64,000 bases of DNA, taken from Planctomycetota bacterium (GTDB taxonomy: Bacteria; Planctomycetota; GCA-002687715). The notes below the pieces were generated by a model. That model made no database searches, had not been told where the DNA came from, and worked only from the letters and a program-made list of their open reading frames with translations. Within the stretch, counting starts at the first letter, position 1. Every line of letters starts with the position of its first letter. A program made the position numbers and the translations under genes. This document shows, one piece after another, positions 1 to 64,000 of the stretch. The stretch is taken from NCBI GenBank assembly GCA_002683135.1, contig NYSS01000182.1, forward strand, positions 14,005-78,004, read 5' to 3'.

Positions 1-339
1 TTCATCGCAACGATGGAAGCGGAATCGACAGTGCGCTATGCAATGATTGATTCGAATATAACTGGCGAAGCCGTCGATTGGTCTGCTGATCCGGGTCGTC
101 CGCAGCAGCGTGAGCGAAATCGGGTGGAAGAAGGTGTAGCGCTTTACGAAGCTAAAGTAAATCGCAGCCCTACTGAAAGCCAATTACTGCCGCTTTTCAT
201 GGCTATTGGTATTTCGGAAAGTGGAATAGATTATGATGTAGCTGACTTTGATCAATTCCTAGAAAGCGAACGCCCTAGTAACAGTGCTTCTTGTGTTCTA
301 TTTATTATTTTAGAAAACCTCTCGACAAATATCTATTAG
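1..339 (+). CDS. hypothetical protein, 3' part (ORF open at window edge)
   Basis: Frame 1 is open from nt 1 to TAG 337-339. Confidence 0.4.
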   Translation, partial: FIATMEAESTVRYAMIDSNITGEAVDWSADPGRPQQRERNRVEEGVALYEAKVNRSPTESQLLPLFMAIGISESGIDYDVADFDQFLESERPSNSASCVLFIILENLSTNIY

Positions 340-431
340 GTATGTAGAATTAACTATGAATTGGGTGGTTTATGCCACCCGCCAGATGATAAAAGGCGCA
401 CCTCGGTCCAGTCAGGGGTAGGAAAACCACA
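322..431 (+). promoter_or_regulatory. class-B promoter + pseudoknot (PK) leader
   Basis: TCGACA 322-327, N17, TAGAAT 345-350, with dyad ATATCTATTAGGTAT in the spacer. PK S1 GGC 395-397/GTC 406-408; S2 ACCTC 400-404/GGGGT 415-419; then AGGA. 12 nt to ATG 432. Confidence 0.6.
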
Positions 432-767
432 ATGAAATTCAGACTTGTTCAACTAACTAATGAAATCGTCGTTGTTACAGAATGTGGCGGCGTAGCCACT
501 ATATCTCAACCAGAGCGCAGCAACGAAGATGACAATCGCACGGCTATCACCGATTACTTTTGTTTGCGTATTACCGATTTGAAAAACCCTACAAAAGATA
601 ACGTATGGGATTTACTTGCCGAAGGTAAAGCCCAATACAATGAGTGGACTCACCACAAGTTTAACGACATAGAACTTATCATTGATGCACTCAAGTGGCT
701 TTCCCCATGTGAAAAGCACTGGGAACTGGTAAGGGATTTGTTCACAGAAATTTTTCCTCAATCGTAA
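432..767 (+). CDS. hypothetical protein (111 aa)
   Basis: Track ORF; ATG lies 12 nt after the PK leader. Confidence 0.65.
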   Translation: MKFRLVQLTNEIVVVTECGGVATISQPERSNEDDNRTAITDYFCLRITDLKNPTKDNVWDLLAEGKAQYNEWTHHKFNDIELIIDALKWLSPCEKHWELVRDLFTEIFPQS

Positions 768-780
768 ACCATTTAATTTG

Positions 781-800
781 GAGAGGGATACACCCCTCTC
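781..800 (+). terminator. hairpin GAGAGGG-atacac-CCCTCTC (weak terminator or attenuator)
   Basis: 7-bp stem 14 nt after the stop of 432..767, with a poor T-run. The same GGGATACACCC core recurs at 60301-60315. Confidence 0.3.
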
Positions 801-815
801 TTATGGAAAGATAAA

Positions 816-1316
816 ATGTGCTCACTTCTTATTGATAACGCTTTTAGTACTAGCATGATGCGAAAAGGTGTTACGTTCTCAAGAACTACTTCTCGTAATG
901 ATGTGGTTGATTGCTATCGAAATCTTAATAGAACTGATTTATTTAGCATCAAGCAGAGAAAAGGTGAATTCAAAGGCCTGGTAACAGGGTACGCCAGAGC
1001 TATTCTGATTGCTGAACCATCGTTTCATGTAGGTAAGTCTGCAAATGCGCGTATTAAACAAACGCAATCTAAAGAAGTGCACGCCTATGTACGCGGAAGC
1101 TTTTTTGATGCATTCACAAAAGAGTTAGATACCACGACATTAAACCAACCTCTACTTGTCTCCTACAATCCTTATTTATGCGATAGCTTCTTTACACTTG
1201 AGAGAGATAAGTTTGGTAAGGTTATCAAAGAATCAATAGCGCCGATTGGAAACAGATCGCCCTATAATTACGCGTTAATACAAGGAAAAGACGTTCACCT
1301 TTTCAATAGCCTATAA
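816..1316 (+). CDS. hypothetical protein (166 aa)
   Basis: Track ORF with GGAAAG upstream of the ATG; no family recognised. Confidence 0.5.
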   Translation: MCSLLIDNAFSTSMMRKGVTFSRTTSRNDVVDCYRNLNRTDLFSIKQRKGEFKGLVTGYARAILIAEPSFHVGKSANARIKQTQSKEVHAYVRGSFFDAFTKELDTTTLNQPLLVSYNPYLCDSFFTLERDKFGKVIKESIAPIGNRSPYNYALIQGKDVHLFNSL

Positions 1317-1318
1317 CG

Positions 1319-1663
1319 TCAAAAGCTTAATACCCACTGTGGAGTACAGCCAGCCTCATAGATAGCTGAAAATTTGGTATCAATAAGGTATTGATCAGGC
1401 CTCAAGCTAAGTTTCCCAGACATAGAACAATTAACTTCTATTATCCTTACTTTGGGCTCATAGTCAGATTCATTACCCACAAGTGAAAGTACATTAGGCA
1501 ATTCATATTCACTTGGCCAAAATAATTCTTTTGGCATAAAGCCTTCAAAAAAATGGGCAATATTCTCTTTGGATTCTGATTGATCATTCTCAACGACCAT
1601 CGAGATCGTTTTTTCATTATTGTCTATATAAGTTAATACAATTTCAATGAATTTAGGCGTCAT
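1319..1663 (-). CDS. hypothetical protein (114 aa)
   Basis: Track ORF, convergent with 816..1316. Confidence 0.5.
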   Translation of the reverse strand: MTPKFIEIVLTYIDNNEKTISMVVENDQSESKENIAHFFEGFMPKELFWPSEYELPNVLSLVGNESDYEPKVRIIEVNCSMSGKLSLRPDQYLIDTKFSAIYEAGCTPQWVLSF

Positions 1664-1775
1664 GATTTAGGTCTTGGGTTAGCATTAATGCACAAAGATG
1701 AATTCATATGCAAAATATAGCTTCTACTTTTTCAATTTTCTAGAAAGAATAATTATTAGGACTGGATAAAATCAC

Positions 1776-1945
1776 TTGACTATACCTATTGGGTATGTAT
1801 GATAAATGTAAATCGGGTAACTCCAAGTACCCTTTAATGATTATGGCGTGCAGGGCATCATACCACCAGCACAGTGTTTTTTGATTAATCATTTAGCGAT
1901 TATTAGATAACGATGCGCCTCGGTCTATCAGGGGCAGGAAAGACC
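1776..1945 (+). promoter_or_regulatory. class-B promoter + long leader ending in PK
   Basis: TTGACT 1776-1781, N16 (ATACCTATTGGGTATG), TATGAT 1798-1803. PK S2 GCCTC 1917-1921/GGGGC 1931-1935. 10 nt to ATG 1946. Confidence 0.55.
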
Positions 1946-2212
1946 ATGACAAATTTAATAATGATTAAATCACTTTTTAAAAAAGCGGATGCAATCTCAA
2001 TCGACGATGCTTTTATCTCTTACCTGGATGCTAGAGATACAGAGGCTGGTGGGATTGAAATCATCCATGAAGATGATCGCTTTGAATTTACTAAATCCCA
2101 TTTAGATGGTGCCATCCATGATAAAGATTTTAATGTTTGGACATTATTCGATTCTAACGAAAGCAAATATATAAGGGTGTCATTTTTTCTAGTAACACCG
2201 CTAAAAATATAA
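1946..2212 (+). CDS. hypothetical protein (88 aa)
   Basis: Start moved from track 1913 (which lies inside the leader) to ATG 1946, 10 nt after the PK. Confidence 0.6.
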   Translation: MTNLIMIKSLFKKADAISIDDAFISYLDARDTEAGGIEIIHEDDRFEFTKSHLDGAIHDKDFNVWTLFDSNESKYIRVSFFLVTPLKI

Positions 2213-2219
2213 AAACTTA

Positions 2220-2297
2220 TTGACATTCGTGCGCACAAATATTAATATTGATAACAGTTACAGCGCACCTCGGCTTAGTCAGGGGTAGGAAAAGACC
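2220..2297 (+). promoter_or_regulatory. class-A promoter/operator + PK leader
   Basis: TTGACA 2220-2225, GTGCGCAC 2229-2236, TAATAT 2243-2248. PK S1 AGC 2262-2264/GCT 2273-2275; S2 ACCTC 2267-2271/GGGGT 2282-2286. 11 nt to ATG. Confidence 0.8.
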
Positions 2298-2840
2298 ATG
2301 GATTTTGAAACACTCACAAAGCTACTTGAAACCGGCAAAGAAACAGTTGCAGTTCGTCTTATCAATGATTTTAGTGTGCACAACGAATTTGCGCATATTA
2401 CTCTGCAGGTGGTTCATGTTGCTAAAACCGGCAATTACGATACTTTTGGTTTCTACGATAACTATTACGGCCAAAAGCACCAATATCGCGGCCTGAAATT
2501 GACCTGCCAAATGGATTGGCGTCAAAATAAAACCTATGGCTTTCATATTGGAATATCACCAAAGACTGACCTTATTTCATTAGAAGAAGCTGAAACATCT
2601 CTCAAAGTCCTTCGAACCATTAATCGTAAAATGTTAAAGATGATTCATAACGAAGGCCATACTGATGATTTCAGTGAGTATGCCATGCGTTTTTGTCGTG
2701 CAATTAATGCAAAAGCGTTTTATCACAACATTGATGGTAATAGAGCCCAATCTATAAACCACAATATCGGTTTACTACGTTCTGAGCTTGATATCGCAAT
2801 TAAAACCAACTTGGCAACCTGGGCCTCAAGAGCGGCTTAG
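2298..2840 (+). CDS. hypothetical protein (180 aa)
   Basis: Track ORF directly after an A-module. Confidence 0.7.
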   Translation: MDFETLTKLLETGKETVAVRLINDFSVHNEFAHITLQVVHVAKTGNYDTFGFYDNYYGQKHQYRGLKLTCQMDWRQNKTYGFHIGISPKTDLISLEEAETSLKVLRTINRKMLKMIHNEGHTDDFSEYAMRFCRAINAKAFYHNIDGNRAQSINHNIGLLRSELDIAIKTNLATWASRAA

Positions 2841-2863
2841 CCGATTACGGTAGAATTATGAGA

Positions 2864-2890
2864 AGCCTTGCACTAAGCAAGGCTTTTTTT
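2864..2890 (+). terminator. rho-independent terminator
   Basis: AGCCTTGC-actaa-GCAAGGCT followed by T7. Confidence 0.7.
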
Positions 2891-2975
2891 GATTCATAAA
2901 AAAATATAAACCTATTAAAACTAATGTTTTATGTCTAATTAAGGCATTTAACATTATTTTAATGCTCAATAAGTA

Positions 2976-3090
2976 TTGCTTGATGATGAATAAAATATAT
3001 ACTATGTGCATAGCTAAGGCGGTCTCTCGTTAAAACTATGTGTGTTGTGTTTTCCTTGACTTTAATCCGGCTTCACGCCGGATTTTTTTT
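2976..3090 (+). ncRNA. candidate small RNA / decayed leader module
   Basis: TTGCTT 2976-2981, N16, TATACT 2998-3003, then about 80 nt with no credible ORF, ending in terminator ATCCGGC-ttcac-GCCGGAT+T8 (3065-3090). The 5' part CATAGCTAAGGCGGTCTCTCG resembles the leader with S2a deleted. Confidence 0.25.
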
Positions 3091-3104
3091 AACTAAATTT
3101 CGCC

Positions 3105-3182
3105 TTGACATTCGTGCGCACAGATATTAATATGACTATTAATTAAGGCGCACCTCGGTCCATTCAGGGGTAGGAAATACAA
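3105..3182 (+). promoter_or_regulatory. class-A promoter/operator + PK leader
   Basis: TTGACA 3105-3110, GTGCGCAC 3114-3121, TAATAT 3128-3133. S2 ACCTC 3152-3156/GGGGT 3167-3171. Confidence 0.8.
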
Positions 3183-3722
3183 ATGCAAAACATACATTCT
3201 ACAGCTTTACAAACAGCCATCATGCCAATCCTATCGAGTTCGCGTGCTTTGAATAATTTAAAAGTACTGATGTCTTCTTTGAATATTGAATCAGCCGTCA
3301 TAGAAAAAGGTGACTTTGGCGCTAAAATCACAAATCTTAAGGTTAAAGATGACTTTGACGTTACGTGTAAAGCAAATGTGCTAGCATTCGTGAGTATTGC
3401 TAATCAATATCTCGCGCACTACATGCCTAGCCCATTGTGGGCCTCGAAAGTAAAAGCATCGGGTGGTAAAAAGAAGCAGAATATCTCCGACTTTTTAAAT
3501 GATATCAAAGCGTGTGAAGATTTCATGAGTGCACTTAATCGCTATATAGACGCAGATCTCCTCATGATTTATTTTGAATATACAGGCCTAGATAACTCCC
3601 TACCGCTACCAGGTATTGTCGAGACATGTTTTATTAATATACCGATTAGTGCTTTATGGGATGCCTGCAATGATATTAAGACCAACATCATTCCAAAAGC
3701 GAGACACCTGGCCGCGCAGTAA
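3183..3722 (+). CDS. hypothetical protein (179 aa)
   Basis: Track ORF; ATG lies 11 nt after the PK. Confidence 0.7.
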   Translation: MQNIHSTALQTAIMPILSSSRALNNLKVLMSSLNIESAVIEKGDFGAKITNLKVKDDFDVTCKANVLAFVSIANQYLAHYMPSPLWASKVKASGGKKKQNISDFLNDIKACEDFMSALNRYIDADLLMIYFEYTGLDNSLPLPGIVETCFINIPISALWDACNDIKTNIIPKARHLAAQ

Positions 3723-3817
3723 ATTCTTTAGGTTATACGCATGCTTGTTCGATTATCATCAGCAGGCCACCTAATTTTGTAAAGGCTCAAATTTAGGTCG
3801 TTTGCACATCGATAAAA

Positions 3818-3841
3818 TGCATATATGATATTATGTATGCA
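3818..3841. promoter_or_regulatory. inverted repeat TGCATA-N12-TATGCA in promoter region of 3861 gene
   Basis: Dyad 20 nt upstream of the ATG. Similar TGCATAA/TTATGCA dyads occur at 9867-9890 and 27416-27439. Confidence 0.3.
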
Positions 3842-3860
3842 GCATTAATGAGGCCGATTT

Positions 3861-4964
3861 ATGACCTACCAGAACCCACAATTTGAACGATATGACATTA
3901 ATCGTTTACCAGATAACGAGAAACTCAATCACATCGTCTATCTGTTAAGTCAAAAAAACCTTCAAGACGCAAAGGATACGACGGAATACTTATCTGGCCA
4001 ACGTCATAAACTCCATGACTCTTTCGAACAAATGTGTGAAACATTCACTGCGGCCTTATCTGTAAATGAGGTTGAACAAAAAAAAGCTGAAATCAGAAGT
4101 GCGCTTCCTTTCAACGAATTAGATCAAAAGATGAAAGACGCAATCTTTAAAGAAAAAGTGAATGAGCGGATCTTAAAGATAGCAAAAGATAAAATGCCTG
4201 ATGGGATTTCGACTAAAACAATGTCATGCGATTTTTCCATGAATGAATCCATGACAGGGTGGGGTAGTTCTCAGAAATTTTTCGATATAATAAATAAATT
4301 CATTGAACCACTTACGGATAAGTATGGGCGGGAAAAAGTAACAACCTATTACTTCAATCATAGCCAAACACAACAGCCCACGCTTAAAATTCACTTTGAT
4401 AGTGCAATTCAAAATGACGTCGAAGAAGCACTACTGAGGGCTGGCAGTGAGACTATAAGCTCATTTCGTGAATACATCAAAGAGAATTCAAGTACAATTC
4501 CTGAATCACGACAGGCTTGGCGTGAAGACGGTAACATATTTCAGCTGCAGTGTAAGGATGATACAAACTTTTTCCATCGTATTAGTAATATTGACGCCGG
4601 GACCAATGCTGATTCTGTGAAGATGCATTATTTCAACGATGAGCTTGATCCATCGAGAAAAAGCATTGTGCCATTCCATGAATTAAATCCTCACTATGTA
4701 TTGTCCAGTAACCATCCGAATAAAAAAGAAGTCGATAGTTTCTATATGCACGGAATGCAGGGGCAAATGTTTGATTTAGACTATAAATGCGAGAGTGCAG
4801 CTTTCTTTATGTTAGAGTCGGTGACCCAAAGCGATATGCTGAGCACCTACAGTGAAATAGCAAAGCGAGCTTCAAGCTTAATTACTCGATTAGATAAGAA
4901 GTTCACTAAACAGTTGGCAACAGAAGCTTCGTTAGAGCATCAATTTAGTTTTGCCCCGCGCTAG
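3861..4964 (+). CDS. hypothetical protein (367 aa)
   Basis: Long track ORF; no family recognised. Confidence 0.6.
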   Translation: MTYQNPQFERYDINRLPDNEKLNHIVYLLSQKNLQDAKDTTEYLSGQRHKLHDSFEQMCETFTAALSVNEVEQKKAEIRSALPFNELDQKMKDAIFKEKVNERILKIAKDKMPDGISTKTMSCDFSMNESMTGWGSSQKFFDIINKFIEPLTDKYGREKVTTYYFNHSQTQQPTLKIHFDSAIQNDVEEALLRAGSETISSFREYIKENSSTIPESRQAWREDGNIFQLQCKDDTNFFHRISNIDAGTNADSVKMHYFNDELDPSRKSIVPFHELNPHYVLSSNHPNKKEVDSFYMHGMQGQMFDLDYKCESAAFFMLESVTQSDMLSTYSEIAKRASSLITRLDKKFTKQLATEASLEHQFSFAPR

Positions 4965-4987
4965 CTCATTGTCATTAAGGTGAGACT

Positions 4988-5194
4988 TTGAAGAAATTAA
5001 AAAGCAACCAAATAGGCCCGTGGTGCTCATTTTGCTCACCAAAAACTTCAAGAGCTGTCTATCGTGAAGATAGATTTGCCAGAACGTTTTGCTGTGAAAT
5101 CCATAAAGACACTTTACTGATGCATGAGAGAGAGACAATTGACCGGGAGCGACGTGTCACCGAGGCTGATAGGCAAACTTGGGAAGCGCTTTGA
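4988..5194 (+). CDS. small Cys-rich hypothetical protein (TTG start)
   Basis: Track ORF with CSFC...CCEIH, possibly zinc-binding; start uncertain. Confidence 0.3.
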   Translation: MKKLKSNQIGPWCSFCSPKTSRAVYREDRFARTFCCEIHKDTLLMHERETIDRERRVTEADRQTWEAL

Positions 5195-5201
5195 GTTGCG
5201 G

Positions 5202-5231
5202 AAAAAGGGCATTAAAACAACAACCCTTTTT
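5202..5231. terminator. bidirectional rho-independent terminator
   Basis: AAAAAGGG-loop-CCCTTTTT between convergent genes. Confidence 0.55.
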
Positions 5232-5260
5232 ACTATTGCTGAAAATCTATACTATTCCCA

Positions 5261-6082
5261 CTAAGCAGCGAGTTCGTCAAACGTCTCAAAGAACTTACTT
5301 TCCAGTTCACTAAACTCGATCACCTGGTAGTCATCTGTATAGCGTTCTACATTATCGTGAAGATAAGTACTAATGAAATCAGAAAACCCATTGTCTAAAC
5401 CAAATTTGAATTGGTCCGTTCTCCATTTATTACCATTGGTATCAACAATACGTTGTCCATTTCCATCACTAATAAATTTTTCAGCTGTCACGACATCTCC
5501 GTAAACAGGGGAGTATGCATTTTCAACATCATTTCTTAACCACGGACGAAACTTTGTACCCGGTCTAATACGAACAAATACTGAATTTTCCAGCCTGCCT
5601 GAAGGTGTTTTTCCGAAGAAAAAGATATCTAAATAGTTCGGTTCAAGTGCCTTTAAAGCGCTCGCTAAGAAGCCACGTTGGGAGCCAATACCGGCGCCTG
5701 CTGGTGGAACTGTTAATTCAATCAAAGCATTGTCTTCATTAATCATTGACGTCAATGCGTTTAAATACAATTTCGGCAAACATGTAATTATTCTTGTAGG
5801 GTTAAGTTTTCTAATTAATGCGTTTGCCTTACGCGCATTGCTCTTGATAAAACCTTCCATTGCATCCTTTTCTAACTTCTGTTCATAGGGCTCAATCATT
5901 TCATTAGCGTGAATTAATCCGTACTTAGCAGATAGGATCGCCAAATCATAATCAATACCAACGGATGCCGTAGATTTTGACAATAAAGGAAGGTATCCCT
6001 TTCCTTGATAGAGATTAATCGCTCTGGCAGGAACAGAAAGTTTTTCTTGGGAACAAGGCAATATGATAAGTGGTTTTTGCAT
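5261..6082 (-). CDS. hypothetical protein (273 aa)
   Basis: Track ORF; ATG lies 11 nt after a minus-strand PK leader. N-terminal ILPCSQEK motif; family not confidently recognised. Confidence 0.7.
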   Translation of the reverse strand: MQKPLIILPCSQEKLSVPARAINLYQGKGYLPLLSKSTASVGIDYDLAILSAKYGLIHANEMIEPYEQKLEKDAMEGFIKSNARKANALIRKLNPTRIITCLPKLYLNALTSMINEDNALIELTVPPAGAGIGSQRGFLASALKALEPNYLDIFFFGKTPSGRLENSVFVRIRPGTKFRPWLRNDVENAYSPVYGDVVTAEKFISDGNGQRIVDTNGNKWRTDQFKFGLDNGFSDFISTYLHDNVERYTDDYQVIEFSELESKFFETFDELAA

Positions 6083-6157
6083 TTGTATTTCCTACCCCTG
6101 AAATGCCGAGGTGCACAATAATGATAACAATATTATTTATGTGCGCACGAATGTCAA
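6083..6157 (-). promoter_or_regulatory. class-A promoter/operator + PK leader (minus strand)
   Basis: Plus-strand coordinates: TGTCAA 6152-6157 (= -35 TTGACA), GTGCGCAC 6141-6148. PK S1 6115-6117/6104-6106 (UGU:GCA); S2 GAGGT 6108-6112/ACCCC 6094-6098. Confidence 0.8.
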
Positions 6158-6200
6158 GTCTTTATATTTTAAAAAGTACTTAAAAATAATCATTTTTCCT

Positions 6201-6277
6201 TTACTTCTGTGCGCACATATATTAGTATTAATAAAAGTTAAGACGCGCCTCGGTCAGTCAGGGGTAGGAAAGAAACC
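6201..6277 (+). promoter_or_regulatory. class-A promoter/operator + PK leader (divergent partner of 6083-6157)
   Basis: TTACTT 6201-6206, GTGCGCAC 6209-6216, TAGTAT 6223-6228. S2 GCCTC 6247-6251/GGGGT 6261-6265 (G.U closing pair). Confidence 0.8.
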
Positions 6278-6877
6278 ATGCCACACGCTATCATCGCAAA
6301 TGAAAATTACGCAGTCATCGACGTTAAACTCGCTATCGCTGAAACCAACGGTGACAATATCGCAGACGGCTTAAATGAACTATTTCGCGAGCATTTAGAC
6401 AAAGACTTCATCGTCGATTACATGTTCAGTAATACCGACGAACCTTGCATAAAAACATCATCAAGAGAGCCATCTGAAGGCGAACTCTTTGAAGAAATTC
6501 GATTTGGTTGCCGAGAGTTAAAAACACTAAGCGCGGCTGTGCACTTCTTTCATTCAGAACTTGCTTGTCATGACTTCGAGGACCTTCCAATCGGCATGAT
6601 TGTAGATACCGCTTCATTAACAATCATGACCAACAAATTTTGGAATCTAGGTAGGGCGCTACATGACATTAGCCGGTTTGCAGATCAATCTGATGCACAA
6701 ACAACACCGTCTCTTTCGCAGGAAGAAAAAACAACGATGAAATACACAATCAATCATTTCATAAATTCAATTGATTCTGAAAGCAAGACGACACTGACGG
6801 ATGGCGATAACGATGTGATCCTCAATAAAGCTGCTCTAGAACAACTGAAGGCCAAACTTCAAATATTGTGTAACTAA
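6278..6877 (+). CDS. acidic hypothetical protein (199 aa)
   Basis: Track ORF; ATG lies 12 nt after the PK. Confidence 0.7.
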   Translation: MPHAIIANENYAVIDVKLAIAETNGDNIADGLNELFREHLDKDFIVDYMFSNTDEPCIKTSSREPSEGELFEEIRFGCRELKTLSAAVHFFHSELACHDFEDLPIGMIVDTASLTIMTNKFWNLGRALHDISRFADQSDAQTTPSLSQEEKTTMKYTINHFINSIDSESKTTLTDGDNDVILNKAALEQLKAKLQILCN

Positions 6878-6886
6878 TAAGTATAT

Positions 6887-6920
6887 GACGCGCCTCGGTC
6901 ATCAGGGGCAGGTTTTTATC
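6887..6920 (+). promoter_or_regulatory. PK leader only (intercistronic)
   Basis: GAC 6887-6889; S2 GCCTC 6892-6896/GGGGC 6905-6909. No promoter hexamers. 11 nt to ATG 6921. Confidence 0.7.
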
Positions 6921-7397
6921 ATGCAATCTAGTGCAATCATAATAAAGCCAATGACGGAAACAGAGAACCTGTTAGCCAACCTTTCGTTAGTAATAGAGCT
7001 CAACCAAAAAGTGAGCATGAGTGATTTAAACTTCACTGCTGTTTTCATTAAAAATGGTGATAGATTTTATCCGTTGGCAATAGACCCTAATACGTTGTCA
7101 TCAAGAAAAATAAAAGGAGGCCGTTATCAATTCCTCTGCAAGTTTTCTTACCAAATGGATGAAGTAAGAAGCTTCTTTCAAATCTTCTTTAGTGGGAATT
7201 TCCACTTTGTTCTAGATTCATCAATCTTAAACAGTATTGATTCAACAGCCTACATCAACATTGTTGGTTATGAACATAACACCAAAGTAGATGAGGCTTT
7301 AGGTGATATATACCTTACACTGGACGATACTAGCGAATACATGTCTCTAAATTCACTTGAACATCACGTAAACGTGGTGAACGACAAAACCCTTTAA
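6921..7397 (+). CDS. hypothetical protein (158 aa)
   Basis: Start moved from track 6885 (inside the leader) to ATG 6921. Confidence 0.65.
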   Translation: MQSSAIIIKPMTETENLLANLSLVIELNQKVSMSDLNFTAVFIKNGDRFYPLAIDPNTLSSRKIKGGRYQFLCKFSYQMDEVRSFFQIFFSGNFHFVLDSSILNSIDSTAYINIVGYEHNTKVDEALGDIYLTLDDTSEYMSLNSLEHHVNVVNDKTL

Positions 7398-7414
7398 TAT
7401 CGGAGAACGACATT

Positions 7415-8170
7415 GTGAAGTTTATTACAGTCTTATTTACTCTGCTGGTGGCATCAAACACCACGCTTGCTCAAGATACTTGGCGTGGATTGATTATTGC
7501 TCCTGAAAATCGCTGTTCGCCTTATGATAAAAAATCTCAATACCCTTACCCACAGTCAGTAGAGGATATTGTTGTTGCCAATATGGGTGGAATTGTATAT
7601 GGTCCATACACTGGAAGAATATTCGAAAATGACAGAAAAACCGATATAGAACATATACTTAGTACAAGTGAAGGGCACGATAGCGGCTTGTGTGCAGCAT
7701 CACCTGAAGTAAGAAAACAGTTCGCTATCGATCCGCTTAATCTTACATTGGCGGCACCCGAAGTTAACCGTTGCAATCCTGGCGGCAAATGCGGGTTTGA
7801 TGCCGCAGAATGGATGCCTGAGAAAAACCAGTGCTGGTTCTCTAACCGTATTGTTGAAATTCGACAAAAATACAAATTAACAATTGATATTAATGAAGCT
7901 CGGACGCTGGAAAATACTTTAAGAAATTGCGAGAGCTTTGAAATGATAATGTTTGAAGGCAGACCAGTTCAGGGTGATTTAAATGCGATATCAAACGTGC
8001 AGGTGCCAAATATTTCGCTAAAAAGTGCATTAACGCTTTATGATGATAATGGAAATGGAAAGATCACTTGTAAAGAAGCACGAGCCCACGGCATCGCGCC
8101 GGTCACCCAAGACCACCCTGCCTATCAGTATATGTACGATCCAGATAAAGACGGCGTTGTCTGCGAATAG
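7415..8170 (+). CDS. secreted DUF1524/His-Me-finger-type nuclease with C-terminal Excalibur Ca-binding domain
   Basis: N-terminal signal peptide MKFITVLFTLLVASNTTLAQ; TDIEHILS...DPLNLTLAAPEVN...WMP motifs; C-terminal DDNGNGKITCKE...DPDKDGVVCE. GTG start. Confidence 0.6.
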   Translation: MKFITVLFTLLVASNTTLAQDTWRGLIIAPENRCSPYDKKSQYPYPQSVEDIVVANMGGIVYGPYTGRIFENDRKTDIEHILSTSEGHDSGLCAASPEVRKQFAIDPLNLTLAAPEVNRCNPGGKCGFDAAEWMPEKNQCWFSNRIVEIRQKYKLTIDINEARTLENTLRNCESFEMIMFEGRPVQGDLNAISNVQVPNISLKSALTLYDDNGNGKITCKEARAHGIAPVTQDHPAYQYMYDPDKDGVVCE

Positions 8171-8201
8171 AAATTATTGATAAATTATCGCTGGCACTAG
8201 G

Positions 8202-9506
8202 TTAGTTGAACTGGTGCCTTGCGACTTCATCGTATTCATAACCATCCATTTCCAAGTCAAATCCGATAGTGACATTCTCAGGAACATTCTGCGTGTATTC
8301 AATATTGAAGTAATCACTATTCTCCTGTGACTCAATTATTTTTGAAGCAACCTTTATGCTCATCTCAGTTACACTATCATCATCCATTTCAGCGAGAAGC
8401 TCAGGTTCAGCAATTAATTGCTCAACAATTTCTGCAGAAGCGGTTGCAAAAAGATAAGGAGACTTCAACGAATTGACGCCTTGCGCCAACCTACTTACTG
8501 TATTTTCGTCAACACCACCGTCCAATATTGATTTTGTAAACTGGGCTATTTGTGGATCTTGAATATTACCTAACAGGGCCTCATCATTTTTCTCTACAGC
8601 ACTGTACATTGCACCCATATCTTTAAAGAGATCTTGTTGACTGTCCGTATAAAAATCTAATGAGCTGACATATGAATTATATACATCGGTGTAGTTCTGA
8701 AGCTCAGACAACATACCATCTTCGATGATCTGCTTAGATGACTCAAAAAAACCCACTGCTTCAGCTTTCGTTTCGATAAACGCGTTATCCATCAGATTTG
8801 CATCGTGTGCAATGTAATCCGTACTGTGAAAAAGTTCGTGCTGAATGATGTTGTATAGCATCGCACCGGTTGTGTATTCATTTAGCTTACCGCTATCCGC
8901 TTCATCCTCTAGGCCGTTAAACAAAGACATCATTCCAGTTTTACTAATTACTGCAATTGGGACCGTATCCTGTTTGCTTTCATCCTGAAGAACAAAAGCG
9001 GCTAAACCTTCCCCCGATTTAAGCGCAGAGTGTTGCTCAGCAAGACTTTCAATATAATCCGCATTATCCTGGCCATTGAAGAATTTTTCATTTTCCAGCT
9101 TATTTACGTCATCGAGAGATTGAACAACTAACACTTTGTTTCCATTTTCATCGATACAAAGGCAGTTTTCATTGAAAAGATCACCCAAGAGGACTGATTC
9201 ACCGGTCTCAAAATCATGATAGCCAGTTTCTTTTTCTAACCAGCTTGCACTTGGGCCTATGTCCGACGATGAGTAACCTTTTAACTCATCCGCGAGTAGA
9301 TTGTAATTTGTTTGAGAGAGTTTAGTTAAATTTGGCGTGTCGAGTTCTGATGTTAAATCATCAATTGCTACCTGAGAATCGACCACTTCGAATTCTATTG
9401 ATTGGAAACCACCAGCGTCAGCACTGTCTATAATTGCGACTTCCTGCGCAAATGCCGTACTGGAAAGAAGGGCCGTAGTAAGTAAAACGTTATTAATTAT
9501 CTTCAT
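8202..9506 (-). CDS. secreted acidic protein with HExxH motif (putative zinc metalloprotease)
   Basis: Signal peptide ending AFAQE; IIQHELFHSTD. Confidence 0.5.
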   Translation of the reverse strand: MKIINNVLLTTALLSSTAFAQEVAIIDSADAGGFQSIEFEVVDSQVAIDDLTSELDTPNLTKLSQTNYNLLADELKGYSSSDIGPSASWLEKETGYHDFETGESVLLGDLFNENCLCIDENGNKVLVVQSLDDVNKLENEKFFNGQDNADYIESLAEQHSALKSGEGLAAFVLQDESKQDTVPIAVISKTGMMSLFNGLEDEADSGKLNEYTTGAMLYNIIQHELFHSTDYIAHDANLMDNAFIETKAEAVGFFESSKQIIEDGMLSELQNYTDVYNSYVSSLDFYTDSQQDLFKDMGAMYSAVEKNDEALLGNIQDPQIAQFTKSILDGGVDENTVSRLAQGVNSLKSPYLFATASAEIVEQLIAEPELLAEMDDDSVTEMSIKVASKIIESQENSDYFNIEYTQNVPENVTIGFDLEMDGYEYDEVARHQFN

Positions 9507-9531
9507 GATCGGCCCTTAATGAATTGATTAT

Positions 9532-9771
9532 TTAAGTGAACAACCCTCTATTAAGGAATTTCCCTTTGAGCAATTCTTCACCATGTTTAATGACAATTTC
9601 GCAAACTTTTTGGTCGGCTAACTTTTTCGAAATAGCCTTATTAGTTAGCTTGAACTTTTCAGAAAATAAGATGAAAGCCTTATTTTTCATTACAACAAGG
9701 ATCTCATCACCAGTAACATCATAAAAAAGTTCTGAGTTCGACTGAAAGTTGAACTCATTCACTTCAAGCAT
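9532..9771 (-). CDS. hypothetical protein (79 aa)
   Basis: The track ORF (to 9891) runs through promoter-like AT-rich DNA containing the TGCATAA/TTATGCA dyad. Internal ATG 9771 with AGAGGA upstream is preferred. Confidence 0.35.
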   Translation of the reverse strand: MLEVNEFNFQSNSELFYDVTGDEILVVMKNKAFILFSEKFKLTNKAISKKLADQKVCEIVIKHGEELLKGKFLNRGLFT

Positions 9772-9918
9772 GAGAAAGATTAATCCTCTTTCTTCTTTAT
9801 ACTTCACATTTTTTATGGTGTGACTTTCTAGTCGTTTCTTGTCCAAATCTATCTCCTTAAATATTATGCATAAATAATAGCACTTATGCAAAAATAAAGT
9901 GACGCGGCTTCTCTTATG

Positions 9919-10254
9919 TCACCCTAACGTTTCTTGAAAACACTTATGCTGCTCGCCGAACACTTCGATATCACCCGCGTTTTCGTAAGACATCATAGCA
10001 ATTCTGAGTGCTATGTTATTTCCACTATGCAACTGATTGTATAACCATCCTACACAATGACTTTTTTCTGTCTCGTGACACGCCATCACCTTCAACTCAG
10101 TGTTTTGCAGTTGCCCTTCAATGTCATTTGGATCTGCAATGGTGCTAATGAGTTCCTTGTGCTTTTCAATGCTGTATCCATTCGGAATATCGTTAGGATT
10201 TACCGCCACTTTCCATGGGCACTTCCGGCATTGTTTTACTCTTTCTAATTTCAT
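9919..10254 (-). CDS. small Cys-rich CPW-motif protein (resembles DUF6283-type partners of MTases)
   Basis: CRKCPW...MACHETEKSHCVGW; ATG 10254 with GGGGG RBS, 6 nt after the MTase stop. Confidence 0.5.
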   Translation of the reverse strand: MKLERVKQCRKCPWKVAVNPNDIPNGYSIEKHKELISTIADPNDIEGQLQNTELKVMACHETEKSHCVGWLYNQLHSGNNIALRIAMMSYENAGDIEVFGEQHKCFQETLG

Positions 10255-10259
10255 TTGAA

Positions 10260-11666
10260 TTACCCCCAAGGAATGTTAAGTCTATCCATGTCGGCTTTAT
10301 TAATTTGCGTTGTGCCGTTGATCGTTCTCATTACTGCTTGTGCTTCGTCACTTGATAGAAATTCGACAAGTGCTTTTCCTTCGACTTCCGACAGTGGCTC
10401 GCCCATTTTATGAATGTACTGTACGTGATTTTCTAAAGCCACTACATCGTCATCTATAGTTGCCCTAGACAACCAGGCTGGCATTAAGCGTTTAGGTTCA
10501 TCGCCATCATTACTAGAAATTCTTTTCAATACTACGTAACCACCTGACGTCGGTAAACTAAGTCTATTCTTACTGTTTGTTTCTAAAAATCGAGGTTTCT
10601 TTTTCTCGCCCCAGGTCCAGTTTCCGGCATTATCAAAGTCAGAAGAATAAACAATTTTTGTTGTAAGGTGACCACTTTGTCGATGTAGCTCAAGTTTACC
10701 CGTACTCAATCTGTATCCGGCATCAGGAAATGTCCTATTGCGCTTCTGATTTTTGAGGTAAAGATGGATATCTTTCACTGTCCTTGGTAGCGACCAATGT
10801 GATTCGTTTAGAATATCTGCTGAAGGCAGCACTAAATCGTATTCAGGCTTAGAGTCTGGATCTTTTGCCACCGTGATACGAATGCGGCCAACCTGCTTAC
10901 GTTTACGTGCATAGAAGAGGATATTTTCTTGTAAAACGTTTTTGAAGCACGAACGAGATTTGTATAGTGTAATGTGTTCAATACTAAGATTTTCCATCAG
11001 AAATTTACGGAAATCCTTAAAATAAGCGCCTGAACAAAAGCTGCGGGGTAACACCGCAAGTAAATGCCCATCATCAGCAACCCATTTAGCGGCTAGCACC
11101 ATAAATGCTGAGTACAAATTGGGTGACGATATACCATGTTTCTTTAGCAATAAAGAAAGAGGTTCTTTACTGCTTAGTTTATTGTAGGGTGGGTTAGTGG
11201 TAATAAAATCCGGTTTCGAAAGCCCGTCAATCTCCCCACGCTCTAATAAACTCTTTGCATGTACCGTGAAATCACTTTGTATTTCGTAGTCAGAATTTGA
11301 TTCTGCTTGAGATGAGAAGAACGACCAAGCTCTACTTAAATCATCATGCAATCTTTGATCTGTTTCAAAGCCGTATATGGAAAAATGTTTCGATAAATTT
11401 TGGTTTTGAAGTCTGCTCGCAAGAGCGGCTGATAGAATACCTGTCCCGGCACCTGGGTCACCTATAACTGATTTTGCTGAAACATTTGGAGAAGACATTA
11501 CAGATAATTGGACTGCCATCGACAATGGCGTGAAATGTTGCCCTCTCAATTTCTTTTCTACAGGGCTCGTTGCATTTCTCCAATAATCACTATTGGAATC
11601 TATTCTTGCTAAGAGTTCAGAGTATTCATCTTTACAGACGCTATTACTGACAAGGTTGTATTTCAC
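10260..11666 (-). CDS. N6-adenine DNA methyltransferase (Eco57I/N6_Mtase-like), orphan
   Basis: Motif I GDPGAGTGIL, motif IV TTNPPY. GTG start 11 nt after the PK leader. No adjacent nuclease. Confidence 0.8.
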   Translation of the reverse strand: MKYNLVSNSVCKDEYSELLARIDSNSDYWRNATSPVEKKLRGQHFTPLSMAVQLSVMSSPNVSAKSVIGDPGAGTGILSAALASRLQNQNLSKHFSIYGFETDQRLHDDLSRAWSFFSSQAESNSDYEIQSDFTVHAKSLLERGEIDGLSKPDFITTNPPYNKLSSKEPLSLLLKKHGISSPNLYSAFMVLAAKWVADDGHLLAVLPRSFCSGAYFKDFRKFLMENLSIEHITLYKSRSCFKNVLQENILFYARKRKQVGRIRITVAKDPDSKPEYDLVLPSADILNESHWSLPRTVKDIHLYLKNQKRNRTFPDAGYRLSTGKLELHRQSGHLTTKIVYSSDFDNAGNWTWGEKKKPRFLETNSKNRLSLPTSGGYVVLKRISSNDGDEPKRLMPAWLSRATIDDDVVALENHVQYIHKMGEPLSEVEGKALVEFLSSDEAQAVMRTINGTTQINKADMDRLNIPWG

Positions 11667-11749
11667 TGTATTTTCCTACCCCTGACTGGACCGAGGTGCA
11701 TCGATATAAAACTATATTACTACTTTTTATTTGTGCGCACAAATTTAAT
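11667..11749 (-). promoter_or_regulatory. class-A promoter/operator + PK leader (minus strand)
   Basis: GTGCGCAC 11733-11740; ATATTA 11714-11719 (= -10 TAATAT). S2 GAGGT 11693-11697/ACCCC 11678-11682. Weak -35. Confidence 0.7.
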
Positions 11750-12059
11750 TAGGGTAATAATATAGAATTATCTCCCAGTACCTGATATTTGCAATTTGAT
11801 GATGACTGTATTGTTCATGAACTTGACGCTGATCATGTAGCAATCCCAAACCAGTAATTAAATAACCTTAATGATATTAGAGGGCCCTTAAATGGCAATT
11901 TGGCACATTATCGATCACTTTAACGTCCCTTGATAACTGCAATCAATGTTGCATATCTATTAATAAATATGTATAAAACGCTTGCATGGACGTCTTCAGA
12001 AAATTTATTAAACATTTTGGAAAACCATTCCCCAACAACATTACCCTTAAAGGAAAACC

Positions 12060-12467
12060 ATGATAAAAAAATTGACAAGTTTTGGTGCATTGCTGTGCCT
12101 TTCATTTACTGCGTTTGCTGATGTATCCGTCATCATTAATAAGAGCAACACAAATCAGTTGGATAAAGAAGAAATTGTCAAAATTTTCTTAGGTAAATCG
12201 CAAGCGTTCCCTGATGGGAATACTGTAATTCCAGTTAATTTGACCAGCTCTGAAACACGTAGTGAATTCGACTCGAATATATTGGGTCGTAGCTCGTCAC
12301 AAATCAATGCGTATTGGTCAAAGGCAATTTTCACCGGGGCAGGTAACCCCCCAAAAGAAGTTACCTCGGAATCCGAGTTGCTCAAGCTGGTGGCAAACAA
12401 TCCAAATGTCATAGGCTATGTCGATTCAAACCTGGTTGACGATTCAGTAAAAGTTATTAATTTATAA
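12060..12467 (+). CDS. small PstS-like periplasmic substrate-binding protein
   Basis: Signal peptide; IFLGK...W.DG...IPV and NPNVIGYVD motifs typical of short phosphate-binding-like proteins. Confidence 0.55.
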   Translation: MIKKLTSFGALLCLSFTAFADVSVIINKSNTNQLDKEEIVKIFLGKSQAFPDGNTVIPVNLTSSETRSEFDSNILGRSSSQINAYWSKAIFTGAGNPPKEVTSESELLKLVANNPNVIGYVDSNLVDDSVKVINL

Positions 12468-12473
12468 GGTTAA

Positions 12474-13637
12474 ATGATGAAAAAAACTCTTCTTGCAACA
12501 AGCATTCTGGCAGCAACACTCTTAGCGCCAATTACCGCCAGCGCAGATATCCGCATTAATGGCTTCGCAAACTTTGTTGCCGGGGCCACAACGAATGATG
12601 ATGAATCATTCAACAACTACACTGGCGATATCGATTACTCAAATGACAGTCTCTTCGCGCTTCAGGTTTCTAGCGACATCAACAGTAGAATGACCGCGAC
12701 GGCTCAAATTCTTGCGCGTGGTAATAATGACTATAATGCTGAACTTGAGTGGGCTTATATCAGTTACGCCGGTGACAACGATATGACCTATACCGCTGGT
12801 CGTTTTCGCATGCCATTGTTTGCTTACTCTGCATCACTTGACGTTGGTTATTCATACCACTGGTTAACAGCGCCGCAGTTGGTCTATGATGTCCCGTACC
12901 GAAACATGGATGGCCTCAAAATTAACAAAGCATTTTCAGGCTTAGGTTTCGATTACAATCTTGCCCTTTCTCACGGAAACGTATCTGGTGAAGCATTAGG
13001 CACGGAGGTTACGGTTGATCAAACAACGCTTCTATCTCTTGAGGCTACTAACTTTGAATGGACCGCTCGCGCCGTTTATGGGTTTGGTGATGTAACATTA
13101 GATCTGAACAACACAGATCCGCTTTTGCAGCAACTCTCTGACTTTAACCAAGCGGTGAATGCTTATGGTTTTGCCGAACTTGGTTCCAACATTTTAGTAG
13201 AAGACGATCAAGGTACATTCGTTGGAGCTAGCCTTTTTTATGACAACAGTAAATTCTTTGCCGGTGCCGAATTTACTGTTACGGATCTTGAAAACAGTTT
13301 TACTAGTAAAGATACTGCGTACTACTTAACAGGCGGTTATCGCTTCGGTAAGTGGACCACGGCTTTAACTTATGAAAACTTCGAAAGTGAAGGTGATGTT
13401 AACTACTTAGATGACATCAATGAATTGGCAGCGATTGATGATTTTTCTCAACAACTTGCTTTGTTTGCAGCAGGGGTTCAGGCCGGGCAAATTTCTGAGA
13501 CCGAATCAATTACTGCGACGGTTCGCTACGAAGCAGCTCGCAGCACAGCCATAACGCTAGAATCTAACCACGTTAACGATAAATTGACAGACGATACAGC
13601 GACTCTTGTAAGACTTGGCGTAAGTTACGTCTTTTAG
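12474..13637 (+). CDS. outer-membrane porin
   Basis: Signal peptide ending ITASA; alternating beta-strand pattern; C-terminal ...GVSYVF. Confidence 0.65.
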   Translation: MMKKTLLATSILAATLLAPITASADIRINGFANFVAGATTNDDESFNNYTGDIDYSNDSLFALQVSSDINSRMTATAQILARGNNDYNAELEWAYISYAGDNDMTYTAGRFRMPLFAYSASLDVGYSYHWLTAPQLVYDVPYRNMDGLKINKAFSGLGFDYNLALSHGNVSGEALGTEVTVDQTTLLSLEATNFEWTARAVYGFGDVTLDLNNTDPLLQQLSDFNQAVNAYGFAELGSNILVEDDQGTFVGASLFYDNSKFFAGAEFTVTDLENSFTSKDTAYYLTGGYRFGKWTTALTYENFESEGDVNYLDDINELAAIDDFSQQLALFAAGVQAGQISETESITATVRYEAARSTAITLESNHVNDKLTDDTATLVRLGVSYVF

Positions 13638-13670
13638 TCATTTGTAGAAATTACTTATAATTGTTAATTA

Positions 13671-13692
13671 AAAAGGCGGTTACCGCCTTTTT
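13671..13692 (+). terminator. rho-independent terminator of porin gene
   Basis: AAAAGGCGG-tta-CCGCCTTTTT. Confidence 0.7.
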
Positions 13693-13693
13693 A

Positions 13694-14142
13694 ATTTAAA
13701 ATCACCAAAACGGTGAAACATTTTTATCGATATCCGTGCTACGCACCTCTATCATTTAAAATCACCTAATGCGGTGACTCACTTAGCATGATTAAAGTCT
13801 CTCAAATGTGATTTCTTCTAAATCACCTATGCGGTGACTCACTTTATCGGTATCTTTCACGCTTATTTTTGCAACTTCTAAATCACCTATACGGTGACTC
13901 ACTTAGCATGATTAAAGTCTCTCAAATGTGATTCCTTCTAAATCACCTATGCGGTGAATCACGTGTGCTTTACTTCAGTTAATGAAGGCATGCACTTCTA
14001 AATCACCTATGCGGTGAATCACACGCTTTAGCGTTGAAAGCGTTATCTTTAATTCTTTTAAATCACCTATGCGGTGACTCACGTATTACAATAACTCGCG
14101 ACGCAACGCCGATTCTTCTAAATCACCTATGCGGTGACTCAC
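13694..14142 (-). CRISPR. CRISPR array: 8 repeats (6 canonical 28-nt, 2 degenerate distal) and 7 spacers (six of 32 nt, distal one 33 nt)
   Basis: Canonical repeats end at 13842, 13902, 13962, 14022, 14082 and 14142 (60-nt period). Minus-strand repeat GTGAGTCACCGCATAGGTGATTTAGAAG has type I-F-like architecture. Degenerate repeats 13694-13720 and 13754-13782 lie distal to the AT-rich leader. Confidence 0.95.
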
Positions 14143-14238
14143 TGAAACAAGTTCTCTTATTTTTTAATTAAAATAAAGGGTTAAATAAAAATACGCTAAA
14201 AATCATTATTTTTAACGAAAAAAATAAGTCATTGTTTT
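14143..14238 (-). promoter_or_regulatory. CRISPR leader (AT-rich)
   Basis: 96-nt A/T-rich segment between the csf3 stop and the first canonical repeat. Repeat degeneracy increases away from it. Confidence 0.5.
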
Positions 14239-14940
14239 TTATATTAAATTTACTGGCATATAACAAAGGGTTTTTGTGCCAATATCCCAATAGGGAGGCC
14301 TCAGTGGAGATGATACTGATATATCTCCTTTTTCTTCAAAAGGTTTTACCCGTTTTTTCCACAATTCATTAGCTTCACTACAAACTTCAATCTCAACCTG
14401 CTTGATGAAGCCAAATCCCATACGATGAAGTTTTCCCAAATGAGTAAGGTGCCCGGACGATAAAGCTTCTTCTATAAGCGCTTTGTCACCAATACAATAT
14501 GCTTCCATCTTATCAACATAGGTAATGTTGTGATATACAAGCGCATTACGTTGATGACCGCGGTTAAAATCTAATTGACCAGCATGACTCATCTTCTCTA
14601 ACGAAGCTGCTTGACGCTTTAATTGGATCTGATTGTTCTTCACTGCTGATGCGATAGACGCCTTATCATGCCTGTTTGTATAAAAACGTGATGAATGCGT
14701 TAAATCTCCAACTGGCTGCAGCGCAGAGGCTTTATATATCCAACCTTCGCCGTCACCGTGACGTTCAAATGGTAAATCATCGGCAAGTGCCAGCAGAGCT
14801 TTTCGTGAGTGCGGCTCTTCTAATGTAATCAACCCTTTTTGCGTGTTGATATAAGCGATTAACGCATCCAAATGCAGCGGGTATTTAGGCAGACAAATTG
14901 CGCTACCTAACTCAAATGTAATCTTAAGCGGTTCCATCAT
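14239..14940 (-). CDS. csf3: type IV Cas5-family protein Csf3
   Basis: 233 aa; N-terminal KITFEL...PLHLDALIAYI; last gene before the array, in csf order. Confidence 0.7.
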   Translation of the reverse strand: MMEPLKITFELGSAICLPKYPLHLDALIAYINTQKGLITLEEPHSRKALLALADDLPFERHGDGEGWIYKASALQPVGDLTHSSRFYTNRHDKASIASAVKNNQIQLKRQAASLEKMSHAGQLDFNRGHQRNALVYHNITYVDKMEAYCIGDKALIEEALSSGHLTHLGKLHRMGFGFIKQVEIEVCSEANELWKKRVKPFEEKGDISVSSPLRPPYWDIGTKTLCYMPVNLI

Positions 14941-14943
14941 TGG

Positions 14944-16059
14944 CTACCCTTTTAATTTATCTTTACCACGCTTGATGGCAACTTCACGTGGTGTAAAGTA
15001 ATCAATCATTTCTTCTTTATCGATAGCCTGAATAGCTTCATGCGCTTCGGCAGTCAATGAAGAAAGTGATGTGTAATCAAATGAGAAGTGTTCACCCTGG
15101 TATAGCTCATCAACAATAGTCTCACTAATGTCCAATGCCGGTAAGTCAGCATGAATTGCACTGATTTTGAAGCGACCAAATCCAGTTCGGCCCCAGCCAC
15201 CCAGATAATTAACGTTCGCCAAGTCTTCAAGCGCAACTAATAGAGCGCCAACTTGTGCTTCTGTTAAATCAGGAGAGACATCAATTCTAAAGTGCATATC
15301 AACGCCTGCACAGATTGATTCAACACCCAGTATGTTGCCTAACGTTAGTTTTTTTGCAACATCTTCACCTTTACTCTTCTGGGTTTTACGTTCTTGCTGG
15401 TTCTTCGACACTCCTTCAAGGTAATCTGCAATCGCGCTTTCACCACCCTCTACATTTTGTGTAACATCAACGATGTTATTACCACGAGAAATATCGTCTA
15501 CTTTGATAAAACTACGACGCTCAACGATTTGATAAGGCTGAAGCTGTTTTACATCACCGTCGATTCCAAAGTTTTGCTTCTCTATGATCTCTTGTACTAA
15601 TGCAAGTGGTGCCTGTACTACACCATTTTCCACTGTTGAATTCAGGATCGGATGAATATCACTTACTGCATATCGTGATTCCAACATGCGAGACCCACCA
15701 CCGAATACGCCCATATAAATATGCTCAGATGCGCGTACTAATTCCTCAATCGAAGAGTTAGCCTTGTCTGGTTGCGTATGTGATGACCCAGATTGCAAAG
15801 CAATATGCGTTTCAAGTGATAATTGACCTTGCGTGCTGACCATTGCATCTATTGCTCGCTTTGCAATGTAACGACGGAAACGACCTCGTAAACCATTGGC
15901 CGGGAAGTAAGGAACATTGTTGCCATTAATTCGTTTCTTTACCGTCAATGTTGTGTTGTTCTCATCAGCACCATCTGGGTACGCCACATTCCAATTGCTG
16001 GTGGTTTTCAGGATCACATGAATTGCGTTATTTTGTACGTGGAATTTAGTCATAGTCAT
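14944..16059 (-). CDS. csf2: type IV Cas7-family protein Csf2
   Basis: 371 aa RAMP protein; PANGLRGRFRR and GVFGGGSRM motifs. Confidence 0.8.
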   Translation of the reverse strand: MTMTKFHVQNNAIHVILKTTSNWNVAYPDGADENNTTLTVKKRINGNNVPYFPANGLRGRFRRYIAKRAIDAMVSTQGQLSLETHIALQSGSSHTQPDKANSSIEELVRASEHIYMGVFGGGSRMLESRYAVSDIHPILNSTVENGVVQAPLALVQEIIEKQNFGIDGDVKQLQPYQIVERRSFIKVDDISRGNNIVDVTQNVEGGESAIADYLEGVSKNQQERKTQKSKGEDVAKKLTLGNILGVESICAGVDMHFRIDVSPDLTEAQVGALLVALEDLANVNYLGGWGRTGFGRFKISAIHADLPALDISETIVDELYQGEHFSFDYTSLSSLTAEAHEAIQAIDKEEMIDYFTPREVAIKRGKDKLKG

Positions 16060-16065
16060 TTCCGC

Positions 16066-16839
16066 TTATTTAATATTTGCTGTTCTAACAGGTTCAGGCA
16101 GCTCTAAATTCTCAGTTAGAACGAAATCAAGTGCGTAGGCTTCGCTGCTCGTGAGAGATAAGAGTTGTTTAACATGCGCTTGCATTTCAGGCATGAGTTC
16201 TACGACCTCATTAACCCATTGATAAAGTTCGCTTTGACCAACACGCTGACCTTTCATGTCACAAAATGACAAAGCAGTACGCATTGGTTTCCTTTTAATA
16301 GCTTTTTTGGCGTGCAAAGCTTTGTGCGCTTCAATCAGAGATATAGTTGCTTCAAGACCATCTTGAATTTTCTGTGTTCTAATTTTATGGACATCTTCGC
16401 CGAGTCTAAAGAACACAACATCTTTCGAATAGTTAACGGGTGATCGCCAGGCTACATGCTGAGATTTCGATACTTGAAGATAAAACGTAAAAGGTGGCTC
16501 TGGTGGATTTAAAAACCAGTATCCCCGGTGCACGCGCTTTAAGCATGGATAGAGTCCATCTGCAGTAACGACAGCGCTACCCCATCTAAAGATGAATTCT
16601 TTCTCATCCATGATGGCTGCACAGTGTAGGCAACGATAAGGTGCATGCGGATCAAAAATGACATTTTCGACGGTGAAGGATTTCGTTAGCATCAAAAAAT
16701 CAACCATATCGCCTTCATCATGGGGTTTACCACAAATACCGCAGTGTCCAGTTGTTTCAGCTTCAACACCTTGAGGAAGGGAATCTGCTAAGCCTGCGCC
16801 TTTAATAACGAGTTCTGAGGGATATATTAAATCGGGCAT
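16066..16839 (-). CDS. csf1: type IV Cas8-like protein Csf1 (zinc-finger)
   Basis: 257 aa; HCGICG...CLHCA CxxC pairs; position between cas6 and csf2. Confidence 0.7.
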   Translation of the reverse strand: MPDLIYPSELVIKGAGLADSLPQGVEAETTGHCGICGKPHDEGDMVDFLMLTKSFTVENVIFDPHAPYRCLHCAAIMDEKEFIFRWGSAVVTADGLYPCLKRVHRGYWFLNPPEPPFTFYLQVSKSQHVAWRSPVNYSKDVVFFRLGEDVHKIRTQKIQDGLEATISLIEAHKALHAKKAIKRKPMRTALSFCDMKGQRVGQSELYQWVNEVVELMPEMQAHVKQLLSLTSSEAYALDFVLTENLELPEPVRTANIK

Positions 16840-17531
16840 TGGGTGTGCTTCCCTTTATTAACGAAATAAACAAGGCCATAGCCTCGTGACTGCAAGTGGC
16901 CAGCTTGCCAAATACCTTCAAGTCTTACTTGCATAGCAAATGTTGCTCTTACTTTTGCTACCGCTTTTTGCCCACCGTTTCTAAATTTTACTGATTCACC
17001 GGAACGACGTGATTCCAAGACCATAATATTGAGATCATCATCCGTGAAAGGTGAATCAATAACACCTTTATCAAATGCATCTTCGAACATAGCTATTACA
17101 TGACGCTTCACTAGATCTGCAGCGGATTCAACGACACCGGTTTCAGATTCCCTGCGCTTATCCCGCTGATCAATAAGTCCGGTAAGTCGATAGACATTCG
17201 GCTCATCTGTTAATACAGCTCGCTTATCTTTCTCACCTACACGCGTATCAGGGCTAAAGCCTTTTCCCATGAGAAAACTAATTGCCGGTGCGACAACTTG
17301 AGTTGTCATCAACGGATCGTTATCACTGACAAAGCCAACCCAACCAAGCCCACCAATAAATCGGTTTTCAGGCCGATTACAATTAGTCTTCGTTTCAGTG
17401 AGATAGTTAAACAAACCCGGTTTGCTTTGAAACATCTGCCCATCCAACCCTTTTGCTACTGCCTCACGCATTTCATTAGCATGGATGTATGTACCAGCCG
17501 GGAGGGTGAACTTTACGAATGTCTGTTGCAT
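16827..17531 (-). CDS. cas6: Cas6-family crRNA endoribonuclease (Csf5/Cas6)
   Basis: 234 aa; C-terminal glycine-rich GHLQSRGYGLV loop; first gene of the csf operon. Confidence 0.6.
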   Translation of the reverse strand: MQQTFVKFTLPAGTYIHANEMREAVAKGLDGQMFQSKPGLFNYLTETKTNCNRPENRFIGGLGWVGFVSDNDPLMTTQVVAPAISFLMGKGFSPDTRVGEKDKRAVLTDEPNVYRLTGLIDQRDKRRESETGVVESAADLVKRHVIAMFEDAFDKGVIDSPFTDDDLNIMVLESRRSGESVKFRNGGQKAVAKVRATFAMQVRLEGIWQAGHLQSRGYGLVYFVNKGKHTQCPI

Positions 17532-17608
17532 GTTGCTTGACCATAATTGAAGATTAATCTAAGGTTATTCTCATGAATTTATAAAGTCAACTCCATAGGA
17601 ATGAACTT

Positions 17609-20104
17609 TTGGCTGTTTCAATTAGAATCCCAGAAACATTGACAAAAAACTTGTTTCCAAACACACCATTTGACGAACTAAATGATGCACAAATAACGCA
17701 TACAAAAAAATGTGCGAAGCAATTGATTGAAAGGGCCATTATTGAAAATAAACTACCTGCATCAGTGAGGTTGGAATCAGAAAATGATTTTGTTGGTCAC
17801 CTAACCATTAACATATTGAACAAATACAATAGAGCAATCATTAAGCACGCGAGACAAAATAAAACACCCGAAGCCGTTATCGCACTTGGTTATCTTGTCT
17901 GCGCACTAAATCATGACTGGCATCTTTCACTTATTGAAAATGAAGAAACACGTTTGTCAGATTATTTAAATGCGATGAACTATGAAGTACGCGACGAACA
18001 ACAGCGTTTCTATCGTTTCTTAGATGACACCATCACAAAACAGAAGGTCGGCTTGATTGAAGCAAGCACAGGGGTGGGAAAAAGTCTTGCTATTCTTAGC
18101 CAGGCTAATGAGCGTGCACTTAACGAAAATAAAGTATGCGTGATCTCAACAAACAGCCTTGCCAATATTCAACAATATATTGCTGACTACCGGAACCTCA
18201 CCGCAAAAGACGTGGAGATGTCACCGCTTTATCTCATAATCGGTAGGCAAAATTTTGTTTCTTCGGAACGACTTTTCGCGTGGATCGATTCATGCGAATT
18301 ACCTATTAATAGAGATCGCATCGATGCATGGTTAAATAGGGGAGGGCGTAACGAAAACGAACCTGACTATCTTCCTGCCATGTCATTAGCTTCACTCAAA
18401 GAATGTGAACCAATGGTTATAGATTCAGAAGTAACCCTGAATAGCAATGTCAGTGACAACGATAAAGGATATTTAGCATATCAGGCACAATTTACGCTGT
18501 CACATGATACTCAGCATGCCATATTGCTTGTCACTCATACTATGCTATGCATTGATACAAAGTTTAGGCGTTTACATCAAGATCTAGAGCTTGATGTTAT
18601 CGATGAAATAAAATCGTTACGCGCTGAAGTAGACCGCCGTTTTAAACGCTATGACGAGCTAGAATTAGGTGATAAAAAAGATAAAGCATATGAAGCCTAC
18701 TCAAATGCGCGGTTAGCATACAATGAATGCCGAATGGCTGCACTCAGATCATCCACACCGTCTTTATTGCCAAATTACCAATACTTGTTCGTTGATGAAG
18801 GACATTTACTTGAGAATGCGATGTGTAATGTAACGAGCGAAAACATCTCACTTCGCTCAATAATTCGTGATGTAAAACAGTATTCCGGCACCGGAAAAGC
18901 GACTAAATCAAAAATTTCAGAAGCAGAGAACGCAATAACTGAATTAATTGACTCGCAACAAAAAATAAAAACTGAACAATTAGTCTTATCTAATCAAACT
19001 GAACATCATAATTATTTGCTCCATACAATATGCAGTGCACTTATCGGGAATACAAAAAAAGCTAAAATCGATGCCCCGTGGCGAGAACAATTAATTGCAT
19101 TAAAGGCGTCTCTGAATCGAATTGGTAAGCGTAATTTCGCATGTATACTTTCATTTTCGCCAGTACGACACTATCCGCAAATCAATACCGGGGAAACCAA
19201 TACATTAGGTTACCTTAGTGATATATGGGCACGGGCAGAAGCGGTAGCAATCGTTTCTGCAACGTTATACATCAAACGCTATAACACCTATAGCTCCAAC
19301 TATATATCAAACATCCTTGGGATCTCTAGACAACGCCGTATCGAGTACCCTCCAATTGTTGCTAAGTGGACAAAAGACATTGTAAAAACAGTCTACATGC
19401 CACCAGCTGATAAGCAGCTATCTGATGATCTCACACCAGTTGGAAGAAGCTTCAGAGGGAATGAAACGGAAAGGTCAGAAAAGAAAAGCAGGTGGGATAA
19501 CGCCATCGCAGAAAGGATCGTTAATGTCTACACCAACGCGCCGGGTGGCACACTTGTGTTAATGACGGCTTATGCTGATTGCATTGCGGTTTCTGAGATT
19601 ATTAAAAGAAAGTTGACTGATATCCCTTTAGTTGTGGCCAACAACAATACAACATTGAATGATCAGAAAATCCAATACATTGAGCTAACTAAGTCTGGGA
19701 CCAAACCCTTGTGGTTAGCTGTCGGTAACGCATGGGTAGGTTTGGATATAAACGGTAAAAGTATCGGATTAGGGCATGAAGATATATTTGAAAAGGACAA
19801 TGTTATAACTGATCTAGTTATCCCTAAGATCCCTTTTGGCGCCAACAACTCCTTGTCGCACATCCTACGAATGATGAAGCTCGATAACAATACAAGCGAT
19901 ATTGAACTCATGGAAACCATGATGAAGTTTAAGCAGGGACTAGGCAGGTTGGTTCGACTTGAGCAGCAAAGACCTAATCGCCAGATTCACATACTTGACG
20001 GAAGACTAAACCAGCCGCGATATAAAGGTTTCTTGTCTCTCATCAGGGCCCTGATTGATACTTATCCAAACGTTTTGTCTATGGATTACGATGACAATAG
20101 ATAG
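17609..20104 (+). CDS. dinG: type IV-A DinG-family helicase (Csf4)
   Basis: 831 aa; Walker A EASTGVGKS; DEAH-like FVDEGH; motif VI QGLGRLVR. TTG start with AGGA RBS. Divergent from the csf operon. Confidence 0.8.
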   Translation: MAVSIRIPETLTKNLFPNTPFDELNDAQITHTKKCAKQLIERAIIENKLPASVRLESENDFVGHLTINILNKYNRAIIKHARQNKTPEAVIALGYLVCALNHDWHLSLIENEETRLSDYLNAMNYEVRDEQQRFYRFLDDTITKQKVGLIEASTGVGKSLAILSQANERALNENKVCVISTNSLANIQQYIADYRNLTAKDVEMSPLYLIIGRQNFVSSERLFAWIDSCELPINRDRIDAWLNRGGRNENEPDYLPAMSLASLKECEPMVIDSEVTLNSNVSDNDKGYLAYQAQFTLSHDTQHAILLVTHTMLCIDTKFRRLHQDLELDVIDEIKSLRAEVDRRFKRYDELELGDKKDKAYEAYSNARLAYNECRMAALRSSTPSLLPNYQYLFVDEGHLLENAMCNVTSENISLRSIIRDVKQYSGTGKATKSKISEAENAITELIDSQQKIKTEQLVLSNQTEHHNYLLHTICSALIGNTKKAKIDAPWREQLIALKASLNRIGKRNFACILSFSPVRHYPQINTGETNTLGYLSDIWARAEAVAIVSATLYIKRYNTYSSNYISNILGISRQRRIEYPPIVAKWTKDIVKTVYMPPADKQLSDDLTPVGRSFRGNETERSEKKSRWDNAIAERIVNVYTNAPGGTLVLMTAYADCIAVSEIIKRKLTDIPLVVANNNTTLNDQKIQYIELTKSGTKPLWLAVGNAWVGLDINGKSIGLGHEDIFEKDNVITDLVIPKIPFGANNSLSHILRMMKLDNNTSDIELMETMMKFKQGLGRLVRLEQQRPNRQIHILDGRLNQPRYKGFLSLIRALIDTYPNVLSMDYDDNR

Positions 20105-20139
20105 TGTTTGCATTTACTAGCAACTAAAATAAATACAAC

Positions 20140-20221
20140 TTGCATTGTGTGCGCACATAATATAATATAAACACATAGCAACGACGCACCTCGGTCACCA
20201 TTCAGGGGTAGGATAATAAAA
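20140..20221 (+). promoter_or_regulatory. class-A promoter/operator + PK leader
   Basis: TTGCAT 20140-20145, GTGCGCAC 20149-20156, TAATAT 20163-20168. S2 ACCTC 20188-20192/GGGGT 20205-20209. Confidence 0.8.
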
Positions 20222-22012
20222 ATGTTCTCAATCAAGAAGACAAAACTTCATAAAGCACTGGCACATGCATTAGGCAACCTTGAAGCGCTAACTAAGCGCT
20301 TAAAAGTCATGCAAGAAAGCCCGGACAGCCCACGCAAAAAAATTGTTATTTCTACTAAAGAGCTTTACGTATCATCACTTGGTGAAGGCACTAAAATGGT
20401 GGTAGAAGCACATAGTGACAAGTCTGCGCTCTTTATTCGACCAGCAACATTGTCTGACGGGAAAACACGTGTTGTATCTAAGCGTACCTATAAGAACCGT
20501 GATTACGTCGAGCCTGTTGTTGACATTCGTCACCAGCGCGACATTAATGCCACCATCGGTGATGCTGAATACGTACATGTAACGTTTCAAAAAGACGGAG
20601 CATGGGTTCGACCAGCAACCAAATATCAAGAAATCGCGCTTAAGCATCCATCAGGTGCTCACTTTGATATGACCATGCCAGATGAAGAGGGCCTTTACTC
20701 GCAGATATTAAAGGCGATTAAAATCACAAAGCAATCACACTTTTCATCAATCATCCTAAATACCTCTGATGATTTCTTACATTCAAAGGAATATGTCATT
20801 TTATGTGTGCAATTACGCCGACTCGGTTTCGATATCAAAGAAACAAACAACCTTGTATACGCTAAGCTCCCGCGCTCACCTGAGTTAGATAGTCACGAAT
20901 ATATCGATTTAGCGAGATACAACTACAAAACCAGCTTCCAGAGCATGGCCACACGCTTTAACTTCAATGAGCCGCTATCTACCTTTGCCGCATGTACTGC
21001 TGGCGTTGATATTCATGCCATGGAGAACGAAGGTTTTAAAACCACCAGCATTCTCGAATACCGTCCACCTGAGAAGCGTGATTTTAAAAAATCAGTTGAT
21101 AAAGTATCGGGTGAAACGGTGATCAAACACAACGACAAAACCGATACAGGTGCATTGTGCGCACTGTTAAACAGTAAGCATGCAAAAGTGGTATTCAACG
21201 AAGATATCTATGAGTTTGATTTTTATCGAGTCAGTCATTTATTGCCTGATTTCAATCATTTACATATAAGTGTGCAATGTGATGACTTTACTAATATGAA
21301 ATCTAATTCGTTAAAAGATAATAGCATTGACGATTTAAGTACAACCATTGACATGTTCATCCCAGCCCTTGAATTAGCGGACATGACAAACACGCCGACT
21401 ATGCTGGTGGAGAATGTAGTGAACTTCGGCAAATCAATTGAATGTCGCTTACTCTCCACTGGATTAAAGTGGTTGGGGCATGAAGTAAAAACGCATAATT
21501 ATAATGCTGCTGACTTTAATGGCATGACTAAGCGTGTACGTACTTACCTATTTTCTTCACAATTAGGTTTAGATGACATCAAAGCAACACCAGTAGCTCG
21601 ACGAGCCCATGCATGGAATGATGTTATTGCCCCTCGGTTAAATGAACTGCGCGACGTAACGCACTGCAAAACCATTCAGAAGGGCATTGATACCGGCCGT
21701 ATTCGTGTTATCAACGTGGGTGATGCTATTGTGCCAACTATTGTGAAATCACAATCTAGACAGGTGAAAGACAGCGTGTATGTCTACATGAATGGACGCT
21801 ATTACATGCCATCAAATGACATGCTAAAAGCGCTGATGGGCATTCCTGCTGATTTTAATACCGCGCCATTTAGCGAAGAAATTACGAGCGAAATCACAGG
21901 GCAGAGCATTGAATACCCGATGCATCAAGCTATTTGCGAAAAGGTTAAACAGCACATCTACCGGTTCGTGAAATCGTTTTTTGGCCTAAATATGTTAACC
22001 GTGCAGGCCTGA
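20222..22012 (+). CDS. DNA cytosine-5 methyltransferase-like protein with ~240-aa N-terminal extension
   Basis: C5-MTase motif order is recognisable: I FAACTAGVD, IV SVQCDDFT (QC instead of PC), VI LVENV, VIII KRVRTY, X GQSIEYP. Confidence 0.45.
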   Translation: MFSIKKTKLHKALAHALGNLEALTKRLKVMQESPDSPRKKIVISTKELYVSSLGEGTKMVVEAHSDKSALFIRPATLSDGKTRVVSKRTYKNRDYVEPVVDIRHQRDINATIGDAEYVHVTFQKDGAWVRPATKYQEIALKHPSGAHFDMTMPDEEGLYSQILKAIKITKQSHFSSIILNTSDDFLHSKEYVILCVQLRRLGFDIKETNNLVYAKLPRSPELDSHEYIDLARYNYKTSFQSMATRFNFNEPLSTFAACTAGVDIHAMENEGFKTTSILEYRPPEKRDFKKSVDKVSGETVIKHNDKTDTGALCALLNSKHAKVVFNEDIYEFDFYRVSHLLPDFNHLHISVQCDDFTNMKSNSLKDNSIDDLSTTIDMFIPALELADMTNTPTMLVENVVNFGKSIECRLLSTGLKWLGHEVKTHNYNAADFNGMTKRVRTYLFSSQLGLDDIKATPVARRAHAWNDVIAPRLNELRDVTHCKTIQKGIDTGRIRVINVGDAIVPTIVKSQSRQVKDSVYVYMNGRYYMPSNDMLKALMGIPADFNTAPFSEEITSEITGQSIEYPMHQAICEKVKQHIYRFVKSFFGLNMLTVQA

Positions 22013-22032
22013 TTAAAAACTTAAAATAAAAC

Positions 22033-22115
22033 TTGAATTTCGTGCGCACATAAAATAATATAAGTAAATACCAACGACGCACCTCGGTCATTCATTCAGG
22101 GGTAGGATAATAATC
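22033..22115 (+). promoter_or_regulatory. class-A promoter/operator + PK leader
   Basis: TTGAAT 22033-22038, GTGCGCAC 22042-22049, TAATAT 22056-22061. S2 ACCTC 22081-22085/GGGGT 22099-22103. Confidence 0.8.
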
Positions 22116-22532
22116 ATGCAAAACTTCATCGATTTTCTTAAAGAAGAAATAGACACTTCAACTAAAGCACTTAACAGCTACTACGACCAAGTAGCAAAAT
22201 ACTCTCAAAAAGCGCAAGACGCGCACGCTGACAGAGATAATACGAAAGTGCGCATTAGTGTGGTTAATCACCTTAACAAAGCCGTTGAGAAAGTTGAGTA
22301 CGAAGAAGCATCGCTTCATATCTACACGATGACGCTTAAAAACCTTGAGAAGCACATCGAAGAGGGCACAGAAGACAATTTCGTTGGAACGTTGCTTACG
22401 TCGCTTTCAAGAGAAATAGGCGAGAACAACTTCGGTAACAGCAAGCTATCTCAAAAAGATAAAGCGTATGCGAATGCCAATTTCTATATGTTCAAGAAAA
22501 TCATCCCCTTCGTAGGCTATGCGGGGAACTAA
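22116..22532 (+). CDS. hypothetical protein (138 aa)
   Basis: Track ORF after an A-module; first of a 6-gene same-strand run. Confidence 0.7.
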   Translation: MQNFIDFLKEEIDTSTKALNSYYDQVAKYSQKAQDAHADRDNTKVRISVVNHLNKAVEKVEYEEASLHIYTMTLKNLEKHIEEGTEDNFVGTLLTSLSREIGENNFGNSKLSQKDKAYANANFYMFKKIIPFVGYAGN

Positions 22533-22534
22533 TC

Positions 22535-22903
22535 ATGAGCCAAGCAGATTTCGATACGTTAATGAACAAGCTACATGCACGCCTAGATAAGCGTGTACGT
22601 GAAGAACAAACGCTACATTGGGCAAAGCATCACGCAACGCTATCAAAGGTAGCTAGCATCGTGAACGACGAAACCGATGCTCCACTTACTGACGTTATTA
22701 ACGGCATCAAGACAGCATGGAAAAAAGCGTTCGATGAAATACATGTGCGCCATCCAATGAACGGGTGGGAGGTAACCGCTTCCTTTTGTAAAGAAGCAAA
22801 GTCTTTCATAAGCGCTTATTACACACACTCAACTGAAATGGTGGTTATGTCCAAGCGACTTGAAGCCCTTTTCCAAGCCGAAGTAATCGCGGCTACAGCG
22901 TAG
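22535..22903 (+). CDS. hypothetical protein (122 aa)
   Basis: Track ORF, 2-nt gap to the previous gene. Confidence 0.6.
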   Translation: MSQADFDTLMNKLHARLDKRVREEQTLHWAKHHATLSKVASIVNDETDAPLTDVINGIKTAWKKAFDEIHVRHPMNGWEVTASFCKEAKSFISAYYTHSTEMVVMSKRLEALFQAEVIAATA

Positions 22904-22936
22904 CCACGATTACAAGAATGAATTAGGTCAAAGCAG

Positions 22937-23221
22937 ATGAAAAACTTCGTAATTATGGTAGCCATCAGCACCACAATTCAAGAAAACGATAGAGATGCGG
23001 CTGTCATTGCACTAAGTGACTCTATCAATATTGACGGCAATGCATACCTATATGACGTCGATATCTACGATATAAAAGGACAAGGCGATTTCATTGGCAA
23101 GGTAACCCTTACAAGTACGGATTCTGATATTGAAAGCTTTTCAATCAACAATCTAATTAGCTTTGAACATCACGAAATAATTAACGCAAAAATTGAACAA
23201 ATCGCCCCAGCATATAGCTAA
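22937..23221 (+). CDS. hypothetical protein (94 aa)
   Basis: Track ORF in the operon. Confidence 0.55.
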   Translation: MKNFVIMVAISTTIQENDRDAAVIALSDSINIDGNAYLYDVDIYDIKGQGDFIGKVTLTSTDSDIESFSINNLISFEHHEIINAKIEQIAPAYS

Positions 23222-23249
23222 GTGAATATCATCAACGAGGTTTACTCAA

Positions 23250-23678
23250 ATGAACGAACAACATGTATACACTGTTCACCAGATCAATGAGTGGACCTAC
23301 GAGATGATTAATGAAACCATCCAGTTAGTCACGTGTGATCGCGAACAAGCAATGTCTTACGCGAAAAAGCTGCTTAAGGCACCACGCCCTTCAGTGTGCT
23401 ATGACGTATCAACGGTTGTTGTGCGAGAAACCATCCTTGGCGTTGCGATGGAGCCAGAAGATATCTTCCGTGAGATGAACTACTGGACAGACGACGATGA
23501 AATTCCACCGTTGTTTTCTGACGACGATATTCTTTGTGAAGCTGTCACTTTCGAAGAGGCGAAGCTAGATTGCATGCTGATGGATATTGAATATCGTGCA
23601 AACATGGGAATGCTTTCCGGTGGCTTTGCATCATTTGACTTGTCATCAATGCAGAATTATCTGCATCAAGCCAGCTAA
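23250..23678 (+). CDS. hypothetical protein (142 aa)
   Basis: Track ORF with GAGG RBS. Confidence 0.6.
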   Translation: MNEQHVYTVHQINEWTYEMINETIQLVTCDREQAMSYAKKLLKAPRPSVCYDVSTVVVRETILGVAMEPEDIFREMNYWTDDDEIPPLFSDDDILCEAVTFEEAKLDCMLMDIEYRANMGMLSGGFASFDLSSMQNYLHQAS

Positions 23679-23693
23679 GCGGGTGGACTTTCT

Positions 23694-23984
23694 ATGATCA
23701 ATACAATGATTGCACATAACGATATATTTGTGACGCGTTCTGGAAGACATACTGAACAACACCCTAAGATCTACAAATCAGCTAACCGAATGCTAAAAGC
23801 ACACCGAGAATGGCTGAAAAACGAAGGAATTGCTGAAGCTACCAAGAATAAGGACGATTACAACTTGATCCTTTGCCAAAGTCTAAACCCAAATAATTGG
23901 TCCCAGGCAGATCAGGAATTAACGCTGCTATACGTTTTCGGAGATGTCACAGAGCTAACTAAGGCGAATGTTAATACCAATTAA
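23694..23984 (+). CDS. hypothetical protein (96 aa)
   Basis: Track ORF in the operon. Confidence 0.55.
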   Translation: MINTMIAHNDIFVTRSGRHTEQHPKIYKSANRMLKAHREWLKNEGIAEATKNKDDYNLILCQSLNPNNWSQADQELTLLYVFGDVTELTKANVNTN

Positions 23985-24056
23985 TTTCTAAAAGGAAATT
24001 TGTCTGCATACTTAGCAGATGTGTGAAACTTGTTTTTACCAGTAGAGGTAGATGTA

Positions 24057-24227
24057 ATGAAAATTGATCGCACAGACTATGCACGAAACCTTGGCTATCA
24101 AGGGCAAAAACGCGTCATCGTACAAGATGGTATTGTCATTTCTCACAACAACATGGAATGGCATATTTTCTGCGCCAGCGTGACAGATCACAACAGAGAA
24201 GAAAACAAACTTCCGAAATCGGCGTAA
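24057..24227 (+). CDS. hypothetical protein (56 aa)
   Basis: ATG 24057 with GAGG RBS is preferred over the track TTG at 24030. Confidence 0.4.
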   Translation: MKIDRTDYARNLGYQGQKRVIVQDGIVISHNNMEWHIFCASVTDHNREENKLPKSA

Positions 24228-24302
24228 TGGCATCATACAACGCATATTGGCTGAATAATAAGCTTTGTGTTATGATCACATTATCAACATGAGGAATATT
24301 CA

Positions 24303-24503
24303 ATGCTTGTTATTCAGCAATTACCAACACTAAAAGATATCTTTTGGGATTGGCGTGCAAATACAATCGATGAAAAAGATGCTTTCGAAATCATTGAAAA
24401 GCGCTGGCCTTATATTGCCCAAGAAAACCTTACCGCTGATGAAACAACCCTTATTAATCGACTTAAAGATGAATACGGCTTCGGTGTGCTGATGGTGGCT
24501 TAG
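24303..24503 (+). CDS. small protein upstream of AbiEii-like gene (putative cognate partner)
   Basis: 66 aa; 1-nt gap to the next gene; own extended -10 promoter (TGTTATGAT) upstream. Confidence 0.45.
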   Translation: MLVIQQLPTLKDIFWDWRANTIDEKDAFEIIEKRWPYIAQENLTADETTLINRLKDEYGFGVLMVA

Positions 24504-24504
24504 T

Positions 24505-25212
24505 ATGTCAATACTACATCATCAAGCCATCAAGCACGCACTCTCTCACTTCAATTTAACTTACCTTCAAGAACACAATATCCTTTTTGGTGGAGGTACC
24601 AGAATCGCTCTTGATTTAGACGAATACAGAACGTCTATTGATATTGATTTTCTTTGTCCAAACAAAAAGAGTTATCGAGCTGTACGAACACAAGTCAGTT
24701 CTAATTCTTTGGGCGAACTTGTTGCCAGTCCTTTAACTTTCCTGCGCGAAATAAGGTCTGATAGAGATGCTGTTCGCACTTTCATTAAATCTAATGGCTG
24801 TAATATCAAATTAGAATTCGTATCTTTTGATAATTACAATCTTCAAGCAGAAGTTCAGCCTAAATGGAATGTGCCCATCATAGATGTAAACAGCTGCTTT
24901 ATTACTAAGTTGCTTGCTAATGCGGATCGCTTTCGCGAGCCCGTGAAAAAAGATATCGTCGATCTCATCAAGATGTACGAGGCCTGGGGCGAACCTAATA
25001 ATCTTGTCTGGGATGAAGTTGATTCACACTACGGTAGTGCTGGATATAACAGTCTACGTGATGCACTTAACGCAATTGCAAACGATCCACTTTGTTTAGA
25101 AAAAACCTTTGACGTATGCGAAATAAACCACTCTGAGTCAAATAACATTATTGCACTCGCTACAGAATGGAACGAGCTTATTGAGGGAAGTGAAAACTTT
25201 TTCACTCCTTAA
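24505..25212 (+). CDS. AbiEii/AbiGii-family nucleotidyltransferase (type IV TA toxin-like)
   Basis: FGGGTRIALDLDEYRTSIDIDFLC matches the DUF1814/AbiEii NTase signature. Confidence 0.65.
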   Translation: MSILHHQAIKHALSHFNLTYLQEHNILFGGGTRIALDLDEYRTSIDIDFLCPNKKSYRAVRTQVSSNSLGELVASPLTFLREIRSDRDAVRTFIKSNGCNIKLEFVSFDNYNLQAEVQPKWNVPIIDVNSCFITKLLANADRFREPVKKDIVDLIKMYEAWGEPNNLVWDEVDSHYGSAGYNSLRDALNAIANDPLCLEKTFDVCEINHSESNNIIALATEWNELIEGSENFFTP

Positions 25213-25411
25213 CAATCATTATTTTTTCAGGATAAAAATTAACTGTAATGCAGATCCGAAATAGGAAATACGAACGTGACAGGCATGATATCAATAGAAT
25301 CGAGAGACATTGATAACAGCTATGTATTTAGATGTCGAAAGTGTCATATGCCTGTCAGTGAAACGGTTCCAGCTGCAGCATATGACACACACTAATTCAG
25401 TTTGGCTATCC

Positions 25412-25858
25412 TTACATGACCGGCTGACAAGTATTTTCGTCTTCTAATTCACGATATTTTTCGATACCTTTCTCGGTCCAGCCTGCCTGCGTGTAACTCA
25501 TATAATTCGCATAACCCATTTCATCAGCCCTTGCTACAACAGCTCTTTGCTCGTCAGTAGCTAATCTTTGACAAGAAAAGCCTTCCAACGCGTCTTTCAA
25601 TTCATCGAAGTCACCGAGTGTGAAATCGTCAACGTTTTTTCGCATGATGGTTTTCATAGGCCAATCAGGATTAATTGACTCAAATATTGCATGTTCTTCA
25701 TGATCCAAAATACATTTACAACGAATAACGCCACTTCCGTGTTTCATATACACTTCTAGTCCAACTTTTAGATCTTCTTCAGTAATAGGTGTATTGTCTA
25801 ACTTTGTTGCTTTATGCAGATTAGTGATCATATTTTTAGTCCATATCATAGATTGCAT
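25412..25858 (-). CDS. hypothetical protein
   Basis: The track ORF extends to 25930 through the plus-strand A promoter. It is shortened to an internal ATG; the exact start is uncertain. Confidence 0.4.
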   Translation of the reverse strand: MQSMIWTKNMITNLHKATKLDNTPITEEDLKVGLEVYMKHGSGVIRCKCILDHEEHAIFESINPDWPMKTIMRKNVDDFTLGDFDELKDALEGFSCQRLATDEQRAVVARADEMGYANYMSYTQAGWTEKGIEKYRELEDENTCQPVM

Positions 25859-25895
25859 AAAGAATAACCCATATGCATATATTTGCAAATTTCCA

Positions 25896-25971
25896 TTGAA
25901 ATGTGTGCGCACATATACTAAAGTAAACACATCAACGACGCACCTCGGTCATTCAGGGGTAGGAAGAAAAC
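25896..25971 (+). promoter_or_regulatory. class-A promoter/operator + PK leader
   Basis: TTGAAA 25896-25901, GTGCGCAC 25905-25912, TAAAGT 25919-25924. S2 ACCTC 25942-25946/GGGGT 25956-25960. Confidence 0.75.
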
Positions 25972-26283
25972 ATGTCACAACATTTTATCTCAAATAAGAA
26001 TAATCATTTCTTTGCATCGCTCAGTCCTATTGATGAATCAAAGCTGGTGGACTGCAAAACATTTGATTCACTTGATTCACTTCTCGCTCATGTAGCGACA
26101 GTAGCAACAATTGATGAATTCACTGCAGACGACATCAGGGGGAGCGAAATTCTTATCAAAGAGGAAGAGGGCAGATGGTTCTGCTCAACCCACTACGGTG
26201 CATTTATTCCTATCGAAGATATGGAGGATGAAGATGACGAACCCGAAGATATTTACCAATGGTTAAGCGAATTTGAATGTTAA
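25972..26283 (+). CDS. acidic hypothetical protein (103 aa)
   Basis: Track ORF after an A-module; EDMEDEDDEPED tail. Confidence 0.7.
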   Translation: MSQHFISNKNNHFFASLSPIDESKLVDCKTFDSLDSLLAHVATVATIDEFTADDIRGSEILIKEEEGRWFCSTHYGAFIPIEDMEDEDDEPEDIYQWLSEFEC

Positions 26284-26293
26284 GGAGACGACA

Positions 26294-26605
26294 ATGACTG
26301 ATGTTCAGCAAAATCCCCAAGCTAAAAAAGCGATTGTAAACGACACAGAAACGACTTTTGTTGGTTGGTACATCCTATCTAATGGGTGGGAAGTGTATCT
26401 AACGTCAAACTTTGACGAAGACGGTTATGCGAACGCTTACGTTCAAGGCTTCGAGTCTGAATTTGGCAGCGTTTCATTTGAAGAGCATAAGCCTTATATC
26501 CGTGCTATGTGCGTCGATGCAGAATTTGCCAAAGATGTAGAGCTTGGCAATTTAGCCCCACCAATTGGCGGTAAGTGGATTGAAGATAACACCACTTTTC
26601 ATTAA
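26294..26605 (+). CDS. hypothetical protein (103 aa; weak resemblance to DUF2958-type plasmid proteins)
   Basis: ATG 26294 with AAGGAG RBS; GWYILSNGWEVY...GYANAYVQGFESEFGSVSFEE. Confidence 0.5.
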   Translation: MTDVQQNPQAKKAIVNDTETTFVGWYILSNGWEVYLTSNFDEDGYANAYVQGFESEFGSVSFEEHKPYIRAMCVDAEFAKDVELGNLAPPIGGKWIEDNTTFH

Positions 26606-26653
26606 TTAACATTGAGAGGGAGGCCATGCCTTCCTCTTAAAGGAATTTCCATT

Positions 26654-27016
26654 ATGAAAGAACACGAAATCAAAAAAGCAATGCGCAAGAAACTGCAGAT
26701 TCAGTTCAATGAAAACGATGAGAAATGGATTAACTCTGTAGTACCAGAATTAAACGGCTATCTCGTTTTTGCTGAAGATCGTTTCGGTCTTGTAGATGAT
26801 GAAATAGATAACGTTGTGTTGCTTCCCACTTTTATCACCGACGGTTGCAGCTTCTCAAATTATGAGAAAGCGTTAGCTAATGTATACCAAAAAGGTTTAG
26901 ATAAAGGTATGAAAGAAAAGCAAATTGAAATTTCAAAAGTGCTTGGTCTTGTTACCGAACATAAGCATGAGCACCTTAAATCAGAAGTGATTAAATTACA
27001 GGAAAAGTGGGATTAA
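26654..27016 (+). CDS. hypothetical protein (120 aa)
   Basis: ATG 26654 is preferred over the track TTG at 26612; a hairpin at 26615-26639 precedes it. Confidence 0.5.
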   Translation: MKEHEIKKAMRKKLQIQFNENDEKWINSVVPELNGYLVFAEDRFGLVDDEIDNVVLLPTFITDGCSFSNYEKALANVYQKGLDKGMKEKQIEISKVLGLVTEHKHEHLKSEVIKLQEKWD

Positions 27017-27124
27017 GTATAAAAAACGTAGTAGATATTACAGGTAACATCATAAAAGCTATCCAAGCACGCGAGTTTGGTGATGTAAGGAGTATGCTAG
27101 ATGAATACGACGCAATGTTGACCT

Positions 27125-27415
27125 ATGCCGCAGAATAGAAAAAACCGTTTCGAGGTTTTCACGACTAAACATACGAAGAAAGAGCTTGACGATTTTCAAT
27201 TAGAATTTGGTTTTAATCAACGTGATGCGATTTCAACACTTATTTTGTCGATAACTGAAGTCGATCTAATGCCAAAACCTGCTTCAGCAAAAACGTTGAT
27301 TGATTCACAGTTGACGGATGAGGCCCAGGCACACTTAGAAAATCTTCAGTTAGCATTCGGCAGTAAAGCAAGCAAAAGGAAGATACTTGAACTTGCATTA
27401 AGCAAAATAGAGTAG
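27125..27415 (+). CDS. small possible ribbon-helix-helix DNA-binding protein
   Basis: 96 aa; N-terminal RFEVFTTKHTKKELDDFQLEFGFNQRDAIS resembles a CopG/RHH layout. Weak call. Confidence 0.4.
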   Translation: MPQNRKNRFEVFTTKHTKKELDDFQLEFGFNQRDAISTLILSITEVDLMPKPASAKTLIDSQLTDEAQAHLENLQLAFGSKASKRKILELALSKIE

Positions 27416-27439
27416 TGCATAAATAATATAGTTTATGCA
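27416..27439. promoter_or_regulatory. inverted repeat TGCATAAA-N8-TTTATGCA
   Basis: Perfect 8-bp arms immediately after the stop of 27125..27415 and upstream of the 27500 gene. Confidence 0.35.
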
Positions 27440-27499
27440 TTTACTTGTATTATAAGCTAAGCCATAATCACGGTACTTGCTTTTCAATAGGATCGTATT

Positions 27500-28669
27500 A
27501 TGGCTTCTTCACTTATCCCTAAAGACGGTGGCGTTAACCCTATCAATGGACTTCCCATTAGACGCCATGTATGTGTTGTCTATGACAATGCTACGCTTGA
27601 AATCCTAGCTATCGCTGATACGCACAATAAGGCCGATGAAATTGCAACAGATCGGTTTAATCGCGGCATTGATGCCATTTCATCTGAAATTCGTTATCAC
27701 AATGATGATATTTCTCCTGCCATGCTGGTGGGCATGAAGATGAACGACTTCCAGTGTTTTGTTGACAACAATAACCACCCGCTAAATCCAAGCACTAAAA
27801 AAGTGGATGGCCTAACATTTGTCACTGATCTGGATTCAGTACAACTAGCTTATATCGAATCTGATGTCCAAAAGCTTACGGATATGGCTGTTATGGAACG
27901 TGGTAACGTGCTCGATATTGCCGTAATGAAAGACGATCAACTTATAGGTGCTTTTGCTTTTGATACTGATAACTATATGACGCATGTAGATATCAATATT
28001 GAACATGTTTACGTTAACCCCATCTACCATGACACATATATTATCAATCAAATGTCAGAGAAAGCGGTGGAGCATCTAGCTGCTAATTGCAATCTATTTC
28101 CAAGCAAAGTGAATGTTTCTGCAGATGAATTCATGGAAAATTCTGATGTAATACGTGAACAATTCATCAAAGACATCAAGGCATTCCATCCAATCACTCA
28201 AGTCAACAATGAGAGCAATAACGAAAGTGGCATCACCGTAGTTACTGATCTAGATTCAGTGCATGCGTATTACCTTGAGTCTGGTGAAGATACATTAGCA
28301 GACATGGCCACTGAAGAACGCAACTGTGGAACGGTGCTTGATATAGCCATTTTAAAAGACGGCGAATTTGCTGGTGGCTTCGCTTTTGAGCTGGATAACA
28401 ACGATGATCACACTGAGCTTGAGTTGACCTATGTGTATGTTAAAGCTGAACTAAGAGGCAAGGGTTTAGCTAGTCGCATGTCATGCGCTGCATGCGATGC
28501 TATTACAGAGACATTGTGTAATGAGCCAGAACACATCAAAGCTTTTGCTCATATCGAAAGTGATGGTGGCTGGGCTGTGTGCGACAAAGTGACACAACAG
28601 CTAAGCGAACGCTATCCAAATGCAACGGTGTCTTTGCATGATGAAAACACGATGAATATTGCACCGTAA
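27500..28669 (+). CDS. protein with internal tandem duplication; C-terminal copy GNAT-like
   Basis: FVTDLDSVQLAYIESD...LDIAVMKDDQLIGAFAFD is repeated as VVTDLDSVHAYYLESG...LDIAILKDGEFAGGFAFE. The second copy carries LRGKGLA (GNAT motif A). Confidence 0.5.
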   Translation: MASSLIPKDGGVNPINGLPIRRHVCVVYDNATLEILAIADTHNKADEIATDRFNRGIDAISSEIRYHNDDISPAMLVGMKMNDFQCFVDNNNHPLNPSTKKVDGLTFVTDLDSVQLAYIESDVQKLTDMAVMERGNVLDIAVMKDDQLIGAFAFDTDNYMTHVDINIEHVYVNPIYHDTYIINQMSEKAVEHLAANCNLFPSKVNVSADEFMENSDVIREQFIKDIKAFHPITQVNNESNNESGITVVTDLDSVHAYYLESGEDTLADMATEERNCGTVLDIAILKDGEFAGGFAFELDNNDDHTELELTYVYVKAELRGKGLASRMSCAACDAITETLCNEPEHIKAFAHIESDGGWAVCDKVTQQLSERYPNATVSLHDENTMNIAP

Positions 28670-28704
28670 TAACGATACATTTATCGAAAATATACAACAT
28701 AAAC

Positions 28705-28782
28705 CTTGCTTTTGTGCGCACACTTTTTTATTATAAATAACAGTTACGACGCACCTCGGTCTTTCAGGGGTAGGACAACCAC
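28705..28782 (+). promoter_or_regulatory. class-A promoter/operator + PK leader
   Basis: CTTGCT 28705-28710, GTGCGCAC 28714-28721. S2 ACCTC 28753-28757/GGGGT 28767-28771. Confidence 0.75.
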
Positions 28783-29028
28783 ATGAGCTTTGTACAAGAA
28801 ACCTTTAATCCCGCTAAATATCTCCCTGTAGTAATCTCTCGTGAAGGCATGGAAGTTCTTGAGAATGAACTAAAAGAAAACCGTAATGGCGACTCATTGT
28901 GGGTGGAAATCGGAGCGTGTGAAGAAAGCACATATGAAAATGTGTGTACCGTTCTAAAGGAACACTTTCAAGACGTATTCACTGAAGCACTCGAAGAAGA
29001 ATGTGAATTCATCGCTTTCAGTTGCTAA
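28783..29028 (+). CDS. acidic hypothetical protein (81 aa)
   Basis: Track ORF after an A-module. Confidence 0.7.
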   Translation: MSFVQETFNPAKYLPVVISREGMEVLENELKENRNGDSLWVEIGACEESTYENVCTVLKEHFQDVFTEALEEECEFIAFSC

Positions 29029-29054
29029 GACCCGTTAAACAAAATTTATCAAAT

Positions 29055-29090
29055 GACGCTCCTCGGTCTCTCAGGGGTAGGAAGTAAACC
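29055..29090 (+). promoter_or_regulatory. PK leader only (intercistronic)
   Basis: GAC 29055-29057; S2 TCCTC 29060-29064/GGGGT 29074-29078 (U/U at the closing position). 12 nt to the ATG. Confidence 0.65.
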
Positions 29091-29492
29091 ATGTCTAAAC
29101 GCGATGCACTCATTAAAACATTAATGTCATTACTTAATGAAACACACGATACCAGCCTTACCTTTGAACAAGTAGAAAACTGGGTAGGAAGCGACACGTC
29201 GGAATCTGGTATTCAAGATCACATTTATGATTTTAAATTCTCACCAGAGTCTGCGGTAACGCCTGATGATGTAATGGAATTGTGGGATGAGGCCAGCGAT
29301 GAAGTTCTCCAACGATATAACCATGCTTATGATTTAAATATTGAAATTATAAGCTCATGCTGCAATGCCAGTGATGTTACAGGTGCTGCTTTAAAACAAG
29401 CTTTTCAAAAGAAGTTAGACTCAATGACTGATGAAGAGTTTCTTAAAGAAGCCAATCGTTTCGACACTTTTGAAGTAGAAATAAACTCTTGA
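29091..29492 (+). CDS. acidic hypothetical protein (133 aa)
   Basis: Track ORF after a PK leader. Confidence 0.7.
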   Translation: MSKRDALIKTLMSLLNETHDTSLTFEQVENWVGSDTSESGIQDHIYDFKFSPESAVTPDDVMELWDEASDEVLQRYNHAYDLNIEIISSCCNASDVTGAALKQAFQKKLDSMTDEEFLKEANRFDTFEVEINS

Positions 29493-29539
29493 TTAATAAC
29501 TAAGGCAGAACCGTTATGTACTCTAACCATATTAGACAA

Positions 29540-29572
29540 GATGCGTTGGTCTACAGGGGCAGGATAACACCA
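29540..29572 (+). promoter_or_regulatory. degenerate PK leader
   Basis: GATGCGTTGGTCTACAGGGGCAGGA: S1 (GAU:GUC), S2b and AGGA are kept, S2a is eroded. 12 nt to ATG 29573. Confidence 0.4.
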
Positions 29573-29785
29573 ATGACAGATAGAAATTACATTCACATCA
29601 TGGCTTTCAGAACAGAGCTAGATGAAGACACACCAGACAAAGAGCCAACGCACATTGAGTCAATTTCCGAAGAAGGTGATTGGAGAAGGGATGTTCAAGC
29701 CATTATCAATGAAAACATGCCGAAGTACCACGCCGTCTTTTTAGAGGACGATTTAGGAACTGACCTTTCAGGCTTCACTTTTTAG
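29573..29785 (+). CDS. hypothetical protein (70 aa)
   Basis: Start moved from track 29516 to the ATG after the degenerate leader. Confidence 0.5.
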   Translation: MTDRNYIHIMAFRTELDEDTPDKEPTHIESISEEGDWRRDVQAIINENMPKYHAVFLEDDLGTDLSGFTF

Positions 29786-29795
29786 GAGAACAATT

Positions 29796-30449
29796 ATGTT
29801 AGTAGCAAAAAAAGCCCTCAAATCAATTACAGAAGCATTTCTAAAGTCGGTTAAGGATTACGGCATAGAAATTAATGATGAAGCCGGAAACGTGGCTGAT
29901 TCGCTAGAAGAAGTATTAGCAGAGCATGGTGTACTAGTAGAAGAGGAAGTGTCTTTCAATGATTTGAACAATACTCAACACGCCTCTTGGGTGAAAATTG
30001 CAGAGTCATATGTTCCAGATAGCGACAAAGCTTCGCTTAACATGGAAACCATTGCTGAACACCTATTCAATAAGCATGAGGGCAACCAAAGTGCTTTCCA
30101 TGGCACTAATCAACAATTAACCATGGTAGATTGGCGCACACCAGAAGGCTCACCGCTAGAATCACCCACGCACAACACAACCTATGACGTGATTGTTCAG
30201 CTAGGTAATCAAATCGGTATTGATTTTCTTACCGATAACGACCAACCTGTCATGGGAGTATTGATTGAAGTCAATCACGGTGTTCCGTGTCTCCATATTG
30301 ATATTGATGGTTCTGATACATTAATGCACATTCATAAAAGTAAAAAAAGTTTGGTATTCACGCCGGACAGTAAAGTTAATTATTTCGAACAACCAGACGA
30401 AGACGATCTGCTTTACCCTTCTCTCAATGCACAAAAGGTAAGAGCTTAA
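29796..30449 (+). CDS. hypothetical protein (217 aa)
   Basis: Track ORF with GGAG RBS. Confidence 0.6.
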   Translation: MLVAKKALKSITEAFLKSVKDYGIEINDEAGNVADSLEEVLAEHGVLVEEEVSFNDLNNTQHASWVKIAESYVPDSDKASLNMETIAEHLFNKHEGNQSAFHGTNQQLTMVDWRTPEGSPLESPTHNTTYDVIVQLGNQIGIDFLTDNDQPVMGVLIEVNHGVPCLHIDIDGSDTLMHIHKSKKSLVFTPDSKVNYFEQPDEDDLLYPSLNAQKVRA

Positions 30450-30498
30450 TAACCCAATAGGCGCTGACACTTTAATCTTGCAGAGCTTTATTTGTTAC

Positions 30499-30535
30499 CC
30501 ACCTTTAAGCATATATATAATATGCTTATAGGTGG
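30499..30535. repeat. 37-bp near-perfect palindrome overlapping a promoter-like TTGTTA-N18-TATAAT
   Basis: CCACCTTTAAGCATAT-atata-ATATGCTTATAGGTGG (one mismatch), at the 5' end of the dnaB remnant. Confidence 0.6.
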
Positions 30536-30916
30536 TGTCATTCAGACAGATTTTCTTCAAAAACCTAATAATATCCAAAAACTTAAAGTCCCCCCCCGCA
30601 CTCGATGGAAGCAGAGCAATGCGTTATTGGGAGCATGCTTAACGATCCAGATAGCTGGGATAAAGTCACAGAACTTGTAACAGACTCCGATTTTTACAAT
30701 CGCTCCCGCCAACTCATATTCAAAGAAATCATCAAGTTGCTTAGCGAAAGCAAACCCATTGATTTGATCACGGTGTCAGAGTCACTAGAGCAGAACAATC
30801 TCATTTATGAAGCGGGTGGATTTGCATATCTTGATGAATTAGCTAAAAGCACGCCTAATTTCAAGAGGACTACTAACCATGTCAAATCTACAGGTTTTAT
30901 CATTTCAGCAAGCTGA
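30522..30916 (+). pseudogene. dnaB: replicative helicase DnaB N-terminal-domain remnant (frameshifted and truncated)
   Basis: ...LKVPP|(C7 run 30591-30597)|PHSMEAEQCVIGSML...PIDLITVSESLE...GGFAYLDELAKSTPN matches the DnaB N-terminus (E. coli LKVPPHSIEAEQSVLG...). Similarity ends near 30859 and there is no ATPase domain. Confidence 0.65.
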
Positions 30917-31071
30917 CAAGTTTTTTCTCTGCAAGCGAAAAATCGAAAAAGAAAACAACTTTGTGGGCAACAAAACGATCAAGGAAAAGATCACCATTAT
31001 AATGTCTCATGGTGAACATTTTGATGCCCTGCGTTATAGTGTTAATCAATTATTAATGTAGGCAACTTCCA

Positions 31072-31455
31072 ATGAAAAAAGCTATCCCTCTACACGATGC
31101 GCACTTGATTGCATTGAAAAAAAATTGTCTATCATTGAAATTTTCTGTCCATAAAAGAAATTCATACATTAAAGGTAGGGCAATAACACTTGAAGAGGCG
31201 CTTAGTTGCGTCATTTTTCAGAACAAGTGGGCTTCGTCTCATGACGTTTTGAGAGGAAGCACAAAAGAAGTTATCAATGCTTCAGTTTCAATAGTATCAC
31301 TCATTGATCTAAATGATTCAGGCCAATTTGTTGAAGTTGATATTAGCACCCCATCAGATACTTCGAGACAGCAATTCATCGTCACACAAAGTGATACGCA
31401 CTGGGTATTTCAGGATTTGTCGTTACTTTCATGCACTCCTTGCCAGGAAATATGA
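31072..31455 (+). CDS. hypothetical protein (127 aa)
   Basis: Track ORF. Confidence 0.45.
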   Translation: MKKAIPLHDAHLIALKKNCLSLKFSVHKRNSYIKGRAITLEEALSCVIFQNKWASSHDVLRGSTKEVINASVSIVSLIDLNDSGQFVEVDISTPSDTSRQQFIVTQSDTHWVFQDLSLLSCTPCQEI

Positions 31456-31568
31456 AAAGACATCAATATATATTGCATGCTCTTTGAATTTTTGGTGAGT
31501 TGATAGCCGGTTTATCGACTCAGTAGGTGGGTCTCAAAGGCGTATTTTAATAAAAACTTTAAAAAAAC

Positions 31569-31645
31569 TTGATTTCTGTGCGCACATATTATAGTATATT
31601 CATCAGTTACGACGCACCCCGGTCAATCAGGGGTAGGAGATTATT
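31569..31645 (+). promoter_or_regulatory. class-A promoter/operator + PK leader
   Basis: TTGATT 31569-31574, GTGCGCAC 31578-31585, TAGTAT 31592-31597. S2 ACCCC 31616-31620/GGGGT 31630-31634 (U-to-C turns the wobble into a Watson-Crick pair). Confidence 0.8.
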
Positions 31646-31819
31646 ATGGATTATCAAGAAAAATTGTTAGCTGGCAAAGCTCACGTAGAACTCACCCCAT
31701 TTCAACGTGATAAAGACGCTTTACCCGTCATTGAATTGAAAATTGATGGCGTATATTTTGGTGAATTTCCCACCTATACAGCAGCGTCAAATCATCTCAT
31801 TGGACTCATTGAAGAATAA
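31646..31819 (+). CDS. small hypothetical protein (57 aa), absent from ORF track
   Basis: ATG 11 nt after the PK; open to TAA 31817-31819. Confidence 0.6.
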   Translation: MDYQEKLLAGKAHVELTPFQRDKDALPVIELKIDGVYFGEFPTYTAASNHLIGLIEE

Positions 31820-31829
31820 GGTTATTATC

Positions 31830-31967
31830 ATGCTGCTAGATAGAGAAAGAAAAGAAAAAGAATTTCTCATTGCGTGCGGAATGGACTTGTCACATGGTTT
31901 TTTTTCAGAAGATGTCACGTTCTGGAAAGTCAAAGAGCCGGAATTATATAGCTATTACTTCGGATGA
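31830..31967 (+). CDS. small hypothetical protein (45 aa)
   Basis: Internal ATG of track ORF 31743..31967, 10 nt after the previous stop, with AAGG upstream. Confidence 0.35.
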   Translation: MLLDRERKEKEFLIACGMDLSHGFFSEDVTFWKVKEPELYSYYFG

Positions 31968-32055
31968 ATATAATGATTAGAAAAATGAATATTTTTTTCC
32001 AACTGCCATTTTCATAGTTGCTGCGGCTGTTTATTTCATACCACTCATTGATGCA

Positions 32056-32340
32056 ATGATGATAACCTTTTTACTTATGTTATTTTTCATCGGTGGTATA
32101 TTTGCATTTGGTAGTCATACAGCCAAAGTAAAGGAAAAATACAATCCGCTTTTTAGAATTGGCGTTTCATCCATCGGATTTTTTTCATTGTCCTATGGGG
32201 TATTTTGTTATGCGGAGTTTTATCAAGGTTTTGTATATCCGTTTGGTTTTATCCCTTTCATGATATCGGTTTTCGCGGCTTGTCTTTTAACAGCGTTGGG
32301 AATAACTTTCTATTTCTATGAACCGGAAAGCCAAAAATAA
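32056..32340 (+). CDS. small membrane protein (possibly 5'-truncated by T7 frameshift)
   Basis: Hydrophobic 94 aa. The upstream in-frame stretch 31981-32055 encodes a further TM-like segment (PTAIFIVAAAVYFIPLI) but is reachable from ATG 31985 only with one extra T in run 31992-31998. Confidence 0.5.
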   Translation: MMITFLLMLFFIGGIFAFGSHTAKVKEKYNPLFRIGVSSIGFFSLSYGVFCYAEFYQGFVYPFGFIPFMISVFAACLLTALGITFYFYEPESQK

Positions 32341-32441
32341 AAAAGAAAATCATATAAAAGGCCACATCTTTTCTTAAAAACCTAAAAGAACACAGGAATA
32401 GGGATTAACGGAGAAATACACTCGGAATTTGAGAAAAATAC

Positions 32442-32520
32442 TTGATATCTGTGCGCACATAATTTAATATAAACACATCAACGACGCACCTCGGTCTAGT
32501 TCAGGGGTAGGAAAATAACC
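32442..32520 (+). promoter_or_regulatory. class-A promoter/operator + PK leader
   Basis: TTGATA 32442-32447, GTGCGCAC 32451-32458, TAATAT 32465-32470. S2 ACCTC 32488-32492/GGGGT 32504-32508. Confidence 0.8.
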
Positions 32521-34146
32521 ATGCAACTTTCAATTAATGCTCAAAAAACCATTCAAAACTTTTCTTCAGTAATGACCGATTCATCAAAGGTTATATCTGA
32601 ACTAATTCAGAACAGCCGACGAGCCGGTGCAACACGCATTGACATCAATTTCGATATGGATAGTAACACCCTTCAAATCCAAGATAATGGCACAGGTGTT
32701 TCGAAATTCGAAAATTTAATTACCTTGTCAGATAGCGGGTGGAGTGATGCTACGCGTTCCATTGAAAACCCTTTTGGGATGGGGTTCTTTTCTACCTTGT
32801 TTGCCGCCAAGCAAGTTGTCATTGAAAGTAGTGGGAAATCCTTGATTATCGATACGGCTACTGCACTTAACTTTGAAGATATTGGTCAGCCAACAGATTC
32901 AGCCAGTTGCCCTAATGAAGGTACGCGCATTACGCTAATTGACTTTAATAAAGATGGTTCAGACTACTCAATTCAAGATAAAGTCAGTGACTTGGCTTTA
33001 TTCTCAAGTGTAGACATTTATTTCAATGGAGAGCTTCAGGAAAATAAATTAGCACTTCATTTATTGGAAAAAGAGTACGAAACTATTGAAACTCCTTATG
33101 GTACGCTTGTTTGTAAACATAAATTTTCAAATAAAATTGCCATTGTTTGCCAGGAATTGCGTGTTGGTAAACACAAGAGCTTTTCAAACTATCTATTTCT
33201 TAACAACAGTGTCCAATTACGTATGCCAGATAGGGATGCTATTATCAATGCTGAAATGTTCGAGAAAGAGGTCGATAAATGGCTAGACGCTTACTGGGCG
33301 AATAAACTTGAAGAATTACGTAACGACCTACAAGATGATATCGCATTTGTCGAAAAACATTTCCGAGCAATTATTCGTTACAGCAAAACATTACTTAATG
33401 ACATCGATTACCTTCCCAGTGTAGCGTTTTCATCTACCCCTGTTCTTTCTTGCCGCGATATGATTTCAGACTCGCCTTATGAAGTTTTAAAAAGAGAGGA
33501 AGTGGCAGATAAGATTATTTATAGCGATTATGATATGTGGAACAAAGGCATACTTGCCCATCATTTCTTTCATTTTTCTAATGCGCTTATGTTAAATACG
33601 CAGCTTGACCCGAATCACTGGATTTATGAAAGCATTATTCTTGACGATGAATGCAACAATGATGATTTTGAAGTTTCAACTGAAAGTGGTAATTTACTTG
33701 ATTATTCGCTTCAATATTCTGAATTCGGTGTTGCGTTAGTTTACGACAGCGATATTACGATCAAGCATATTCCATCAGGCAAAGTTGTAAACATTGATAA
33801 CAGTAATTCGTTTGCACTGTGGGATCATTGTCTTGAGTCTGATATCTCAATTCGTTGTGGCGAAGATGAATTAACGCCTACCCTAGTCATTGGTAAAACT
33901 GCGCACGTCGAAAGTGAATTACTACTGCAATTATCAAGATATCAATCTGAATTTGATGAGGACTTAGATGCAGAACTTCACACTGATACCAGAGCATTGA
34001 GCCAACAAGTAAATGCATTTATAAAGGACGATCCTCTTCAGGTGCTTTCAGATATGATTGGACAGCTACCGCCTGTTTTACAGACTAAACTGGCCGGGCA
34101 AACGCTGACTGCAAAGATTGAAAACGGCAAACTGTCTTTCGCATAA
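32521..34146 (+). CDS. GHKL (Hsp90/MutL/histidine-kinase-like) ATPase-domain protein, 541 aa
   Basis: Bergerat-fold motifs: N-box ELIQNSRRAGA, G1 DNGTGV, G2 NPFGMGFFS. Confidence 0.7.
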   Translation: MQLSINAQKTIQNFSSVMTDSSKVISELIQNSRRAGATRIDINFDMDSNTLQIQDNGTGVSKFENLITLSDSGWSDATRSIENPFGMGFFSTLFAAKQVVIESSGKSLIIDTATALNFEDIGQPTDSASCPNEGTRITLIDFNKDGSDYSIQDKVSDLALFSSVDIYFNGELQENKLALHLLEKEYETIETPYGTLVCKHKFSNKIAIVCQELRVGKHKSFSNYLFLNNSVQLRMPDRDAIINAEMFEKEVDKWLDAYWANKLEELRNDLQDDIAFVEKHFRAIIRYSKTLLNDIDYLPSVAFSSTPVLSCRDMISDSPYEVLKREEVADKIIYSDYDMWNKGILAHHFFHFSNALMLNTQLDPNHWIYESIILDDECNNDDFEVSTESGNLLDYSLQYSEFGVALVYDSDITIKHIPSGKVVNIDNSNSFALWDHCLESDISIRCGEDELTPTLVIGKTAHVESELLLQLSRYQSEFDEDLDAELHTDTRALSQQVNAFIKDDPLQVLSDMIGQLPPVLQTKLAGQTLTAKIENGKLSFA

Positions 34147-34361
34147 ACCAACACGGGGTATACTGTAGCGCAGTTGCCCCTTAACTTTTTACGTTGTTAT
34201 GAACGATTACTTAAGCTTACTTTTTGTGATGTTAGGACTTCTTTATATCAATGAGCGCCTACACAAAAACAAACATAAGAAGAAAACGCAACGTCTCTTA
34301 CTAATGGGTAGCATCATTTTTGCCGGTGCTGCCTGGATATTAATTCTAAGCTAGGTGCAGC

Positions 34362-34556
34362 ATGGAACACACTCGCGAATACATCGAAGCGCAACGAAGA
34401 GAAATCTGGCCTGAATTGTATGATCAAGATTTTCCGCATGCTTATGAGGTCATCCATCAAGTTTTATCTCGTGGCACAGGCTCACAGAGAGCGAGCAAGC
34501 GAACACCAAAGCGCGAGGGTAACGCTGACCTTGGAATAAACACGCAAAGAAAATAG
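34362..34556 (+). CDS. hypothetical protein (64 aa)
   Basis: Track ORF only. Confidence 0.3.
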   Translation: MEHTREYIEAQRREIWPELYDQDFPHAYEVIHQVLSRGTGSQRASKRTPKREGNADLGINTQRK

Positions 34557-34788
34557 TTTAAATCCTTCCTGACATCTTTAGGATTTACCTGGTTTCCTGC
34601 GCTTAAGGTTGGAAAAACCACCCGCGTTAGATTAAATGATGCTGATCTACCAAGTGGCCTTTTGGTCGTAGCACTTAAAGGTCACTAAACAGCAGTGAAG
34701 AATGGGCAACTCCAAGACGTTTTCGATTGCAGTTGTCATGGTAAGCGTGTGTTTCTTGGTTACTGGAAAAAACAAGCAGCAACGAAAC

Positions 34789-34808
34789 CAGTGTTTTTAA
34801 AAACACTG
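34789..34808. repeat. perfect 20-bp palindrome CAGTGTTTTTAAAAACACTG
   Basis: Read directly; lies in the ORF-poor stretch 34557-34834. Confidence 0.8.
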
Positions 34809-34834
34809 ATGCAACAATAAGAGGTTGATAAATA

Positions 34835-35278
34835 GTGATCAGAATTAGCAGCGAATATACGAGTGAGTTTCATTTTATTCACGACTCAAGCATGAACGTT
34901 GGTGATAGACCACCAGAATGTATAGAACCCTTTATTTGCCCACAAGAGGCCATGAACACGCTAATTTCTAGTGGAACTAAACATCAAGCCACTTTTGATT
35001 TGGTCGGCAGGTTCACAGCTCAACTAGATACTGTTAGCGATGTCGAAAAAATAGGTAACATGAATACCATGTTCATTGTCGGTGTTAGTAGGGAAGGCCG
35101 TTCCCCTAAAGAATCAAAGGTATTCAAAATCTTTTCCGATGTTAATAAAGCCTTTGCTTGTCGAGATGAGCAAAATGAAGATTATCACACATTTGAGGTT
35201 TTCTCGTTTGATTGCGAAATAACTAACAAATTCCAAAACATGGAAGAGGTCTCAAAAGTTTGGGAGCTGTATCAATAA
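34835..35278 (+). CDS. hypothetical protein (147 aa, GTG start)
   Basis: Track ORF with GAGG RBS. Confidence 0.5.
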   Translation: MIRISSEYTSEFHFIHDSSMNVGDRPPECIEPFICPQEAMNTLISSGTKHQATFDLVGRFTAQLDTVSDVEKIGNMNTMFIVGVSREGRSPKESKVFKIFSDVNKAFACRDEQNEDYHTFEVFSFDCEITNKFQNMEEVSKVWELYQ

Positions 35279-35892
35279 TGTTAGAGGCTAAACAAATGCA
35301 AAACTTTGATCCAATTAAAGAACTAAACAACGCACTACCAACTTGGGTGGTTGAAGATTACGAGCGTGCCAAGCCATTTAAAATGACCCTGATGTCCCTA
35401 TGCCAATCAAGACCAAATGAAAACGTAAGCGCCGCTGTTTTACTTATTTTAATTTTAATATCATCCATTTTTTTCAGTGAGATTAAGGCTTTCTGGACTA
35501 GCACCTTTACTAATGAGTCAATCTCACCCATTGAAGGTTTGGCGATGTTACTATTTAGCTCGTTTTCTTTGTTATTTATCTTTGATTGCTGGGTAAATAT
35601 AAGTTACATGATGAAGCAGCCTAAATTGGAAGAATTTATCAAAGAACACAAAATCAATGTGTATAGCAAAGGCGTAAAGTTAGCGATTAAAAATATAGAT
35701 CTATCCAAATACCTTGCGCTTAAAGAAAAGAAAGAGGCAGAACTAACGAAAGCCGATTGGCTAACGCTTTCAGCAATGTATGGGCGGGGTGAAATAGTAC
35801 ATTTTGATTACAGCAAATATCTACTCTGTTGTGAAAATTCGAAAGCATTAAAGGATGAAGGTTCGTTTTGTCATTGCGATAATCAAGTTTAG
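35278..35892 (+). CDS. membrane protein (about 204 aa)
   Basis: ATG overlaps the previous stop (TAATG); two hydrophobic segments. Confidence 0.5.
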   Translation: MLEAKQMQNFDPIKELNNALPTWVVEDYERAKPFKMTLMSLCQSRPNENVSAAVLLILILISSIFFSEIKAFWTSTFTNESISPIEGLAMLLFSSFSLLFIFDCWVNISYMMKQPKLEEFIKEHKINVYSKGVKLAIKNIDLSKYLALKEKKEAELTKADWLTLSAMYGRGEIVHFDYSKYLLCCENSKALKDEGSFCHCDNQV

Positions 35893-35961
35893 CTTACAAC
35901 TATTGTTTTGTTTGATAAGTTTTGCACAAAGAATATACTATAAGCATTATCATTTCTTCAG

Positions 35962-36657
35962 GTGCACTCGATGACTAATAACCTTAAGCTTTCACATAGT
36001 GAATTTAAAAAACTAACTCAAACGTTAATAGCCATTCATAAACAGGCGCTCAATGAAGAGGATACTTTGCTTATTAAAAAAGCTGAATCATTAGGGTACG
36101 TGGCTAATAACGAATATACAAAAGCCGGGTACAATGCATTAATCTTTAGCAACCAAATGAAGCAGCCATCCGCAACGTTTGTTACACAAGACGGTTATAC
36201 CCTTACGCGAAAAAACGAATCACCAGCCTGTTGGACAGATGACGATCTAACATTCGTCGTAGACGAAGATACGGGCTTACCTATGGGTCATGATGAAGAG
36301 CCACTTGAAGGGAAACTAACGCTTAATCTTCCTTTCGTACTCAATGTAGATAACGAAAAGCTCAATATGCAATTCATCATTACAAAAATCGTAGACTGGC
36401 ATGAGCATCACTTTCCTACCTGGGATCTGGTGGTTGATGAAAGTACGGAAGAAAAACTAAACAAATACACTGACAAAGTGTTTTTAACGGAGTTGATTGC
36501 TTGTTTCAGTGCACCTGACTACGGTTTGACTGCAGACATAGAGCTAGGGAAAGACCATATTAATTACCAGGCGAATTACACCATTACAACTGTAGATCCC
36601 GCTTTAAATGATCTTCTCAACATTGCCCCTGAACAGGGACTCACTATGACAATGTAA
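35962..36657 (+). CDS. hypothetical protein (231 aa)
   Basis: Track ORF with a GTG start; ATG 35971 is an alternative. Confidence 0.5.
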   Translation: MHSMTNNLKLSHSEFKKLTQTLIAIHKQALNEEDTLLIKKAESLGYVANNEYTKAGYNALIFSNQMKQPSATFVTQDGYTLTRKNESPACWTDDDLTFVVDEDTGLPMGHDEEPLEGKLTLNLPFVLNVDNEKLNMQFIITKIVDWHEHHFPTWDLVVDESTEEKLNKYTDKVFLTELIACFSAPDYGLTADIELGKDHINYQANYTITTVDPALNDLLNIAPEQGLTMTM

Positions 36658-36675
36658 TGCGCCATGAGGTGTCAT

Positions 36676-36712
36676 AAAAAGCATGCTGCAGGCGATGTAG
36701 CATGCTTTTTTT
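36676..36712. terminator. bidirectional rho-independent terminator
   Basis: AAAAAGCATGCT-loop-AGCATGCTTTTTT between convergent genes. Confidence 0.75.
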
Positions 36713-36720
36713 GTTATATA

Positions 36721-37323
36721 TTAGGCTGCGCTTTTCTTGGATAAGTAATCATCCAACAAAGGGTGTTCGACTTGTAAGTGTTCAGATACACAATAAGTAG
36801 AAATAGCCGTTGGTATGTGGGCAGTGATTTTAGACACAAACAATGCCTTATTCTCAAAACTTTCCAATACAGCATAGCCTTCGTTCTGATATAAGGCAGC
36901 TACACGATGTTCTAAAAGCCAAAAGTTCATCGCACTTTCAACGTATTCATCTTTGAAAACCACATGATCAACATGCTTAGCGACGTAGTGCAACACACTG
37001 GCGTTTCTATTCATCCTGAAGCCATCTTCAGAAAACACAGTATCTTTACTATAAACCTCTTCGGCGTTAACCAATATTGGCTCTTTACTGACGTAAAAAA
37101 TGGATTTAGATACAGGGGTAATGAACTGCTTGACTGCAAGACCATTACAAACTTGGGTCAAATCGATACCTGGCTCGTGATAAGAAACCTCAATGACAAA
37201 AACATCACAATGATGCGCAATACACTTCAATGCCGGAACCAAACCCGTCTCGTTCTTACTTTCTAAATAGGTTTTTACTGCATTTATACCGACATCAATT
37301 GTCGATCTTAATACCATTCCCAT
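36721..37323 (-). CDS. hypothetical protein (200 aa)
   Basis: Track ORF. Confidence 0.55.
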   Translation of the reverse strand: MGMVLRSTIDVGINAVKTYLESKNETGLVPALKCIAHHCDVFVIEVSYHEPGIDLTQVCNGLAVKQFITPVSKSIFYVSKEPILVNAEEVYSKDTVFSEDGFRMNRNASVLHYVAKHVDHVVFKDEYVESAMNFWLLEHRVAALYQNEGYAVLESFENKALFVSKITAHIPTAISTYCVSEHLQVEHPLLDDYLSKKSAA

Positions 37324-37425
37324 AACTCTCTCGCTTAATGAACTAATTGCAAAATGAATAACTAATATGCAGCATAATGACTGTTTTTAATCATGTAAAG
37401 TTGCGTCTTCAAATGCGACTCAGAT

Positions 37426-37761
37426 TTACGTAGATAGCGCCTCTTTTTTATATATGTAGGCCGCACCTATACCAAGAGGGTGAACCGTCCAGATTAAAAT
37501 TGATAAAGCACTTACGACATATGCAGCAACATAATTCACCGTTTGACTATAAAAAGGCATGACATGCTCTATAGCGGGTAAGAGAACTGCTTTGATAGGG
37601 ACGCTGATTGACACAAGTGCAAGTAAAAGCGCACTCATCATTAAAAGTTGACTCTCAGCGAAACATTTCTCGGTGCTAAACGCTCTTCGAATTGTAATAA
37701 ATCCACAAATCCACCCAGTGATAGTAAACAAACAGAATAAAATTATCTGAACCATTTCCAT
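37426..37761 (-). CDS. membrane protein (111 aa)
   Basis: Track ORF; three hydrophobic segments. Confidence 0.55.
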   Translation of the reverse strand: MEMVQIILFCLFTITGWICGFITIRRAFSTEKCFAESQLLMMSALLLALVSISVPIKAVLLPAIEHVMPFYSQTVNYVAAYVVSALSILIWTVHPLGIGAAYIYKKEALST

Positions 37762-37773
37762 ATTTTCACCCTG

Positions 37774-37911
37774 TTATATTTTTCTTAAAAATACATCACC
37801 AGCTAACACTAACATCAACAGAAACAGGACAGCAAAAGTTATAGCAATAAAAAATAATGTCAGAAACTCACCTGGATTTTTTGATACCCATTCATCAATT
37901 TTTTTAAACAT
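37774..37911 (-). CDS. small membrane protein (45 aa), absent from ORF track
   Basis: ATG 37911; MFKKIDEWVSKNPGEFLTLFFIAITFAVLFLLMLVLAGDVFLRKI. Its stop lies 12 nt before the next start. Confidence 0.4.
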   Translation of the reverse strand: MFKKIDEWVSKNPGEFLTLFFIAITFAVLFLLMLVLAGDVFLRKI

Positions 37912-37983
37912 GTTATCCACTACTACCTGTTGTTAATACTAAAAAAACACATACGCATAAGACACTTCAAAATAAAGATTAAT

Positions 37984-38229
37984 TCACAAGTTCTCCAAAG
38001 ACCAGTCGTTAGCAGATACCGCATTTTCAAGAGAGTTGATATTAGCAACTAATTCAACAAGACCCAGAGATACTAATTTAGCGCGGGTGGCATCATCTAA
38101 ATAGACTGCGCGTGCACAATTAAGTAATGCATCTTCAGTTTTATTGCTGTCGCTATCAGTTGCTTCTGAAACAGGTGTACCAGTGAAAAATTCAAAAGCG
38201 GCTTCTTGAGATAAAATTGGAGTAATCAT
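37984..38229 (-). CDS. hypothetical protein (81 aa)
   Basis: Start moved from track TTG 38241 to ATG 38229, 11 nt after the PK. Confidence 0.65.
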   Translation of the reverse strand: MITPILSQEAAFEFFTGTPVSEATDSDSNKTEDALLNCARAVYLDDATRAKLVSLGLVELVANINSLENAVSANDWSLENL

Positions 38230-38309
38230 GTTGGTTTCCAACCCCTGAACTAGACCGAGGTGCGTCTTTAGATGTAATTTATATTAATTTGTGTGCGCAC
38301 ATAAGTCAA
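38230..38309 (-). promoter_or_regulatory. class-A promoter/operator + PK leader (minus strand)
   Basis: AGTCAA 38304-38309 (= -35 TTGACT), GTGCGCAC 38293-38300, ATATTA 38281-38286. S2 GAGGT 38257-38261/ACCCC 38241-38245. Confidence 0.8.
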
Positions 38310-38373
38310 TGTGAATTTTATTATGCAGTAACGCGAATGAGGCTAAGTTATCAAGTACAATTGCTGCAACGGA

Positions 38374-38805
38374 TCAGTCTTTAGCGAGCAAGCTAATGAA
38401 ATCATTACACCAATCTGGAAAATTAAGATCGAGCATTACATCTTCACGGTTTGCCCTGTTAACAAAGTAGGTATTGAGTTCTGAGATTGCTTTGCGTTTT
38501 TCCAAGCGCGAGAACTCAGCAAGGGCATCATCTGCCGTCGTATTTCTCGCATCCTTAATTTTATAGAAGGCATCCGGCTTTCCTTCTTTCATCTCCCAAG
38601 ATACCTGCATCAATAGCGCATTATGTGCAGCAAGTTCTGTCACTTTTTGTTTTGCTTCGGCAAGTGCCAACTCAAGCGCTTTGATCTGATTTTCAGCGTC
38701 ATCTAGATCGCACGTATCGCATTTTCCTATTTGACTGCCGTGTACACAGTCTCTTGGGTGGTCTTTGGTTCTGTGTAGCAGTTCATCACTCATTCTCTTC
38801 TCCAA
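38374..38805 (-). CDS. hypothetical protein (143 aa, coiled-coil segment)
   Basis: Track ORF. Confidence 0.55.
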   Translation of the reverse strand: MEKRMSDELLHRTKDHPRDCVHGSQIGKCDTCDLDDAENQIKALELALAEAKQKVTELAAHNALLMQVSWEMKEGKPDAFYKIKDARNTTADDALAEFSRLEKRKAISELNTYFVNRANREDVMLDLNFPDWCNDFISLLAKD

Positions 38806-38970
38806 CGTGGATTGCGCTTTCTATCACCTTTGCTTCGCTTTTCAAAATGACACTTTTGACCAGCTCGTTTTTCAAACGAGCATATGTGCTCAACCTGTTT
38901 TTTCGTAAGCAAAGGCTCATCATCGAAATTCATATCATCAAGTGCTTTTCTAAACAGGTTGATTGCCATT
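38790..38970 (-). CDS. small basic hypothetical protein (about 60 aa)
   Basis: Internal ATG (MAINLF...) of track ORF 38790..39035; overlaps its neighbours by a few codons. Confidence 0.35.
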
Positions 38971-39246
38971 ATCTTGATCCAAACTCTTGTGATAATCATG
39001 ATCTTGTACAAATTCTTCGCCGTGCACAGCGCCAAACGGGTGAGGCCATTTATCCCATTTCACACGATGACCTTCCCAGCAGTCATGACCGACAACCTCA
39101 CCAAGACCATCTTTTTCGGCATAAAGGTTTCCTGGACTAAACTCATCAGGCCCACTGGACAACTCTTTAACAAATTTGATTCGAGTGCCGATTGGAAGCT
39201 TGACCTCTTTCATGTTTAGTTTTTTCGGAAATTTCATAAAGGCCAT
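38950..39246 (-). CDS. hypothetical protein (98 aa)
   Basis: Track ORF in the minus-strand operon. Confidence 0.5.
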   Translation of the reverse strand: MAFMKFPKKLNMKEVKLPIGTRIKFVKELSSGPDEFSPGNLYAEKDGLGEVVGHDCWEGHRVKWDKWPHPFGAVHGEEFVQDHDYHKSLDQDNGNQPV

Positions 39247-39266
39247 GGAAATATTCTCTGTGAAAT

Positions 39267-39635
39267 CTACAATTTCAATGTTTGTTTTGCGGCGTAAATA
39301 ACTTCATCAGCCCAGTCATGATCAAAACCGGGCATAGCGGGTAACTTCGCAACTACCTCATCCGGCAAGGCATCTATATATTCTTTCTGTGCCTCTATAA
39401 TATCCAATAGAGACTTAATCATTTTTTTACCCGCTACCATTTCAAAAACTTCAAACCCAAATTTTTCGCCTAAAACAGATTCTAGTGCGCCTTCTCTAGC
39501 ATCATCATGATTATCGAACGTTGCAAACTCAGCCTCATTTGTCGCAATGTTTGTACAGCGCATTAAAGGAATAAAACCACCGCTTTGGGTATTTAGCATT
39601 ACAAAAAATCGCCCTTTTTCACACATGTCTCTCAT
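39267..39635 (-). CDS. hypothetical protein (122 aa); C-terminal 50 aa paralogous to 61445..61603
   Basis: MIKSLLDIIEAQKEYIDALPDEVVAKLPAMPGFDHDWADEVIYAAKQ aligns with MIKELLEIIEAQREYIDALPESVVSTLPVMPGHDRDWADEVIYAAKK. Confidence 0.55.
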   Translation of the reverse strand: MRDMCEKGRFFVMLNTQSGGFIPLMRCTNIATNEAEFATFDNHDDAREGALESVLGEKFGFEVFEMVAGKKMIKSLLDIIEAQKEYIDALPDEVVAKLPAMPGFDHDWADEVIYAAKQTLKL

Positions 39636-39903
39636 TCCTATTTAATTGTTGATTAGTACCTAACGCCATTGCCCATAGATTCGCTATTTTGGTTCGACTT
39701 TCTATGTCTATCACTTTGACTTGTCGATTAGGTTTAGCGGTTTCAATAGTCTGATATTTATCAGCATGGCGTATATTGTAAAGTAGCCCTGATGCTTTAT
39801 AGGCAGGTATACCCAGAGCCTTACCTAATGATGAAGCCGTGTGGAATTGTCCCGATTTCAACATGATTTCAGCTGCTTCTAGCGTTGTTACCTTTTGTTT
39901 CAT
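39619..39903 (-). CDS. small protein, possible winged-helix DNA binder
   Basis: 94 aa; the TTLEAAEIMLKSGQFHTASSLGKALGIPAYKASGLLYNI layout is wHTH-like. Weak call. Confidence 0.4.
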   Translation of the reverse strand: MKQKVTTLEAAEIMLKSGQFHTASSLGKALGIPAYKASGLLYNIRHADKYQTIETAKPNRQVKVIDIESRTKIANLWAMALGTNQQLNRNERHV

Positions 39904-39909
39904 ACAACA

Positions 39910-40233
39910 TCACCCCGATAGATTACATTCTAAACGCCATATATTGATTGTTTTTCTTGGTTGTTGACTTTGAATAAATTCGGCCCATGAAACGGCATCA
40001 AACAAACTGGTAATGGGGCGGCTTTCCACTTTGTATTTATCAGCGTCTTTACCGAATAGAGAAGTAACGAAATACTTGTTTTCATCGTATCTGTCAGTCG
40101 CTAAATCTCTTAAGTCTTTGCCGGACTCCAAGTTTCCTATAAATGACAGTAGGTAAGCTGGATTGGGGGTTTCAGCTTTTTGGATAACACAGCGTTTATC
40201 TGTGAAAGAGTAGAAGTAGAATTGTTCGCTCAC
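39910..40233 (-). CDS. hypothetical protein (107 aa, GTG start)
   Basis: GTG lies 12 nt after the PK leader. Confidence 0.65.
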   Translation of the reverse strand: MSEQFYFYSFTDKRCVIQKAETPNPAYLLSFIGNLESGKDLRDLATDRYDENKYFVTSLFGKDADKYKVESRPITSLFDAVSWAEFIQSQQPRKTINIWRLECNLSG

Positions 40234-40311
40234 GGCATGTGTCCTACCCCTGAAATGACCGAGGTGCGTCGTTGATGTGAATATTATAATTTATGTGCGC
40301 ACATAAATCAA
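40234..40311 (-). promoter_or_regulatory. class-A promoter/operator + PK leader (minus strand)
   Basis: AATCAA 40306-40311 (= TTGATT), GTGCGCAC 40295-40302. S2 GAGGT 40261-40265/ACCCC 40246-40250. Confidence 0.8.
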
Positions 40312-40318
40312 GAAGTAA

Positions 40319-40816
40319 TTAAGGACGCAAAATAGGGGTATTGGTCGAAGTGATCAAATACTCAACTTGTTGGATTTCTTCATCTGTTTTTGCCCATACA
40401 GGTAATGTCTGCCCCCAATACTTAATGAACTCATCCCGTTCTTGTTCTGTGAGCGCAAAACCAAAATAATCGTCGGCTAATTCAGTGCAAGGCTCGACGA
40501 TATTTTTATTAGCATCTACTATCCAGCTGTGCCTAAACCACTTACCTTTTTTGAGAGCCATACCCGTGAACACCTTGTCTCCATCTTCACTGTGGTTATT
40601 CCATTCATATGCTACCGCTTGATGACAGGTTCCTTCAGGATGATCACAGACAAACGCGCTATCAGATACAAGCTCTAACAGTTCTCCACGCGATATGGTT
40701 TTCTTAATGTCTGAATCGACTTCTAGCGCATATAATGACTCACTATCCTGATTAGCTAACGCAGTATCACCTACCGCATTTACAAGCTTATCGAAAAGTT
40801 GTTCAACATTATTCAC
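40319..40816 (-). CDS. hypothetical protein (165 aa) with Cys...His-x-Trp...Asp pattern
   Basis: GTCHQAVAYEW...FRHSWIVDANKNIVEP; a similar pattern occurs in 48242..48703. Confidence 0.5.
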   Translation of the reverse strand: MNNVEQLFDKLVNAVGDTALANQDSESLYALEVDSDIKKTISRGELLELVSDSAFVCDHPEGTCHQAVAYEWNNHSEDGDKVFTGMALKKGKWFRHSWIVDANKNIVEPCTELADDYFGFALTEQERDEFIKYWGQTLPVWAKTDEEIQQVEYLITSTNTPILRP

Positions 40817-40821
40817 TGGCT

Positions 40822-41070
40822 CTAAACCTCTGATTTCTTACTCATGATGTCGTGGGCATCTTTTAATTTCGCATAGCGTCTTTTCTCTACATCGCTATAC
40901 GGCATCGGTATGAGGATACTCAAAATACCCAAGGCCATGAATACGCCGCCCATAGCAACAAGAAAACCACCACCAATAAACAAGTAATCAAGCAGCCCTA
41001 GAAAACCACCCAACAAGAGCATGACCATTGGCAATAGGTCTAAAACCGTTCTTAACGTCTTATGTTTCAT
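40822..41070 (-). CDS. small membrane protein (82 aa)
   Basis: Two hydrophobic segments. Confidence 0.5.
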   Translation of the reverse strand: MKHKTLRTVLDLLPMVMLLLGGFLGLLDYLFIGGGFLVAMGGVFMALGILSILIPMPYSDVEKRRYAKLKDAHDIMSKKSEV

Positions 41071-41094
41071 ATTACAAACTATTCCTTAATCGTA

Positions 41095-41556
41095 TTAATG
41101 CATACCAGGCACAATGTGCACATCGGCTTCTTCATTAATATCAAGCCATTCGTGATAGCGTTCGCTACCTTCTACCGACAGTTGATCGTTTTCATCTAGT
41201 TCATTGAGAAGGGCATGGCATTCATCAACCTTACCCTTTAGCTTCACAATTTCTTGTTTCTGCTCATCAAGTACATCTGCCGTTGTTTTACCTTCAACAA
41301 AACGACAAGTGAGCTCTAGCTGGCGATCATCGACTTTAAAATTATTGGTAGTGAAGTTTTCGATATTCTGCTCAATCATTACAGTTGCAATGTAATCAGC
41401 TACAGTCACAAGTTTTTCTTCAGCACTCTTCAGTTCTGCATTTTCTTTTTCGAGTGCTTCAATACGCTTCATAAGTTCATTGTTTTCCTGCTCAAGTTCC
41501 TCGAATAAATCATCTGCAATCGTATCGTTCGTTACTACGTCCATTGAGTGGCCCAT
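41095..41556 (-). CDS. acidic coiled-coil protein (153 aa)
   Basis: Track ORF with AGGAA RBS. Confidence 0.55.
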   Translation of the reverse strand: MGHSMDVVTNDTIADDLFEELEQENNELMKRIEALEKENAELKSAEEKLVTVADYIATVMIEQNIENFTTNNFKVDDRQLELTCRFVEGKTTADVLDEQKQEIVKLKGKVDECHALLNELDENDQLSVEGSERYHEWLDINEEADVHIVPGMH

Positions 41557-41573
41557 TTTAAATTCCTAACTGG

Positions 41574-41762
41574 TTATGATGCAATTTGTTCAGGTTGAGT
41601 GGCATCTGCTTTGCACGAGGTACACACATGGGCATTGCCTTCTGCATTCCAATTATGATCTCGTTTGAGCAAGGTATTCGCGTGCTCTTCATCAAAGGCC
41701 CACACTTCTTGAGATTTTTTACATAAGTCACAAAAGGCGCTATGTCTAAGTTTAAAAGCCAT
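41574..41762 (-). CDS. small Cys4 zinc-ribbon-like protein (62 aa)
   Basis: CDLCKK...CTSCK. Confidence 0.45.
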   Translation of the reverse strand: MAFKLRHSAFCDLCKKSQEVWAFDEEHANTLLKRDHNWNAEGNAHVCTSCKADATQPEQIAS

Positions 41763-41807
41763 GATTTTAACTTCCTCTATTTCATTGCCATGCTGGTGGC
41801 ATTGTCC

Positions 41808-42047
41808 TTATAATTTGACTGCGCTTATTTTTTGCTTTGCCTGATAGTTATCAAAGCAATGTGCAACAATTTCAGTAATGTATTTAAACACCACGCAGAT
41901 ACCGACATTTAAGAAGACAAACATAAGTGGGGCGCTCATAGCATCACCTGAAAGGTAATTCATTAACACGTATTTGTTAGCTGTGATTAGCAAAAACACT
42001 TGAAAGGCTACAAGTGAAATAAGAGTGTTAGCTTTAAGATTTTTCAT
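41808..42047 (-). CDS. small membrane protein (79 aa)
   Basis: ATG lies 11 nt after the PK leader. Confidence 0.65.
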   Translation of the reverse strand: MKNLKANTLISLVAFQVFLLITANKYVLMNYLSGDAMSAPLMFVFLNVGICVVFKYITEIVAHCFDNYQAKQKISAVKL

Positions 42048-42124
42048 GATAAATTCCTACCCCTGACTAAGCCGAGGTGCGCCGTGTTAATGATAATAAT
42101 AATTTCCGTGCGCACATAAGTCAA
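42048..42124 (-). promoter_or_regulatory. class-A promoter/operator + PK leader (minus strand)
   Basis: AGTCAA 42119-42124, GTGCGCAC 42108-42115. PK S1 42081-42083/42070-42072 (GGC:GCU); S2 GAGGT 42074-42078/ACCCC 42059-42063. Confidence 0.8.
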
Positions 42125-42138
42125 GTGCTTATTAATTT

Positions 42139-42630
42139 TTACATCGTTGGCGCATTGTGTTCATCTAAGCTCATTTCCATCACACGCTCGTTCATAAGCA
42201 GCTTTTCAACCAAAATATTTTGCTGTTTAAGTCGTCCTTCTGGCATAGCATCAATCTTAATAAACCGCCTAAGAATGCTTGCATCAATTACCCCAAGGTC
42301 AAAAGCCTTTGTGCCTATTGATAATATATTGCTACTTGCTTTTTCCATATCCGTAACTAAGGCTTCGCGCTCTTCAAAAAGGGTATTTGCTAAATACGTT
42401 TCTTTAATCTTTAAGGCAACGTTAGGCAGGTGGTTTTCGAGCGCTATCAGCACGCCCACTGCAATACCTGAATAAGCCCCGTTCATAAGGATATCGGTAT
42501 TTTCCGTGACCAATCCATATGCCATGGTACCTAATGCAAGATTGAGTGATGTTGCAAAAAAAGTGTTTGCACCTTCTCGCGTGCGTAACTTGGACCGTAA
42601 TTTTGTTAAGGCTGAAGGAGTGCTATACAT
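42139..42630 (-). CDS. hypothetical protein (163 aa)
   Basis: ATG 42630 with GAGG RBS, 1 nt after the upstream stop; preferred over the track TTG at 42642. Confidence 0.5.
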   Translation of the reverse strand: MYSTPSALTKLRSKLRTREGANTFFATSLNLALGTMAYGLVTENTDILMNGAYSGIAVGVLIALENHLPNVALKIKETYLANTLFEEREALVTDMEKASSNILSIGTKAFDLGVIDASILRRFIKIDAMPEGRLKQQNILVEKLLMNERVMEMSLDEHNAPTM

Positions 42631-42631
42631 G

Positions 42632-42982
42632 TTACACCTCAATATTTCCGTTTAGCGTAAGATTGAATTGCTGAGATATATCCATGACAGCTTTTTCAAT
42701 AAGTTCTAAAGTTGAGTTAATTTCATCTTCATTATCATTGGCCAATTGAGAACCTTTTTGAGATTTCAGGCCGGTAAGATACACGCCAGATACCGATAAC
42801 AGCTCATTTAAATCGTTTACCATCGGCAGCAAATATTTCGTTGCTAGTGCTTCGGATATAGAATCGATACAGGCATCGATTCGTGTCAGCAAATGGTTTA
42901 TTCGCTCAAACAGCGCCGTAAAGCGCTGAAAGAAAGGGTGTGATGTTTTAACGGGTTTACTTAGTAGCGCACTTTTTAGCAT
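42632..42982 (-). CDS. hypothetical protein (116 aa)
   Basis: ATG 42982 is preferred over the track TTG at 42997. Confidence 0.5.
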   Translation of the reverse strand: MLKSALLSKPVKTSHPFFQRFTALFERINHLLTRIDACIDSISEALATKYLLPMVNDLNELLSVSGVYLTGLKSQKGSQLANDNEDEINSTLELIEKAVMDISQQFNLTLNGNIEV

Positions 42983-43079
42983 AAGGTTTAAATCCAAATT
43001 TTATTTTAGATTATAATGCACAAATCGTACTAAATATGCAACATGAAGAGCGGCAAGTTTGCAAGTCGTGCCGCTCAAT

Positions 43080-43439
43080 TTACATGGAAAGGATAGGGCG
43101 AGTATCCATCATGTCGTTGAGTTTGTCTTGAATCTCTTCGACGGATTCTGTTTCAAATACCGGTGGTTCAGACTCATTAACGATATTAATGCCGTTCTCA
43201 TCATCATTGTACGCTTTTAAGATGGTAAAGCGTTTCGCTTCTGGGAATTCACGTTCTGCTGGCTCTTCATGGTCAATCCACAGGGTGTAGTACTGCCCAT
43301 CAACATTAAAATAAAAGGACGGCGCTACATCATGACAATAGCTTTTATCGACTAAATCAGGGAAGTCATTTAGGTCTATTCCTAGATCAAACTTCGCGCC
43401 AAACTCTTCCTGATACTGCGCATATAAATCATCTGCCAT
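43080..43439 (-). CDS. acidic hypothetical protein (119 aa)
   Basis: Track ORF. Confidence 0.55.
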   Translation of the reverse strand: MADDLYAQYQEEFGAKFDLGIDLNDFPDLVDKSYCHDVAPSFYFNVDGQYYTLWIDHEEPAEREFPEAKRFTILKAYNDDENGINIVNESEPPVFETESVEEIQDKLNDMMDTRPILSM

Positions 43440-43457
43440 ACTTTATACCTCGCTAGA

Positions 43458-43745
43458 TTACTTCTTAGGGATAGACGTTATCTGACCATTCTCATTAAAT
43501 TGCGTCTTCAATACATCATAGCCTTGCTCATCAAGAAAGCGCAAAAGTTCTGATGCCAACCCTTCGGCGAGATTTACGCCTTTGGTACCACTTTCCTTCG
43601 CGGCTACAATAGGCTGGCCCTTTTGACCATGCTTAATCCCGGTTAACGGCGTTAAGTTGAAAAGACGTGCCCAGTCGTTTTGAGAAGCACCCGTTATCTG
43701 GCGTGCTTCCATGTATAATTTTTTGTTGCGTAATTTACTGTCCAT
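43458..43745 (-). CDS. hypothetical protein (95 aa), possible HTH
   Basis: Internal ATG 43745 with GAGGAAA RBS removes the 62-nt overlap with 43783..43998. Confidence 0.45.
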   Translation of the reverse strand: MDSKLRNKKLYMEARQITGASQNDWARLFNLTPLTGIKHGQKGQPIVAAKESGTKGVNLAEGLASELLRFLDEQGYDVLKTQFNENGQITSIPKK

Positions 43746-43782
43746 TGATGATTTCCTCTGCCTTAACGTGTTTACTATGATT

Positions 43783-43998
43783 TCATTGAGTTGAGTACTG
43801 TTTTTCTGCAGATGATTCCGCAATTCTTTCACCGGTATCAACATGTTCTACCCATACTCGCCAACCTTTACTTGCTAAATTTTCAAAAGCCTCATTAGCA
43901 GCTGCACGAGTAAACGGACTTTTATCGGCAATTTTAACAGCAGTAAAGATCTCAGGGTTACCAGCGATAAACTTAACGTTCCAAATTTTTTTACTCAT
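43783..43998 (-). CDS. hypothetical protein (71 aa)
   Basis: Track ORF. Confidence 0.45.
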   Translation of the reverse strand: MSKKIWNVKFIAGNPEIFTAVKIADKSPFTRAAANEAFENLASKGWRVWVEHVDTGERIAESSAEKQYSTQ

Positions 43999-44020
43999 TT
44001 TCTACTCAATTCCTAGTGTA

Positions 44021-44146
44021 TTAGATAGCGCTAGTGCGGTTAATAGACACCATGCCTAAACCTTTGAGTTCGACGTGGATACAACGGTTCGTGTTTTGAT
44101 CTTCCCATACATTGAAAACAGGCTGTTTAATTAATAGGGTTGACAT
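44021..44146 (-). CDS. small hypothetical protein (41 aa), absent from ORF track
   Basis: ATG 44146 with GAGG RBS; fills an otherwise empty gap in the operon. Confidence 0.3.
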   Translation of the reverse strand: MSTLLIKQPVFNVWEDQNTNRCIHVELKGLGMVSINRTSAI

Positions 44147-44200
44147 ACTTACCTCGACTTTAATTGTTTTGAGCCCCAGTAGGAGAAGGGGCATGCTTAT

Positions 44201-44734
44201 TCACCCAGTAACAACTTGGCTTAGTGATACTTGGCAAGCCTTCATGCGATAGGTTGCGTTATCAGACAGCGACTTTACTAACCATCCTTTTTTACCTGAA
44301 TACTTGCTGATGAGCTCGTAGATAACACCTTGGAACTTCAATTTCATTCCGGCTTTTACAGAAGCTCGCTTTTTGGCACGCTCACGCTGCATGGCATGAT
44401 ATTCAAATACTTTCTCATGCCATGTTTTAGTACAATCAGAAAGCGTTCTACCTGATGCTACAGTACGTTTAATAAACCCAATGGGGCAATTGTAGTGATA
44501 AGGCTGACTAGTATCGTCAAACTCTTTATAGCCGTAGATGCCGTCATCTTTTTGCAAAAGCATTAACGTGACAAAGATATCGCATTTGCGCTCACCTTCA
44601 TTTACCTGAAGTAATAACCAAAGATTATTGCCTCTAACTGCATGATCTAACTTTGTGAGTGATTTGCTCACCTGCGTACAATGCTCAATGATGTCATTTT
44701 TAGTACGCCAATCGTTACCGTATGTCCAACCCAT
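44201..44734 (-). CDS. hypothetical protein (177 aa)
   Basis: ATG 44734 (MGWTYGNDW...) with GAGGT RBS 7 nt upstream; preferred over track 44755. Confidence 0.55.
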   Translation of the reverse strand: MGWTYGNDWRTKNDIIEHCTQVSKSLTKLDHAVRGNNLWLLLQVNEGERKCDIFVTLMLLQKDDGIYGYKEFDDTSQPYHYNCPIGFIKRTVASGRTLSDCTKTWHEKVFEYHAMQRERAKKRASVKAGMKLKFQGVIYELISKYSGKKGWLVKSLSDNATYRMKACQVSLSQVVTG

Positions 44735-44762
44735 GACGATTACCTCGTTAAACAATACGTTG

Positions 44763-45020
44763 TTAAGGTTGAGTAGGAGATTTGATTTGCTGATAACCCT
44801 CTTTTACACGCACATGTGGATAGTTGCCGCGTGCCTTTTCCAGTTCGCATAACAGGCCTAGCATGACTTCAGCTACGTCTGAATAATTACACCCTGCTTT
44901 TACGATACGTCGGGCTTCATCTTCTGCTGTCCACGTTCTGCTTGGCGTATCCGTATAACGCAAACGGTCAACAGTAGGTGCGCAATCAATGTGTACGATT
45001 TTAGTTTCTTGTGTAGACAT
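44763..45020 (-). CDS. hypothetical protein (85 aa)
   Basis: Track ORF behind a class-B promoter. Confidence 0.55.
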   Translation of the reverse strand: MSTQETKIVHIDCAPTVDRLRYTDTPSRTWTAEDEARRIVKAGCNYSDVAEVMLGLLCELEKARGNYPHVRVKEGYQQIKSPTQP

Positions 45021-45108
45021 GGTATTAACCTCGCTATGTAAATTTATTGCAGGTGGTAGGAGTCACCCGATTGAGACTTAATTATACATACCCAATAGAT
45101 ATACGAAA
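45021..45108 (-). promoter_or_regulatory. class-B promoter without PK leader (minus strand)
   Basis: Minus-strand reading: TTTCGT-N16 (ATATCTATTGGGTATG)-TATAAT. Plus-strand coordinates: 45103-45108, 45087-45102, 45081-45086. Confidence 0.5.
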
Positions 45109-45389
45109 GAGGGTTTTTTAAAAAAAGTAAGTTGTTTGTATGAAAGGATTAAATATAGGATAGAAGTATTGAGATGAGTTCGTTACCTCGCGCTCATCTC
45201 ATAGGCGCAGGTGGTGTAGGAGCCCCTGCGCTGACTATTACTGTGTGACCCGTAGGTGAGGGTGGCTACCGCGGAGTTTTTCTATCTTACATAGCAAACC
45301 AAGCATCACTTCTGCTTTGGGTTCTGTGTAAAGCCAACAATCTGCACTAGGTGTACGGCCAATATACACGCTAGTCGATTTTTGACATG

Positions 45390-45659
45390 TTATATTTTCC
45401 CATTAAAAAATTGGTATTCCGTTTGGCCGAAATGTGCGGCTAACGCCTCATAACTGATAAGCGATTTCAGGCAAAAGTTTTTGGCCACCTGCCATGAGTT
45501 ATACACACCGTGCACTGTACACCTGGTCTGCATTTCAATTGGACGCCCTTTCAGCTTCCTAAATTCATAAACGCGGGTGGAATGCCTGCCATCATTGGAC
45601 GCAATAACCAGTAAATCTTTTGTCTTCTTTAAGATGTTAGGTGCTTGATTCATGCCCAA
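45390..45659 (-). CDS. hypothetical protein (89 aa)
   Basis: Track ORF; overlaps the upstream gene by 10 nt. Confidence 0.5.
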   Translation of the reverse strand: MGMNQAPNILKKTKDLLVIASNDGRHSTRVYEFRKLKGRPIEMQTRCTVHGVYNSWQVAKNFCLKSLISYEALAAHFGQTEYQFFNGKI

Positions 45660-45997
45660 TTAGGTCCTTTGTCGATGGTGGTTTTAAAATGAACGTCTTC
45701 ATCCGGCGTATCACTCACGTATACCAACCGTAATTTAACATCAGTCGTTATCTTTACATTGGTAGGCGCCATGTTCGCATAATCGTGGAAGTATTCACCG
45801 TCACGCTCAACAAAATTCCAGCACCATAACAGGTCACCTTTTTCGATTTGGTATGTCTTCTCATTTTCTGGGTCTGTAATATCCCAACATAGGGTACCGC
45901 TATTCTCTGCGATAACAATACACTGATCGTCACCTCTTTTAACGGCACGCTTTATTTCATCTTCAGACATGAATTTAAATGGGGCTTTAGTAGGCAT
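45650..45997 (-). CDS. hypothetical protein (115 aa)
   Basis: Track ORF. Confidence 0.55.
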   Translation of the reverse strand: MPTKAPFKFMSEDEIKRAVKRGDDQCIVIAENSGTLCWDITDPENEKTYQIEKGDLLWCWNFVERDGEYFHDYANMAPTNVKITTDVKLRLVYVSDTPDEDVHFKTTIDKGPNWA

Positions 45998-46006
45998 GAT
46001 AATTCC

Positions 46007-46159
46007 TTATTGTGCTGGCACGATTGAAAGATACATTTGTACACCAGGCGCTTGTTGGCTGACCCAGTTACTGGCTAAATCGTAAGAATTGAAAGAGGAA
46101 GGGATTGCATACCCAAGATTGAAACCGGTTCTTGCTACTACCTGATACTTGTTATTCAT
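46007..46159 (-). CDS. small hypothetical protein (50 aa), absent from ORF track
   Basis: ATG 46159 lies 10 nt after a PK leader; its stop is 9 nt before the next start. Confidence 0.55.
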   Translation of the reverse strand: MNNKYQVVARTGFNLGYAIPSSFNSYDLASNWVSQQAPGVQMYLSIVPAQ

Positions 46160-46198
46160 CGTTTTTCCTGCCCCAGACAGTCGAGGCGCACTATATTA
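46160..46198 (-). promoter_or_regulatory. PK leader only (minus strand)
   Basis: PK S1 46190-46192/46179-46181 (AGU:ACU); S2 GAGGC 46183-46187/GCCCC 46170-46174. ATATTA 46193-46198 may be a -10. Confidence 0.65.
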
Positions 46199-46213
46199 TT
46201 TTGAAAAAAGTTA

Positions 46214-46230
46214 CCTTGGTATTACCAAGG
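46214..46230 (-). terminator. 17-bp palindrome CCTTGGTA-T-TACCAAGG + U-run (terminator/attenuator)
   Basis: Overlaps the stop codon of 46222..46371. On the minus strand it is followed by TAACTTTTTTC. Confidence 0.5.
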
Positions 46231-46371
46231 AAGTTGCTCCCAATGAAGGGTATCACCATCAATCGAGATTAATTTAATACGGATTTTTCGGTAGTTGATA
46301 GTTTCACCAACAACGGGTTGTGTTCCCCATGTTTGAATATACGAAGAGCGTTGCTGAGTTCTTTTAAACAT
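46222..46371 (-). CDS. small hypothetical protein (49 aa), absent from ORF track
   Basis: ATG 46371 lies 11 nt after the PK leader of an A-module. Confidence 0.55.
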   Translation of the reverse strand: MFKRTQQRSSYIQTWGTQPVVGETINYRKIRIKLISIDGDTLHWEQLPW

Positions 46372-46450
46372 AATTAACTCCAACCCCTGAATGGTGACCG
46401 AGGTGCATCGTTGATGTGCTTATAATAATTTACGTGCGCACGAAAAGCAA
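46372..46450 (-). promoter_or_regulatory. class-A promoter/operator + PK leader (minus strand)
   Basis: AAGCAA 46445-46450 (= TTGCTT), GTGCGCAC 46434-46441. S2 GAGGT 46400-46404/ACCCC 46383-46387. Confidence 0.8.
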
Positions 46451-46512
46451 TTTTTATTTATTCTTTTTTTGCTATGTAGTGAATTAATTCGATAATTCCG
46501 TTCTCTAATGAT

Positions 46513-46559
46513 TTGTTGTGCACAACAATGATGTATTATGCATAGCAAAGGAGGTAAGC
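46513..46559 (+). promoter_or_regulatory. variant operator TTGTTGTGCACAACAA + promoter + canonical SD (no PK)
   Basis: Perfect 16-bp palindrome 46513-46528 (core GTGCAC versus GTGCGCAC); TATTAT 46534-46539. CATAGCAAAG matches the 5' leader of A-modules, then AAGGAGG and ATG 46560. Confidence 0.5.
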
Positions 46560-47978
46560 ATGACAACATTTACGCAGATTCAAACCGATCTCATTCAAGA
46601 TATTCAGAACCCATTTGAGCTGGAAGTAGAACAAGCACTTAGCGGCGATTGCATTATTGGAAAAATGCTTTTTGTTGATAAAGGGACTATATCTTCTCTT
46701 GCTGGCAACTTTCATATAAGTCATCAATACCTCTGTATCGGTAAAGATGATAACAATGAACCGGTGCTACTATCGATATCTGAAGATCACGATAATGTCG
46801 AGCTTGTCAGTCTATCTAAAGCATTGGAAGGCGCGGTCACTGTAAATTCTGTTGCCATACATGCAGGCCATAAAGATCCAAACGTTCAAAATGCAATCCG
46901 GCAAAAAGGCAAAGAAGTTGCTGATAAGTATGTTGGTACCACTGCAGCCCATTATCGAATGAGTGAAGAGAAATACATAAAAGGCTTTGCTATTTCTGTT
47001 GGTGTTGCAGCATTAACCTATCTTGGTCACACAGTAGGCATGCCTGAAAATAGTGAAATGTTTAATTTCATCAAAGATACACTTGTGTACCCCAAAATAG
47101 CGCTGCAGGCTGCTGGTGCAATGTATCTACTGAATTTTGGCACTAATTTAGCTAAGTTTGGAGTAACATCAACCGCAAGCTATATTTCTCACTGGCTTGC
47201 TGACCACCAAGGTCTTTCTAAACTAGCTACATCATTATTAAAAAAGGTATCTACACCAGGTTTAAAGAGCACCCTTGAAAAAATGAAAGATTATTGGGGT
47301 ATAGGTAAACCTGCAACGTCACTAAAAGAACACCTCTATACGGATAAGTTCCACAATATCAAATCCCGGATCACGATGGGAGATGCTGTTTTGCAAATCC
47401 TTGAGACTGTTAATCCAATAACAGCACGAGAACTGAAAACTTACACAGAAAAAAATAGCATCCGTAACTTATCACCGGCCGCGTTAATGCAGTTCTTTAA
47501 ACATTCTGAACATGTCGGTGATTTAAAGACATTTGAAAAACGCGATAGTATGTGGGTTAACGCTACAAGGGCTATTGGTGATGTAGTTTCCGTTGTCGGT
47601 AATGCCAGTTACCAGATAAATAATTCACGGTTATCGCCATCCACGCTAGTAATGGGATTCAAAGGATTAGTTAAAAGAAAAACAGAGAAACATGCTAAAT
47701 TCACAAACCAAAATCTTATGTTTTGGAATAAAGAAAATACATTATCCATCGTTGTGAATGATAATGATGGCAGTCCGTTTGTTCAGATATTAGATAGCAA
47801 AAACGGAGAGCTAAAAAGAGTACTGGACACCGAAGAAACTAAAAGAGTCTTTGATCTCGTTGATCTCGAATCGATACCCGCGGTAACCAGAAAATTAAAA
47901 GCCGCAAAGATTATTCGTGAAGACCAAGAAGTAAATGTGGAGTTAGATCAATGGGAAAACCCATTACCTAGACCTTAA
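46560..47978 (+). CDS. large hypothetical membrane-associated protein (472 aa)
   Basis: ATG 46560 with a strong AAGGAGG RBS (track GTG 46518 lies in the operator); hydrophobic segments in the middle of the protein. Confidence 0.6.
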   Translation: MTTFTQIQTDLIQDIQNPFELEVEQALSGDCIIGKMLFVDKGTISSLAGNFHISHQYLCIGKDDNNEPVLLSISEDHDNVELVSLSKALEGAVTVNSVAIHAGHKDPNVQNAIRQKGKEVADKYVGTTAAHYRMSEEKYIKGFAISVGVAALTYLGHTVGMPENSEMFNFIKDTLVYPKIALQAAGAMYLLNFGTNLAKFGVTSTASYISHWLADHQGLSKLATSLLKKVSTPGLKSTLEKMKDYWGIGKPATSLKEHLYTDKFHNIKSRITMGDAVLQILETVNPITARELKTYTEKNSIRNLSPAALMQFFKHSEHVGDLKTFEKRDSMWVNATRAIGDVVSVVGNASYQINNSRLSPSTLVMGFKGLVKRKTEKHAKFTNQNLMFWNKENTLSIVVNDNDGSPFVQILDSKNGELKRVLDTEETKRVFDLVDLESIPAVTRKLKAAKIIREDQEVNVELDQWENPLPRP

Positions 47979-48241
47979 CATTTAGAGCATACAAGTAAGT
48001 GGACTCCTACTTCATATAGAACATTACTACACCAAGTCGTCTTGAATATGTATCTCAGTATTTTAAACGATGCGTATTTTAGACGACTTCTTTATTTGAC
48101 GAAGTATTACAACGTATTACCTGGGTAGTTTTTGGTGTAGTGCCCGGTACCGGCTGCAAGTATAAAAATAACAATAACACCAAGAGTCGCTAAAATTAAT
48201 CGCTTTCTCTTACCCCTTTCATTAATGTTGTAATCAATCCA

Positions 48242-48703
48242 TTAGTTAACTTTTTTATGTTGAGTCCATGCTTTCAATTCAATGATGTTCGGGACGCTTT
48301 TGCAGTGCATTTCTTCCATAGTTGAGTATAAATCGAGTAGATTTAAAGACTGATATTTAAAGTATTTCCCTTTGGGCAATTCAGATATAAAATCAAAATA
48401 AACCCCGTCGTACTCAAACCAGCAATGTTCGACAATTTGTTCAGGTTTATCTATGATCTGATGCAGCCCTATACACAGTTTAAGTTCCGGTTCCTCATTG
48501 ATATTTTTAAGCAGTGTATTTACGACATTATCATAACATTTATTAGCCTGGTACTTGGCCGTATCAAATGAACTCTGCTCGACATCTATTACGGTGATCG
48601 GCGTAAATAAATTTACTGGCAACGATGTCATTACCGGCGCATTAAGTTGCTTTAAAACAAACTGAAAAGTAAACACATCCATTTTTTTGTCTGTAGTAGC
48701 CAT
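48242..48703 (-). CDS. hypothetical protein (153 aa) with Cys...His-x-Trp...Asp pattern
   Basis: ATG lies 12 nt after the PK; NKCYDNVV...VEHCWFEYDGVYFDF. Confidence 0.65.
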   Translation of the reverse strand: MATTDKKMDVFTFQFVLKQLNAPVMTSLPVNLFTPITVIDVEQSSFDTAKYQANKCYDNVVNTLLKNINEEPELKLCIGLHQIIDKPEQIVEHCWFEYDGVYFDFISELPKGKYFKYQSLNLLDLYSTMEEMHCKSVPNIIELKAWTQHKKVN

Positions 48704-48786
48704 ATGTTTTATCCAACCCCTGATAGTGTGACCGAGGTGCGTCGTAGGTATGTACTAACATTATTATTTGTGCGCACAAATATCAA
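48704..48786 (-). promoter_or_regulatory. class-A promoter/operator + PK leader (minus strand)
   Basis: TATCAA 48781-48786 (= TTGATA), GTGCGCAC 48770-48777. S2 GAGGT 48734-48738/ACCCC 48716-48720. Confidence 0.8.
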
Positions 48787-48872
48787 GAGGAGAATCATTC
48801 TTTTTTTGTCCATCACAAAAAAAAGTAGCGATTTAACGCTACTTTTAACACATGACAAGCATGGTGATTGTC

Positions 48873-49346
48873 CTATTCTTTTGTCTTAAGCGCTAACCTA
48901 TCAAGTGCTTGCCAAGTATCTATTTGAACCTCGCCAAGATTAGCATGATCAAACACAGCGGATTCGATAGCTTGTCGCATTACCTCTTTTTCCTTTGATA
49001 GTTCCGTTACCTTTTCCTGTAAGTCTTCAATTTTAAAGGCCATGGAAAGGATAAGGTTGTCACCTGTCAAATCTCGCCACTGCTCACCATGACGTAATGC
49101 TATGTGCTTATTTTGATCAAAGATATAGGTGTACTTACCGTTATCTAATTCAATCCTTAAACTATTTCCTTTAACTGAAACCTCGTTGGATGAGGACACC
49201 GGGGCTTCGCAAAGTTTCTCAAAATCACGCATTGAACAGTTGTTTTGCATAGCGCGTTTATAAGCGCTGTGTGCATCCTCTGGGCTATCAAAACAATCCA
49301 TCATAGACTTGGCTAACTTCACGGCTTTCGATTCTTGCATTGTCAT
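48873..49346 (-). CDS. hypothetical protein (157 aa)
   Basis: Track ORF. Confidence 0.55.
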   Translation of the reverse strand: MTMQESKAVKLAKSMMDCFDSPEDAHSAYKRAMQNNCSMRDFEKLCEAPVSSSNEVSVKGNSLRIELDNGKYTYIFDQNKHIALRHGEQWRDLTGDNLILSMAFKIEDLQEKVTELSKEKEVMRQAIESAVFDHANLGEVQIDTWQALDRLALKTKE

Positions 49347-49353
49347 GTACTCC

Positions 49354-49752
49354 TTATGCGCGTTGATATTCGACGTAAATCATGAAACTTCCGTTATCCA
49401 ACGGGGTAGGCAATACACCATAACCAGATACAATACAACCGTTTAATAACTTGTATTCACCATTAACAAGTGACTGATAGGTTTTGCTTTGCATAGCTCT
49501 TGATTCACTACTAAAGCCTTTACCGGATGATGCTACATGTATTTGTGACACTTTATTGCAAACGTTTAATACGTTATACATTTCACGCATAAGCCATTGC
49601 GATGCCACCTGCTTGGGGTTTTTATAGCCGCGGCCAACAATACTGCTTGGTTTTGTCTGACCATTCATCATGCGGTCATAATCGTCTTTAAACGCAATGA
49701 ACTTTGGATCGTCTTTGGTAATGATTGATTGCTTAACTGTTTGCATTGTCAT
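49354..49752 (-). CDS. hypothetical protein (132 aa)
   Basis: Start moved from track 49788 (inside the leader) to ATG 49752, 11 nt after the PK. Confidence 0.65.
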   Translation of the reverse strand: MTMQTVKQSIITKDDPKFIAFKDDYDRMMNGQTKPSSIVGRGYKNPKQVASQWLMREMYNVLNVCNKVSQIHVASSGKGFSSESRAMQSKTYQSLVNGEYKLLNGCIVSGYGVLPTPLDNGSFMIYVEYQRA

Positions 49753-49852
49753 GAAAATATCCAACCCCTGAAAATGGTCGAGGTGCACCGTGTTTGTTTA
49801 TTCGTTGTATCCAACTTAATAGTAATTATACATACCTATTAGATATGGTCAA
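49753..49852 (-). promoter_or_regulatory. class-B promoter + PK leader (minus strand)
   Basis: Minus-strand reading: TTGACC-N16 (ATATCTAATAGGTATG)-TATAAT (plus 49847-49852, 49831-49846, 49825-49830). PK S1 49787-49789/49776-49778 (GGU:ACC); S2 GAGGT 49780-49784/ACCCC 49764-49768. Confidence 0.7.
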
Positions 49853-49970
49853 GGATTTTAATAATAGTTTTTGTGTTTCTTAAAAAGTATCACATATGCA
49901 TAAGATAACAGTTGCATTTCCCTATTTTCACTTTTACTGTAACACTCACATTCACATTGTGAGTATAAAA

Positions 49971-50276
49971 ATGAGCAAGCGTACATACAGATTTTTTAAC
50001 AATTGCGTCAGCTGGGATTCTGCGGATGTGCACGTTGATGGTGGGCTTTGTAGCCTTATTGATGATAGAACCTCTATTGAACGTAGCACCTTTCTTCAAT
50101 ACGTTGACCATGATGAACTTCAAGAAATTGAATTAAGCTTAGGTTATAGCAAACACTACAAGCAAGGCTTGACGATGGCAGGGGATAACCATGTTGAATA
50201 CTTCCGCTCAAAACATCACGGGGAACGTGTATATGGATTTAGACATTCCGCAATAGAATTCGTGTTTGTGGCGTAA
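49971..50276 (+). CDS. hypothetical protein (101 aa)
   Basis: ATG 49971 is preferred over track 49896; inverted repeat CTCACA-N7-TGTGAG lies just upstream. Confidence 0.5.
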   Translation: MSKRTYRFFNNCVSWDSADVHVDGGLCSLIDDRTSIERSTFLQYVDHDELQEIELSLGYSKHYKQGLTMAGDNHVEYFRSKHHGERVYGFRHSAIEFVFVA

Positions 50277-50280
50277 AAAT

Positions 50281-51048
50281 ATGAAAGTATTTACAACCAG
50301 CATAAACGATTTAAATGCAGATCTATCTCTATCGCCACATGACTATGTGAAATTACATGAAGAGTCGCGAGTAGCGTATTGGCGAAGACTTGAAAGATTG
50401 TACCGATGCGATCACTTACCTCATCTTATTTGCGAATATCTCGATATCACAAGTAAGCAATTTGTTGATGATCTGAAAGCGTTGTATGACAAAGGGATTG
50501 TATTAAGTAACGATACCCGTAAAGAGCGTGATTTTGAGTCTAGGACGCCACCTTCAAAACTCAGTAAAGTTGAGTATCAACGACTTATTGATGATGAGAC
50601 CTTCTATTCATCTAAAGGAATATCAATAATTGATACATGTAGGTTGATGATGATTACATTGTCACGGTGGAAACATCTTGAGAATGCGAAGCCCAGGCCT
50701 AAGCCGATTGATACTGCAGCCAGAAATAAAGCAATTGTTGAAATTTTCTCAAATACTGAAAATAAGCGGGGCCTCAAATCCAGAATTGCATCATCGTTCG
50801 GTATATCAAGGAAGATGATTGATCTGATATTGGAAGACAATGGCATTAATTCAACAGTAGGCGCCAGAAAGCAACGCGTGCACGTTCCGACAAGTAAGAA
50901 GCAGTCAATTATTGATTGCTATGATGAGAACATAAAAAATGGTACCCCGGAGTCCAAAATCGTTGGAAATATCGCCCGGACATTAGAGTGCACAACAGGT
51001 TACGTATACAAAGTCCTTAAAGAAAATGACAAAAAAAAGCCCACATAA
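50281..51048 (+). CDS. hypothetical protein with HTH-like segments (255 aa)
   Basis: ATG 50281. IASSFGISRKMIDLILEDNG and IARTLECTTGYVYKVLKEN resemble resolvase-type HTH motifs. Weak call. Confidence 0.45.
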   Translation: MKVFTTSINDLNADLSLSPHDYVKLHEESRVAYWRRLERLYRCDHLPHLICEYLDITSKQFVDDLKALYDKGIVLSNDTRKERDFESRTPPSKLSKVEYQRLIDDETFYSSKGISIIDTCRLMMITLSRWKHLENAKPRPKPIDTAARNKAIVEIFSNTENKRGLKSRIASSFGISRKMIDLILEDNGINSTVGARKQRVHVPTSKKQSIIDCYDENIKNGTPESKIVGNIARTLECTTGYVYKVLKENDKKKPT

Positions 51049-51245
51049 AATGTGGGCCGCAAGTAGGCCTCTCAACCCAGTTAGCAGGTTAGTACCTTGT
51101 AGCTACCTAAGCTTAGACAAGTTTTTGGCAAACACAATGGATTATTCATAAAATAGATGTAATATGCAAAATATACCGTCCTCTTGTGCTATTTTCACCT
51201 TTACCAACTAGGTTTATTTTTCTAACAACTATCTTAGGAGCTCTT

Positions 51246-51629
51246 ATGAAAAACACACTTATTACTCTGAAATATGTTGATGAGAGTAACTACAAAGAAT
51301 CTATTAATTACGTTTTAAAAGGCGAAATTACAGATGAACAACTCAATGAAATTGCCGAACACCTAGAAGATGGTGAGTGCATTATTGCGGAAGAAATTGG
51401 TTTACCAACACCAGCGTTACAATTTGCTGAAAAGTATGATTTCCCAACAGAAGATGATCATGTTTTTACAACAATACAAGAATTCCAATCTGGCATTCCT
51501 AGCGCTGAAAGTCTTCACACAGACTTAACCCCAACAGATCCGAACTATACCGTTGATGATTTTTACACGCGTATTATTGAATCAAACGGTTGGGATATTA
51601 CAAGGGAATATGAACGATTAGGGATGTAA
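51246..51629 (+). CDS. acidic hypothetical protein (127 aa)
   Basis: ATG 51246 with AGGAG RBS is preferred over the track GTG at 51186. Confidence 0.55.
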   Translation: MKNTLITLKYVDESNYKESINYVLKGEITDEQLNEIAEHLEDGECIIAEEIGLPTPALQFAEKYDFPTEDDHVFTTIQEFQSGIPSAESLHTDLTPTDPNYTVDDFYTRIIESNGWDITREYERLGM

Positions 51630-51637
51630 ACAAATGC

Positions 51638-51717
51638 TTGACAACTGTGCGCACGGAATATATTATCTTTAAAAGACTTTGATGCACCTCGGTCACCACT
51701 CAGGGGTAGGAAAAACC
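51638..51717 (+). promoter_or_regulatory. class-A promoter/operator + PK leader
   Basis: TTGACA 51638-51643, GTGCGCAC 51647-51654, TATTAT 51661-51666. S2 ACCTC 51686-51690/GGGGT 51703-51707. Confidence 0.8.
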
Positions 51718-52257
51718 ATGACAACCACCATCAAAACTAAAACTGAAATCAGACAAATCATCGATCTGGTATTACACGATGATGCGAACAAAAATTCAAA
51801 CTGGTCAGAAATGCTTGCTAGTGCCTTCATCGCAAAACAGCATCGTTTATTATCTGAATACCTTTCTCATGGAAAAGGTTTCAACGATGGTTCAAAAAAG
51901 GCTTTTTGCCAGCTTCTTAACACCGACACTGTTTTAACGAAGAAAGGGATAGACATCCTTATAGCTCAGCATTGTCAAATCGAACTTGAACAGCTTCTCA
52001 ACGAAAGAAAACAGGAAGAAATCGAGTTCACATTGAGTCATGTAAAAGAAAAAGTTCTTGATAAGTTTGAAAATGGTATTGAAGCAATGGCATGGGTTGA
52101 CTCGCTTGTTGAAAAAGGATTCAACAAAATAGTCAAGCAGAACAAAAAGAGTTATTTAGTTAACGATGAAGGTAATGGATATAACCTTAAAAGAGCACTC
52201 GTTAGAGAATACGCAGAAGCCTTGCTTGCTTTCTCTAATATAAAAAAAGCAGCGTAA
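51718..52257 (+). CDS. hypothetical protein (179 aa)
   Basis: Start moved from track 51679 to ATG 51718, 10 nt after the PK. Confidence 0.65.
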   Translation: MTTTIKTKTEIRQIIDLVLHDDANKNSNWSEMLASAFIAKQHRLLSEYLSHGKGFNDGSKKAFCQLLNTDTVLTKKGIDILIAQHCQIELEQLLNERKQEEIEFTLSHVKEKVLDKFENGIEAMAWVDSLVEKGFNKIVKQNKKSYLVNDEGNGYNLKRALVREYAEALLAFSNIKKAA

Positions 52258-52336
52258 TGCATGATATCAAAGTCGGTGATATTTTTATTACAGACGACTG
52301 TAGTAATTAATATCTGGTAACTATTTTAATTATTAA

Positions 52337-52373
52337 GATGCGCCTCGATCACTTCTCAGGGGCAGGAATAAAG
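52337..52373 (+). promoter_or_regulatory. PK leader only
   Basis: PK S1 GAT 52337-52339/ATC 52348-52350; S2 GCCTC 52342-52346/GGGGC 52359-52363. 10 nt to ATG 52374. Confidence 0.65.
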
Positions 52374-53041
52374 ATGAATAACACTGCACTTTCATTACCA
52401 TCGCATAGCAAACTACCCGCTCGCTTTGCAAATATGCTATCGACCCCATCAGATTCAAAAGTTGAACAATTGTGGTGGCAGTTCAGAGGTCAAGAAGAGT
52501 CTCTGAACAAGACCCACGAGATGATAAATAGCCCCAGCACCAAACTATCCATTTCTCTATTGCTCAGAAGTTCACTAAAAGATCTCAATGAGCCAATTAA
52601 TTGTTCATTATTTGGGTCGTCGTTAGAAAATGCGAAAAAATTCTTCAACAGCAGTATTGGGAGAAGGCTATAGATTTAACTGATGTTAAATTTCACATGC
52701 CTAATAACAGACGTATTGAGTGGAGGGAAAACGTAAAAGCCTTTAATTTCCCTGATTTCACCCTAGAGAACCTTTTTTCTACGTTATCAACCTTACTGTT
52801 AGAGCGCGACAAATTCATAGCAGAGCGGGTGGAGGGCGTATTTAATGCGTTATCGAAGTCTCACGTTACTAATACCCCAGAAGGTTTCTATAAAAGGATG
52901 ATCATTAGTGATATTCATAGAGATGGTTTTCCTTGTTCGACACGTTGCGGTTACATCAACGATCTTCGAATTGTAGTCGGACGGTTCTTAGGACGTGAAA
53001 ATGATAATGTGGTGAGTTCCTATGATCTCTTAATCGTTTAA
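52374..53041 (+). pseudogene. N-terminal (DUF4942-like) part of a methyltransferase gene, interrupted by a frameshift
   Basis: Reading ...SSLENAKK switches to ILQQQYWEKAIDL... only if one A is added to run A6 52635-52640. Track ORFs 52338..52673 and 52601..53041 overlap by 73 nt. Confidence 0.5.
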
Positions 53042-54006
53042 TGCAGCACACTGGTCAATGGGTAGAGATTGATGGCGGTACTTTACGTATCCGTGTCTAC
53101 AAAAAAGGGACTGCGCATATTGAGGTACACCCCGATATCGCTTGGCAATTAAATGAGATCTTAGCCATGCTTTACCCGCGTGCTATTCCTTCTCAATTTA
53201 GAACCAAACAAAAGAAAAAAATAAAACACGTTAATTTGTCAAATACGTTGCTTAATCATGACGTTATTAACGAGCTAGGACAAATTCAACCCGCCTACGA
53301 AATGAAAGGCAAACCTGGTTTTAACCTATCCCGTGGTAACAAAATAGAAAATCGGGTAACACCTCGATATCCGTTTTCTATGGACAAACACTTGTTAGCC
53401 AAAGTAAGCGACGTTCTTATCGCCATCGGCGGGATAGCATTAGAAAACCATGAGTTTCAGTTTGACTATGATCCCATGCCTATCATAGAGCAAGTATACT
53501 TTGAAGGACGTATCCCAGATAAGTACAGCCATCAATTTTATCCAACACCGGCACCCTTAGCTAAGAGAATGGCCGATCTATTGGGCAATGTACAAGGTCT
53601 ATTACTAGAACCCGAAGCCGGGCAGGGCGCATTAGCAGAGTATTTAGGTAAAGATGCAACGCTGGTGGAAGTATCATCCTTGCATTGCGAAATTTTAAAG
53701 CAAAAAGGCTTTAAAAACGTCATATGTGATGACTTTATCAAATGGGCACATAAAACAGTTAAGACAAATACACGCTTTGCAGGGATTCTAATGAACCCGC
53801 CTTTTTCGGAGGGGCGTGCAGTTCATCATTTGGATGCTGCAATTTCTCTTCTTGCTGACAAAGGTAAGATAGTTGGATTGGTAACATTGCCTGTAGCGAA
53901 TAATTATTATGCAGAGGGAATGAGCAAACAAATCACACCGGTCGCACAAAAAGAATTTAAAGGTGTCAGTGTAGATCTGGCCATCATTGAACTAAGCAAA
54001 CTGTGA
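53041..54006 (+). CDS. SAM-dependent N6-adenine/N4-cytosine DNA methyltransferase module
   Basis: Motif I LLEPEAGQGALA, motif IV LMNPPF. ATG overlaps the previous stop (TAATG). Confidence 0.65.
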   Translation: MQHTGQWVEIDGGTLRIRVYKKGTAHIEVHPDIAWQLNEILAMLYPRAIPSQFRTKQKKKIKHVNLSNTLLNHDVINELGQIQPAYEMKGKPGFNLSRGNKIENRVTPRYPFSMDKHLLAKVSDVLIAIGGIALENHEFQFDYDPMPIIEQVYFEGRIPDKYSHQFYPTPAPLAKRMADLLGNVQGLLLEPEAGQGALAEYLGKDATLVEVSSLHCEILKQKGFKNVICDDFIKWAHKTVKTNTRFAGILMNPPFSEGRAVHHLDAAISLLADKGKIVGLVTLPVANNYYAEGMSKQITPVAQKEFKGVSVDLAIIELSKL

Positions 54007-54171
54007 GCATAGGGCTAATTTAAATATCATTTGTGGCCACGTAGAGAATAATACTTAATTTGCACGCTATTTTGGAGCAGGTATACTCACTATCAAACTA
54101 TGCGTAAATAGATGTATTTGTGCATAGTTAACAAATTAAATTGATATTTATGCATTGTTAATGGAGAAGAC

Positions 54172-54654
54172 ATGAAAAAATTTTTATTAGGTATTTCACT
54201 TTCACTAGCCGCTATGACTTGTGACGCTGGTGACCCTAAATTCATTGATTTTGTGGTTAAGCAAGCTCATCAAAAAAAATTCTATGGATGCGATGCAGCC
54301 ATCAAATCAGCGTTCGATCAGGCAACGGGTGATGATATCCGGGTAAATACCGATTGGTTCGAAGATACCCAGGATGATTTTTTAAAGCTTACTGCAACAT
54401 TTGGAAGCACTAATGATTCAGTTTTCATTGAGGCTGAATTTAGAAAGCACTCAGATAAATGCTATGTAACGAAAACATCAATTATTACCACACCTCAGTC
54501 TTGTACGGCATATGCCAGTGAAATGAAGGGTTTTGAATTTGAAGCTGAAACCTCGGACTATATTTGGATGAAAAGCAAGGGTGGGATTCCAATGTATCTA
54601 AAACCATTTAACGGCGGGTGTATCGCAACGTTCCAATTTGGTAATTATTACTAA
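54172..54654 (+). CDS. secreted/lipoprotein-like hypothetical protein (160 aa)
   Basis: Signal peptide MKKFLLGISLSLAAMTCDA. Confidence 0.55.
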   Translation: MKKFLLGISLSLAAMTCDAGDPKFIDFVVKQAHQKKFYGCDAAIKSAFDQATGDDIRVNTDWFEDTQDDFLKLTATFGSTNDSVFIEAEFRKHSDKCYVTKTSIITTPQSCTAYASEMKGFEFEAETSDYIWMKSKGGIPMYLKPFNGGCIATFQFGNYY

Positions 54655-54684
54655 GTTCTAAACCCATTAGATAAAGAGATCAAA

Positions 54685-55344
54685 ATGAAAGAAATTATTA
54701 AAGAAATTGTTCAATTGCAAAGTAACGCCAATGATAAAGCTAAACCAGATTGGCTGATTAATCCACCACCTTATCTTCGCGCTGCAGCTGTCGAAAGTTT
54801 TGAGACCTTAGAGCATATTTCGTCATGGAAGTGGTGGAAGGCCGCTAAACCAGATTTCAAACAAGCAAGTATGGAAATGGTAGATATACTTCATTTCATC
54901 GTCGCGCAGGAAATCATCAACTTTAATGGTGATCTCGAAGCCACATCAAACTTTATCACTGAACAGTTTAACGTAAGCGATACCGATGCTATTCCACAAA
55001 CTGACATCGACTTCGACATGTTAAATGACGCAATTGAGTCCATGTCGGGTAATTTTATCGCTCGTGAAATCGACTATCCTTTGTTTATCCTGGTAACAAG
55101 AATGTGCGGTCTATCATTAGAGGGGCTGTTTACTTGGTATATCGGAAAAAATGCGTTAAACAATGCACGCCAGGCTCTGGGTTATAAAGATGGTACCTAC
55201 CAGAAAATATGGGATGGCAAAGAGGATAATGTTTACCTAGTTGAGATCATTGAAACGGCCGATGAATCTAAAGCGTCGGAGAAGTCATTGTACGATCACG
55301 TATACAGTGAGTTGTTACGCCTATATCAACATTACAATGGATAA
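54685..55344 (+). CDS. dimeric (all-alpha) dUTPase-family nucleotide pyrophosphatase
   Basis: AAAVESFETLEHISSWKWWK...EMVDILHFIVAQ matches the dUTPase_2-type motif layout. Confidence 0.55.
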   Translation: MKEIIKEIVQLQSNANDKAKPDWLINPPPYLRAAAVESFETLEHISSWKWWKAAKPDFKQASMEMVDILHFIVAQEIINFNGDLEATSNFITEQFNVSDTDAIPQTDIDFDMLNDAIESMSGNFIAREIDYPLFILVTRMCGLSLEGLFTWYIGKNALNNARQALGYKDGTYQKIWDGKEDNVYLVEIIETADESKASEKSLYDHVYSELLRLYQHYNG

Positions 55345-55362
55345 TAATCCAACCTAGTTTTG

Positions 55363-55390
55363 AAAAAGAAGGGCTTGCCCTTCTTTTTTT
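55363..55390. terminator. bidirectional rho-independent terminator
   Basis: AAAAAGAAGGGC-tt-GCCCTTCTTTTTTT between convergent genes. Confidence 0.75.
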
Positions 55391-55393
55391 GTT

Positions 55394-55969
55394 CTAGGCT
55401 TTTATCAGTACGAGCTCCTTCACTTCGGATGTATCGCCATCAAGCATAGATAGCAATTTCTGCCCACTTACAATTACAACATTCCTACCTGAATTGCCCA
55501 ACGATTTCGCGCCGGTTTTACCCGTGTGCACGAATAAACCAAAAGATTTATGACGATGACATAGTTCAGAAAATTCTCTGACATGCTTTGGATCAATGTG
55601 GTTCGCATAGCGTTTGGCCTGAATTATTATCAATCGACCATTTATATATATTTTACCGTCTATACCACCATCCCCGGTGTACTTTTTATTTCGCTTAATT
55701 TTGACACCCGCTTTTTTTAACGATGATAAAATCATTTCTTCAAAAACGAATGGATCTACTTTACGAAGATAAGCGAACTTCTGTGCTGGGCTTTCCATCT
55801 TGTTGAGTTGCTTTAGCGCTCTATAAGATGACTTAACGCGCCATCTTTTCTTTTTTGGCCAGAACCAGGCTGCAATTAAAGCTATACCGACGGCCATTCC
55901 AAGCAAAAAGGGATCGCTTACTAATGCTTCTGTTAATGAAATTACAGTAAGAAATACATTTTCAATCAC
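55394..55969 (-). CDS. membrane-anchored Mrr-type (Mrr_cat) restriction endonuclease-like protein
   Basis: N-terminal TM segments; YTGDGGIDGKIYINGRLIIIQAKRY catalytic-core signature. Confidence 0.65.
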   Translation of the reverse strand: MIENVFLTVISLTEALVSDPFLLGMAVGIALIAAWFWPKKKRWRVKSSYRALKQLNKMESPAQKFAYLRKVDPFVFEEMILSSLKKAGVKIKRNKKYTGDGGIDGKIYINGRLIIIQAKRYANHIDPKHVREFSELCHRHKSFGLFVHTGKTGAKSLGNSGRNVVIVSGQKLLSMLDGDTSEVKELVLIKA

Positions 55970-56436
55970 GTACTAACCATCCTCTTATTAATGGTGAAAA
56001 CTATCCGCTTTAGCTACACATTGAATTGCGCCTAAATCAGTGATGATTCTATCCACCATATAGCGATTGATGTTCCTGAACGCGATGTTCAAATCGCATT
56101 GAGTTTTGCACAAATAATATCATTAATGCATACTTTGTATCGTTATTTTCGACTAATTATGTAATACCAACAAATCAAAACAATACGTACCGGTTCATTT
56201 CTTCTGGGCCTTCTTACATATCCCACCAGCTCATTCAATCAATAATTGCCTTTCAATACGCCGGTATTAAAACGCAAAAACGCTTATATATTTCAAATCG
56301 AGATGAGTATGGCGATTTTACGATGAAAGGTTTAACCGTAGCGCCGCTCACTTTGGTTACCTGGCTAAAATTATAATGTCTGCAGTACAAGACCACGTTA
56401 ATCGCATTGCTGGTGGTGAGAAAATACGATTCCACC

Positions 56437-56517
56437 TTTACTTTTGTGCGCACGAATAATATAATGAACACATCTCAAGACGCGCCTCGGTCACCATTCA
56501 GGGGTTGGAAATTAGTT
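56437..56517 (+). promoter_or_regulatory. class-A promoter/operator + PK leader
   Basis: TTTACT 56437-56442, GTGCGCAC 56446-56453, TATAAT 56460-56465. S2 GCCTC 56484-56488/GGGGT 56501-56505. Confidence 0.8.
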
Positions 56518-56784
56518 ATGCAAATTTTTGCCAAATATCACACTGAATTTGAAAACCAAAATATCACATCATTTGTGGGCATTGATGCCGACAGTTGCAC
56601 CATCGTAGAGTCACAAGAAATCAATGACGCCGAAGTAAGTTCCGACAGAGGGGAGCATTTATCTGATTACGTGGAAGTTGAGCATCATGGCGAGTATTTT
56701 ATCTTTGAATGTGAAGCGGGTGATTTAACACACGTAGGCGGTAAAGAATTTGAAAATTTCCTTCGTGAGACACTCTTAAAATAA
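56518..56784 (+). CDS. acidic hypothetical protein (88 aa)
   Basis: Start moved from track 56407 to ATG 56518, 12 nt after the PK. Confidence 0.65.
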   Translation: MQIFAKYHTEFENQNITSFVGIDADSCTIVESQEINDAEVSSDRGEHLSDYVEVEHHGEYFIFECEAGDLTHVGGKEFENFLRETLLK

Positions 56785-56826
56785 GTTTCACATCAAAACT
56801 GTTTATGTGGAAGGCCAGGGTTAAAA

Positions 56827-57198
56827 ATGAAAGCAGTTCAAAAGTTTTTAAAAGCTCATATTGGTGATAGCAATATAGATACATCCACTGCAATTTTTGA
56901 TAAATGGGGTGGTGTTAAAGGCATAAAGGCCTATTCTCACTGCACTCTCACTCTTTTAAACGATGCTAATGGGTCGCTAGGGATTGGTAATATAGAAGTT
57001 GAGTCAGGTTTCAGAAGTTCTGGCATTGGCAGAAAAACTATGAAGATGCTTCTTGACTATGCAGACACGAACTCCGTGACACTTACACTGTACGCTAGGT
57101 CACATTCATTTAGCCCACTAGATACTTATAACTTAGTGCGTTGGTATGAAAATATGGGGTTTACTAAAACACCAAGAGGGCATATTAGGGAAAGTTAG
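56827..57198 (+). CDS. GNAT-family N-acetyltransferase (123 aa)
   Basis: IEVESGFRSSGIGRKTMKMLLDYA (motif A) and YENMGF. Confidence 0.6.
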   Translation: MKAVQKFLKAHIGDSNIDTSTAIFDKWGGVKGIKAYSHCTLTLLNDANGSLGIGNIEVESGFRSSGIGRKTMKMLLDYADTNSVTLTLYARSHSFSPLDTYNLVRWYENMGFTKTPRGHIRES

Positions 57199-57207
57199 TA
57201 TTCCTGC

Positions 57208-57288
57208 TTGATATTTGTGCGCACGAATAATATGATAAATACATCTCAAGACGCACCTCGGTCATACCATCAGGGGTTGGAATTAACC
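57208..57288 (+). promoter_or_regulatory. class-A promoter/operator + PK leader
   Basis: TTGATA 57208-57213, GTGCGCAC 57217-57224, TATGAT 57231-57236. S2 ACCTC 57255-57259/GGGGT 57273-57277. Confidence 0.8.
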
Positions 57289-57666
57289 ATGAACATCGTT
57301 ACCACATTCTACTGCATCGCTCGATACTTCCTTGGGTTATACGTACCTTTTATCATTGCCGCTGATCTACCGCAGGCACTAGCCGATTTAGTAGGCTTAC
57401 CCGCCTTGGTCGGAGAAGTATTGAGTAATGTTTCTCACATTGCGCTATTCATCTTCGCCTATAACGTCAGCAGACAGCCAAAGTATGTCGCAGCTATCGG
57501 TGCAACCTATACTATTGCTAACATAGCCACCGTTTTTCAATCAGCTATTGCAACGTTCATTTTCAATGTAAGCTTCACGTCTTGCCTTTTACTATTATCT
57601 GCAAAATTCTATGTAGCACGTCATCAAATCGCTGCAGAAGTATTTGAACGTATGAGTAGGACGTAA
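57289..57666 (+). CDS. membrane protein (125 aa)
   Basis: Start moved from track 57208 to ATG 57289; hydrophobic throughout. Confidence 0.65.
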   Translation: MNIVTTFYCIARYFLGLYVPFIIAADLPQALADLVGLPALVGEVLSNVSHIALFIFAYNVSRQPKYVAAIGATYTIANIATVFQSAIATFIFNVSFTSCLLLLSAKFYVARHQIAAEVFERMSRT

Positions 57667-57685
57667 GCGCCACTTAATCTTAAAT

Positions 57686-57720
57686 GACGCGCCTCGGTCT
57701 TTCTGGGGCAGGATAACGAT
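57686..57720 (+). promoter_or_regulatory. PK leader only (intercistronic)
   Basis: GAC 57686-57688; S2 GCCTC 57691-57695/GGGGC 57705-57709. 11 nt to the ATG. Confidence 0.7.
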
Positions 57721-58086
57721 ATGCACGCAACCAAGACCAACGAACTTGAAATGTTACTTAGACAACTTTTAGGCATAAAGACACGATATTTCTTCACATG
57801 GACAGGAGATCAAAAAACTTACCGGCTTTTGTTTTCAAATGGTGAAGTTCACAAAGACGTAACTCAAGACATGCTTCTTGATGCAGCTAAAGCACTAGGG
57901 GCGCCTAAAGAAGCGCTTACCAGTGGAATCAAACGATTCCATTTCCCACTCTATGAGCTTTATCACCGTAAGGCATTGCAGAATGTAAAAGAAGAAAGTG
58001 ACTGCTTCCGGTGCAGTGATTGTGGCTATGAGTGGAGTATGGCGGCAGGCGATAATGAGGTGCCAGTTCGTTGCACGCATGATTAA
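57721..58086 (+). CDS. hypothetical protein with C-terminal zinc-ribbon-like CxxC..C motif (121 aa)
   Basis: Track ORF after a PK leader; CFRCSDCGYEW...RCTH. Confidence 0.65.
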   Translation: MHATKTNELEMLLRQLLGIKTRYFFTWTGDQKTYRLLFSNGEVHKDVTQDMLLDAAKALGAPKEALTSGIKRFHFPLYELYHRKALQNVKEESDCFRCSDCGYEWSMAAGDNEVPVRCTHD

Positions 58087-58197
58087 CCTATCCACTTAAT
58101 ACGACAAGGGCTTTTGATGACAGTCAATGGCCCTCTTTTTATAGAAATTGCCGGGAACTTTGAGCTAATAGTTTTGGCAATATCGACAACCAAAGCA

Positions 58198-58602
58198 TTA
58201 TCGATCGTTATTAATATACCGCTTCCCTACAGCAATTCTTCGGGTAAAGCGTGGATCTAACGGGGTGATCTTCACGTTGGCAGGAAGTTGTGTGCTCTGG
58301 CCTGATAAGTACTTGTTCGACAAATTATCTAACTTAAACTCAACACCCAACCTCTGCATTGCTTCAATAAGCACTCCATCAGCGCCAGCAGCGTTGTCAG
58401 GCATCAATTTTCCCGTGATACGATTAGTTCTGGCTCGTGCATACAGGCCATAACCAATCTTCATTAGCAAGCCGTTACGAGTCAATCTCCTAAGTGCACG
58501 CCCTACTTGGTCATAGTCTGCTATGTCTTTAAAATCAGAGCGAATAAAAACAGATCGCTTAGAGCACTTCACTCTGGCCTTTATTCTGTCTTGTATCGTC
58601 AT
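58198..58602 (-). CDS. AbiEi-N/DUF6088-like wHTH protein (antitoxin-like, no adjacent AbiEii)
   Basis: SVFIRSDFKDIADYDQVGRALRRLTRNGLLMKIGYGLYARA. Confidence 0.5.
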   Translation of the reverse strand: MTIQDRIKARVKCSKRSVFIRSDFKDIADYDQVGRALRRLTRNGLLMKIGYGLYARARTNRITGKLMPDNAAGADGVLIEAMQRLGVEFKLDNLSNKYLSGQSTQLPANVKITPLDPRFTRRIAVGKRYINNDR

Positions 58603-58646
58603 CTTAAAACCTGACTCCCATCCTACTTGAGCTAATCTCAGTAGGG

Positions 58647-59339
58647 CTATTTTATCTGACTCACTGAAAGGACATTAGTGATCTTTTGTTTCCGACCACA
58701 CCATATATAACGGTAATGACCAGCTTGCATAGGGATCGTCACAGTACGAGGTTTAAATGCCGCGATACACTCTCCACCAGCATGTCTTACGCTATTATAG
58801 AGCAACCCATTGCTGCCTTTAGCCCTTAACTCTTTCGCAAAACGTTGCGGCTCTGCATAATCTTCAGTATGTAGATTAGCATACGTGTCAGGTCGAATGT
58901 CATGTAACGTTAGCGCAACTTTATTGATGTAGCAGCGCATCGTAACTTCCGTATCAGGCTCATTGGTAGCCGATAAGAACTTTTCTCTATGGTATATGGT
59001 CTCTATAATTGCTGTATCGAGATCTTTGGCGCCATAATAAACACCGTAATGCATACCGTCTGTAAATCTACTGGGTAGTGATAAATGAGTAAACGCAGCC
59101 ATGATAGGGGTGGTGCCTGGGCCAGAAATTCTATCCTCTGGTGGAACTAATGCCAGATCGCCAGCTTCATCGCGTAATCTATCATTCGTCAATGATTCTA
59201 TTTCAAAGACGATCTCAAGCTCATCCGGCGAGGCCACATTTTCGAAAAGATTAATAAGTGGGAAGTGGCTAGGAACTAAACGGTGAAGTTTCTCCCAGTC
59301 AGGCAACGTCAGCAACGGCTCATCCACGTTGTGCATCAA
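58647..59339 (-). CDS. RES-domain toxin (NAD+-targeting family)
   Basis: SRFTDG...YGAKDLDTAIIETIYH...LLYNSVRH (R-E-S residues); sits downstream of an Xre-like antitoxin. Confidence 0.7.
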   Translation of the reverse strand: MMHNVDEPLLTLPDWEKLHRLVPSHFPLINLFENVASPDELEIVFEIESLTNDRLRDEAGDLALVPPEDRISGPGTTPIMAAFTHLSLPSRFTDGMHYGVYYGAKDLDTAIIETIYHREKFLSATNEPDTEVTMRCYINKVALTLHDIRPDTYANLHTEDYAEPQRFAKELRAKGSNGLLYNSVRHAGGECIAAFKPRTVTIPMQAGHYRYIWCGRKQKITNVLSVSQIK

Positions 59340-59721
59340 TATATCTCCTTACATCCCACAGATTTATCATGCTTCCTTTAAGCATGTACTCCATTGCTGT
59401 TAACCCGTTAAAGTCGCGATTACTTTTATTAGGCCACGCATCTGCTTGTTCGCGGGTGGGGAATAAGATCCCCAATCCTTTATAAATTCCCATGACATAA
59501 GAAATGCGTTCAAGGGTATCCGGGGATAACGAAGACACATTCCCCTTTTTCCACTTGTAATAGGTTGATTCAGATGGACTACCTAACAGCGTAATTTGAT
59601 CTTTAGCTTTAACACGCCATGCATCCATGATGTTAAAGAATACTGATAATGCAACCTTAGCTTTTTTCGAATCTGATGAGTTCGTTTTTTCTATTAATAG
59701 AGTAGGCACAATAAACTCCAT
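59320..59721 (-). CDS. Xre/MbcA/ParS-type antitoxin (DUF2384-like C-terminus)
   Basis: N-terminal HTH-like part; C-terminal NGLTAMEYMLKGSMINLWDVRRYIDAQ. Overlaps the RES gene by 20 nt. Confidence 0.65.
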   Translation of the reverse strand: MEFIVPTLLIEKTNSSDSKKAKVALSVFFNIMDAWRVKAKDQITLLGSPSESTYYKWKKGNVSSLSPDTLERISYVMGIYKGLGILFPTREQADAWPNKSNRDFNGLTAMEYMLKGSMINLWDVRRYIDAQRG

Positions 59722-59827
59722 AAAAACACTATAATTTAAATATACTCTCTTAAAACACCTTATTCAAGAGATTGGGATGCTCATCGCCTTTGTTTTGATA
59801 GTCTTTGCTAATAAAATGAAATAAACC

Positions 59828-59908
59828 TTTACTTTTGTGCGCACATAAAATAATATAAACACATAGCAAAGACGCACCTCGGTCACCATTCAGGGGTAGG
59901 AAAAAACA
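59828..59908 (+). promoter_or_regulatory. class-A promoter/operator + PK leader
   Basis: TTTACT 59828-59833, GTGCGCAC 59837-59844, TAATAT 59851-59856. S2 ACCTC 59876-59880/GGGGT 59893-59897. Confidence 0.8.
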
Positions 59909-60286
59909 ATGTCAAATAAACTAAATACCACGCAAAAAATCGCTTCTGATGTAGTTTCTACGTTTATCGCTCGTGCCGATGAGTCATCAGACGTCAATCA
60001 GCTTGCTTTCGATAGCATCATCAAAGAAACCCTTACCACAGTTGGTTTTGGTCAATGCTTTGAACAATTGCTTGTAAGAAAGAATTTTCAATTGAAAGCT
60101 ATCCTAGATGTGTTTTCTAAAGCATCTAGGGAATGCGTCTTTGATACCTATGCCGACAATGACGACGCTATCGAGCAATCAGTAGATATCAGCCTAACTG
60201 ATACAGTCATGGGCATTGCACTGTCACGCTCTCGATTGATGCAGCGATTAATTATCGAAGCCGAAGACACTGCGCTGAATCTCTAA
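59909..60286 (+). CDS. hypothetical protein (125 aa)
   Basis: Track ORF after an A-module. Confidence 0.7.
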   Translation: MSNKLNTTQKIASDVVSTFIARADESSDVNQLAFDSIIKETLTTVGFGQCFEQLLVRKNFQLKAILDVFSKASRECVFDTYADNDDAIEQSVDISLTDTVMGIALSRSRLMQRLIIEAEDTALNL

Positions 60287-60326
60287 GACAGCACTATTGG
60301 AAGGGATACACCCTTATTGATTTGAA

Positions 60327-60361
60327 GACGCGCCTCGGTCATTCAGGGGCTGGTAAATACA
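60327..60361 (+). promoter_or_regulatory. PK leader only (intercistronic)
   Basis: GAC 60327-60329; S2 GCCTC 60332-60336/GGGGC 60346-60350. Preceded by hairpin AAGGG-ataca-CCCTT at 60301-60315. Confidence 0.7.
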
Positions 60362-60658
60362 ATGAAAAATGCAACTACGGCAGCAAAGCTACCTCGAATT
60401 AATGTTACTCACTTTATTGCTGGTGGTATTTCAGAAATCTTTGAATCAGAAGTGCTAGTCGATAACGAAGACCGTTTAGAAGTAGTAACAACGCAATCAA
60501 GTATTCTTTCTGAGCAGAATAAACAAATCATTTCTGACTATGTTCGCAGCTGCCAGGGAGAGGACGAGGACACCAACGAAGAGCTGGCAGAATTTTTTAA
60601 CGGGCTAGACAAAGACTGCAGCATTCCTACGCTTTTTTATTGGGATTCAGAAGCGTAA
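60362..60658 (+). CDS. acidic hypothetical protein (98 aa)
   Basis: Track ORF after a PK leader. Confidence 0.7.
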   Translation: MKNATTAAKLPRINVTHFIAGGISEIFESEVLVDNEDRLEVVTTQSSILSEQNKQIISDYVRSCQGEDEDTNEELAEFFNGLDKDCSIPTLFYWDSEA

Positions 60659-60689
60659 ATTTTTTAATATCCTCAAGGAAACCCATCAT

Positions 60690-60947
60690 ATGACGCTAGA
60701 ACATTTATCAGCAATGCCACCTGAACAGGTAATGCAGTGGATTAAGGCTCATAAAGGAAGCTTTACGTTAGTACCAAATGTACCGAGTCATGAATTTTTG
60801 AGTACCTTTATTTTGCATATGCCTGCAGCAATGGATCAAACGACAGCTGATGCAGTGGCTAAACAATACTGCGAATATCATGAAGAAGTTATAGAGTCCA
60901 CTAAACAGCACTTTTCATGTGTTGATGAATCTATTGAGTCTAATTAA
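60690..60947 (+). CDS. hypothetical protein (85 aa)
   Basis: Track ORF with AAGGAA RBS. Confidence 0.55.
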   Translation: MTLEHLSAMPPEQVMQWIKAHKGSFTLVPNVPSHEFLSTFILHMPAAMDQTTADAVAKQYCEYHEEVIESTKQHFSCVDESIESN

Positions 60948-60973
60948 TAAATAACACTTACTTAGGGAGCCTT

Positions 60974-61192
60974 ATGAATAAAAGTACAAAAGCGGCCTTG
61001 CTAGTATATGCCACACCATTTTTGGCTATTTTCGGCTTAGAACTGCTCATGTTTTTTTATGTAAAGCCTATGGTACTGGAAAAAGTGCCTTCTGCTGGCA
61101 ATTTATGGCAGTTCCATGTTCTCGGTATAGCTATCATAATTGGTCTTTGGTATCCCATTAGAAAGTGGATATATAAAGATTTGATGAAATAA
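60974..61192 (+). CDS. small membrane protein (72 aa)
   Basis: Two hydrophobic segments; GGGAG RBS. Confidence 0.55.
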   Translation: MNKSTKAALLVYATPFLAIFGLELLMFFYVKPMVLEKVPSAGNLWQFHVLGIAIIIGLWYPIRKWIYKDLMK

Positions 61193-61220
61193 CAATATTA
61201 AGCCGACAGGAGAATGTTCT

Positions 61221-61424
61221 ATGGCTAACAAAATCAGACCTTTTGGCATTTACAACATTAATCCTGCGAGTATTTCGCCTTCAGGGTATGATGTTGCGGA
61301 TTGCCAAGATCTGCTTCCAAAAGGAGAGCGGATCAGAAACAAGAAGTTAAAGCGCCGTAGACATAATAAAATGGCGCGTGTTGCAGCTAAGCAGGCTTTA
61401 TATAAAGAACTGATAGTGGCTTAA
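61221..61424 (+). CDS. small basic protein (67 aa)
   Basis: KKLKRRRHNKMARVAAK; AGGAG RBS. Confidence 0.5.
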   Translation: MANKIRPFGIYNINPASISPSGYDVADCQDLLPKGERIRNKKLKRRRHNKMARVAAKQALYKELIVA

Positions 61425-61444
61425 CTCTTAGTGAGGAATTCAAA

Positions 61445-61603
61445 ATGATTAAAGAATTATTGGAAATAATTGAGGCACAGCGAGAGTATATTGACGCCTT
61501 GCCTGAATCAGTGGTTTCGACGTTACCAGTTATGCCCGGTCACGATAGAGATTGGGCTGACGAGGTAATTTATGCTGCTAAGAAGTCCTTGGACGACAAA
61601 TAA
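61445..61603 (+). CDS. small protein (52 aa), absent from ORF track; paralog of C-terminus of 39267..39635
   Basis: ATG 61445 with GAGGA RBS; about 70 percent identical by eye to residues 72-121 of the 122-aa protein. Confidence 0.6.
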   Translation: MIKELLEIIEAQREYIDALPESVVSTLPVMPGHDRDWADEVIYAAKKSLDDK

Positions 61604-61736
61604 CCGGTCATTAATCAGTATATCATTCGGGTATAAAAATACGGCAACCTTCACAATAGGTTTTACTTTAGTTCCATAGATATCGTGAACTAGTGATAAA
61701 AATTACGAAAAAAGTGGTGAAAGAGATAAATAAATG

Positions 61737-61818
61737 TTGATTTCTGTGCGCACACACAGTAATATAAACACATAGCAAAGACGCACCTCGGTCACCATTC
61801 AGGGGTAGGACATTAACC
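61737..61818 (+). promoter_or_regulatory. class-A promoter/operator + PK leader
   Basis: TTGATT 61737-61742, GTGCGCAC 61746-61753, TAATAT 61760-61765. S2 ACCTC 61785-61789/GGGGT 61802-61806. Confidence 0.8.
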
Positions 61819-62232
61819 ATGAATATTCAGTCATCGAATACACAGAACTTCGACCTTCGTAACTACTACCTTTTCATTAAAATTGCCCAGGATGACTTTA
61901 ACGGCGAACTTAACCTATCTCACGTTGAGCTGAAAAACGGCAACACCAGCCAGCCGTTAGAAATTAATTCGGTAATAGGCATGAAGTATGACGCTAATCA
62001 GTACACGTTGATCTGCAAATTTGATGATGAACATGCAGACTATTGTGATTCACCCGAAGCATTACGTCGTATCTTTGAAGCAATCCATTCTTCTACAAGC
62101 GATGCCTACATTGATTTGACTGCTGATGTTGATTCACTCGATGTAGACGCTACATTAAATAACATCATTGAAATTCAATTATATTCAGACTCTGACCTCA
62201 AGTTTTCAAAATCAGTCGCAATCGTCCATTAA
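61819..62232 (+). CDS. hypothetical protein (137 aa)
   Basis: Track ORF after an A-module. Confidence 0.7.
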   Translation: MNIQSSNTQNFDLRNYYLFIKIAQDDFNGELNLSHVELKNGNTSQPLEINSVIGMKYDANQYTLICKFDDEHADYCDSPEALRRIFEAIHSSTSDAYIDLTADVDSLDVDATLNNIIEIQLYSDSDLKFSKSVAIVH

Positions 62233-62244
62233 TTTGTAATCATT

Positions 62245-62281
62245 GACGCGCCTCGGTCTTTCAGGGGCAGGATAAACCAAC
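62245..62281 (+). promoter_or_regulatory. PK leader only (intercistronic)
   Basis: GAC 62245-62247; S2 GCCTC 62250-62254/GGGGC 62264-62268. 13 nt to the ATG. Confidence 0.7.
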
Positions 62282-62467
62282 ATGTGCAATAAAATCTTTG
62301 AAACCACTCACCCCAAAAATAGTCACAACGTTATTGTTGAATACGATGCAAACCTACGCCTTGTCAATGCTACCTATGAGGACGGCGAAGACGTTGATAT
62401 TACTGATGTGGTAAAAGCCCACCTGCAAGATGACATTAATCATTTCGCTTCATTCCAATTATCTTAA
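62282..62467 (+). CDS. small hypothetical protein (61 aa)
   Basis: Track ORF after a PK leader. Confidence 0.65.
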   Translation: MCNKIFETTHPKNSHNVIVEYDANLRLVNATYEDGEDVDITDVVKAHLQDDINHFASFQLS

Positions 62468-62481
62468 AAGAGGACACGCAT

Positions 62482-62976
62482 ATGAAAACCGTTGAAACTG
62501 GTTGCTTTGGTATCACTATTACTACCGCTGAAAACAATACAGCAGCTGCATCTATCCAGTCTGAAATGCATGATGAAGCCCTATCGAGTGAACATCCATT
62601 TAATGTCTCAGTAGATGCCCTTGAATCACTTATTCTTGCTCAGTTTTGCGCTGGCATTGATATCACTACACCTGCTTACCTTCAAAGCATTGAAACGGCA
62701 TATGAGGCTATTAGTACACAACATAGTCATTGCGCCGACAACGACGAGGGCATGATCTACATTCAGAAAATAAGAAATATCCAAGCACAAGTAACGGAAA
62801 GCATAACCTATAAAGCGCGAAGTGAAGACTGGGCAGAGGCAATGGAAAGTTCAGGCGATGAAGAAGAGCAAGCCTTACTCACATTACAAAACCGTCTAGC
62901 TGTAGAGCGGTTGGAGTACGATGCAGAAGTCGATGAATTTTTAGAAGAATTTGATTGCGAAGTTACCGTCATCTAG
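62482..62976 (+). CDS. acidic hypothetical protein (164 aa)
   Basis: Track ORF with GAGGA RBS. Confidence 0.6.
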   Translation: MKTVETGCFGITITTAENNTAAASIQSEMHDEALSSEHPFNVSVDALESLILAQFCAGIDITTPAYLQSIETAYEAISTQHSHCADNDEGMIYIQKIRNIQAQVTESITYKARSEDWAEAMESSGDEEEQALLTLQNRLAVERLEYDAEVDEFLEEFDCEVTVI

Positions 62977-62989
62977 TTCACCCATTATT

Positions 62990-63018
62990 AAGCCTTTATT
63001 TTTATAAAGGCTTTTTTA
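62990..63018 (+). terminator. rho-independent terminator
   Basis: AAGCCTTTAT-tttt-ATAAAGGCTT followed by a T-run. Confidence 0.75.
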
Positions 63019-63051
63019 TTGCCCACATTTGACTACTTAAAAGAGATATCA

Positions 63052-63948
63052 ATGAAAATTACCGTACCGTTTATATATGAAGCCTTAATTGTGAAACCAC
63101 GATGTCGTAAACCATCTCTCGCGATCATTAGAGATACCTTTGAGGTAGAGATAAGAGAAGTGAATGAAGTCACGCTTCCTGTCGCATTTAAAGTGGGAGA
63201 ATCATCTATCCGCTGGGATGGCAATAATTTGTGGAACTATTACTACGACATAACAGGCAAGACCCCCGCGTTAGTCACAGCTGACACCGTTAAAAATAAT
63301 ACCGAATCTGGCGAAAACAAATATTCTCATCGTTCAGCGACATCGCCTTTTAGTAATTTTTGGTTACACGGGAATATATCAGACACAATGAGTGCTAGGC
63401 ATAACGTTAGGCTTCATGGGTTTCATCATTATATTGATGACAACTGCGTTATCGAAATTAACGACCTCAAGTACCGCGAATGGATAGACGATAATAAACA
63501 AGTGGTTATCGATAAAGCCAATGAAATTGCCAAGGGCTTACTTATTCTAAATAACATGTTATTCACGCAGGTGGGTGAGCCACGGTATGTTATCGTTACT
63601 TTCGGCTTAGGTAATAATCATGGCGGCACAGGCATGTTTATTCAATCGCACTACAATACCAATATTGCTAACGATAACTACTTTAATGCCCTTCAGTATG
63701 ATGCAGCTATCCAATACGCTGATAAAATAGCAACAAATCGAGGCGATAACAAAAGTGTGCCCGTAAGACCAAATTGTGGGAACCGTATCAAGGTTTTAAT
63801 TCCTGAAGCGGTAAAATGCTCGCCAAATACAGAGCATGGCGCCGGGTGTGATTTTATGAATAAGATTGAAGACGGTATTGTTAAGGCAGGCCCATTGGGT
63901 GGACTCTTAACAGGGCTTTCAGAGATAGCGAAGCATGAAACGCAATAA
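63052..63948 (+). CDS. hypothetical protein (298 aa)
   Basis: ATG 63052 is preferred over the track TTG at 63019. Confidence 0.55.
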   Translation: MKITVPFIYEALIVKPRCRKPSLAIIRDTFEVEIREVNEVTLPVAFKVGESSIRWDGNNLWNYYYDITGKTPALVTADTVKNNTESGENKYSHRSATSPFSNFWLHGNISDTMSARHNVRLHGFHHYIDDNCVIEINDLKYREWIDDNKQVVIDKANEIAKGLLILNNMLFTQVGEPRYVIVTFGLGNNHGGTGMFIQSHYNTNIANDNYFNALQYDAAIQYADKIATNRGDNKSVPVRPNCGNRIKVLIPEAVKCSPNTEHGAGCDFMNKIEDGIVKAGPLGGLLTGLSEIAKHETQ

Positions 63949-64000
63949 AGGCTATCTGCCTGAAAAAATCCATATCCACATCACTGTTTAGCCATACAGC

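Follow-up and report, generated by a model that had tools for sequence, protein, structure and literature searches.

A compact H-type RNA pseudoknot joined to Shine-Dalgarno sequences on unrelated plasmids and phages

Introduction

Why should one short sequence motif stand directly before the ribosome-binding sites of 32 genes within a single stretch of mobile DNA? The stretch analysed here, 64 kb in length and hereafter the window, shares about 98% identity with a portion of the Alteromonas macleodii plasmid pKD01. Orphan methylases, ParB-like genes, neighbours of ArdC and numerous small orphan proteins are among the genes in question. We describe the structure of the element, its coupling to translation starts and its distribution, and weigh what it may do.

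Results

The element is a compact H-type pseudoknot

Each copy spans 28–32 nt and directly abuts the ribosome-binding site of its gene (Table 1). The copies share the consensus N3-GC-RCCYC-G-N3-loop(UCA)-GGGGY-W-GGA, with the start codon 10–13 nt past the GGGGY, the element being an H-type RNA pseudoknot, compact and of the classical kind. It consists of a 3-bp helix of free sequence (S1), loop L1 (GC), a 5-bp helix of fixed sequence (S2, RCCYC:GGGGY), a single G at the helix junction (L2) and a loop L3 of 3–12 nt terminated by UCA. The 3′ strand of S2 is followed by one A or U and then by the GGA(G) of the Shine-Dalgarno sequence (SD), with the start codon 6–8 nt further on.

The pattern GC[AG]CC[TC]CG occurs at 30 sites in the window, against about 2 expected from base composition, and after every one of them come GGGG[CT]-N-GG and a start codon opening an ORF of 49–596 aa. 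A covariance model trained on 106 distinct copies and run over the window with filters off returned 31 strong matches at 28–47 bits (E 1e-5 to 1e-10) and one decayed copy at 29540–29564 (14.6 bits); the next-best match scored only 6 bits. These 32 copies agree with the number given by the initial annotation, although their strand split is 23(+)/9(−) rather than 21/11. Its list of S1 variants is correct throughout, and its S2 counts are exact for the 30 pattern-defined copies (20 ACCUC:GGGGU, 7 GCCUC:GGGGC, 2 GCCUC:GGGGU, 1 ACCCC:GGGGU); the other two depart, 29055 having UCCUC, which breaks the closing pair, and 29540 lacking the 5′ strand of S2 (S2a). Of the single-stranded positions, which had been called invariant, L1 GC and L2 G are unchanged in 31 of 32 copies; L3 closes with UCA in 28, with UCU in three (46192, 57686 and the decayed 29540) and with ACA in the remaining one. 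The 10–13 nt that separate the end of S2 from the start codon stand as described.

Table 1. Pseudoknot (PK) copies in the window, with helix and loop sequences, start codons, covariance-model scores and context.
Feature	Position	Strand	Sequence and start codon	Score and context
PK	395..423	+	S1 GGC:GUC, S2 ACCUC:GGGGU, L3 CAGUCA, SD AGGA, AUG 432	40.1 bits; class-B promoter at 334 precedes
PK	1912..1939	+	S1 GAU:GUC, S2 GCCUC:GGGGC, L3 UAUCA, AUG 1946	39.3 bits; no GTGCGCAC promoter; class-B promoter 125 nt upstream
PK	2262..2290	+	S1 AGC:GCU, S2 ACCUC:GGGGU, AUG 2298	41.9 bits; GTGCGCAC promoter at 2229
PK	3147..3175	+	S1 GGC:GUC, S2 ACCUC:GGGGU, AUG 3183	42.2 bits; GTGCGCAC at 3114
PK	6090..6117	-	S1 UGU:GCA, S2 ACCUC:GGGGU, AUG 6082 (DUF6884 protein)	42.3 bits; GTGCGCAC at 6141
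PK	6242..6269	+	S1 GAC:GUC, S2 GCCUC:GGGGU (G.U closing pair), AUG 6278	42.3 bits; GTGCGCAC at 6209
PK, intercistronic	6887..6913	+	S1 GAC:GUC, S2 GCCUC:GGGGC, L3 AUCA, SD AGGU, AUG 6921	32.9 bits; no promoter; orthologue identical
PK	11674..11702	-	S1 GAU:GUC, S2 ACCUC:GGGGU, GUG 11666 (N6 DNA methylase)	41.0 bits; GTGCGCAC at 11733
PK	20183..20213	+	S1 GAC:GUC, L3 ACCAUUCA, AUG 20222 (596-aa methyltransferase-like ORF)	42.9 bits; GTGCGCAC at 20149
PK	22076..22107	+	S1 GAC:GUC, L3 AUUCAUUCA, AUG 22116	41.9 bits; GTGCGCAC at 22042
PK	25937..25964	+	S1 GAC:GUC, L3 AUUCA, AUG 25972	46.6 bits; GTGCGCAC at 25905
PK	28748..28775	+	S1 GAC:GUC, L3 UUUCA, AUG 28783	47.1 bits; GTGCGCAC at 28714; orthologue (69% flank identity) retains PK, GAU:GUC
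PK, intercistronic	29055..29082	+	S2a UCCUC, closing pair broken, AUG 29091	35.8 bits; orthologue has canonical ACCUC
Decayed copy	29540..29564	+	S2a lost (GAUGCGUUGGUC UACA GGGGC AGGA), AUG 29573	14.6 bits, E 0.03
PK	31611..31638	+	S2 ACCCC:GGGGU (C-G in place of U.G), AUG 31646	40.9 bits; GTGCGCAC at 31578
PK	32483..32512	+	S1 GAC:GUC, L3 UAGUUCA, AUG 32521 (GHKL ATPase)	42.3 bits; GTGCGCAC at 32451; orthologue GCCUC:GGGGU
PK	38237..38266	-	S1 GAC:GUC, SD UGGA, AUG 38229	42.6 bits; GTGCGCAC at 38293
PK	40242..40270	-	S1 GAC:GUC, GUG 40233	45.4 bits; GTGCGCAC at 40295; orthologue AAC:GUU, compensatory
PK	42055..42083	-	S1 GGC:GCU, AUG 42047	40.4 bits; GTGCGCAC at 42108; orthologue GAC:GUC, compensatory
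PK, intercistronic	46166..46192	-	S1 AGU:ACU, S2 GCCUC:GGGGC, L3 GUCU, AUG 46159	28.2 bits
PK	46379..46409	-	S1 GAU:GUC, SD UGGA, AUG 46371	41.4 bits; GTGCGCAC at 46434
PK	48712..48743	-	S1 GAC:GUC, L3 ACACUAUCA, AUG 48703	42.2 bits; GTGCGCAC at 48770
PK	49760..49789	-	S1 GGU:ACC, SD UGGA, AUG 49752	43.1 bits; class-B promoter upstream
PK	51681..51711	+	S1 GAU:GUC, AUG 51718	38.9 bits; GTGCGCAC at 51647
PK, intercistronic	52337..52367	+	S1 GAU:AUC, S2 GCCUC:GGGGC, AUG 52374	33.5 bits
PK	56479..56509	+	S2 GCCUC:GGGGU, SD UGGA, AUG 56518	40.9 bits; GTGCGCAC at 56446
PK	57250..57281	+	S1 GAC:GUC, L3 AUACCAUCA, AUG 57289	38.9 bits; GTGCGCAC at 57217
PK, intercistronic	57686..57713	+	S2 GCCUC:GGGGC, L3 UUUCU, AUG 57721	37.2 bits
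PK	59871..59901	+	S1 GAC:GUC, AUG 59909	42.9 bits; GTGCGCAC at 59837
PK, intercistronic	60327..60354	+	S2 GCCUC:GGGGC, SD UGGU, AUG 60362	36.8 bits
PK	61780..61810	+	S1 GAC:GUC, AUG 61819	42.9 bits; GTGCGCAC at 61746
PK, intercistronic	62245..62272	+	S2 GCCUC:GGGGC, AUG 62282	41.6 bits

Covariation places the fold in RNA

All three S1 pairs covary, with 4–6 pair types each; 97% of S1 cells are paired, against 23–59% when the partners are slid as a control, and none of 500 shuffles attained the observed score. Among unfiltered scan matches, S1 was fully paired (3/3) in 64 of 85 with short loops, compared with 3 of 106 for a control triplet. Orthologues in a second Alteromonas plasmid, whose flanks are 69–78% identical, carry compensatory S1 changes (GAC:GUC to AAC:GUU and GGC:GCU to GAC:GUC). 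S2, in contrast, is nearly invariant: four of its five pairs never show a change in both partners, covariation being confined to the closing pair (A-U, G.U or G-C, never A..C). The view that both helices covary thus applies to S1 and was overstated for S2. In 132 distinct copies every S2 deviation falls in the closing or wobble pair, with pairing kept in 25 of 27, and GGGGC is found exclusively with GCCUC (8 vs 0). The fold uses G.U pairs in about 11% of S1 cells and, in S2, an invariant U.G; on the opposite strand these become A.C mismatches, so the fold is strand-specific and forms in RNA, as first proposed.

In folding predictions S2 is the consensus hairpin, at about −5 kcal/mol, and appears in four of five single-sequence folds. 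S1 is absent from pseudoknot-blind minimum-energy folds, and stability computed with the knot left out does not exceed that of shuffled sequence (z about 0). Since S1 is under selection and three base pairs closing a loop of 8 nt are not stable by themselves, the combined knot is implied.

The knot is rigidly joined to the Shine-Dalgarno sequence

In 139 cores collected with nothing imposed past the 3′ strand of S2, W-GGA lies at exactly +1 to +4 in about 88%, and an AUG follows 11–13 nt past S2 in 112. The knot is always in the sense of the downstream ORF, at a fixed distance from the start codon, and the SDs adjoining it are often good already (UGGAG, AGGAG). In the window, 21 copies lie 31–38 nt downstream of a sigma70-like promoter with GTGCGCAC, and 21 of the 22 occurrences of this sequence adjoin a knot; eight copies are intercistronic. 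A Vibrio F-type plasmid carries 12 copies ahead of 12 consecutive same-strand genes, and about 30 metagenome loci have a common 75-nt promoter-plus-knot cassette. Several families also have additional hairpins or palindromes upstream of the knot.

The repeated promoter-operator cassette of the window and the 75-nt cassette of these metagenome loci would suit a role in DNA, as an operator or as a structure of transferred single-stranded DNA, or a functionless hitch-hiker duplicated with its promoter. We give this very little credence: the core is kept in families with unrelated upstream cassettes, promoter-less intercistronic copies exist, orientation and distance are always bound to the start codon, orthologues show compensatory substitutions, and G.U pairing is not symmetric in duplex DNA, failing on the complementary strand.

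A role mainly in mRNA stability or processing, as a shield for the ribosome-binding region of each cistron against endonucleases such as RNase E or host toxins, or as an endonuclease site splitting polycistronic transcripts into units translated separately, is improbable. Knots do occur near 5′ ends and between cistrons, the extra upstream hairpins would fit, and the plasmid encodes a Cas6-like Csf5 RNA endonuclease. However, about 10–25 nt of RNA precede promoter-proximal knots, which are therefore not at the extreme 5′ end, and a stability element would have no need of a rigid 1-nt SD junction and fixed AUG spacing; the CRISPR repeat has no similarity to the knot, and csf genes are missing from most knot-bearing elements.

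The element is spread over unrelated mobile DNA

The search of other genomes and plasmids suggested by the initial annotation recovered copies well beyond the window. Vibrio and Bermanella plasmids have the same core, as do Marinobacter and Rheinheimera contigs, over 100 metagenome contigs and 22 IMG/VR contigs, some with genes for capsid, portal and tail, in hosts and elements of 36 to 65% GC. It is thus not the device of one mobile element that had been supposed, but is common to unrelated plasmids and phages. Apart from one family, with a single match to metagenome locus L118, the knot-bearing loci outside Alteromonas have no proteins in common with the window. A scan of species-representative genomes, restricted to GTC as the 3′ strand of S1, gave real copies only on plasmid-like contigs; at the sensitivity used, the element was absent from complete E. 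coli genomes and INPHARED phages. Rfam 15 gave no family match and our literature search no description, in line with the earlier view that this is no named family. The pseudoknot is an unnamed, new RNA element of mobile DNA.

At 28 nt, with loop and junction nucleotides that do not vary and one helix free to covary, the H-type pseudoknot could be a very small aptamer of preQ1-I size that would sense, where S1 meets S2, a metabolite or ion of the host and tune translation of the mobile element's early genes. Its placement beside the SD resembles that of the preQ1-I, SAM-II, SAM-V and guanidine-III classes (PMC11625349). Nevertheless, a riboswitch is highly improbable: no Rfam riboswitch model matched even at E ≤ 10, the SD lies outside the knot with no alternative masking pairing (CCUC with GGAG gives at most 3 bp), no metabolic theme links the downstream genes, and tens of copies per replicon are, to our knowledge, unlike any riboswitch.

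No CsrA, Hfq or ProQ domain is encoded in the window, and no anti-knot sRNA candidate was found, there being no complementary sRNA-like sequence outside the knots. Nor does any protein family co-occur with the knot across loci, as sampled by 64 kb of a >300-kb plasmid and loci of at most 14 kb. These results bear on a shared operator of a post-transcriptional regulon, in which a trans-acting small RNA or RNA-binding protein, plasmid- or host-encoded (CsrA/RsmA-like, ProQ/FinO-like or novel), would read S2, L1 and UCA next to the SD and switch all knot genes jointly, for instance on at entry and off after establishment. The invariance of S2, L1 GC, junction G and UCA beside a freely covarying S1 is a signature of base-specific recognition; up to 32 copies per plasmid precede functionally unrelated genes, the distribution is limited to mobile elements, and a position beside the SD would suit a repressor ideally. 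There is also a loose likeness of UCAGGGG and WGGA to CsrA-type GGA sites, but CsrA needs GGA in a hairpin loop and the first site of the knot is GGG, and paired. As neither a partner domain nor a complementary RNA is evident in the sequence sampled and no protein family tracks the knot across these loci, we consider such a regulon rather unlikely.

Discussion

We tentatively propose, at a probability of roughly 0.45, that the knot is a portable translation-initiation module, joined to the SD, that pre-organises the SD and helps to dock the 30S subunit. By fixing the RNA upstream of the SD in one fold, it would leave SD and start codon single-stranded regardless of promoter, leader, upstream cistron or host; it may also offer the SD:anti-SD duplex the end of a helix to stack against, and the 30S platform or protein S1 a structured surface. 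Genes that a plasmid or phage needs early, such as those named in the Introduction, would in this way be loaded with ribosomes fast and independently of context. Stacking and docking on 30S or protein S1 are what we infer, and a positive effect on translation is suggested by the position of the knot.

There are precedents. Protein S1 has nM affinity for H-type pseudoknots, and on tisB mRNA the binding of 30S and protein S1 requires a 5′ pseudoknot (PMC7708055). In ColIb-P9 repZ, a pseudoknot immediately upstream of the SD activates translation and leaves both SD and start codon open (PMC4705826).

Several observations sit less easily with the initiation module. The invariant S2, L1, junction G and UCA beside a free S1 are not obviously explained by shape or stacking alone, and the same pattern also fits the reading of specific bases by a protein, a ligand or tertiary triples; moreover, if the knot were a simple enhancer, some chromosomal genes should be expected to use it. 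The often good SDs beside the knot, the shuffle-like stability computed with the knot left out and, at the sensitivity used, the absence from complete E. coli genomes and INPHARED phages count against it as well. Nonetheless, the lack of an evident partner together with hosts of such varied GC content favours a universal partner, namely the ribosome. Judged by its position and architecture, the knot is most likely an aid to the translation of genes on newly arrived mobile DNA.

A compact pseudoknot precedes 32 start codons in the window

The 8-mer GC[AG]CC[TC]CG is found at 30 sites in the 64-kb window (39.6% GC), against about 2 expected from base composition. All 30 sites lie within the full architecture N3-GC-RCCYC-G-N3-(2-9 nt + UCA/UCU)-GGGGY-W-GG-N, and ATG or GTG follows 6-9 nt further on, opening an ORF of 49-596 aa. 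In this H-type RNA pseudoknot of 28-32 nt (the knot), a 3-bp helix (S1) is interleaved with a 5-bp helix (S2); GC forms loop L1, a single G the junction, and a stretch ending in UCA loop L3. A covariance model, R1, was built from 106 distinct copies and used to scan the window with filters off. It returned 31 matches (28-47 bits, E 1e-5 to 1e-10) and a decayed copy at 29540 (14.6 bits), all remaining matches scoring 6 bits or less. Two copies escape the regular expression: at 29055 the 5′ strand of S2 (S2a) reads UCCUC and the closing pair is broken, and at 29540 S2a is gone. The initial annotation had counted 32 copies, a total that the 30 pattern sites, these two copies and the covariance model bear out; its lists of S1 and S2 variants and its spacing of 10-13 nt to the start codon are likewise correct. 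The strand split is 23 plus and 9 minus, not 21 and 11 as it had reported.

In a comparison of 12 kb, the window shares about 98% identity with plasmid pKD01 (336 kb) of Alteromonas macleodii KD01; its identity to the A. mediterranea plasmid MRG65-300 (302 kb) is 88%, and no match to it was found among sequenced phages. It carries a type IV-A CRISPR-Cas locus, DNA methylases and toxin-antitoxin modules, and the large majority of its ORFs have no Pfam family. A 96-nt query comprising promoter and knot finds 24 places in pKD01 and 22 in MRG65-300, which suggests that the window covers the part of these >300-kb plasmids where most of their copies cluster. Structural differences between pKD01 and the window are few; one is a group II intron (ltrA, pKD01 36385-37656), which has no counterpart among the Pfam-matched ORFs at about 34.2-34.8 kb of the window.

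The CRISPR array adjoining the type IV-A genes consists of about 8 copies of a 28-nt repeat (CTTCTAAATCACCTATGCGGTGACTCAC) that recurs every 60 nt, and two of its spacers are near-identical. A tie between the knot and this CRISPR repeat or Csf5 was considered and rejected: the sequences are dissimilar and the other knot-bearing loci sampled contain no csf genes.

Coordinates of features in the window
Feature	Position	Strand
CRISPR array	13686-14142	
Near-identical CRISPR spacers	~13783-13814 and ~13903-13934	
Type IV-A genes csf3, csf2, csf1, csf5	~14.2-17.5 kb	minus
csf4/dinG	17.8-20.1 kb	
GTGCGCAC sites, first half of window	2229, 3114, 6141, 6209, 11733, 20149, 21157, 22042, 25905, 28714, 31578	
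GTGCGCAC sites, second half of window	32451, 38293, 40295, 42108, 46434, 48770, 51647, 56446, 57217, 59837, 61746	
Promoter/operator class TATCTATTRGGTATGTAKAAT	334-354, 1787-1807, 45097 (-), ~49830 (-)	
Nine copies listed without a GTGCGCAC promoter	1912, 6887, 29540, 46192, 52337, 57686, 60327, 62245; 29055 differs	

S1 covaries and S2 is nearly frozen

In an alignment of the 106 distinct copies (A2), 98.9% of cells are paired in the pseudoknot as named, compared with 23-59% when the partners are slid by 1-3 columns. All three S1 pairs vary on both sides, with 4-6 pair types each (G-C, A-U, C-G, U-A, G.U, U.G), and the S1 covariation score was reached by none of 500 shuffles. S1 had been left free by the scan pattern; among unfiltered short-loop matches, all three pairs form in 64/85 and two of the three in 18/85, while a control triplet one step upstream is fully paired in only 3/106. 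Orthologous copies in the window and MRG65-300 served as a control for relatedness. The minus-strand copy 40270 (40242..40270) has S1 GAC:GUC where its orthologue has AAC:GUU, copy 42083 (42055..42083) has GGC:GCU where its orthologue has GAC:GUC, and other pairs show C-G to U.G changes. L1, S2 and the junction G are constant between orthologues even at a flank identity of 69-78%. S1 is thus strongly supported by covariation.

S2 is the helix given by nested folding, at about -5 kcal/mol; thermodynamic z-scores of the nested folds were uninformative. In a census of 132 copies that permitted up to two deviations anywhere in the ten positions, we found ACCUC:GGGGU in 105, GCCUC:GGGGU in 15, GCCUC:GGGGC in 8, and ACCCC:GGGGU and UCCUC:GGGGU in 2 each, with no others. 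GGGGC therefore pairs only with GCCUC (8 versus 0). The three inner G-C pairs are invariant and the wobble U.G is either kept or exchanged for C-G; GAGGU, the perfect complement of S2a, is absent among about 130 copies. Invariance of S2 in the metagenome set is partly ascertainment, since the scan pattern fixed this helix, but S2 is equally invariant in the window and in secondary copies from those loci, where the sequence was left unrestricted. When 1.5 Mb of fetched loci were searched freely for S2 helices of another sequence with every pair formed, only chance-level matches appeared, which indicates that S2 is constrained in sequence and not in pairing alone. The earlier claim that both helices covary accordingly holds for S1, at all three pairs; for the nearly frozen S2 the support is energy and covariation of the closing pair.

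Three base pairs closing an 8-nt loop would not form alone, so S1, being under selection, is expected to stack on S2 as a pseudoknot. The loop lengths sterically fit a classical H-type knot, with 2 nt of L1 crossing a 5-bp deep groove, a 1-nt junction, and at least 3 nt of L3 crossing a 3-bp shallow groove. The fold belongs to the sense strand (mRNA) only, because the invariant U.G of S2 and the G.U pairs in about 11% of S1 cells become A.C mismatches on the complement. That the knot should be explained at the DNA level, or by hitch-hiking, is very improbable.

The knot is fused to the Shine-Dalgarno sequence

Coupling to the Shine-Dalgarno sequence (SD) was measured on 139 cores, with nothing imposed after the 3′ strand of S2 (S2b). 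W-GGA occupies positions +1 to +4 in about 88% of them, residue +1 is A or U and almost never G or C, and ATG follows 11-13 nt after S2b in 112/139. As W-GGA begins right at +1, the linker between knot and SD is one fixed nucleotide across unrelated elements.

The last base of L1 together with S2a (CACCUC) is identical to positions 1533-1538 of 16S rRNA, whose 3′ end is GAUCACCUCCUUA; through this identity the S2 helix imitates an SD:anti-SD duplex. In this reading GGGGU is an imperfect SD, located too far 5′ for productive use, and the real SD starts one nucleotide after it.

Leaders differ between families upstream of a constant knot

The palindrome GTGCGCAC occurs 22 times in the window against 0.35 expected, is located in the spacer of a good sigma70-type promoter (TTGAYN-...-TAATAT) and lies 31-38 nt upstream of 21 copies, so that 21 of the 22 promoters drive a knot-bearing leader. 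It is frequently extended to TGTGCGCACA. The lone knotless occurrence, at 21157, is inside an ORF (20222-22009). The palindrome may serve a single global repressor as its operator, or may be a methylation site, as it contains GCGC and TGCGCA.

A second promoter class, TATCTATTRGGTATGTAKAAT, precedes three further copies. Each of its four sites is followed by a GGGTG...CACCC-type hairpin, and three of the four lead to a knot. The remaining eight copies are promoterless and sit in short intercistronic gaps. None of the seven GCCUC:GGGGC copies has a GTGCGCAC promoter and most are intercistronic; these copies represent either a separate cassette lineage or a stronger S2 needed where an upstream ribosome unwinds the knot. 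In copies with the GTGCGCAC promoter the S2 closing pair is always A-U or G.U.

Between families the sequence 5′ of the knot is wholly different, and the knot with its SD is the constant part. The Alteromonas family has the sigma70 promoter with GTGCGCAC, the Vibrio/Marinobacter type has short palindromes and a 26-nt imperfect hairpin, and about 30 other metagenome and IMG/VR loci have a 75-nt TATAAT cassette. At Vibrio-type loci (31600-39700 of the V. alginolyticus plasmid L204, NZ_CP110672.1; L005, L140, L103, L115) a short palindrome, for example TTGCGCATTCGCGCAA, abuts S1 of each knot, the imperfect hairpin CAGGGTGGGCTTCGGCCTGGTACCTG lies upstream of the palindrome, and terminators separate the genes. 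No sigma70 promoter was recognisable at these five loci; these units may be transcribed from an atypical promoter or one that works on single-stranded DNA, or else by read-through followed by processing. By inspection, a sigma54 reading of TGGTAC-N-TTGC upstream of the Vibrio-type copies was rejected, the GG-to-GC spacing being 8 nt and not 10. A role for the knot itself in stability or processing is improbable.

The 75-nt cassette TTGTGCGTATATAATAGAACTCATGGAAGGCAACAACGCCAACCA stands with its knot before unrelated small ORFs at the roughly 30 loci (for example L184 2787-2860, L111, L119, L156, L200, L203) and appears to be a mobile promoter-leader unit. Two of these loci, L184 and L203 from IMG/VR, carry capsid/portal or tail genes and a serine recombinase.

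The knot is spread over plasmids and phages

A scan of one genome per species returned mostly chance matches, in GC-rich genomes; genuine copies came from Rheinheimera sp. WS51, from Marinobacter vinifirmus FB1, where 4-5 of them lie within 7 kb, and from an Alteromonadaceae MAG. With the pattern GCACCTCG-N5-17-TCAGGGGTWGGA, at least 102 loci were found in JGI metagenomes, and IMG/VR contributed 22; the IMG/VR loci tested contain capsid, portal, tail and serine-recombinase genes. Combined, the scans give >130 distinct copies on contigs of 36-65% GC, nearly all of them 6-8 nt upstream of ATG. BLAST with 13 concatenated knot variants matched only five plasmids in PLSDB (two Vibrio, two Alteromonas, one Bermanella) and, at the sensitivity used, found nothing in E. 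coli complete genomes or INPHARED phages.

The complete F-type plasmid of Vibrio alginolyticus (51.8 kb) has 12 copies before 12 same-strand genes in one block (31.6-39.7 kb). This block encodes an orphan N6-methylase and an ArdC-like protein, a gene content as expected of a leading or establishment region. Proteins downstream of knots are mostly orphans, the recurrent identifiable ones being N6 and C5 DNA methylases, ParB-like and HNH proteins.

Rfam 15 gave no match to the whole window at gathering thresholds; against five knot-rich loci at E <= 10 it gave weak unrelated matches only, none overlapping a knot. Literature searches by topic and by sequence string returned no description of the motif, and the string matches were unrelated primers.

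Comparison with known leader pseudoknots

The repZ mRNA of ColIb-P9 folds into a pseudoknot directly before the SD, which holds the initiation region accessible and acts positively (PMC4705826). The knot resembles this activator of IncI-alpha (ColIb-P9), IncB, IncK and IncL/M repZ/repA in being a plasmid-borne mRNA pseudoknot whose 3′ strand directly precedes the SD, the one feature that the two share. The rep pseudoknot is long-range, a hairpin loop GGCG pairing with CGCC about 100 nt downstream, whereas both helices of the knot are contained within 28-32 nt. The former is induced by leader-peptide translation and antagonised by antisense RNA; no antisense partner was seen for the knot. It also occurs once per plasmid, at the replication gene, while the knot, of different sequence, stands in up to 32 copies before unrelated genes that are not rep. 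Long-range pairing, antisense control and a single rep gene define the rep systems, and the knot lacks all three.

Ribosomal protein S1 binds H-type pseudoknots with nM affinity, and tisB requires a 5′ pseudoknot for 30S and S1 binding (PMC7708055). Leader pseudoknots of this kind (the tisB +42 mRNA standby element, the rpsO leader, SELEX S1 ligands) raise 30S or S1 affinity and are needed for initiation (PMC7708055, PMC3858243). The same topology in a 5′ leader is present here, as seen from S1 covariation, the energy and closing pair of S2, and the loop lengths. In tisB the knot is some 100 nt away from a sequestered ribosome-binding site and works through standby, unlike a knot joined to the SD by 1 nt, and the rpsO knot is a repressor-controlled trap that takes in the start region. 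Neither has a fixed 1-nt SD linker or an RCCYC:GGGGY helix, and neither is multi-copy. By analogy, the knot would behave most like the SD-adjacent IncI/IncB rep activator and the S1-binding leader pseudoknots.

Small pseudoknot riboswitches (preQ1-I, SAM-II/V, guanidine-III) resemble the knot in size (about 30-45 nt), in their H-type topology and in being located at the ribosome-binding site, and their loops and junctions likewise have invariant bases. Their SD is within or masked by the pseudoknot, whereas here the SD (WGGAG) lies 1 nt outside S2 in every copy and is always free, and inspection found no alternative SD-masking pairing. There is no sequence relationship or Rfam match to preQ1-I or another aptamer, and the genes behind the knot are heterogeneous mobile-element genes. 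A mini-riboswitch is therefore very improbable.

Luteovirus-type frameshifting pseudoknots, such as that of BWYV (28 nt), place L3 in the minor groove and owe their conserved sequence to tertiary triples. The likeness is limited to architecture (very small overall size, C within an L1 of 2 nt, a single nucleotide at the junction); these elements are eukaryotic and viral, lie within coding sequence, act on elongating ribosomes and have no sequence relationship to the knot. BWYV may thus offer a lead on the invariance of S2 and L1, and not a functional assignment.

Frpo-type single-stranded-DNA promoters of plasmid leading regions use a long hairpin in the transferred strand to reconstitute -35 and -10 boxes. 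This candidate was rejected, as the 28-32-nt knot has no such boxes and requires sense-strand G.U pairs, and duplex sigma70-type promoters lie upstream in the window.

A proposed cis-acting module for translation initiation

We interpret the knot as a cis-acting translation-initiation module, at a probability of about 0.45, and infer stacking, docking and a positive effect. The knot would fix the fold of everything upstream of the SD, leave the SD and start codon outside any helix, and expose the far end of S2, on which the SD:anti-SD helix could stack coaxially; alternatively, it may present a structured surface for S1 protein or the 30S platform. Knots occur in 5′ leaders as well as in intercistronic gaps, their hosts differ widely in base composition, and the elements sampled have no protein in common, which suggests that the partner is the ribosome itself. 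All-versus-all ORF clustering of 92 knot-bearing loci (64 kb of the host plasmid, up to 14 kb of each other locus) yielded no partner protein, and one protein family alone is common to the window and any non-Alteromonas locus. The largest ORF "family" was discarded as an artefactual translation of the conserved promoter-knot cassette.

In the main rival reading a trans-acting regulator, either an RNA-binding protein or an sRNA, would recognise the invariant surface of S2, L1 and UCA as an operator common to the copies. Its strongest points are that some parts are invariant where others covary and that the knot is confined to mobile elements, but no protein co-occurs among the sampled loci, the window has no CsrA/Hfq/ProQ domain, and no anti-knot sequence was seen within limited sampling: complements of CAGGGGWWGG outside knots are scattered one-mismatch matches inside genes only. 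We consider such a regulator rather unlikely. CsrA/RsmA targets expose GGA within a short hairpin loop (A/UCANGGANGU/A), usually as two sites at least 10 nt apart. They were rejected here because the first candidate, UCAGGGG, reads GGG in place of GGA and is base-paired as part of S2, and the second, at a distance of only 5 nt, is the SD; the window contains no CsrA gene.

A more specific form of the initiation module is a portable imitation of the SD:anti-SD duplex (CACCUC as in 16S, GGGGU as an imperfect SD) that would either stack against the genuine SD:anti-SD helix or take up a place on the 30S platform, and so provide host- and promoter-independent ribosome capture for the genes that plasmids and phages switch on first in a new cell. 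This is doubtful, at a likelihood similar to that of the trans-acting regulator; if true, it would be a bacterial, mobile-element counterpart of the mini-IRES.

A leader pseudoknot acting at the ribosome-binding site is a kind of element already known. What is new is the family itself, its rigid SD fusion and anti-SD-identical strand, and the way plasmids and phages alike employ it as a portable cassette in many copies. If confirmed, this would be a widespread cis-acting RNA family of only about 28 nt that is attached to the ribosome-binding site; its >130 distinct copies come from plasmids, megaplasmids and phages of Proteobacteria in marine, freshwater, groundwater and sludge metagenomes. 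Its split into invariant and covarying parts makes the hypotheses directly testable through mutagenesis, and a small, modular and apparently host-independent element would be an attractive synthetic-biology insulator for ribosome-binding sites. Mobile elements would then bring their own standardised translation-initiation cassette, here combined with a standardised promoter and operator, which bears on the immediate expression of establishment and anti-restriction genes by incoming DNA in unfamiliar hosts.

Follow-up and report, generated by a model that had tools for sequence, protein, structure and literature searches.

A repeated leader ahead of 31 genes

The window (the whole stretch of DNA analysed, 64,000 nucleotides) contains 31 copies of a short leader with the layout GAC-GC-[A/G]CCUC-G-GUC-N4-9-GGGG[U/C]-[A/U]GGA-N6-9-AUG, all 31 of which are followed by an ORF start. 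The segments GAC and GUC pair as helix S1, and [A/G]CCUC and GGGG[U/C] as helix S2; the coordinates 400 and 62268 of the first-pass annotation mark, respectively, where the 5' arm of the first S2 begins and where the 3' arm of the last S2 ends. The individual leaders are listed below with coordinates, strand, the 5' and 3' arms of S2, the four bases that follow it and the start codon.

395..434, +: S2 400-404 (CACCUC with flank) / 415-419 GGGGU; AGGA 420-423; ATG 432; TAGGTATGTAGAAT-type promoter, not GTGCGCAC
1912..1948, +: G-C allele; S2 1917-1921 GCCUC / 1931-1935 GGGGC; AGGA 1936-1939; ATG 1946; without GTGCGCAC promoter
2262..2300, +: S1 AGC:GCU (compensatory); S2 2267-2271 / 2282-2286; AGGA 2287-2290; ATG 2298; GTGCGCAC promoter 5'
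3147..3185, +: S2 3152-3156 / 3167-3171; AGGA 3172-3175; ATG 3183; promoter-linked
6080..6117, -: S1 UGU:GCA; S2 6112-6108 / 6098-6094; AGGA 6093-6090; ATG 6082 (DUF6884 gene); promoter-linked
6242..6280, +: S2 6247-6251 GCCUC / 6261-6265 GGGGU (closing G.U); AGGA 6266-6269; ATG 6278; promoter-linked
6887..6923, +: intercistronic, upstream stop codon 9 nt before; S2 6892-6896 GCCUC / 6905-6909 GGGGC; AGGU 6910-6913; ATG 6921
11664..11702, -: N6 DNA methylase gene; S2 11697-11693 / 11682-11678; AGGA 11677-11674; GTG 11666
20183..20224, +: 596-aa C5-methylase-like gene; S2 20188-20192 / 20205-20209; AGGA 20210-20213; ATG 20222
22076..22118, +: S2 22081-22085 / 22099-22103; AGGA 22104-22107; ATG 22116
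25937..25974, +: S2 25942-25946 / 25956-25960; AGGA 25961-25964; ATG 25972
28748..28785, +: S2 28753-28757 / 28767-28771; AGGA 28772-28775; ATG 28783
29055..29093, +: intercistronic; CUCCUC, U/U mismatch at S2 closing pair; S2 29060-29064 / 29074-29078; AGGA 29079-29082; ATG 29091
31611..31648, +: sole ACCCC copy (U.G to C-G); S2 31616-31620 / 31630-31634; AGGA 31635-31638; ATG 31646
32483..32523, +: 541-aa HATPase gene; S2 32488-32492 / 32504-32508; AGGA 32509-32512; ATG 32521
38227..38266, -: S2 38261-38257 / 38245-38241; UGGA 38240-38237; ATG 38229
40231..40270, -: S2 40265-40261 / 40250-40246; AGGA 40245-40242; GTG 40233, 8 nt past AGGA
42045..42083, -: S1 GGC:GCU; S2 42078-42074 / 42063-42059; AGGA 42058-42055; ATG 42047
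46157..46192, -: intercistronic; S1 AGU:ACU; S2 46187-46183 GCCUC / 46174-46170 GGGGC; AGGA 46169-46166; ATG 46159
46369..46409, -: S2 46404-46400 / 46387-46383; UGGA 46382-46379; ATG 46371
48701..48743, -: S2 48738-48734 / 48720-48716; UGGA 48715-48712; ATG 48703
49750..49789, -: S1 GGU:ACC; S2 49784-49780 / 49768-49764; UGGA 49763-49760; ATG 49752; TAGGTATGTATAAT-type promoter 5'
51681..51720, +: S2 51686-51690 / 51703-51707; AGGA 51708-51711; ATG 51718
52337..52376, +: intercistronic; S1 GAU:AUC; S2 52342-52346 GCCUC / 52359-52363 GGGGC; AGGA 52364-52367; ATG 52374
56479..56520, +: S2 56484-56488 GCCUC / 56501-56505 GGGGU; UGGA 56506-56509; ATG 56518
57250..57291, +: S2 57255-57259 / 57273-57277; UGGA 57278-57281; ATG 57289
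57686..57723, +: intercistronic; S2 57691-57695 GCCUC / 57705-57709 GGGGC; AGGA 57710-57713; ATG 57721
59871..59911, +: S2 59876-59880 / 59893-59897; AGGA 59898-59901; ATG 59909
60327..60364, +: intercistronic; S2 60332-60336 GCCUC / 60346-60350 GGGGC; UGGU 60351-60354; ATG 60362
61780..61821, +: S2 61785-61789 / 61802-61806; AGGA 61807-61810; ATG 61819
62245..62284, +: intercistronic, upstream stop codon 12 nt before; S2 62250-62254 GCCUC / 62264-62268 GGGGC; AGGA 62269-62272; ATG 62282

For the leader at 40231..40270 (-) the real start is GTG 40233; ATG 40238 was rejected, since it opens a 2-codon frame.

With its flanking base, the S2 5' arm reads CACCUC in 20 window copies, CGCCUC in nine, and CACCCC and CUCCUC in one each; the 3' arm is GGGGU (24 copies) or GGGGC (seven). 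The next four bases are AGGA in 23, UGGA in six, and AGGU and UGGU in one each, and the A-rich spacer to the start codon measures 6-9 nt (in a pool of 98 copies taken from four replicons, 82 have 7-8 nt), in agreement with the first-pass description of S2 as adjoining an AGGA at Shine-Dalgarno (SD) spacing. The functional SD (GGA, 7-8 nt from AUG) lies outside S2 in 31/31 window copies.

Copies occur behind no fewer than four kinds of promoter or operator as well as in intercistronic positions, the S2 closing pair being G-C in intercistronic copies and A-U behind promoters; where a promoter is linked, the pseudoknot starts some 10-13 nt from the inferred transcription start. The S2 core is present at 24/24 gene-driving GTGCGCAC promoters on the contig and at 34/34 genuine upstream UUCG hairpins on F-type plasmids, i.e. 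the search pattern is not the cause. Each plasmid carries 31-41 copies, confined to one sector as a regulon-like set, and these precede unrelated orphan genes and DNA methylase genes. The window belongs to a marine plasmid, and 31 of its genes are preceded by a copy.

S2 as half of an H-type pseudoknot

On comparative grounds, S2 is a genuine five-base-pair helix, which with S1 makes up an H-type pseudoknot of 25-32 nt (S1 GAC:GUC; L1 GC; L2 G; L3 4-9 nt with CA at its end), the 3' end of which lies 0-1 nt 5' of the GGA. Across 123 copies (81 distinct; nine replicons or contigs, five genera) 98.8% of cells are paired, and 99.2% in a smaller set of 59 distinct sequences; 0/500 shuffles match the observed paired fraction or covariation score, and slid controls collapse. 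Among the 81 distinct sequences, two-sided changes are seen at each of the three S1 pairs and at the closing pair of S2, the latter being A-U in 61, G-C in 14 and G.U in five. The CCUC:GGGG core of S2 is frozen, with its U.G wobble retained in 80/81, and no GGGG to GAGG or GGAG change, which would improve both cis and 16S pairing, is seen among the leader copies. The loops, at L1 (GC), L2 (G) and the 3'-terminal CA of L3, match the S2 arms in invariance, and with these included about 15 of roughly 25 leader positions are invariant; the constancy of the loops points to a bound factor or a particular three-dimensional fold, rather than to SD mimicry alone. The constant S2 wobble and the S1 G.U pairs are present on the sense strand only and every copy lies 6-9 nt before an ORF start, observations which fit an mRNA structure.

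S1 and S2 can form together as a pseudoknot and do not exclude each other. Neither S2 arm has a conserved alternative cis partner in the 31 window copies, nor is any alternative fold conserved; a further G[AG]GG between -12 and +40 occurs in none of the 31, versus about six expected (P about 0.001). Nested folding, by a model which cannot represent pseudoknots, gives S2 a probability of only about 0.47 and predicts that roughly half of the SD is paired; taken by itself, the S2 hairpin is predicted at -6.2 kcal/mol (A-U allele) or -8.2 kcal/mol (G-C allele). Our own rough stacking sums, made without a pseudoknot model, suggest that the pseudoknot is only marginally stable. The leader has no Rfam match at gathering or at E up to 10, and the family was not found in the literature searched.

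Resemblance to the 16S tail and the class II relatives

The 16S 3' end of two leader-carrying hosts, A. salexigens and M. vinifirmus, is GGATCACCTCCTTA, with a canonical anti-SD, and not the divergent one that, according to the first-pass annotation, would have made the resemblance meaningless. The hexamer CACCUC, described in the first-pass annotation as the majority form and as identical to the core of the 16S tail, does match part of that tail in Alteromonas and Marinobacter hosts (GGAUCACCUCCUUA), and is found in 65% of window copies. Its first C is the invariant second base of loop L1, outside the helix, and the A to G change covaries with its partner; the identity is lost in a third of copies, in which pairing is retained. 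Against an expectation of 14.7 +/- 3.9, the window contains 28 instances of CACCTC (0/100 shuffles reach 28), and leader arms account for 20 of the 28.

The S2 5' strand is the 16S pentamer ACCUC, the segment with which GAGGU-type SDs pair, and GGGGU is one letter from GAGGU. Among leaderless genes of the sister plasmid, GAGG(U) (15) and AGGA (10) predominate, at a median of 7 nt to AUG; GAGG is their commonest SD core, most of these reading GAGGU. At 25 C, the anti-SD duplex is predicted at -4.7 kcal/mol while S2 is closed and at -9.9 kcal/mol once it is open, such that predicted pairing with the 16S tail would become about twice as strong on opening; the S2 hairpin and anti-SD duplex energies are of similar size.

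A sister class of the leader, class II, is present on F-type plasmids of Vibrio, Rheinheimera and Marinobacter (16 copies: GGU-GC-ACCUC-U-ACC-UAAA-GGGGU, then 5-7 nt, then AUG). Here, GGGGU is the only SD, most copies being without another purine run (spacers UAUAUG, UAAACG), and independent PGAP starts agree (CDS 827 and radC 47695 in NZ_CP043555; CDS start 49592, locus L261, in NZ_CP110672). As the sole SD of class II lies inside S2, S2 is by descent an internal SD:anti-SD helix; the window's class I leaders differ in having a separate, exposed GGA outside it. The first-pass view of S2 as an internal SD:anti-SD mimic is thus partly supported, with respect to the helix, its SD-like partner and class II; in the window the functional SD is outside S2. 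Identity to 16S holds for the pentamer, the hexamer being variable, and the invariant loops are unexplained by a pure mimic. The Vibrio F-type plasmids have only TopA, a transglycosylase and ParA in common with the whole Alteromonas megaplasmid, implying that any common partner must be a host component such as the ribosome.

Possible roles in translation initiation

The most likely role, which we rate at about even chances from the sequence comparisons, is that S2 masks the upstream half of the GGGGYWGGA purine tract, limiting ribosome access. In class I the helix, by descent a masking helix with a GAGGU-type SD as its 3' strand, is followed by a second, exposed GGA, such that the 30S subunit would meet only a short, correctly spaced SD abutting the helix end, stronger but mis-registered 16S pairing requiring S2 to melt. 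The module would then be a self-contained, cis-acting governor of translation initiation, working against the host ribosome itself to limit and standardise initiation across many unrelated plasmid genes. We infer that masking lowers or sets the initiation rate; however, because the class I SD is never inside S2, the helix could also be neutral or helpful (stacking, insulation from flanking sequence), and simple masking does not predict the absent G-to-A changes or the retained wobble. The on/off translational switch of the first-pass annotation is kept as a hypothesis, with signal-responsive two-state behaviour as conjecture, because the SD is outside S2, no alternative partner is found, S1 and S2 are compatible, CACCUC varies and the loops do not.

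It is possible, though rather unlikely, that the pseudoknot is instead a constitutive module, i.e. a 5'-end stabiliser, an SD/AUG insulator for any ORF, or a translation-raising standby dock for 30S or protein S1, the SD:anti-SD likeness arising incidentally, since an arm rich in G has to pair with pyrimidines. The external SD of all 31 window copies, the A-rich spacers, the proximity to the transcription start and the variety of promoter and intercistronic contexts are consistent with this, as is tisB +42 mRNA, in which a 5' pseudoknot is needed for S1 and 30S standby binding, as proved by compensatory stem 2 mutations (Romilly et al. 2020, PMC7708055). Both pseudoknots are 5'-proximal and that of tisB acts on 30S binding, as proposed for the leader; the tisB element, however, is an activator of translation some 100 nt away from an RBS that is sequestered, whereas the leader abuts the SD with one SD-like strand. 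A constitutive module leaves unexplained the class II SD inside S2, the frozen arms with their wobble next to a freely covarying S1, and the division of G-C and A-U closing pairs between intercistronic and promoter-linked copies.

That the leader serves as an operator is quite improbable; a protein, small RNA or small molecule acting in trans would then read the invariant loops and wobble and stabilise or melt the pseudoknot, giving plasmid-wide riboswitch- or repressor-like translational control, a true on/off switch. The extent of invariance, as in small pseudoknot aptamers, the regulon-like copy number and the perhaps marginal stability favour it. PreQ1-I (RF00522) and SAM-II are small H-type pseudoknot riboswitches in which the second helix takes in the SD; the leader resembles them in size (about 30 nt), topology, a strand being or abutting the SD and highly invariant loops, but lacks an Rfam match, biosynthetic or transport genes and any indicated ligand, and has dozens of copies per replicon. 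Asano and Mizobuchi reportedly described an activator pseudoknot for repZ/repA translation in IncI-alpha (ColIb-P9), IncB and IncL/M plasmids, likewise a plasmid mRNA element in which a hairpin loop pairs directly 5' of the SD and decides translation start, as proposed for the leader; that of repZ is long-range, dependent on leader-peptide translation, antagonised by antisense RNA and confined to a single rep gene, none of which applies to the window leader. Against an operator, apart from the absent Rfam match, no RNA-binding protein is common to the unrelated leader-carrying backbones, CsrA needs GGA, which most class II copies are without, no conserved alternative fold was found, and the downstream orphans and methylases are not a metabolic regulon.

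We consider it very doubtful that the sequence is frozen mainly at the DNA level. Promoter-leader cassettes would in that case recombine with one another, such that gene modules are shuffled or deleted and the cassettes are kept alike by gene conversion, with a real but secondary RNA helix. In favour, 17/54 homology-block ends (window versus pKD01 or MRG65-300) lie within 80 nt of a leader, cassettes being only about 5% of the window, and pKD01 copy L001:2010, which has an A.C mismatch in S2, is a hybrid. Against it, plasmids of five genera without a common backbone have identical cores, for which gene conversion cannot account, compensatory S1 changes and the fixed start-codon distance are unexplained, and such a role is compatible with an RNA role, not a replacement for it. 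PeSL promoter/stem-loop cassettes (Arbiol 2010, PMC2839356) bring about gene shuffling in T4-like phages (Comeau 2014, PMC4122927) and, like the leader, are short, conserved and regulatory, repeated by the dozen before orphan genes in plastic regions, and coincident with indel and replacement junctions; they comprise a terminator and early promoter, whereas the leader structure is a 5' UTR element 3' of the promoter, linked to the SD and present even where there is no promoter.

IncC intergenic repeats serve Bet/Exo single-strand annealing repair, and in IncC plasmid pVCR94 the hde operon, for host defence evasion, has rptI intergenic repeats and a predicted RBS-sequestering vcrx089 leader (Roy et al. 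2020, NAR 48:8815, PMC7498323). For IncC a hairpin is mentioned only briefly and for a single gene, whereas the window element is a covariation-supported pseudoknot ahead of 31-41 genes per plasmid, with its SD in the window outside the helix, and no sequence likeness is seen; the two have in common repeated intergenic elements, a predicted mRNA structure hiding the ribosome-binding site, an establishment/anti-defence block on a conjugative plasmid of marine and enteric Gammaproteobacteria, and adjacent orphan methylase and anti-restriction type genes.

Leader copies, their distribution and the origin of the contig

One leader is present 31 times in the window, as found both with a regular expression and with a covariance model. 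An ORF start lies downstream of each copy (31/31, mostly at 7-8 nt), and the shared consensus is GAC GC [A/G]CCUC G GUC N4-9 (UCA at its end) GGGG[U/C] [A/U]GGA N6-9 AUG. In this element of about 30 nt, GAC and GUC make up helix S1, and [A/G]CCUC and GGGG[U/C] make up helix S2; the first S2 5' arm starts at position 400, and the last S2 3' arm ends at position 62268. With its flanking base, the 5' arm reads CACCUC in 20 copies, CGCCUC in nine, and CACCCC and CUCCUC in one each; the 3' arm is GGGGU (24 copies) or GGGGC (7), and the four bases 3' of S2 are AGGA (23), UGGA (6), AGGU (1) or UGGU (1). The first-pass annotation had taken S2 for an internal mimic of the pairing between the Shine-Dalgarno sequence (SD) and the 16S tail, with CACCUC as the majority form; its statements on the sequence are borne out by the counts over the 31 copies, the majority being 65% (20/31). 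The remaining S2 allele is GCCUC with a GGGGC partner. CACCTC occurs 28 times in the window, versus 14.7 times in shuffles, and 20 of these 28 occurrences are leader arms.

The window (C182:14005-78004) comes from an assembly of 209 contigs. The GC content of its contig is 39.6%, versus ~66% for the large contigs of the assembly, and many other small contigs are at 30-53%; the assembly bin is mixed. Over 8 kb the contig is 97% identical to pKD01, a 336-kb plasmid of Alteromonas macleodii, and, likewise over 8 kb, 93% identical to MRG65-300, a 302-kb plasmid of A. mediterranea on which Dot/Icm-type transfer genes are present. The low GC content together with these identities indicates that the contig is a mis-binned fragment of an Alteromonas-type conjugative megaplasmid. 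The only 16S gene of the assembly (on contig C68) was rejected as that of the plasmid host, since it comes from the 66% GC organism, and the 16S genes of A. salexigens and Marinobacter vinifirmus, both leader carriers, were used in its place. In both, the 16S 3' end is GGATCACCTCCTTA, so the canonical host anti-SD that had been assumed is the one found. The resemblance of one S2 strand to the 16S tail also stands, ACCUC being identical to part of the host 16S (...GAUC-ACCUC-CUUA) in 20/31 window copies.

There are 37 leader copies on pKD01, all but one inside 80 kb of its 336 kb, and 41 on MRG65-300. More are present in A. antoniana, A. salexigens, Rheinheimera sp. WS51 and M. vinifirmus, as well as on F-type conjugative plasmids of V. 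cholerae and V. alginolyticus, and a Bermanella plasmid gives a BLAST match to the leader. The leader is preceded by at least four different kinds of upstream context, in addition to copies that lie between cistrons, and it is therefore best regarded as an autonomous module.

Upstream contexts of leader copies
Context 1: promoter with the GTGCGCAC operator
Context 2: promoter with the ATTGTACGTACAAT operator, a palindrome, in A. antoniana (loci L254-L256)
Context 3: TAGGTATGTA(G/T)AAT promoter
Context 4: on F-type plasmids, a pair of conserved RNA hairpins, of which one shows compensatory changes and has a UUCG tetraloop
Window 330-360, forward strand: CTA(T/A)TAGGTATGTA(G/T)AATTA box, promoter-like, of the extended -10 type, before a leader
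Window 49810-49835, reverse strand: the same box, before another leader

The occurrence of both TAGGTATGTA-type and ATTGTACGTACAAT promoters before leaders implies that leader and operator are separable modules. The closing pair of S2 differs with context: in the window all seven G-C closing pairs (7/7) belong to promoterless copies, the leaders behind GTGCGCAC promoters having A-U (19) or G.U (2) and no G-C, and every one of the 17 G-C closing pairs in the pooled set is promoterless. Intercistronic copies (window 6887-62284) lie 9 to 80 nt from the upstream stop codon; thus coupling by a terminating ribosome would be applicable to only some of them.

The S2 helix within a small pseudoknot

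A first alignment, scored with the helices as a pseudoknot, comprised 59 distinct leader sequences taken from the contig, from pKD01 and MRG65-300, and from a plasmid of Vibrio cholerae. In it 99.2% of cells are paired, a fraction that, like the covariation score, is reached by none of 500 shuffles; sliding the partner by one column lowers pairing to 49-62%. A wider set (123 copies, 81 distinct, from nine replicons or contigs) is 98.8% paired, again reached by 0/500 shuffles. Changes on both sides are seen at all three pairs of S1 (columns 1-3 with 13-15), the combinations including GAC:GUC, GAU:AUC, AGC:GCU, GGU:ACC, AGU:ACU, UGU:GCA and GGC:GCC. Covariation in S2 is confined to its closing pair (A-U 61, G-C 14, G.U 5), and the CCUC:GGGG core, with its U.G wobble, is constant in 80 of the 81 distinct sequences, the sole exception being a U to C change. 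The core is found 3' of all 24 gene-driving GTGCGCAC promoters on the contig and, on F-type plasmids, of each of the 34 genuine upstream hairpins with UUCG; since these finds are anchored on promoters and hairpins, the frozen core is not an artefact of the search patterns. The comparative evidence indicates that S2 is a real helix. Wobble pairs are present on the sense strand only and the position of the leader is locked to start codons, which fits a structure in the mRNA. The pairs vary with complementarity kept, and G.U is restricted to the sense strand; on these grounds, a reading of the element as a double-stranded DNA palindrome or as an operator for a protein was rejected.

S1 and S2 cross in the classical order of an H-type pseudoknot, with loops of 2 nt (L1), 1 nt (L2) and 4-9 nt (L3), and both of the crossing helices show covariation. 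On general geometry the spans were judged feasible, i.e. 2 nt of L1 over the 5-bp S2 and 4-9 nt of L3 over the 3-bp S1; with this order and these loop lengths, S1 and S2 are compatible with one another rather than alternatives. Nested folding of the 31 leaders, by minimum free energy and by partition function, cannot represent pseudoknots; its output is noisy, with S1 and S2 in alternation, and was given little weight. The loop bases GC of L1, G of L2 and the terminal CA of L3 are as frozen as the S2 arms, which suggests that the RNA adopts a defined tertiary fold or presents a surface for recognition. The C of CACCUC sits in the invariant L1, and its A becomes G whenever the partner becomes C, implying that pairing, and not identity to 16S, has been selected. 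Changes of GGGG to GAGG or GGAG, which would pair better both in cis and with 16S, are never seen in the leaders; the wobble is retained.

That an internal anti-SD strand can mask a ribosome-binding site is a well-known principle, and small pseudoknots that include the SD or border on it are already known, as in preQ1-I, SAM-II and the repZ activator. The Rfam 15 covariance models gave no leader match over the whole window at gathering thresholds, including to preQ1-I and the other catalogued families, nor over 56400-62300 (8 copies) at E up to 10, and no paper with the arm sequences CACCTCGGTC or CACCUCGGUC was found in the literature searched. The activator pseudoknots of repZ type (IncI/IncB) work with an antisense RNA and with a leader peptide, the translation of which frees the loop, whereas the leader UTR, at roughly 45 nt, has no room for such a leader ORF. 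In RNA thermometers (ROSE/fourU) the SD and AUG are paired within a weak, mismatched helix, whereas the SD and AUG of the window-type leader lie outside S1 and S2; the predicted energy of the S2 hairpin is -7.7 kcal/mol at 15 C and -4.5 kcal/mol at 37 C. The CsrA/RsmA site has one GGA in a hairpin loop and another over the SD; the window-type leader has AGGA or UGGA at the SD, and its G-run is GGGG inside a stem.

Position of the Shine-Dalgarno sequence and predicted pairing with the ribosome

Two classes of leader differ in where the SD lies. Class II, of which there are 16 copies, has the form GGU GC ACCUC U ACC UAAA GGGGU, then 5-7 nt and AUG, and is present on F-type plasmids, not on the Alteromonas megaplasmids. 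In most class II copies the AUG is preceded by no further purine run (UAUAUG, UAAACG and UGAACG are typical spacers), and their starts agree with independent PGAP annotation at CDS 827 and radC 47695 of NZ_CP043555 and at the CDS start 49592 of NZ_CP110672 (locus L261). Among the leaderless genes of pKD01, the SD is GAGG(U) in 15 and AGGA in 10, at a median of 7 nt from the AUG, and the spacing of GGGGU in class II agrees with this. GGGGU is one letter away from GAGGU, and ACCUC is the exact 16S stretch that pairs with GAGGU. The presence of GGGGU as the sole SD, 5-7 nt from annotated AUGs, argues strongly that the SD of class II leaders is the S2 3' arm itself and that S2 is literally an internal SD:anti-SD helix. 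In class I, the window type, the G-run is 10-13 nt from the AUG, too far for the usual spacing of the plasmid, and a conserved second GG(A) follows 0-1 nt past S2, at the usual 7-8 nt; a functional SD as a strand of S2 is found in 0/31 window copies, the GGA being outside the helix. The SD:anti-SD reading of the first-pass annotation thus finds support at the level of the family as a whole, through the 16 class II copies with the SD inside S2; in the 31 window copies the SD proper is outside.

With S2 closed, the best predicted duplex with the 16S tail is a 3-4-bp pairing of GGA (mean -4.7 kcal/mol at 25 C), and with S2 open it is a bulged GGGG/AGG duplex (-9.9 kcal/mol); the S2 hairpin alone at 25 C has -6.2 (A-U allele) to -8.2 (G-C allele) kcal/mol. 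On these predicted energies, S2 pairing in cis and 16S pairing in trans are of comparable strength, and the proposed competition between them is energetically plausible. Between -12 and +40, a second G[AG]GG occurs in 0/31 window copies, where about six would be expected (P about 0.001). Pyrimidine 4-mers that could pair with GGGG are present in 13/31, at scattered positions. No conserved, mutually exclusive pairing in cis is found for either S2 arm among the 31 copies; therefore, the sole consistent competitor would act in trans. With every ORF of two Vibrio plasmids as query, tblastn against the complete 302-kb MRG65-300 and the contig returned only TopA, a transglycosylase and a weak ParA match, and a plasmid-encoded RNA-binding partner was rejected on this ground; with shared proteins nearly absent, any common partner would be a host component, of which the ribosome is the obvious candidate. 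CsrA is unlikely as a universal partner, most class II copies being without GGA.

The best reading, from comparative sequence analysis, is that S2 is by descent, and probably in class II by function, an SD-masking helix within a mini-pseudoknot. In the window class, S2 would mask the upstream half of the GGGGYWGGA purine tract and would leave a short, correctly spaced SD at the end of the helix. That the module is a cis-acting governor of initiation, working against the host ribosome, we regard as an evenly balanced proposition. A constitutive role as stabiliser, insulator or S1 standby element is possible, if on the whole doubtful; the known pseudoknot of the tisB standby site provides a comparison (PMC7708055). 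It is unlikely that the leader is an operator for a trans factor or ligand, and hence the true on/off switch that had been suggested; no two-state architecture is visible in the window leaders. It is very improbable that the leaders are maintained chiefly as DNA, in the role of recombination cassettes; this account is compatible with an RNA role and draws on the 17 of 54 homology-block ends, in comparisons of the window with two sister plasmids, that fall within 80 nt of a leader.

Examples of such block ends (window versus L001, i.e. pKD01, and L237/L238) are 11760, 20103, 22014, 25868, 29055, 31545, 48683, 51715 and 59905, and the pKD01 copy L001:2010 is a hybrid leader with an A.C mismatch in S2; together these point to recombination within promoter-leader cassettes. 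The pattern is reminiscent of the rptI repeats on IncC plasmids (PMC7498323) and, among T4-like phages, of the PeSL cassettes (PMC4122927). With the latter it shares a repeated promoter cassette at indel or replacement junctions between related genomes; however, the PeSL stem-loop is a terminator upstream of the promoter, whereas the structure here is 3' of the promoter, in the 5' UTR.

To return to S2 as a masking helix, a more far-reaching form of this reading, which we consider improbable, is that the leader is a portable cis mimic of the SD-bound 16S tail, by which the ribosome pool of the recipient would itself gate translation of establishment and anti-defence genes; the leader might, for example, open only with abundant free 30S/S1 just after entry, with no plasmid-encoded factor involved. 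If true, this would be a new class of multi-copy, host-independent translational gate on conjugative plasmids of marine Gammaproteobacteria.

Deployment of the leader and neighbouring genes

The specific leader family, absent from Rfam and from the literature searched, is new. So are its gene-by-gene deployment on unrelated plasmid backbones, each plasmid having 31-41 copies, and the natural occurrence of two architectures, one with the SD within S2 and one with the SD immediately beyond it. The familiar masking principle is here placed in a tiny pseudoknot before 30-40 unrelated genes per plasmid, and the same module is present on plasmids of at least five genera with almost no proteins in common. 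Among the genes of the window are several for orphan DNA methylases, along with many small ORFs that are likewise orphans. If S2 sets or gates initiation, the leaders would form a plasmid-wide layer of post-transcriptional control on top of the shared operator, and the controlled block would comprise the orphan methylases and other likely establishment genes. The pair of architectures is a natural experiment on how the 30S subunit reads SDs adjacent to a helix, and the module, being compact and independent of the host, could be used as an insulator or governor in synthetic constructs.

No Pfam match was obtained for ten proteins that are leader-driven or encoded nearby. A CRISPR-Cas locus lies within a leader-free part of the window, there being no copies between 11702 and 20183, and none was found upstream of the csf gene starts checked on a sister plasmid.

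Window 13769-14142 and 14239-20104: type IV-A CRISPR-Cas, array period 60 bp, with csf5-csf1-csf2-csf3 adjoining and csf4/dinG divergent from these

Class I leaders on the F-type plasmids of Rheinheimera/Vibrio (L250:8200-16100, L261 and L236) have two conserved hairpins upstream. The first is cAGGGUGGGC-UUCG-GCCUGGUACCUG, with compensatory changes of GGGC:GCCU to GAGC:GCUU or GGAC:GUCU, and the second UGCGC-NNNN-GCGCA. Upstream of class II leaders on F-type plasmids lie a hairpin with a GNRA loop and a GUGACCAG/CUGGUCAC hairpin, 3' of which a third segment, GGCCAG, offers possible re-pairing. These longer F-type leaders may be true multi-state RNAs. A sigma-54 promoter was rejected, by inspection, for the upstream TGGTAC...GC element of the F-type plasmids, the spacing of which does not fit.

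The sole intergenic GTGCGCAC site on the contig without a leader is at C182:11122, 2.9 kb before window position 1 (on pKD01, L001:1523-1961). The ORF that follows encodes 124 aa (MEDKSQFRE...), has its own GGGGUGGA SD and no Pfam match, and its product may be an autoregulated repressor of the GTGCGCAC regulon. pKD01 also carries a group II intron reverse transcriptase gene (ltrA, L001:38427-39698) in a segment that does not align to the window; compared with window positions of about 36650-39700, this segment is an insertion difference between the sister plasmids.
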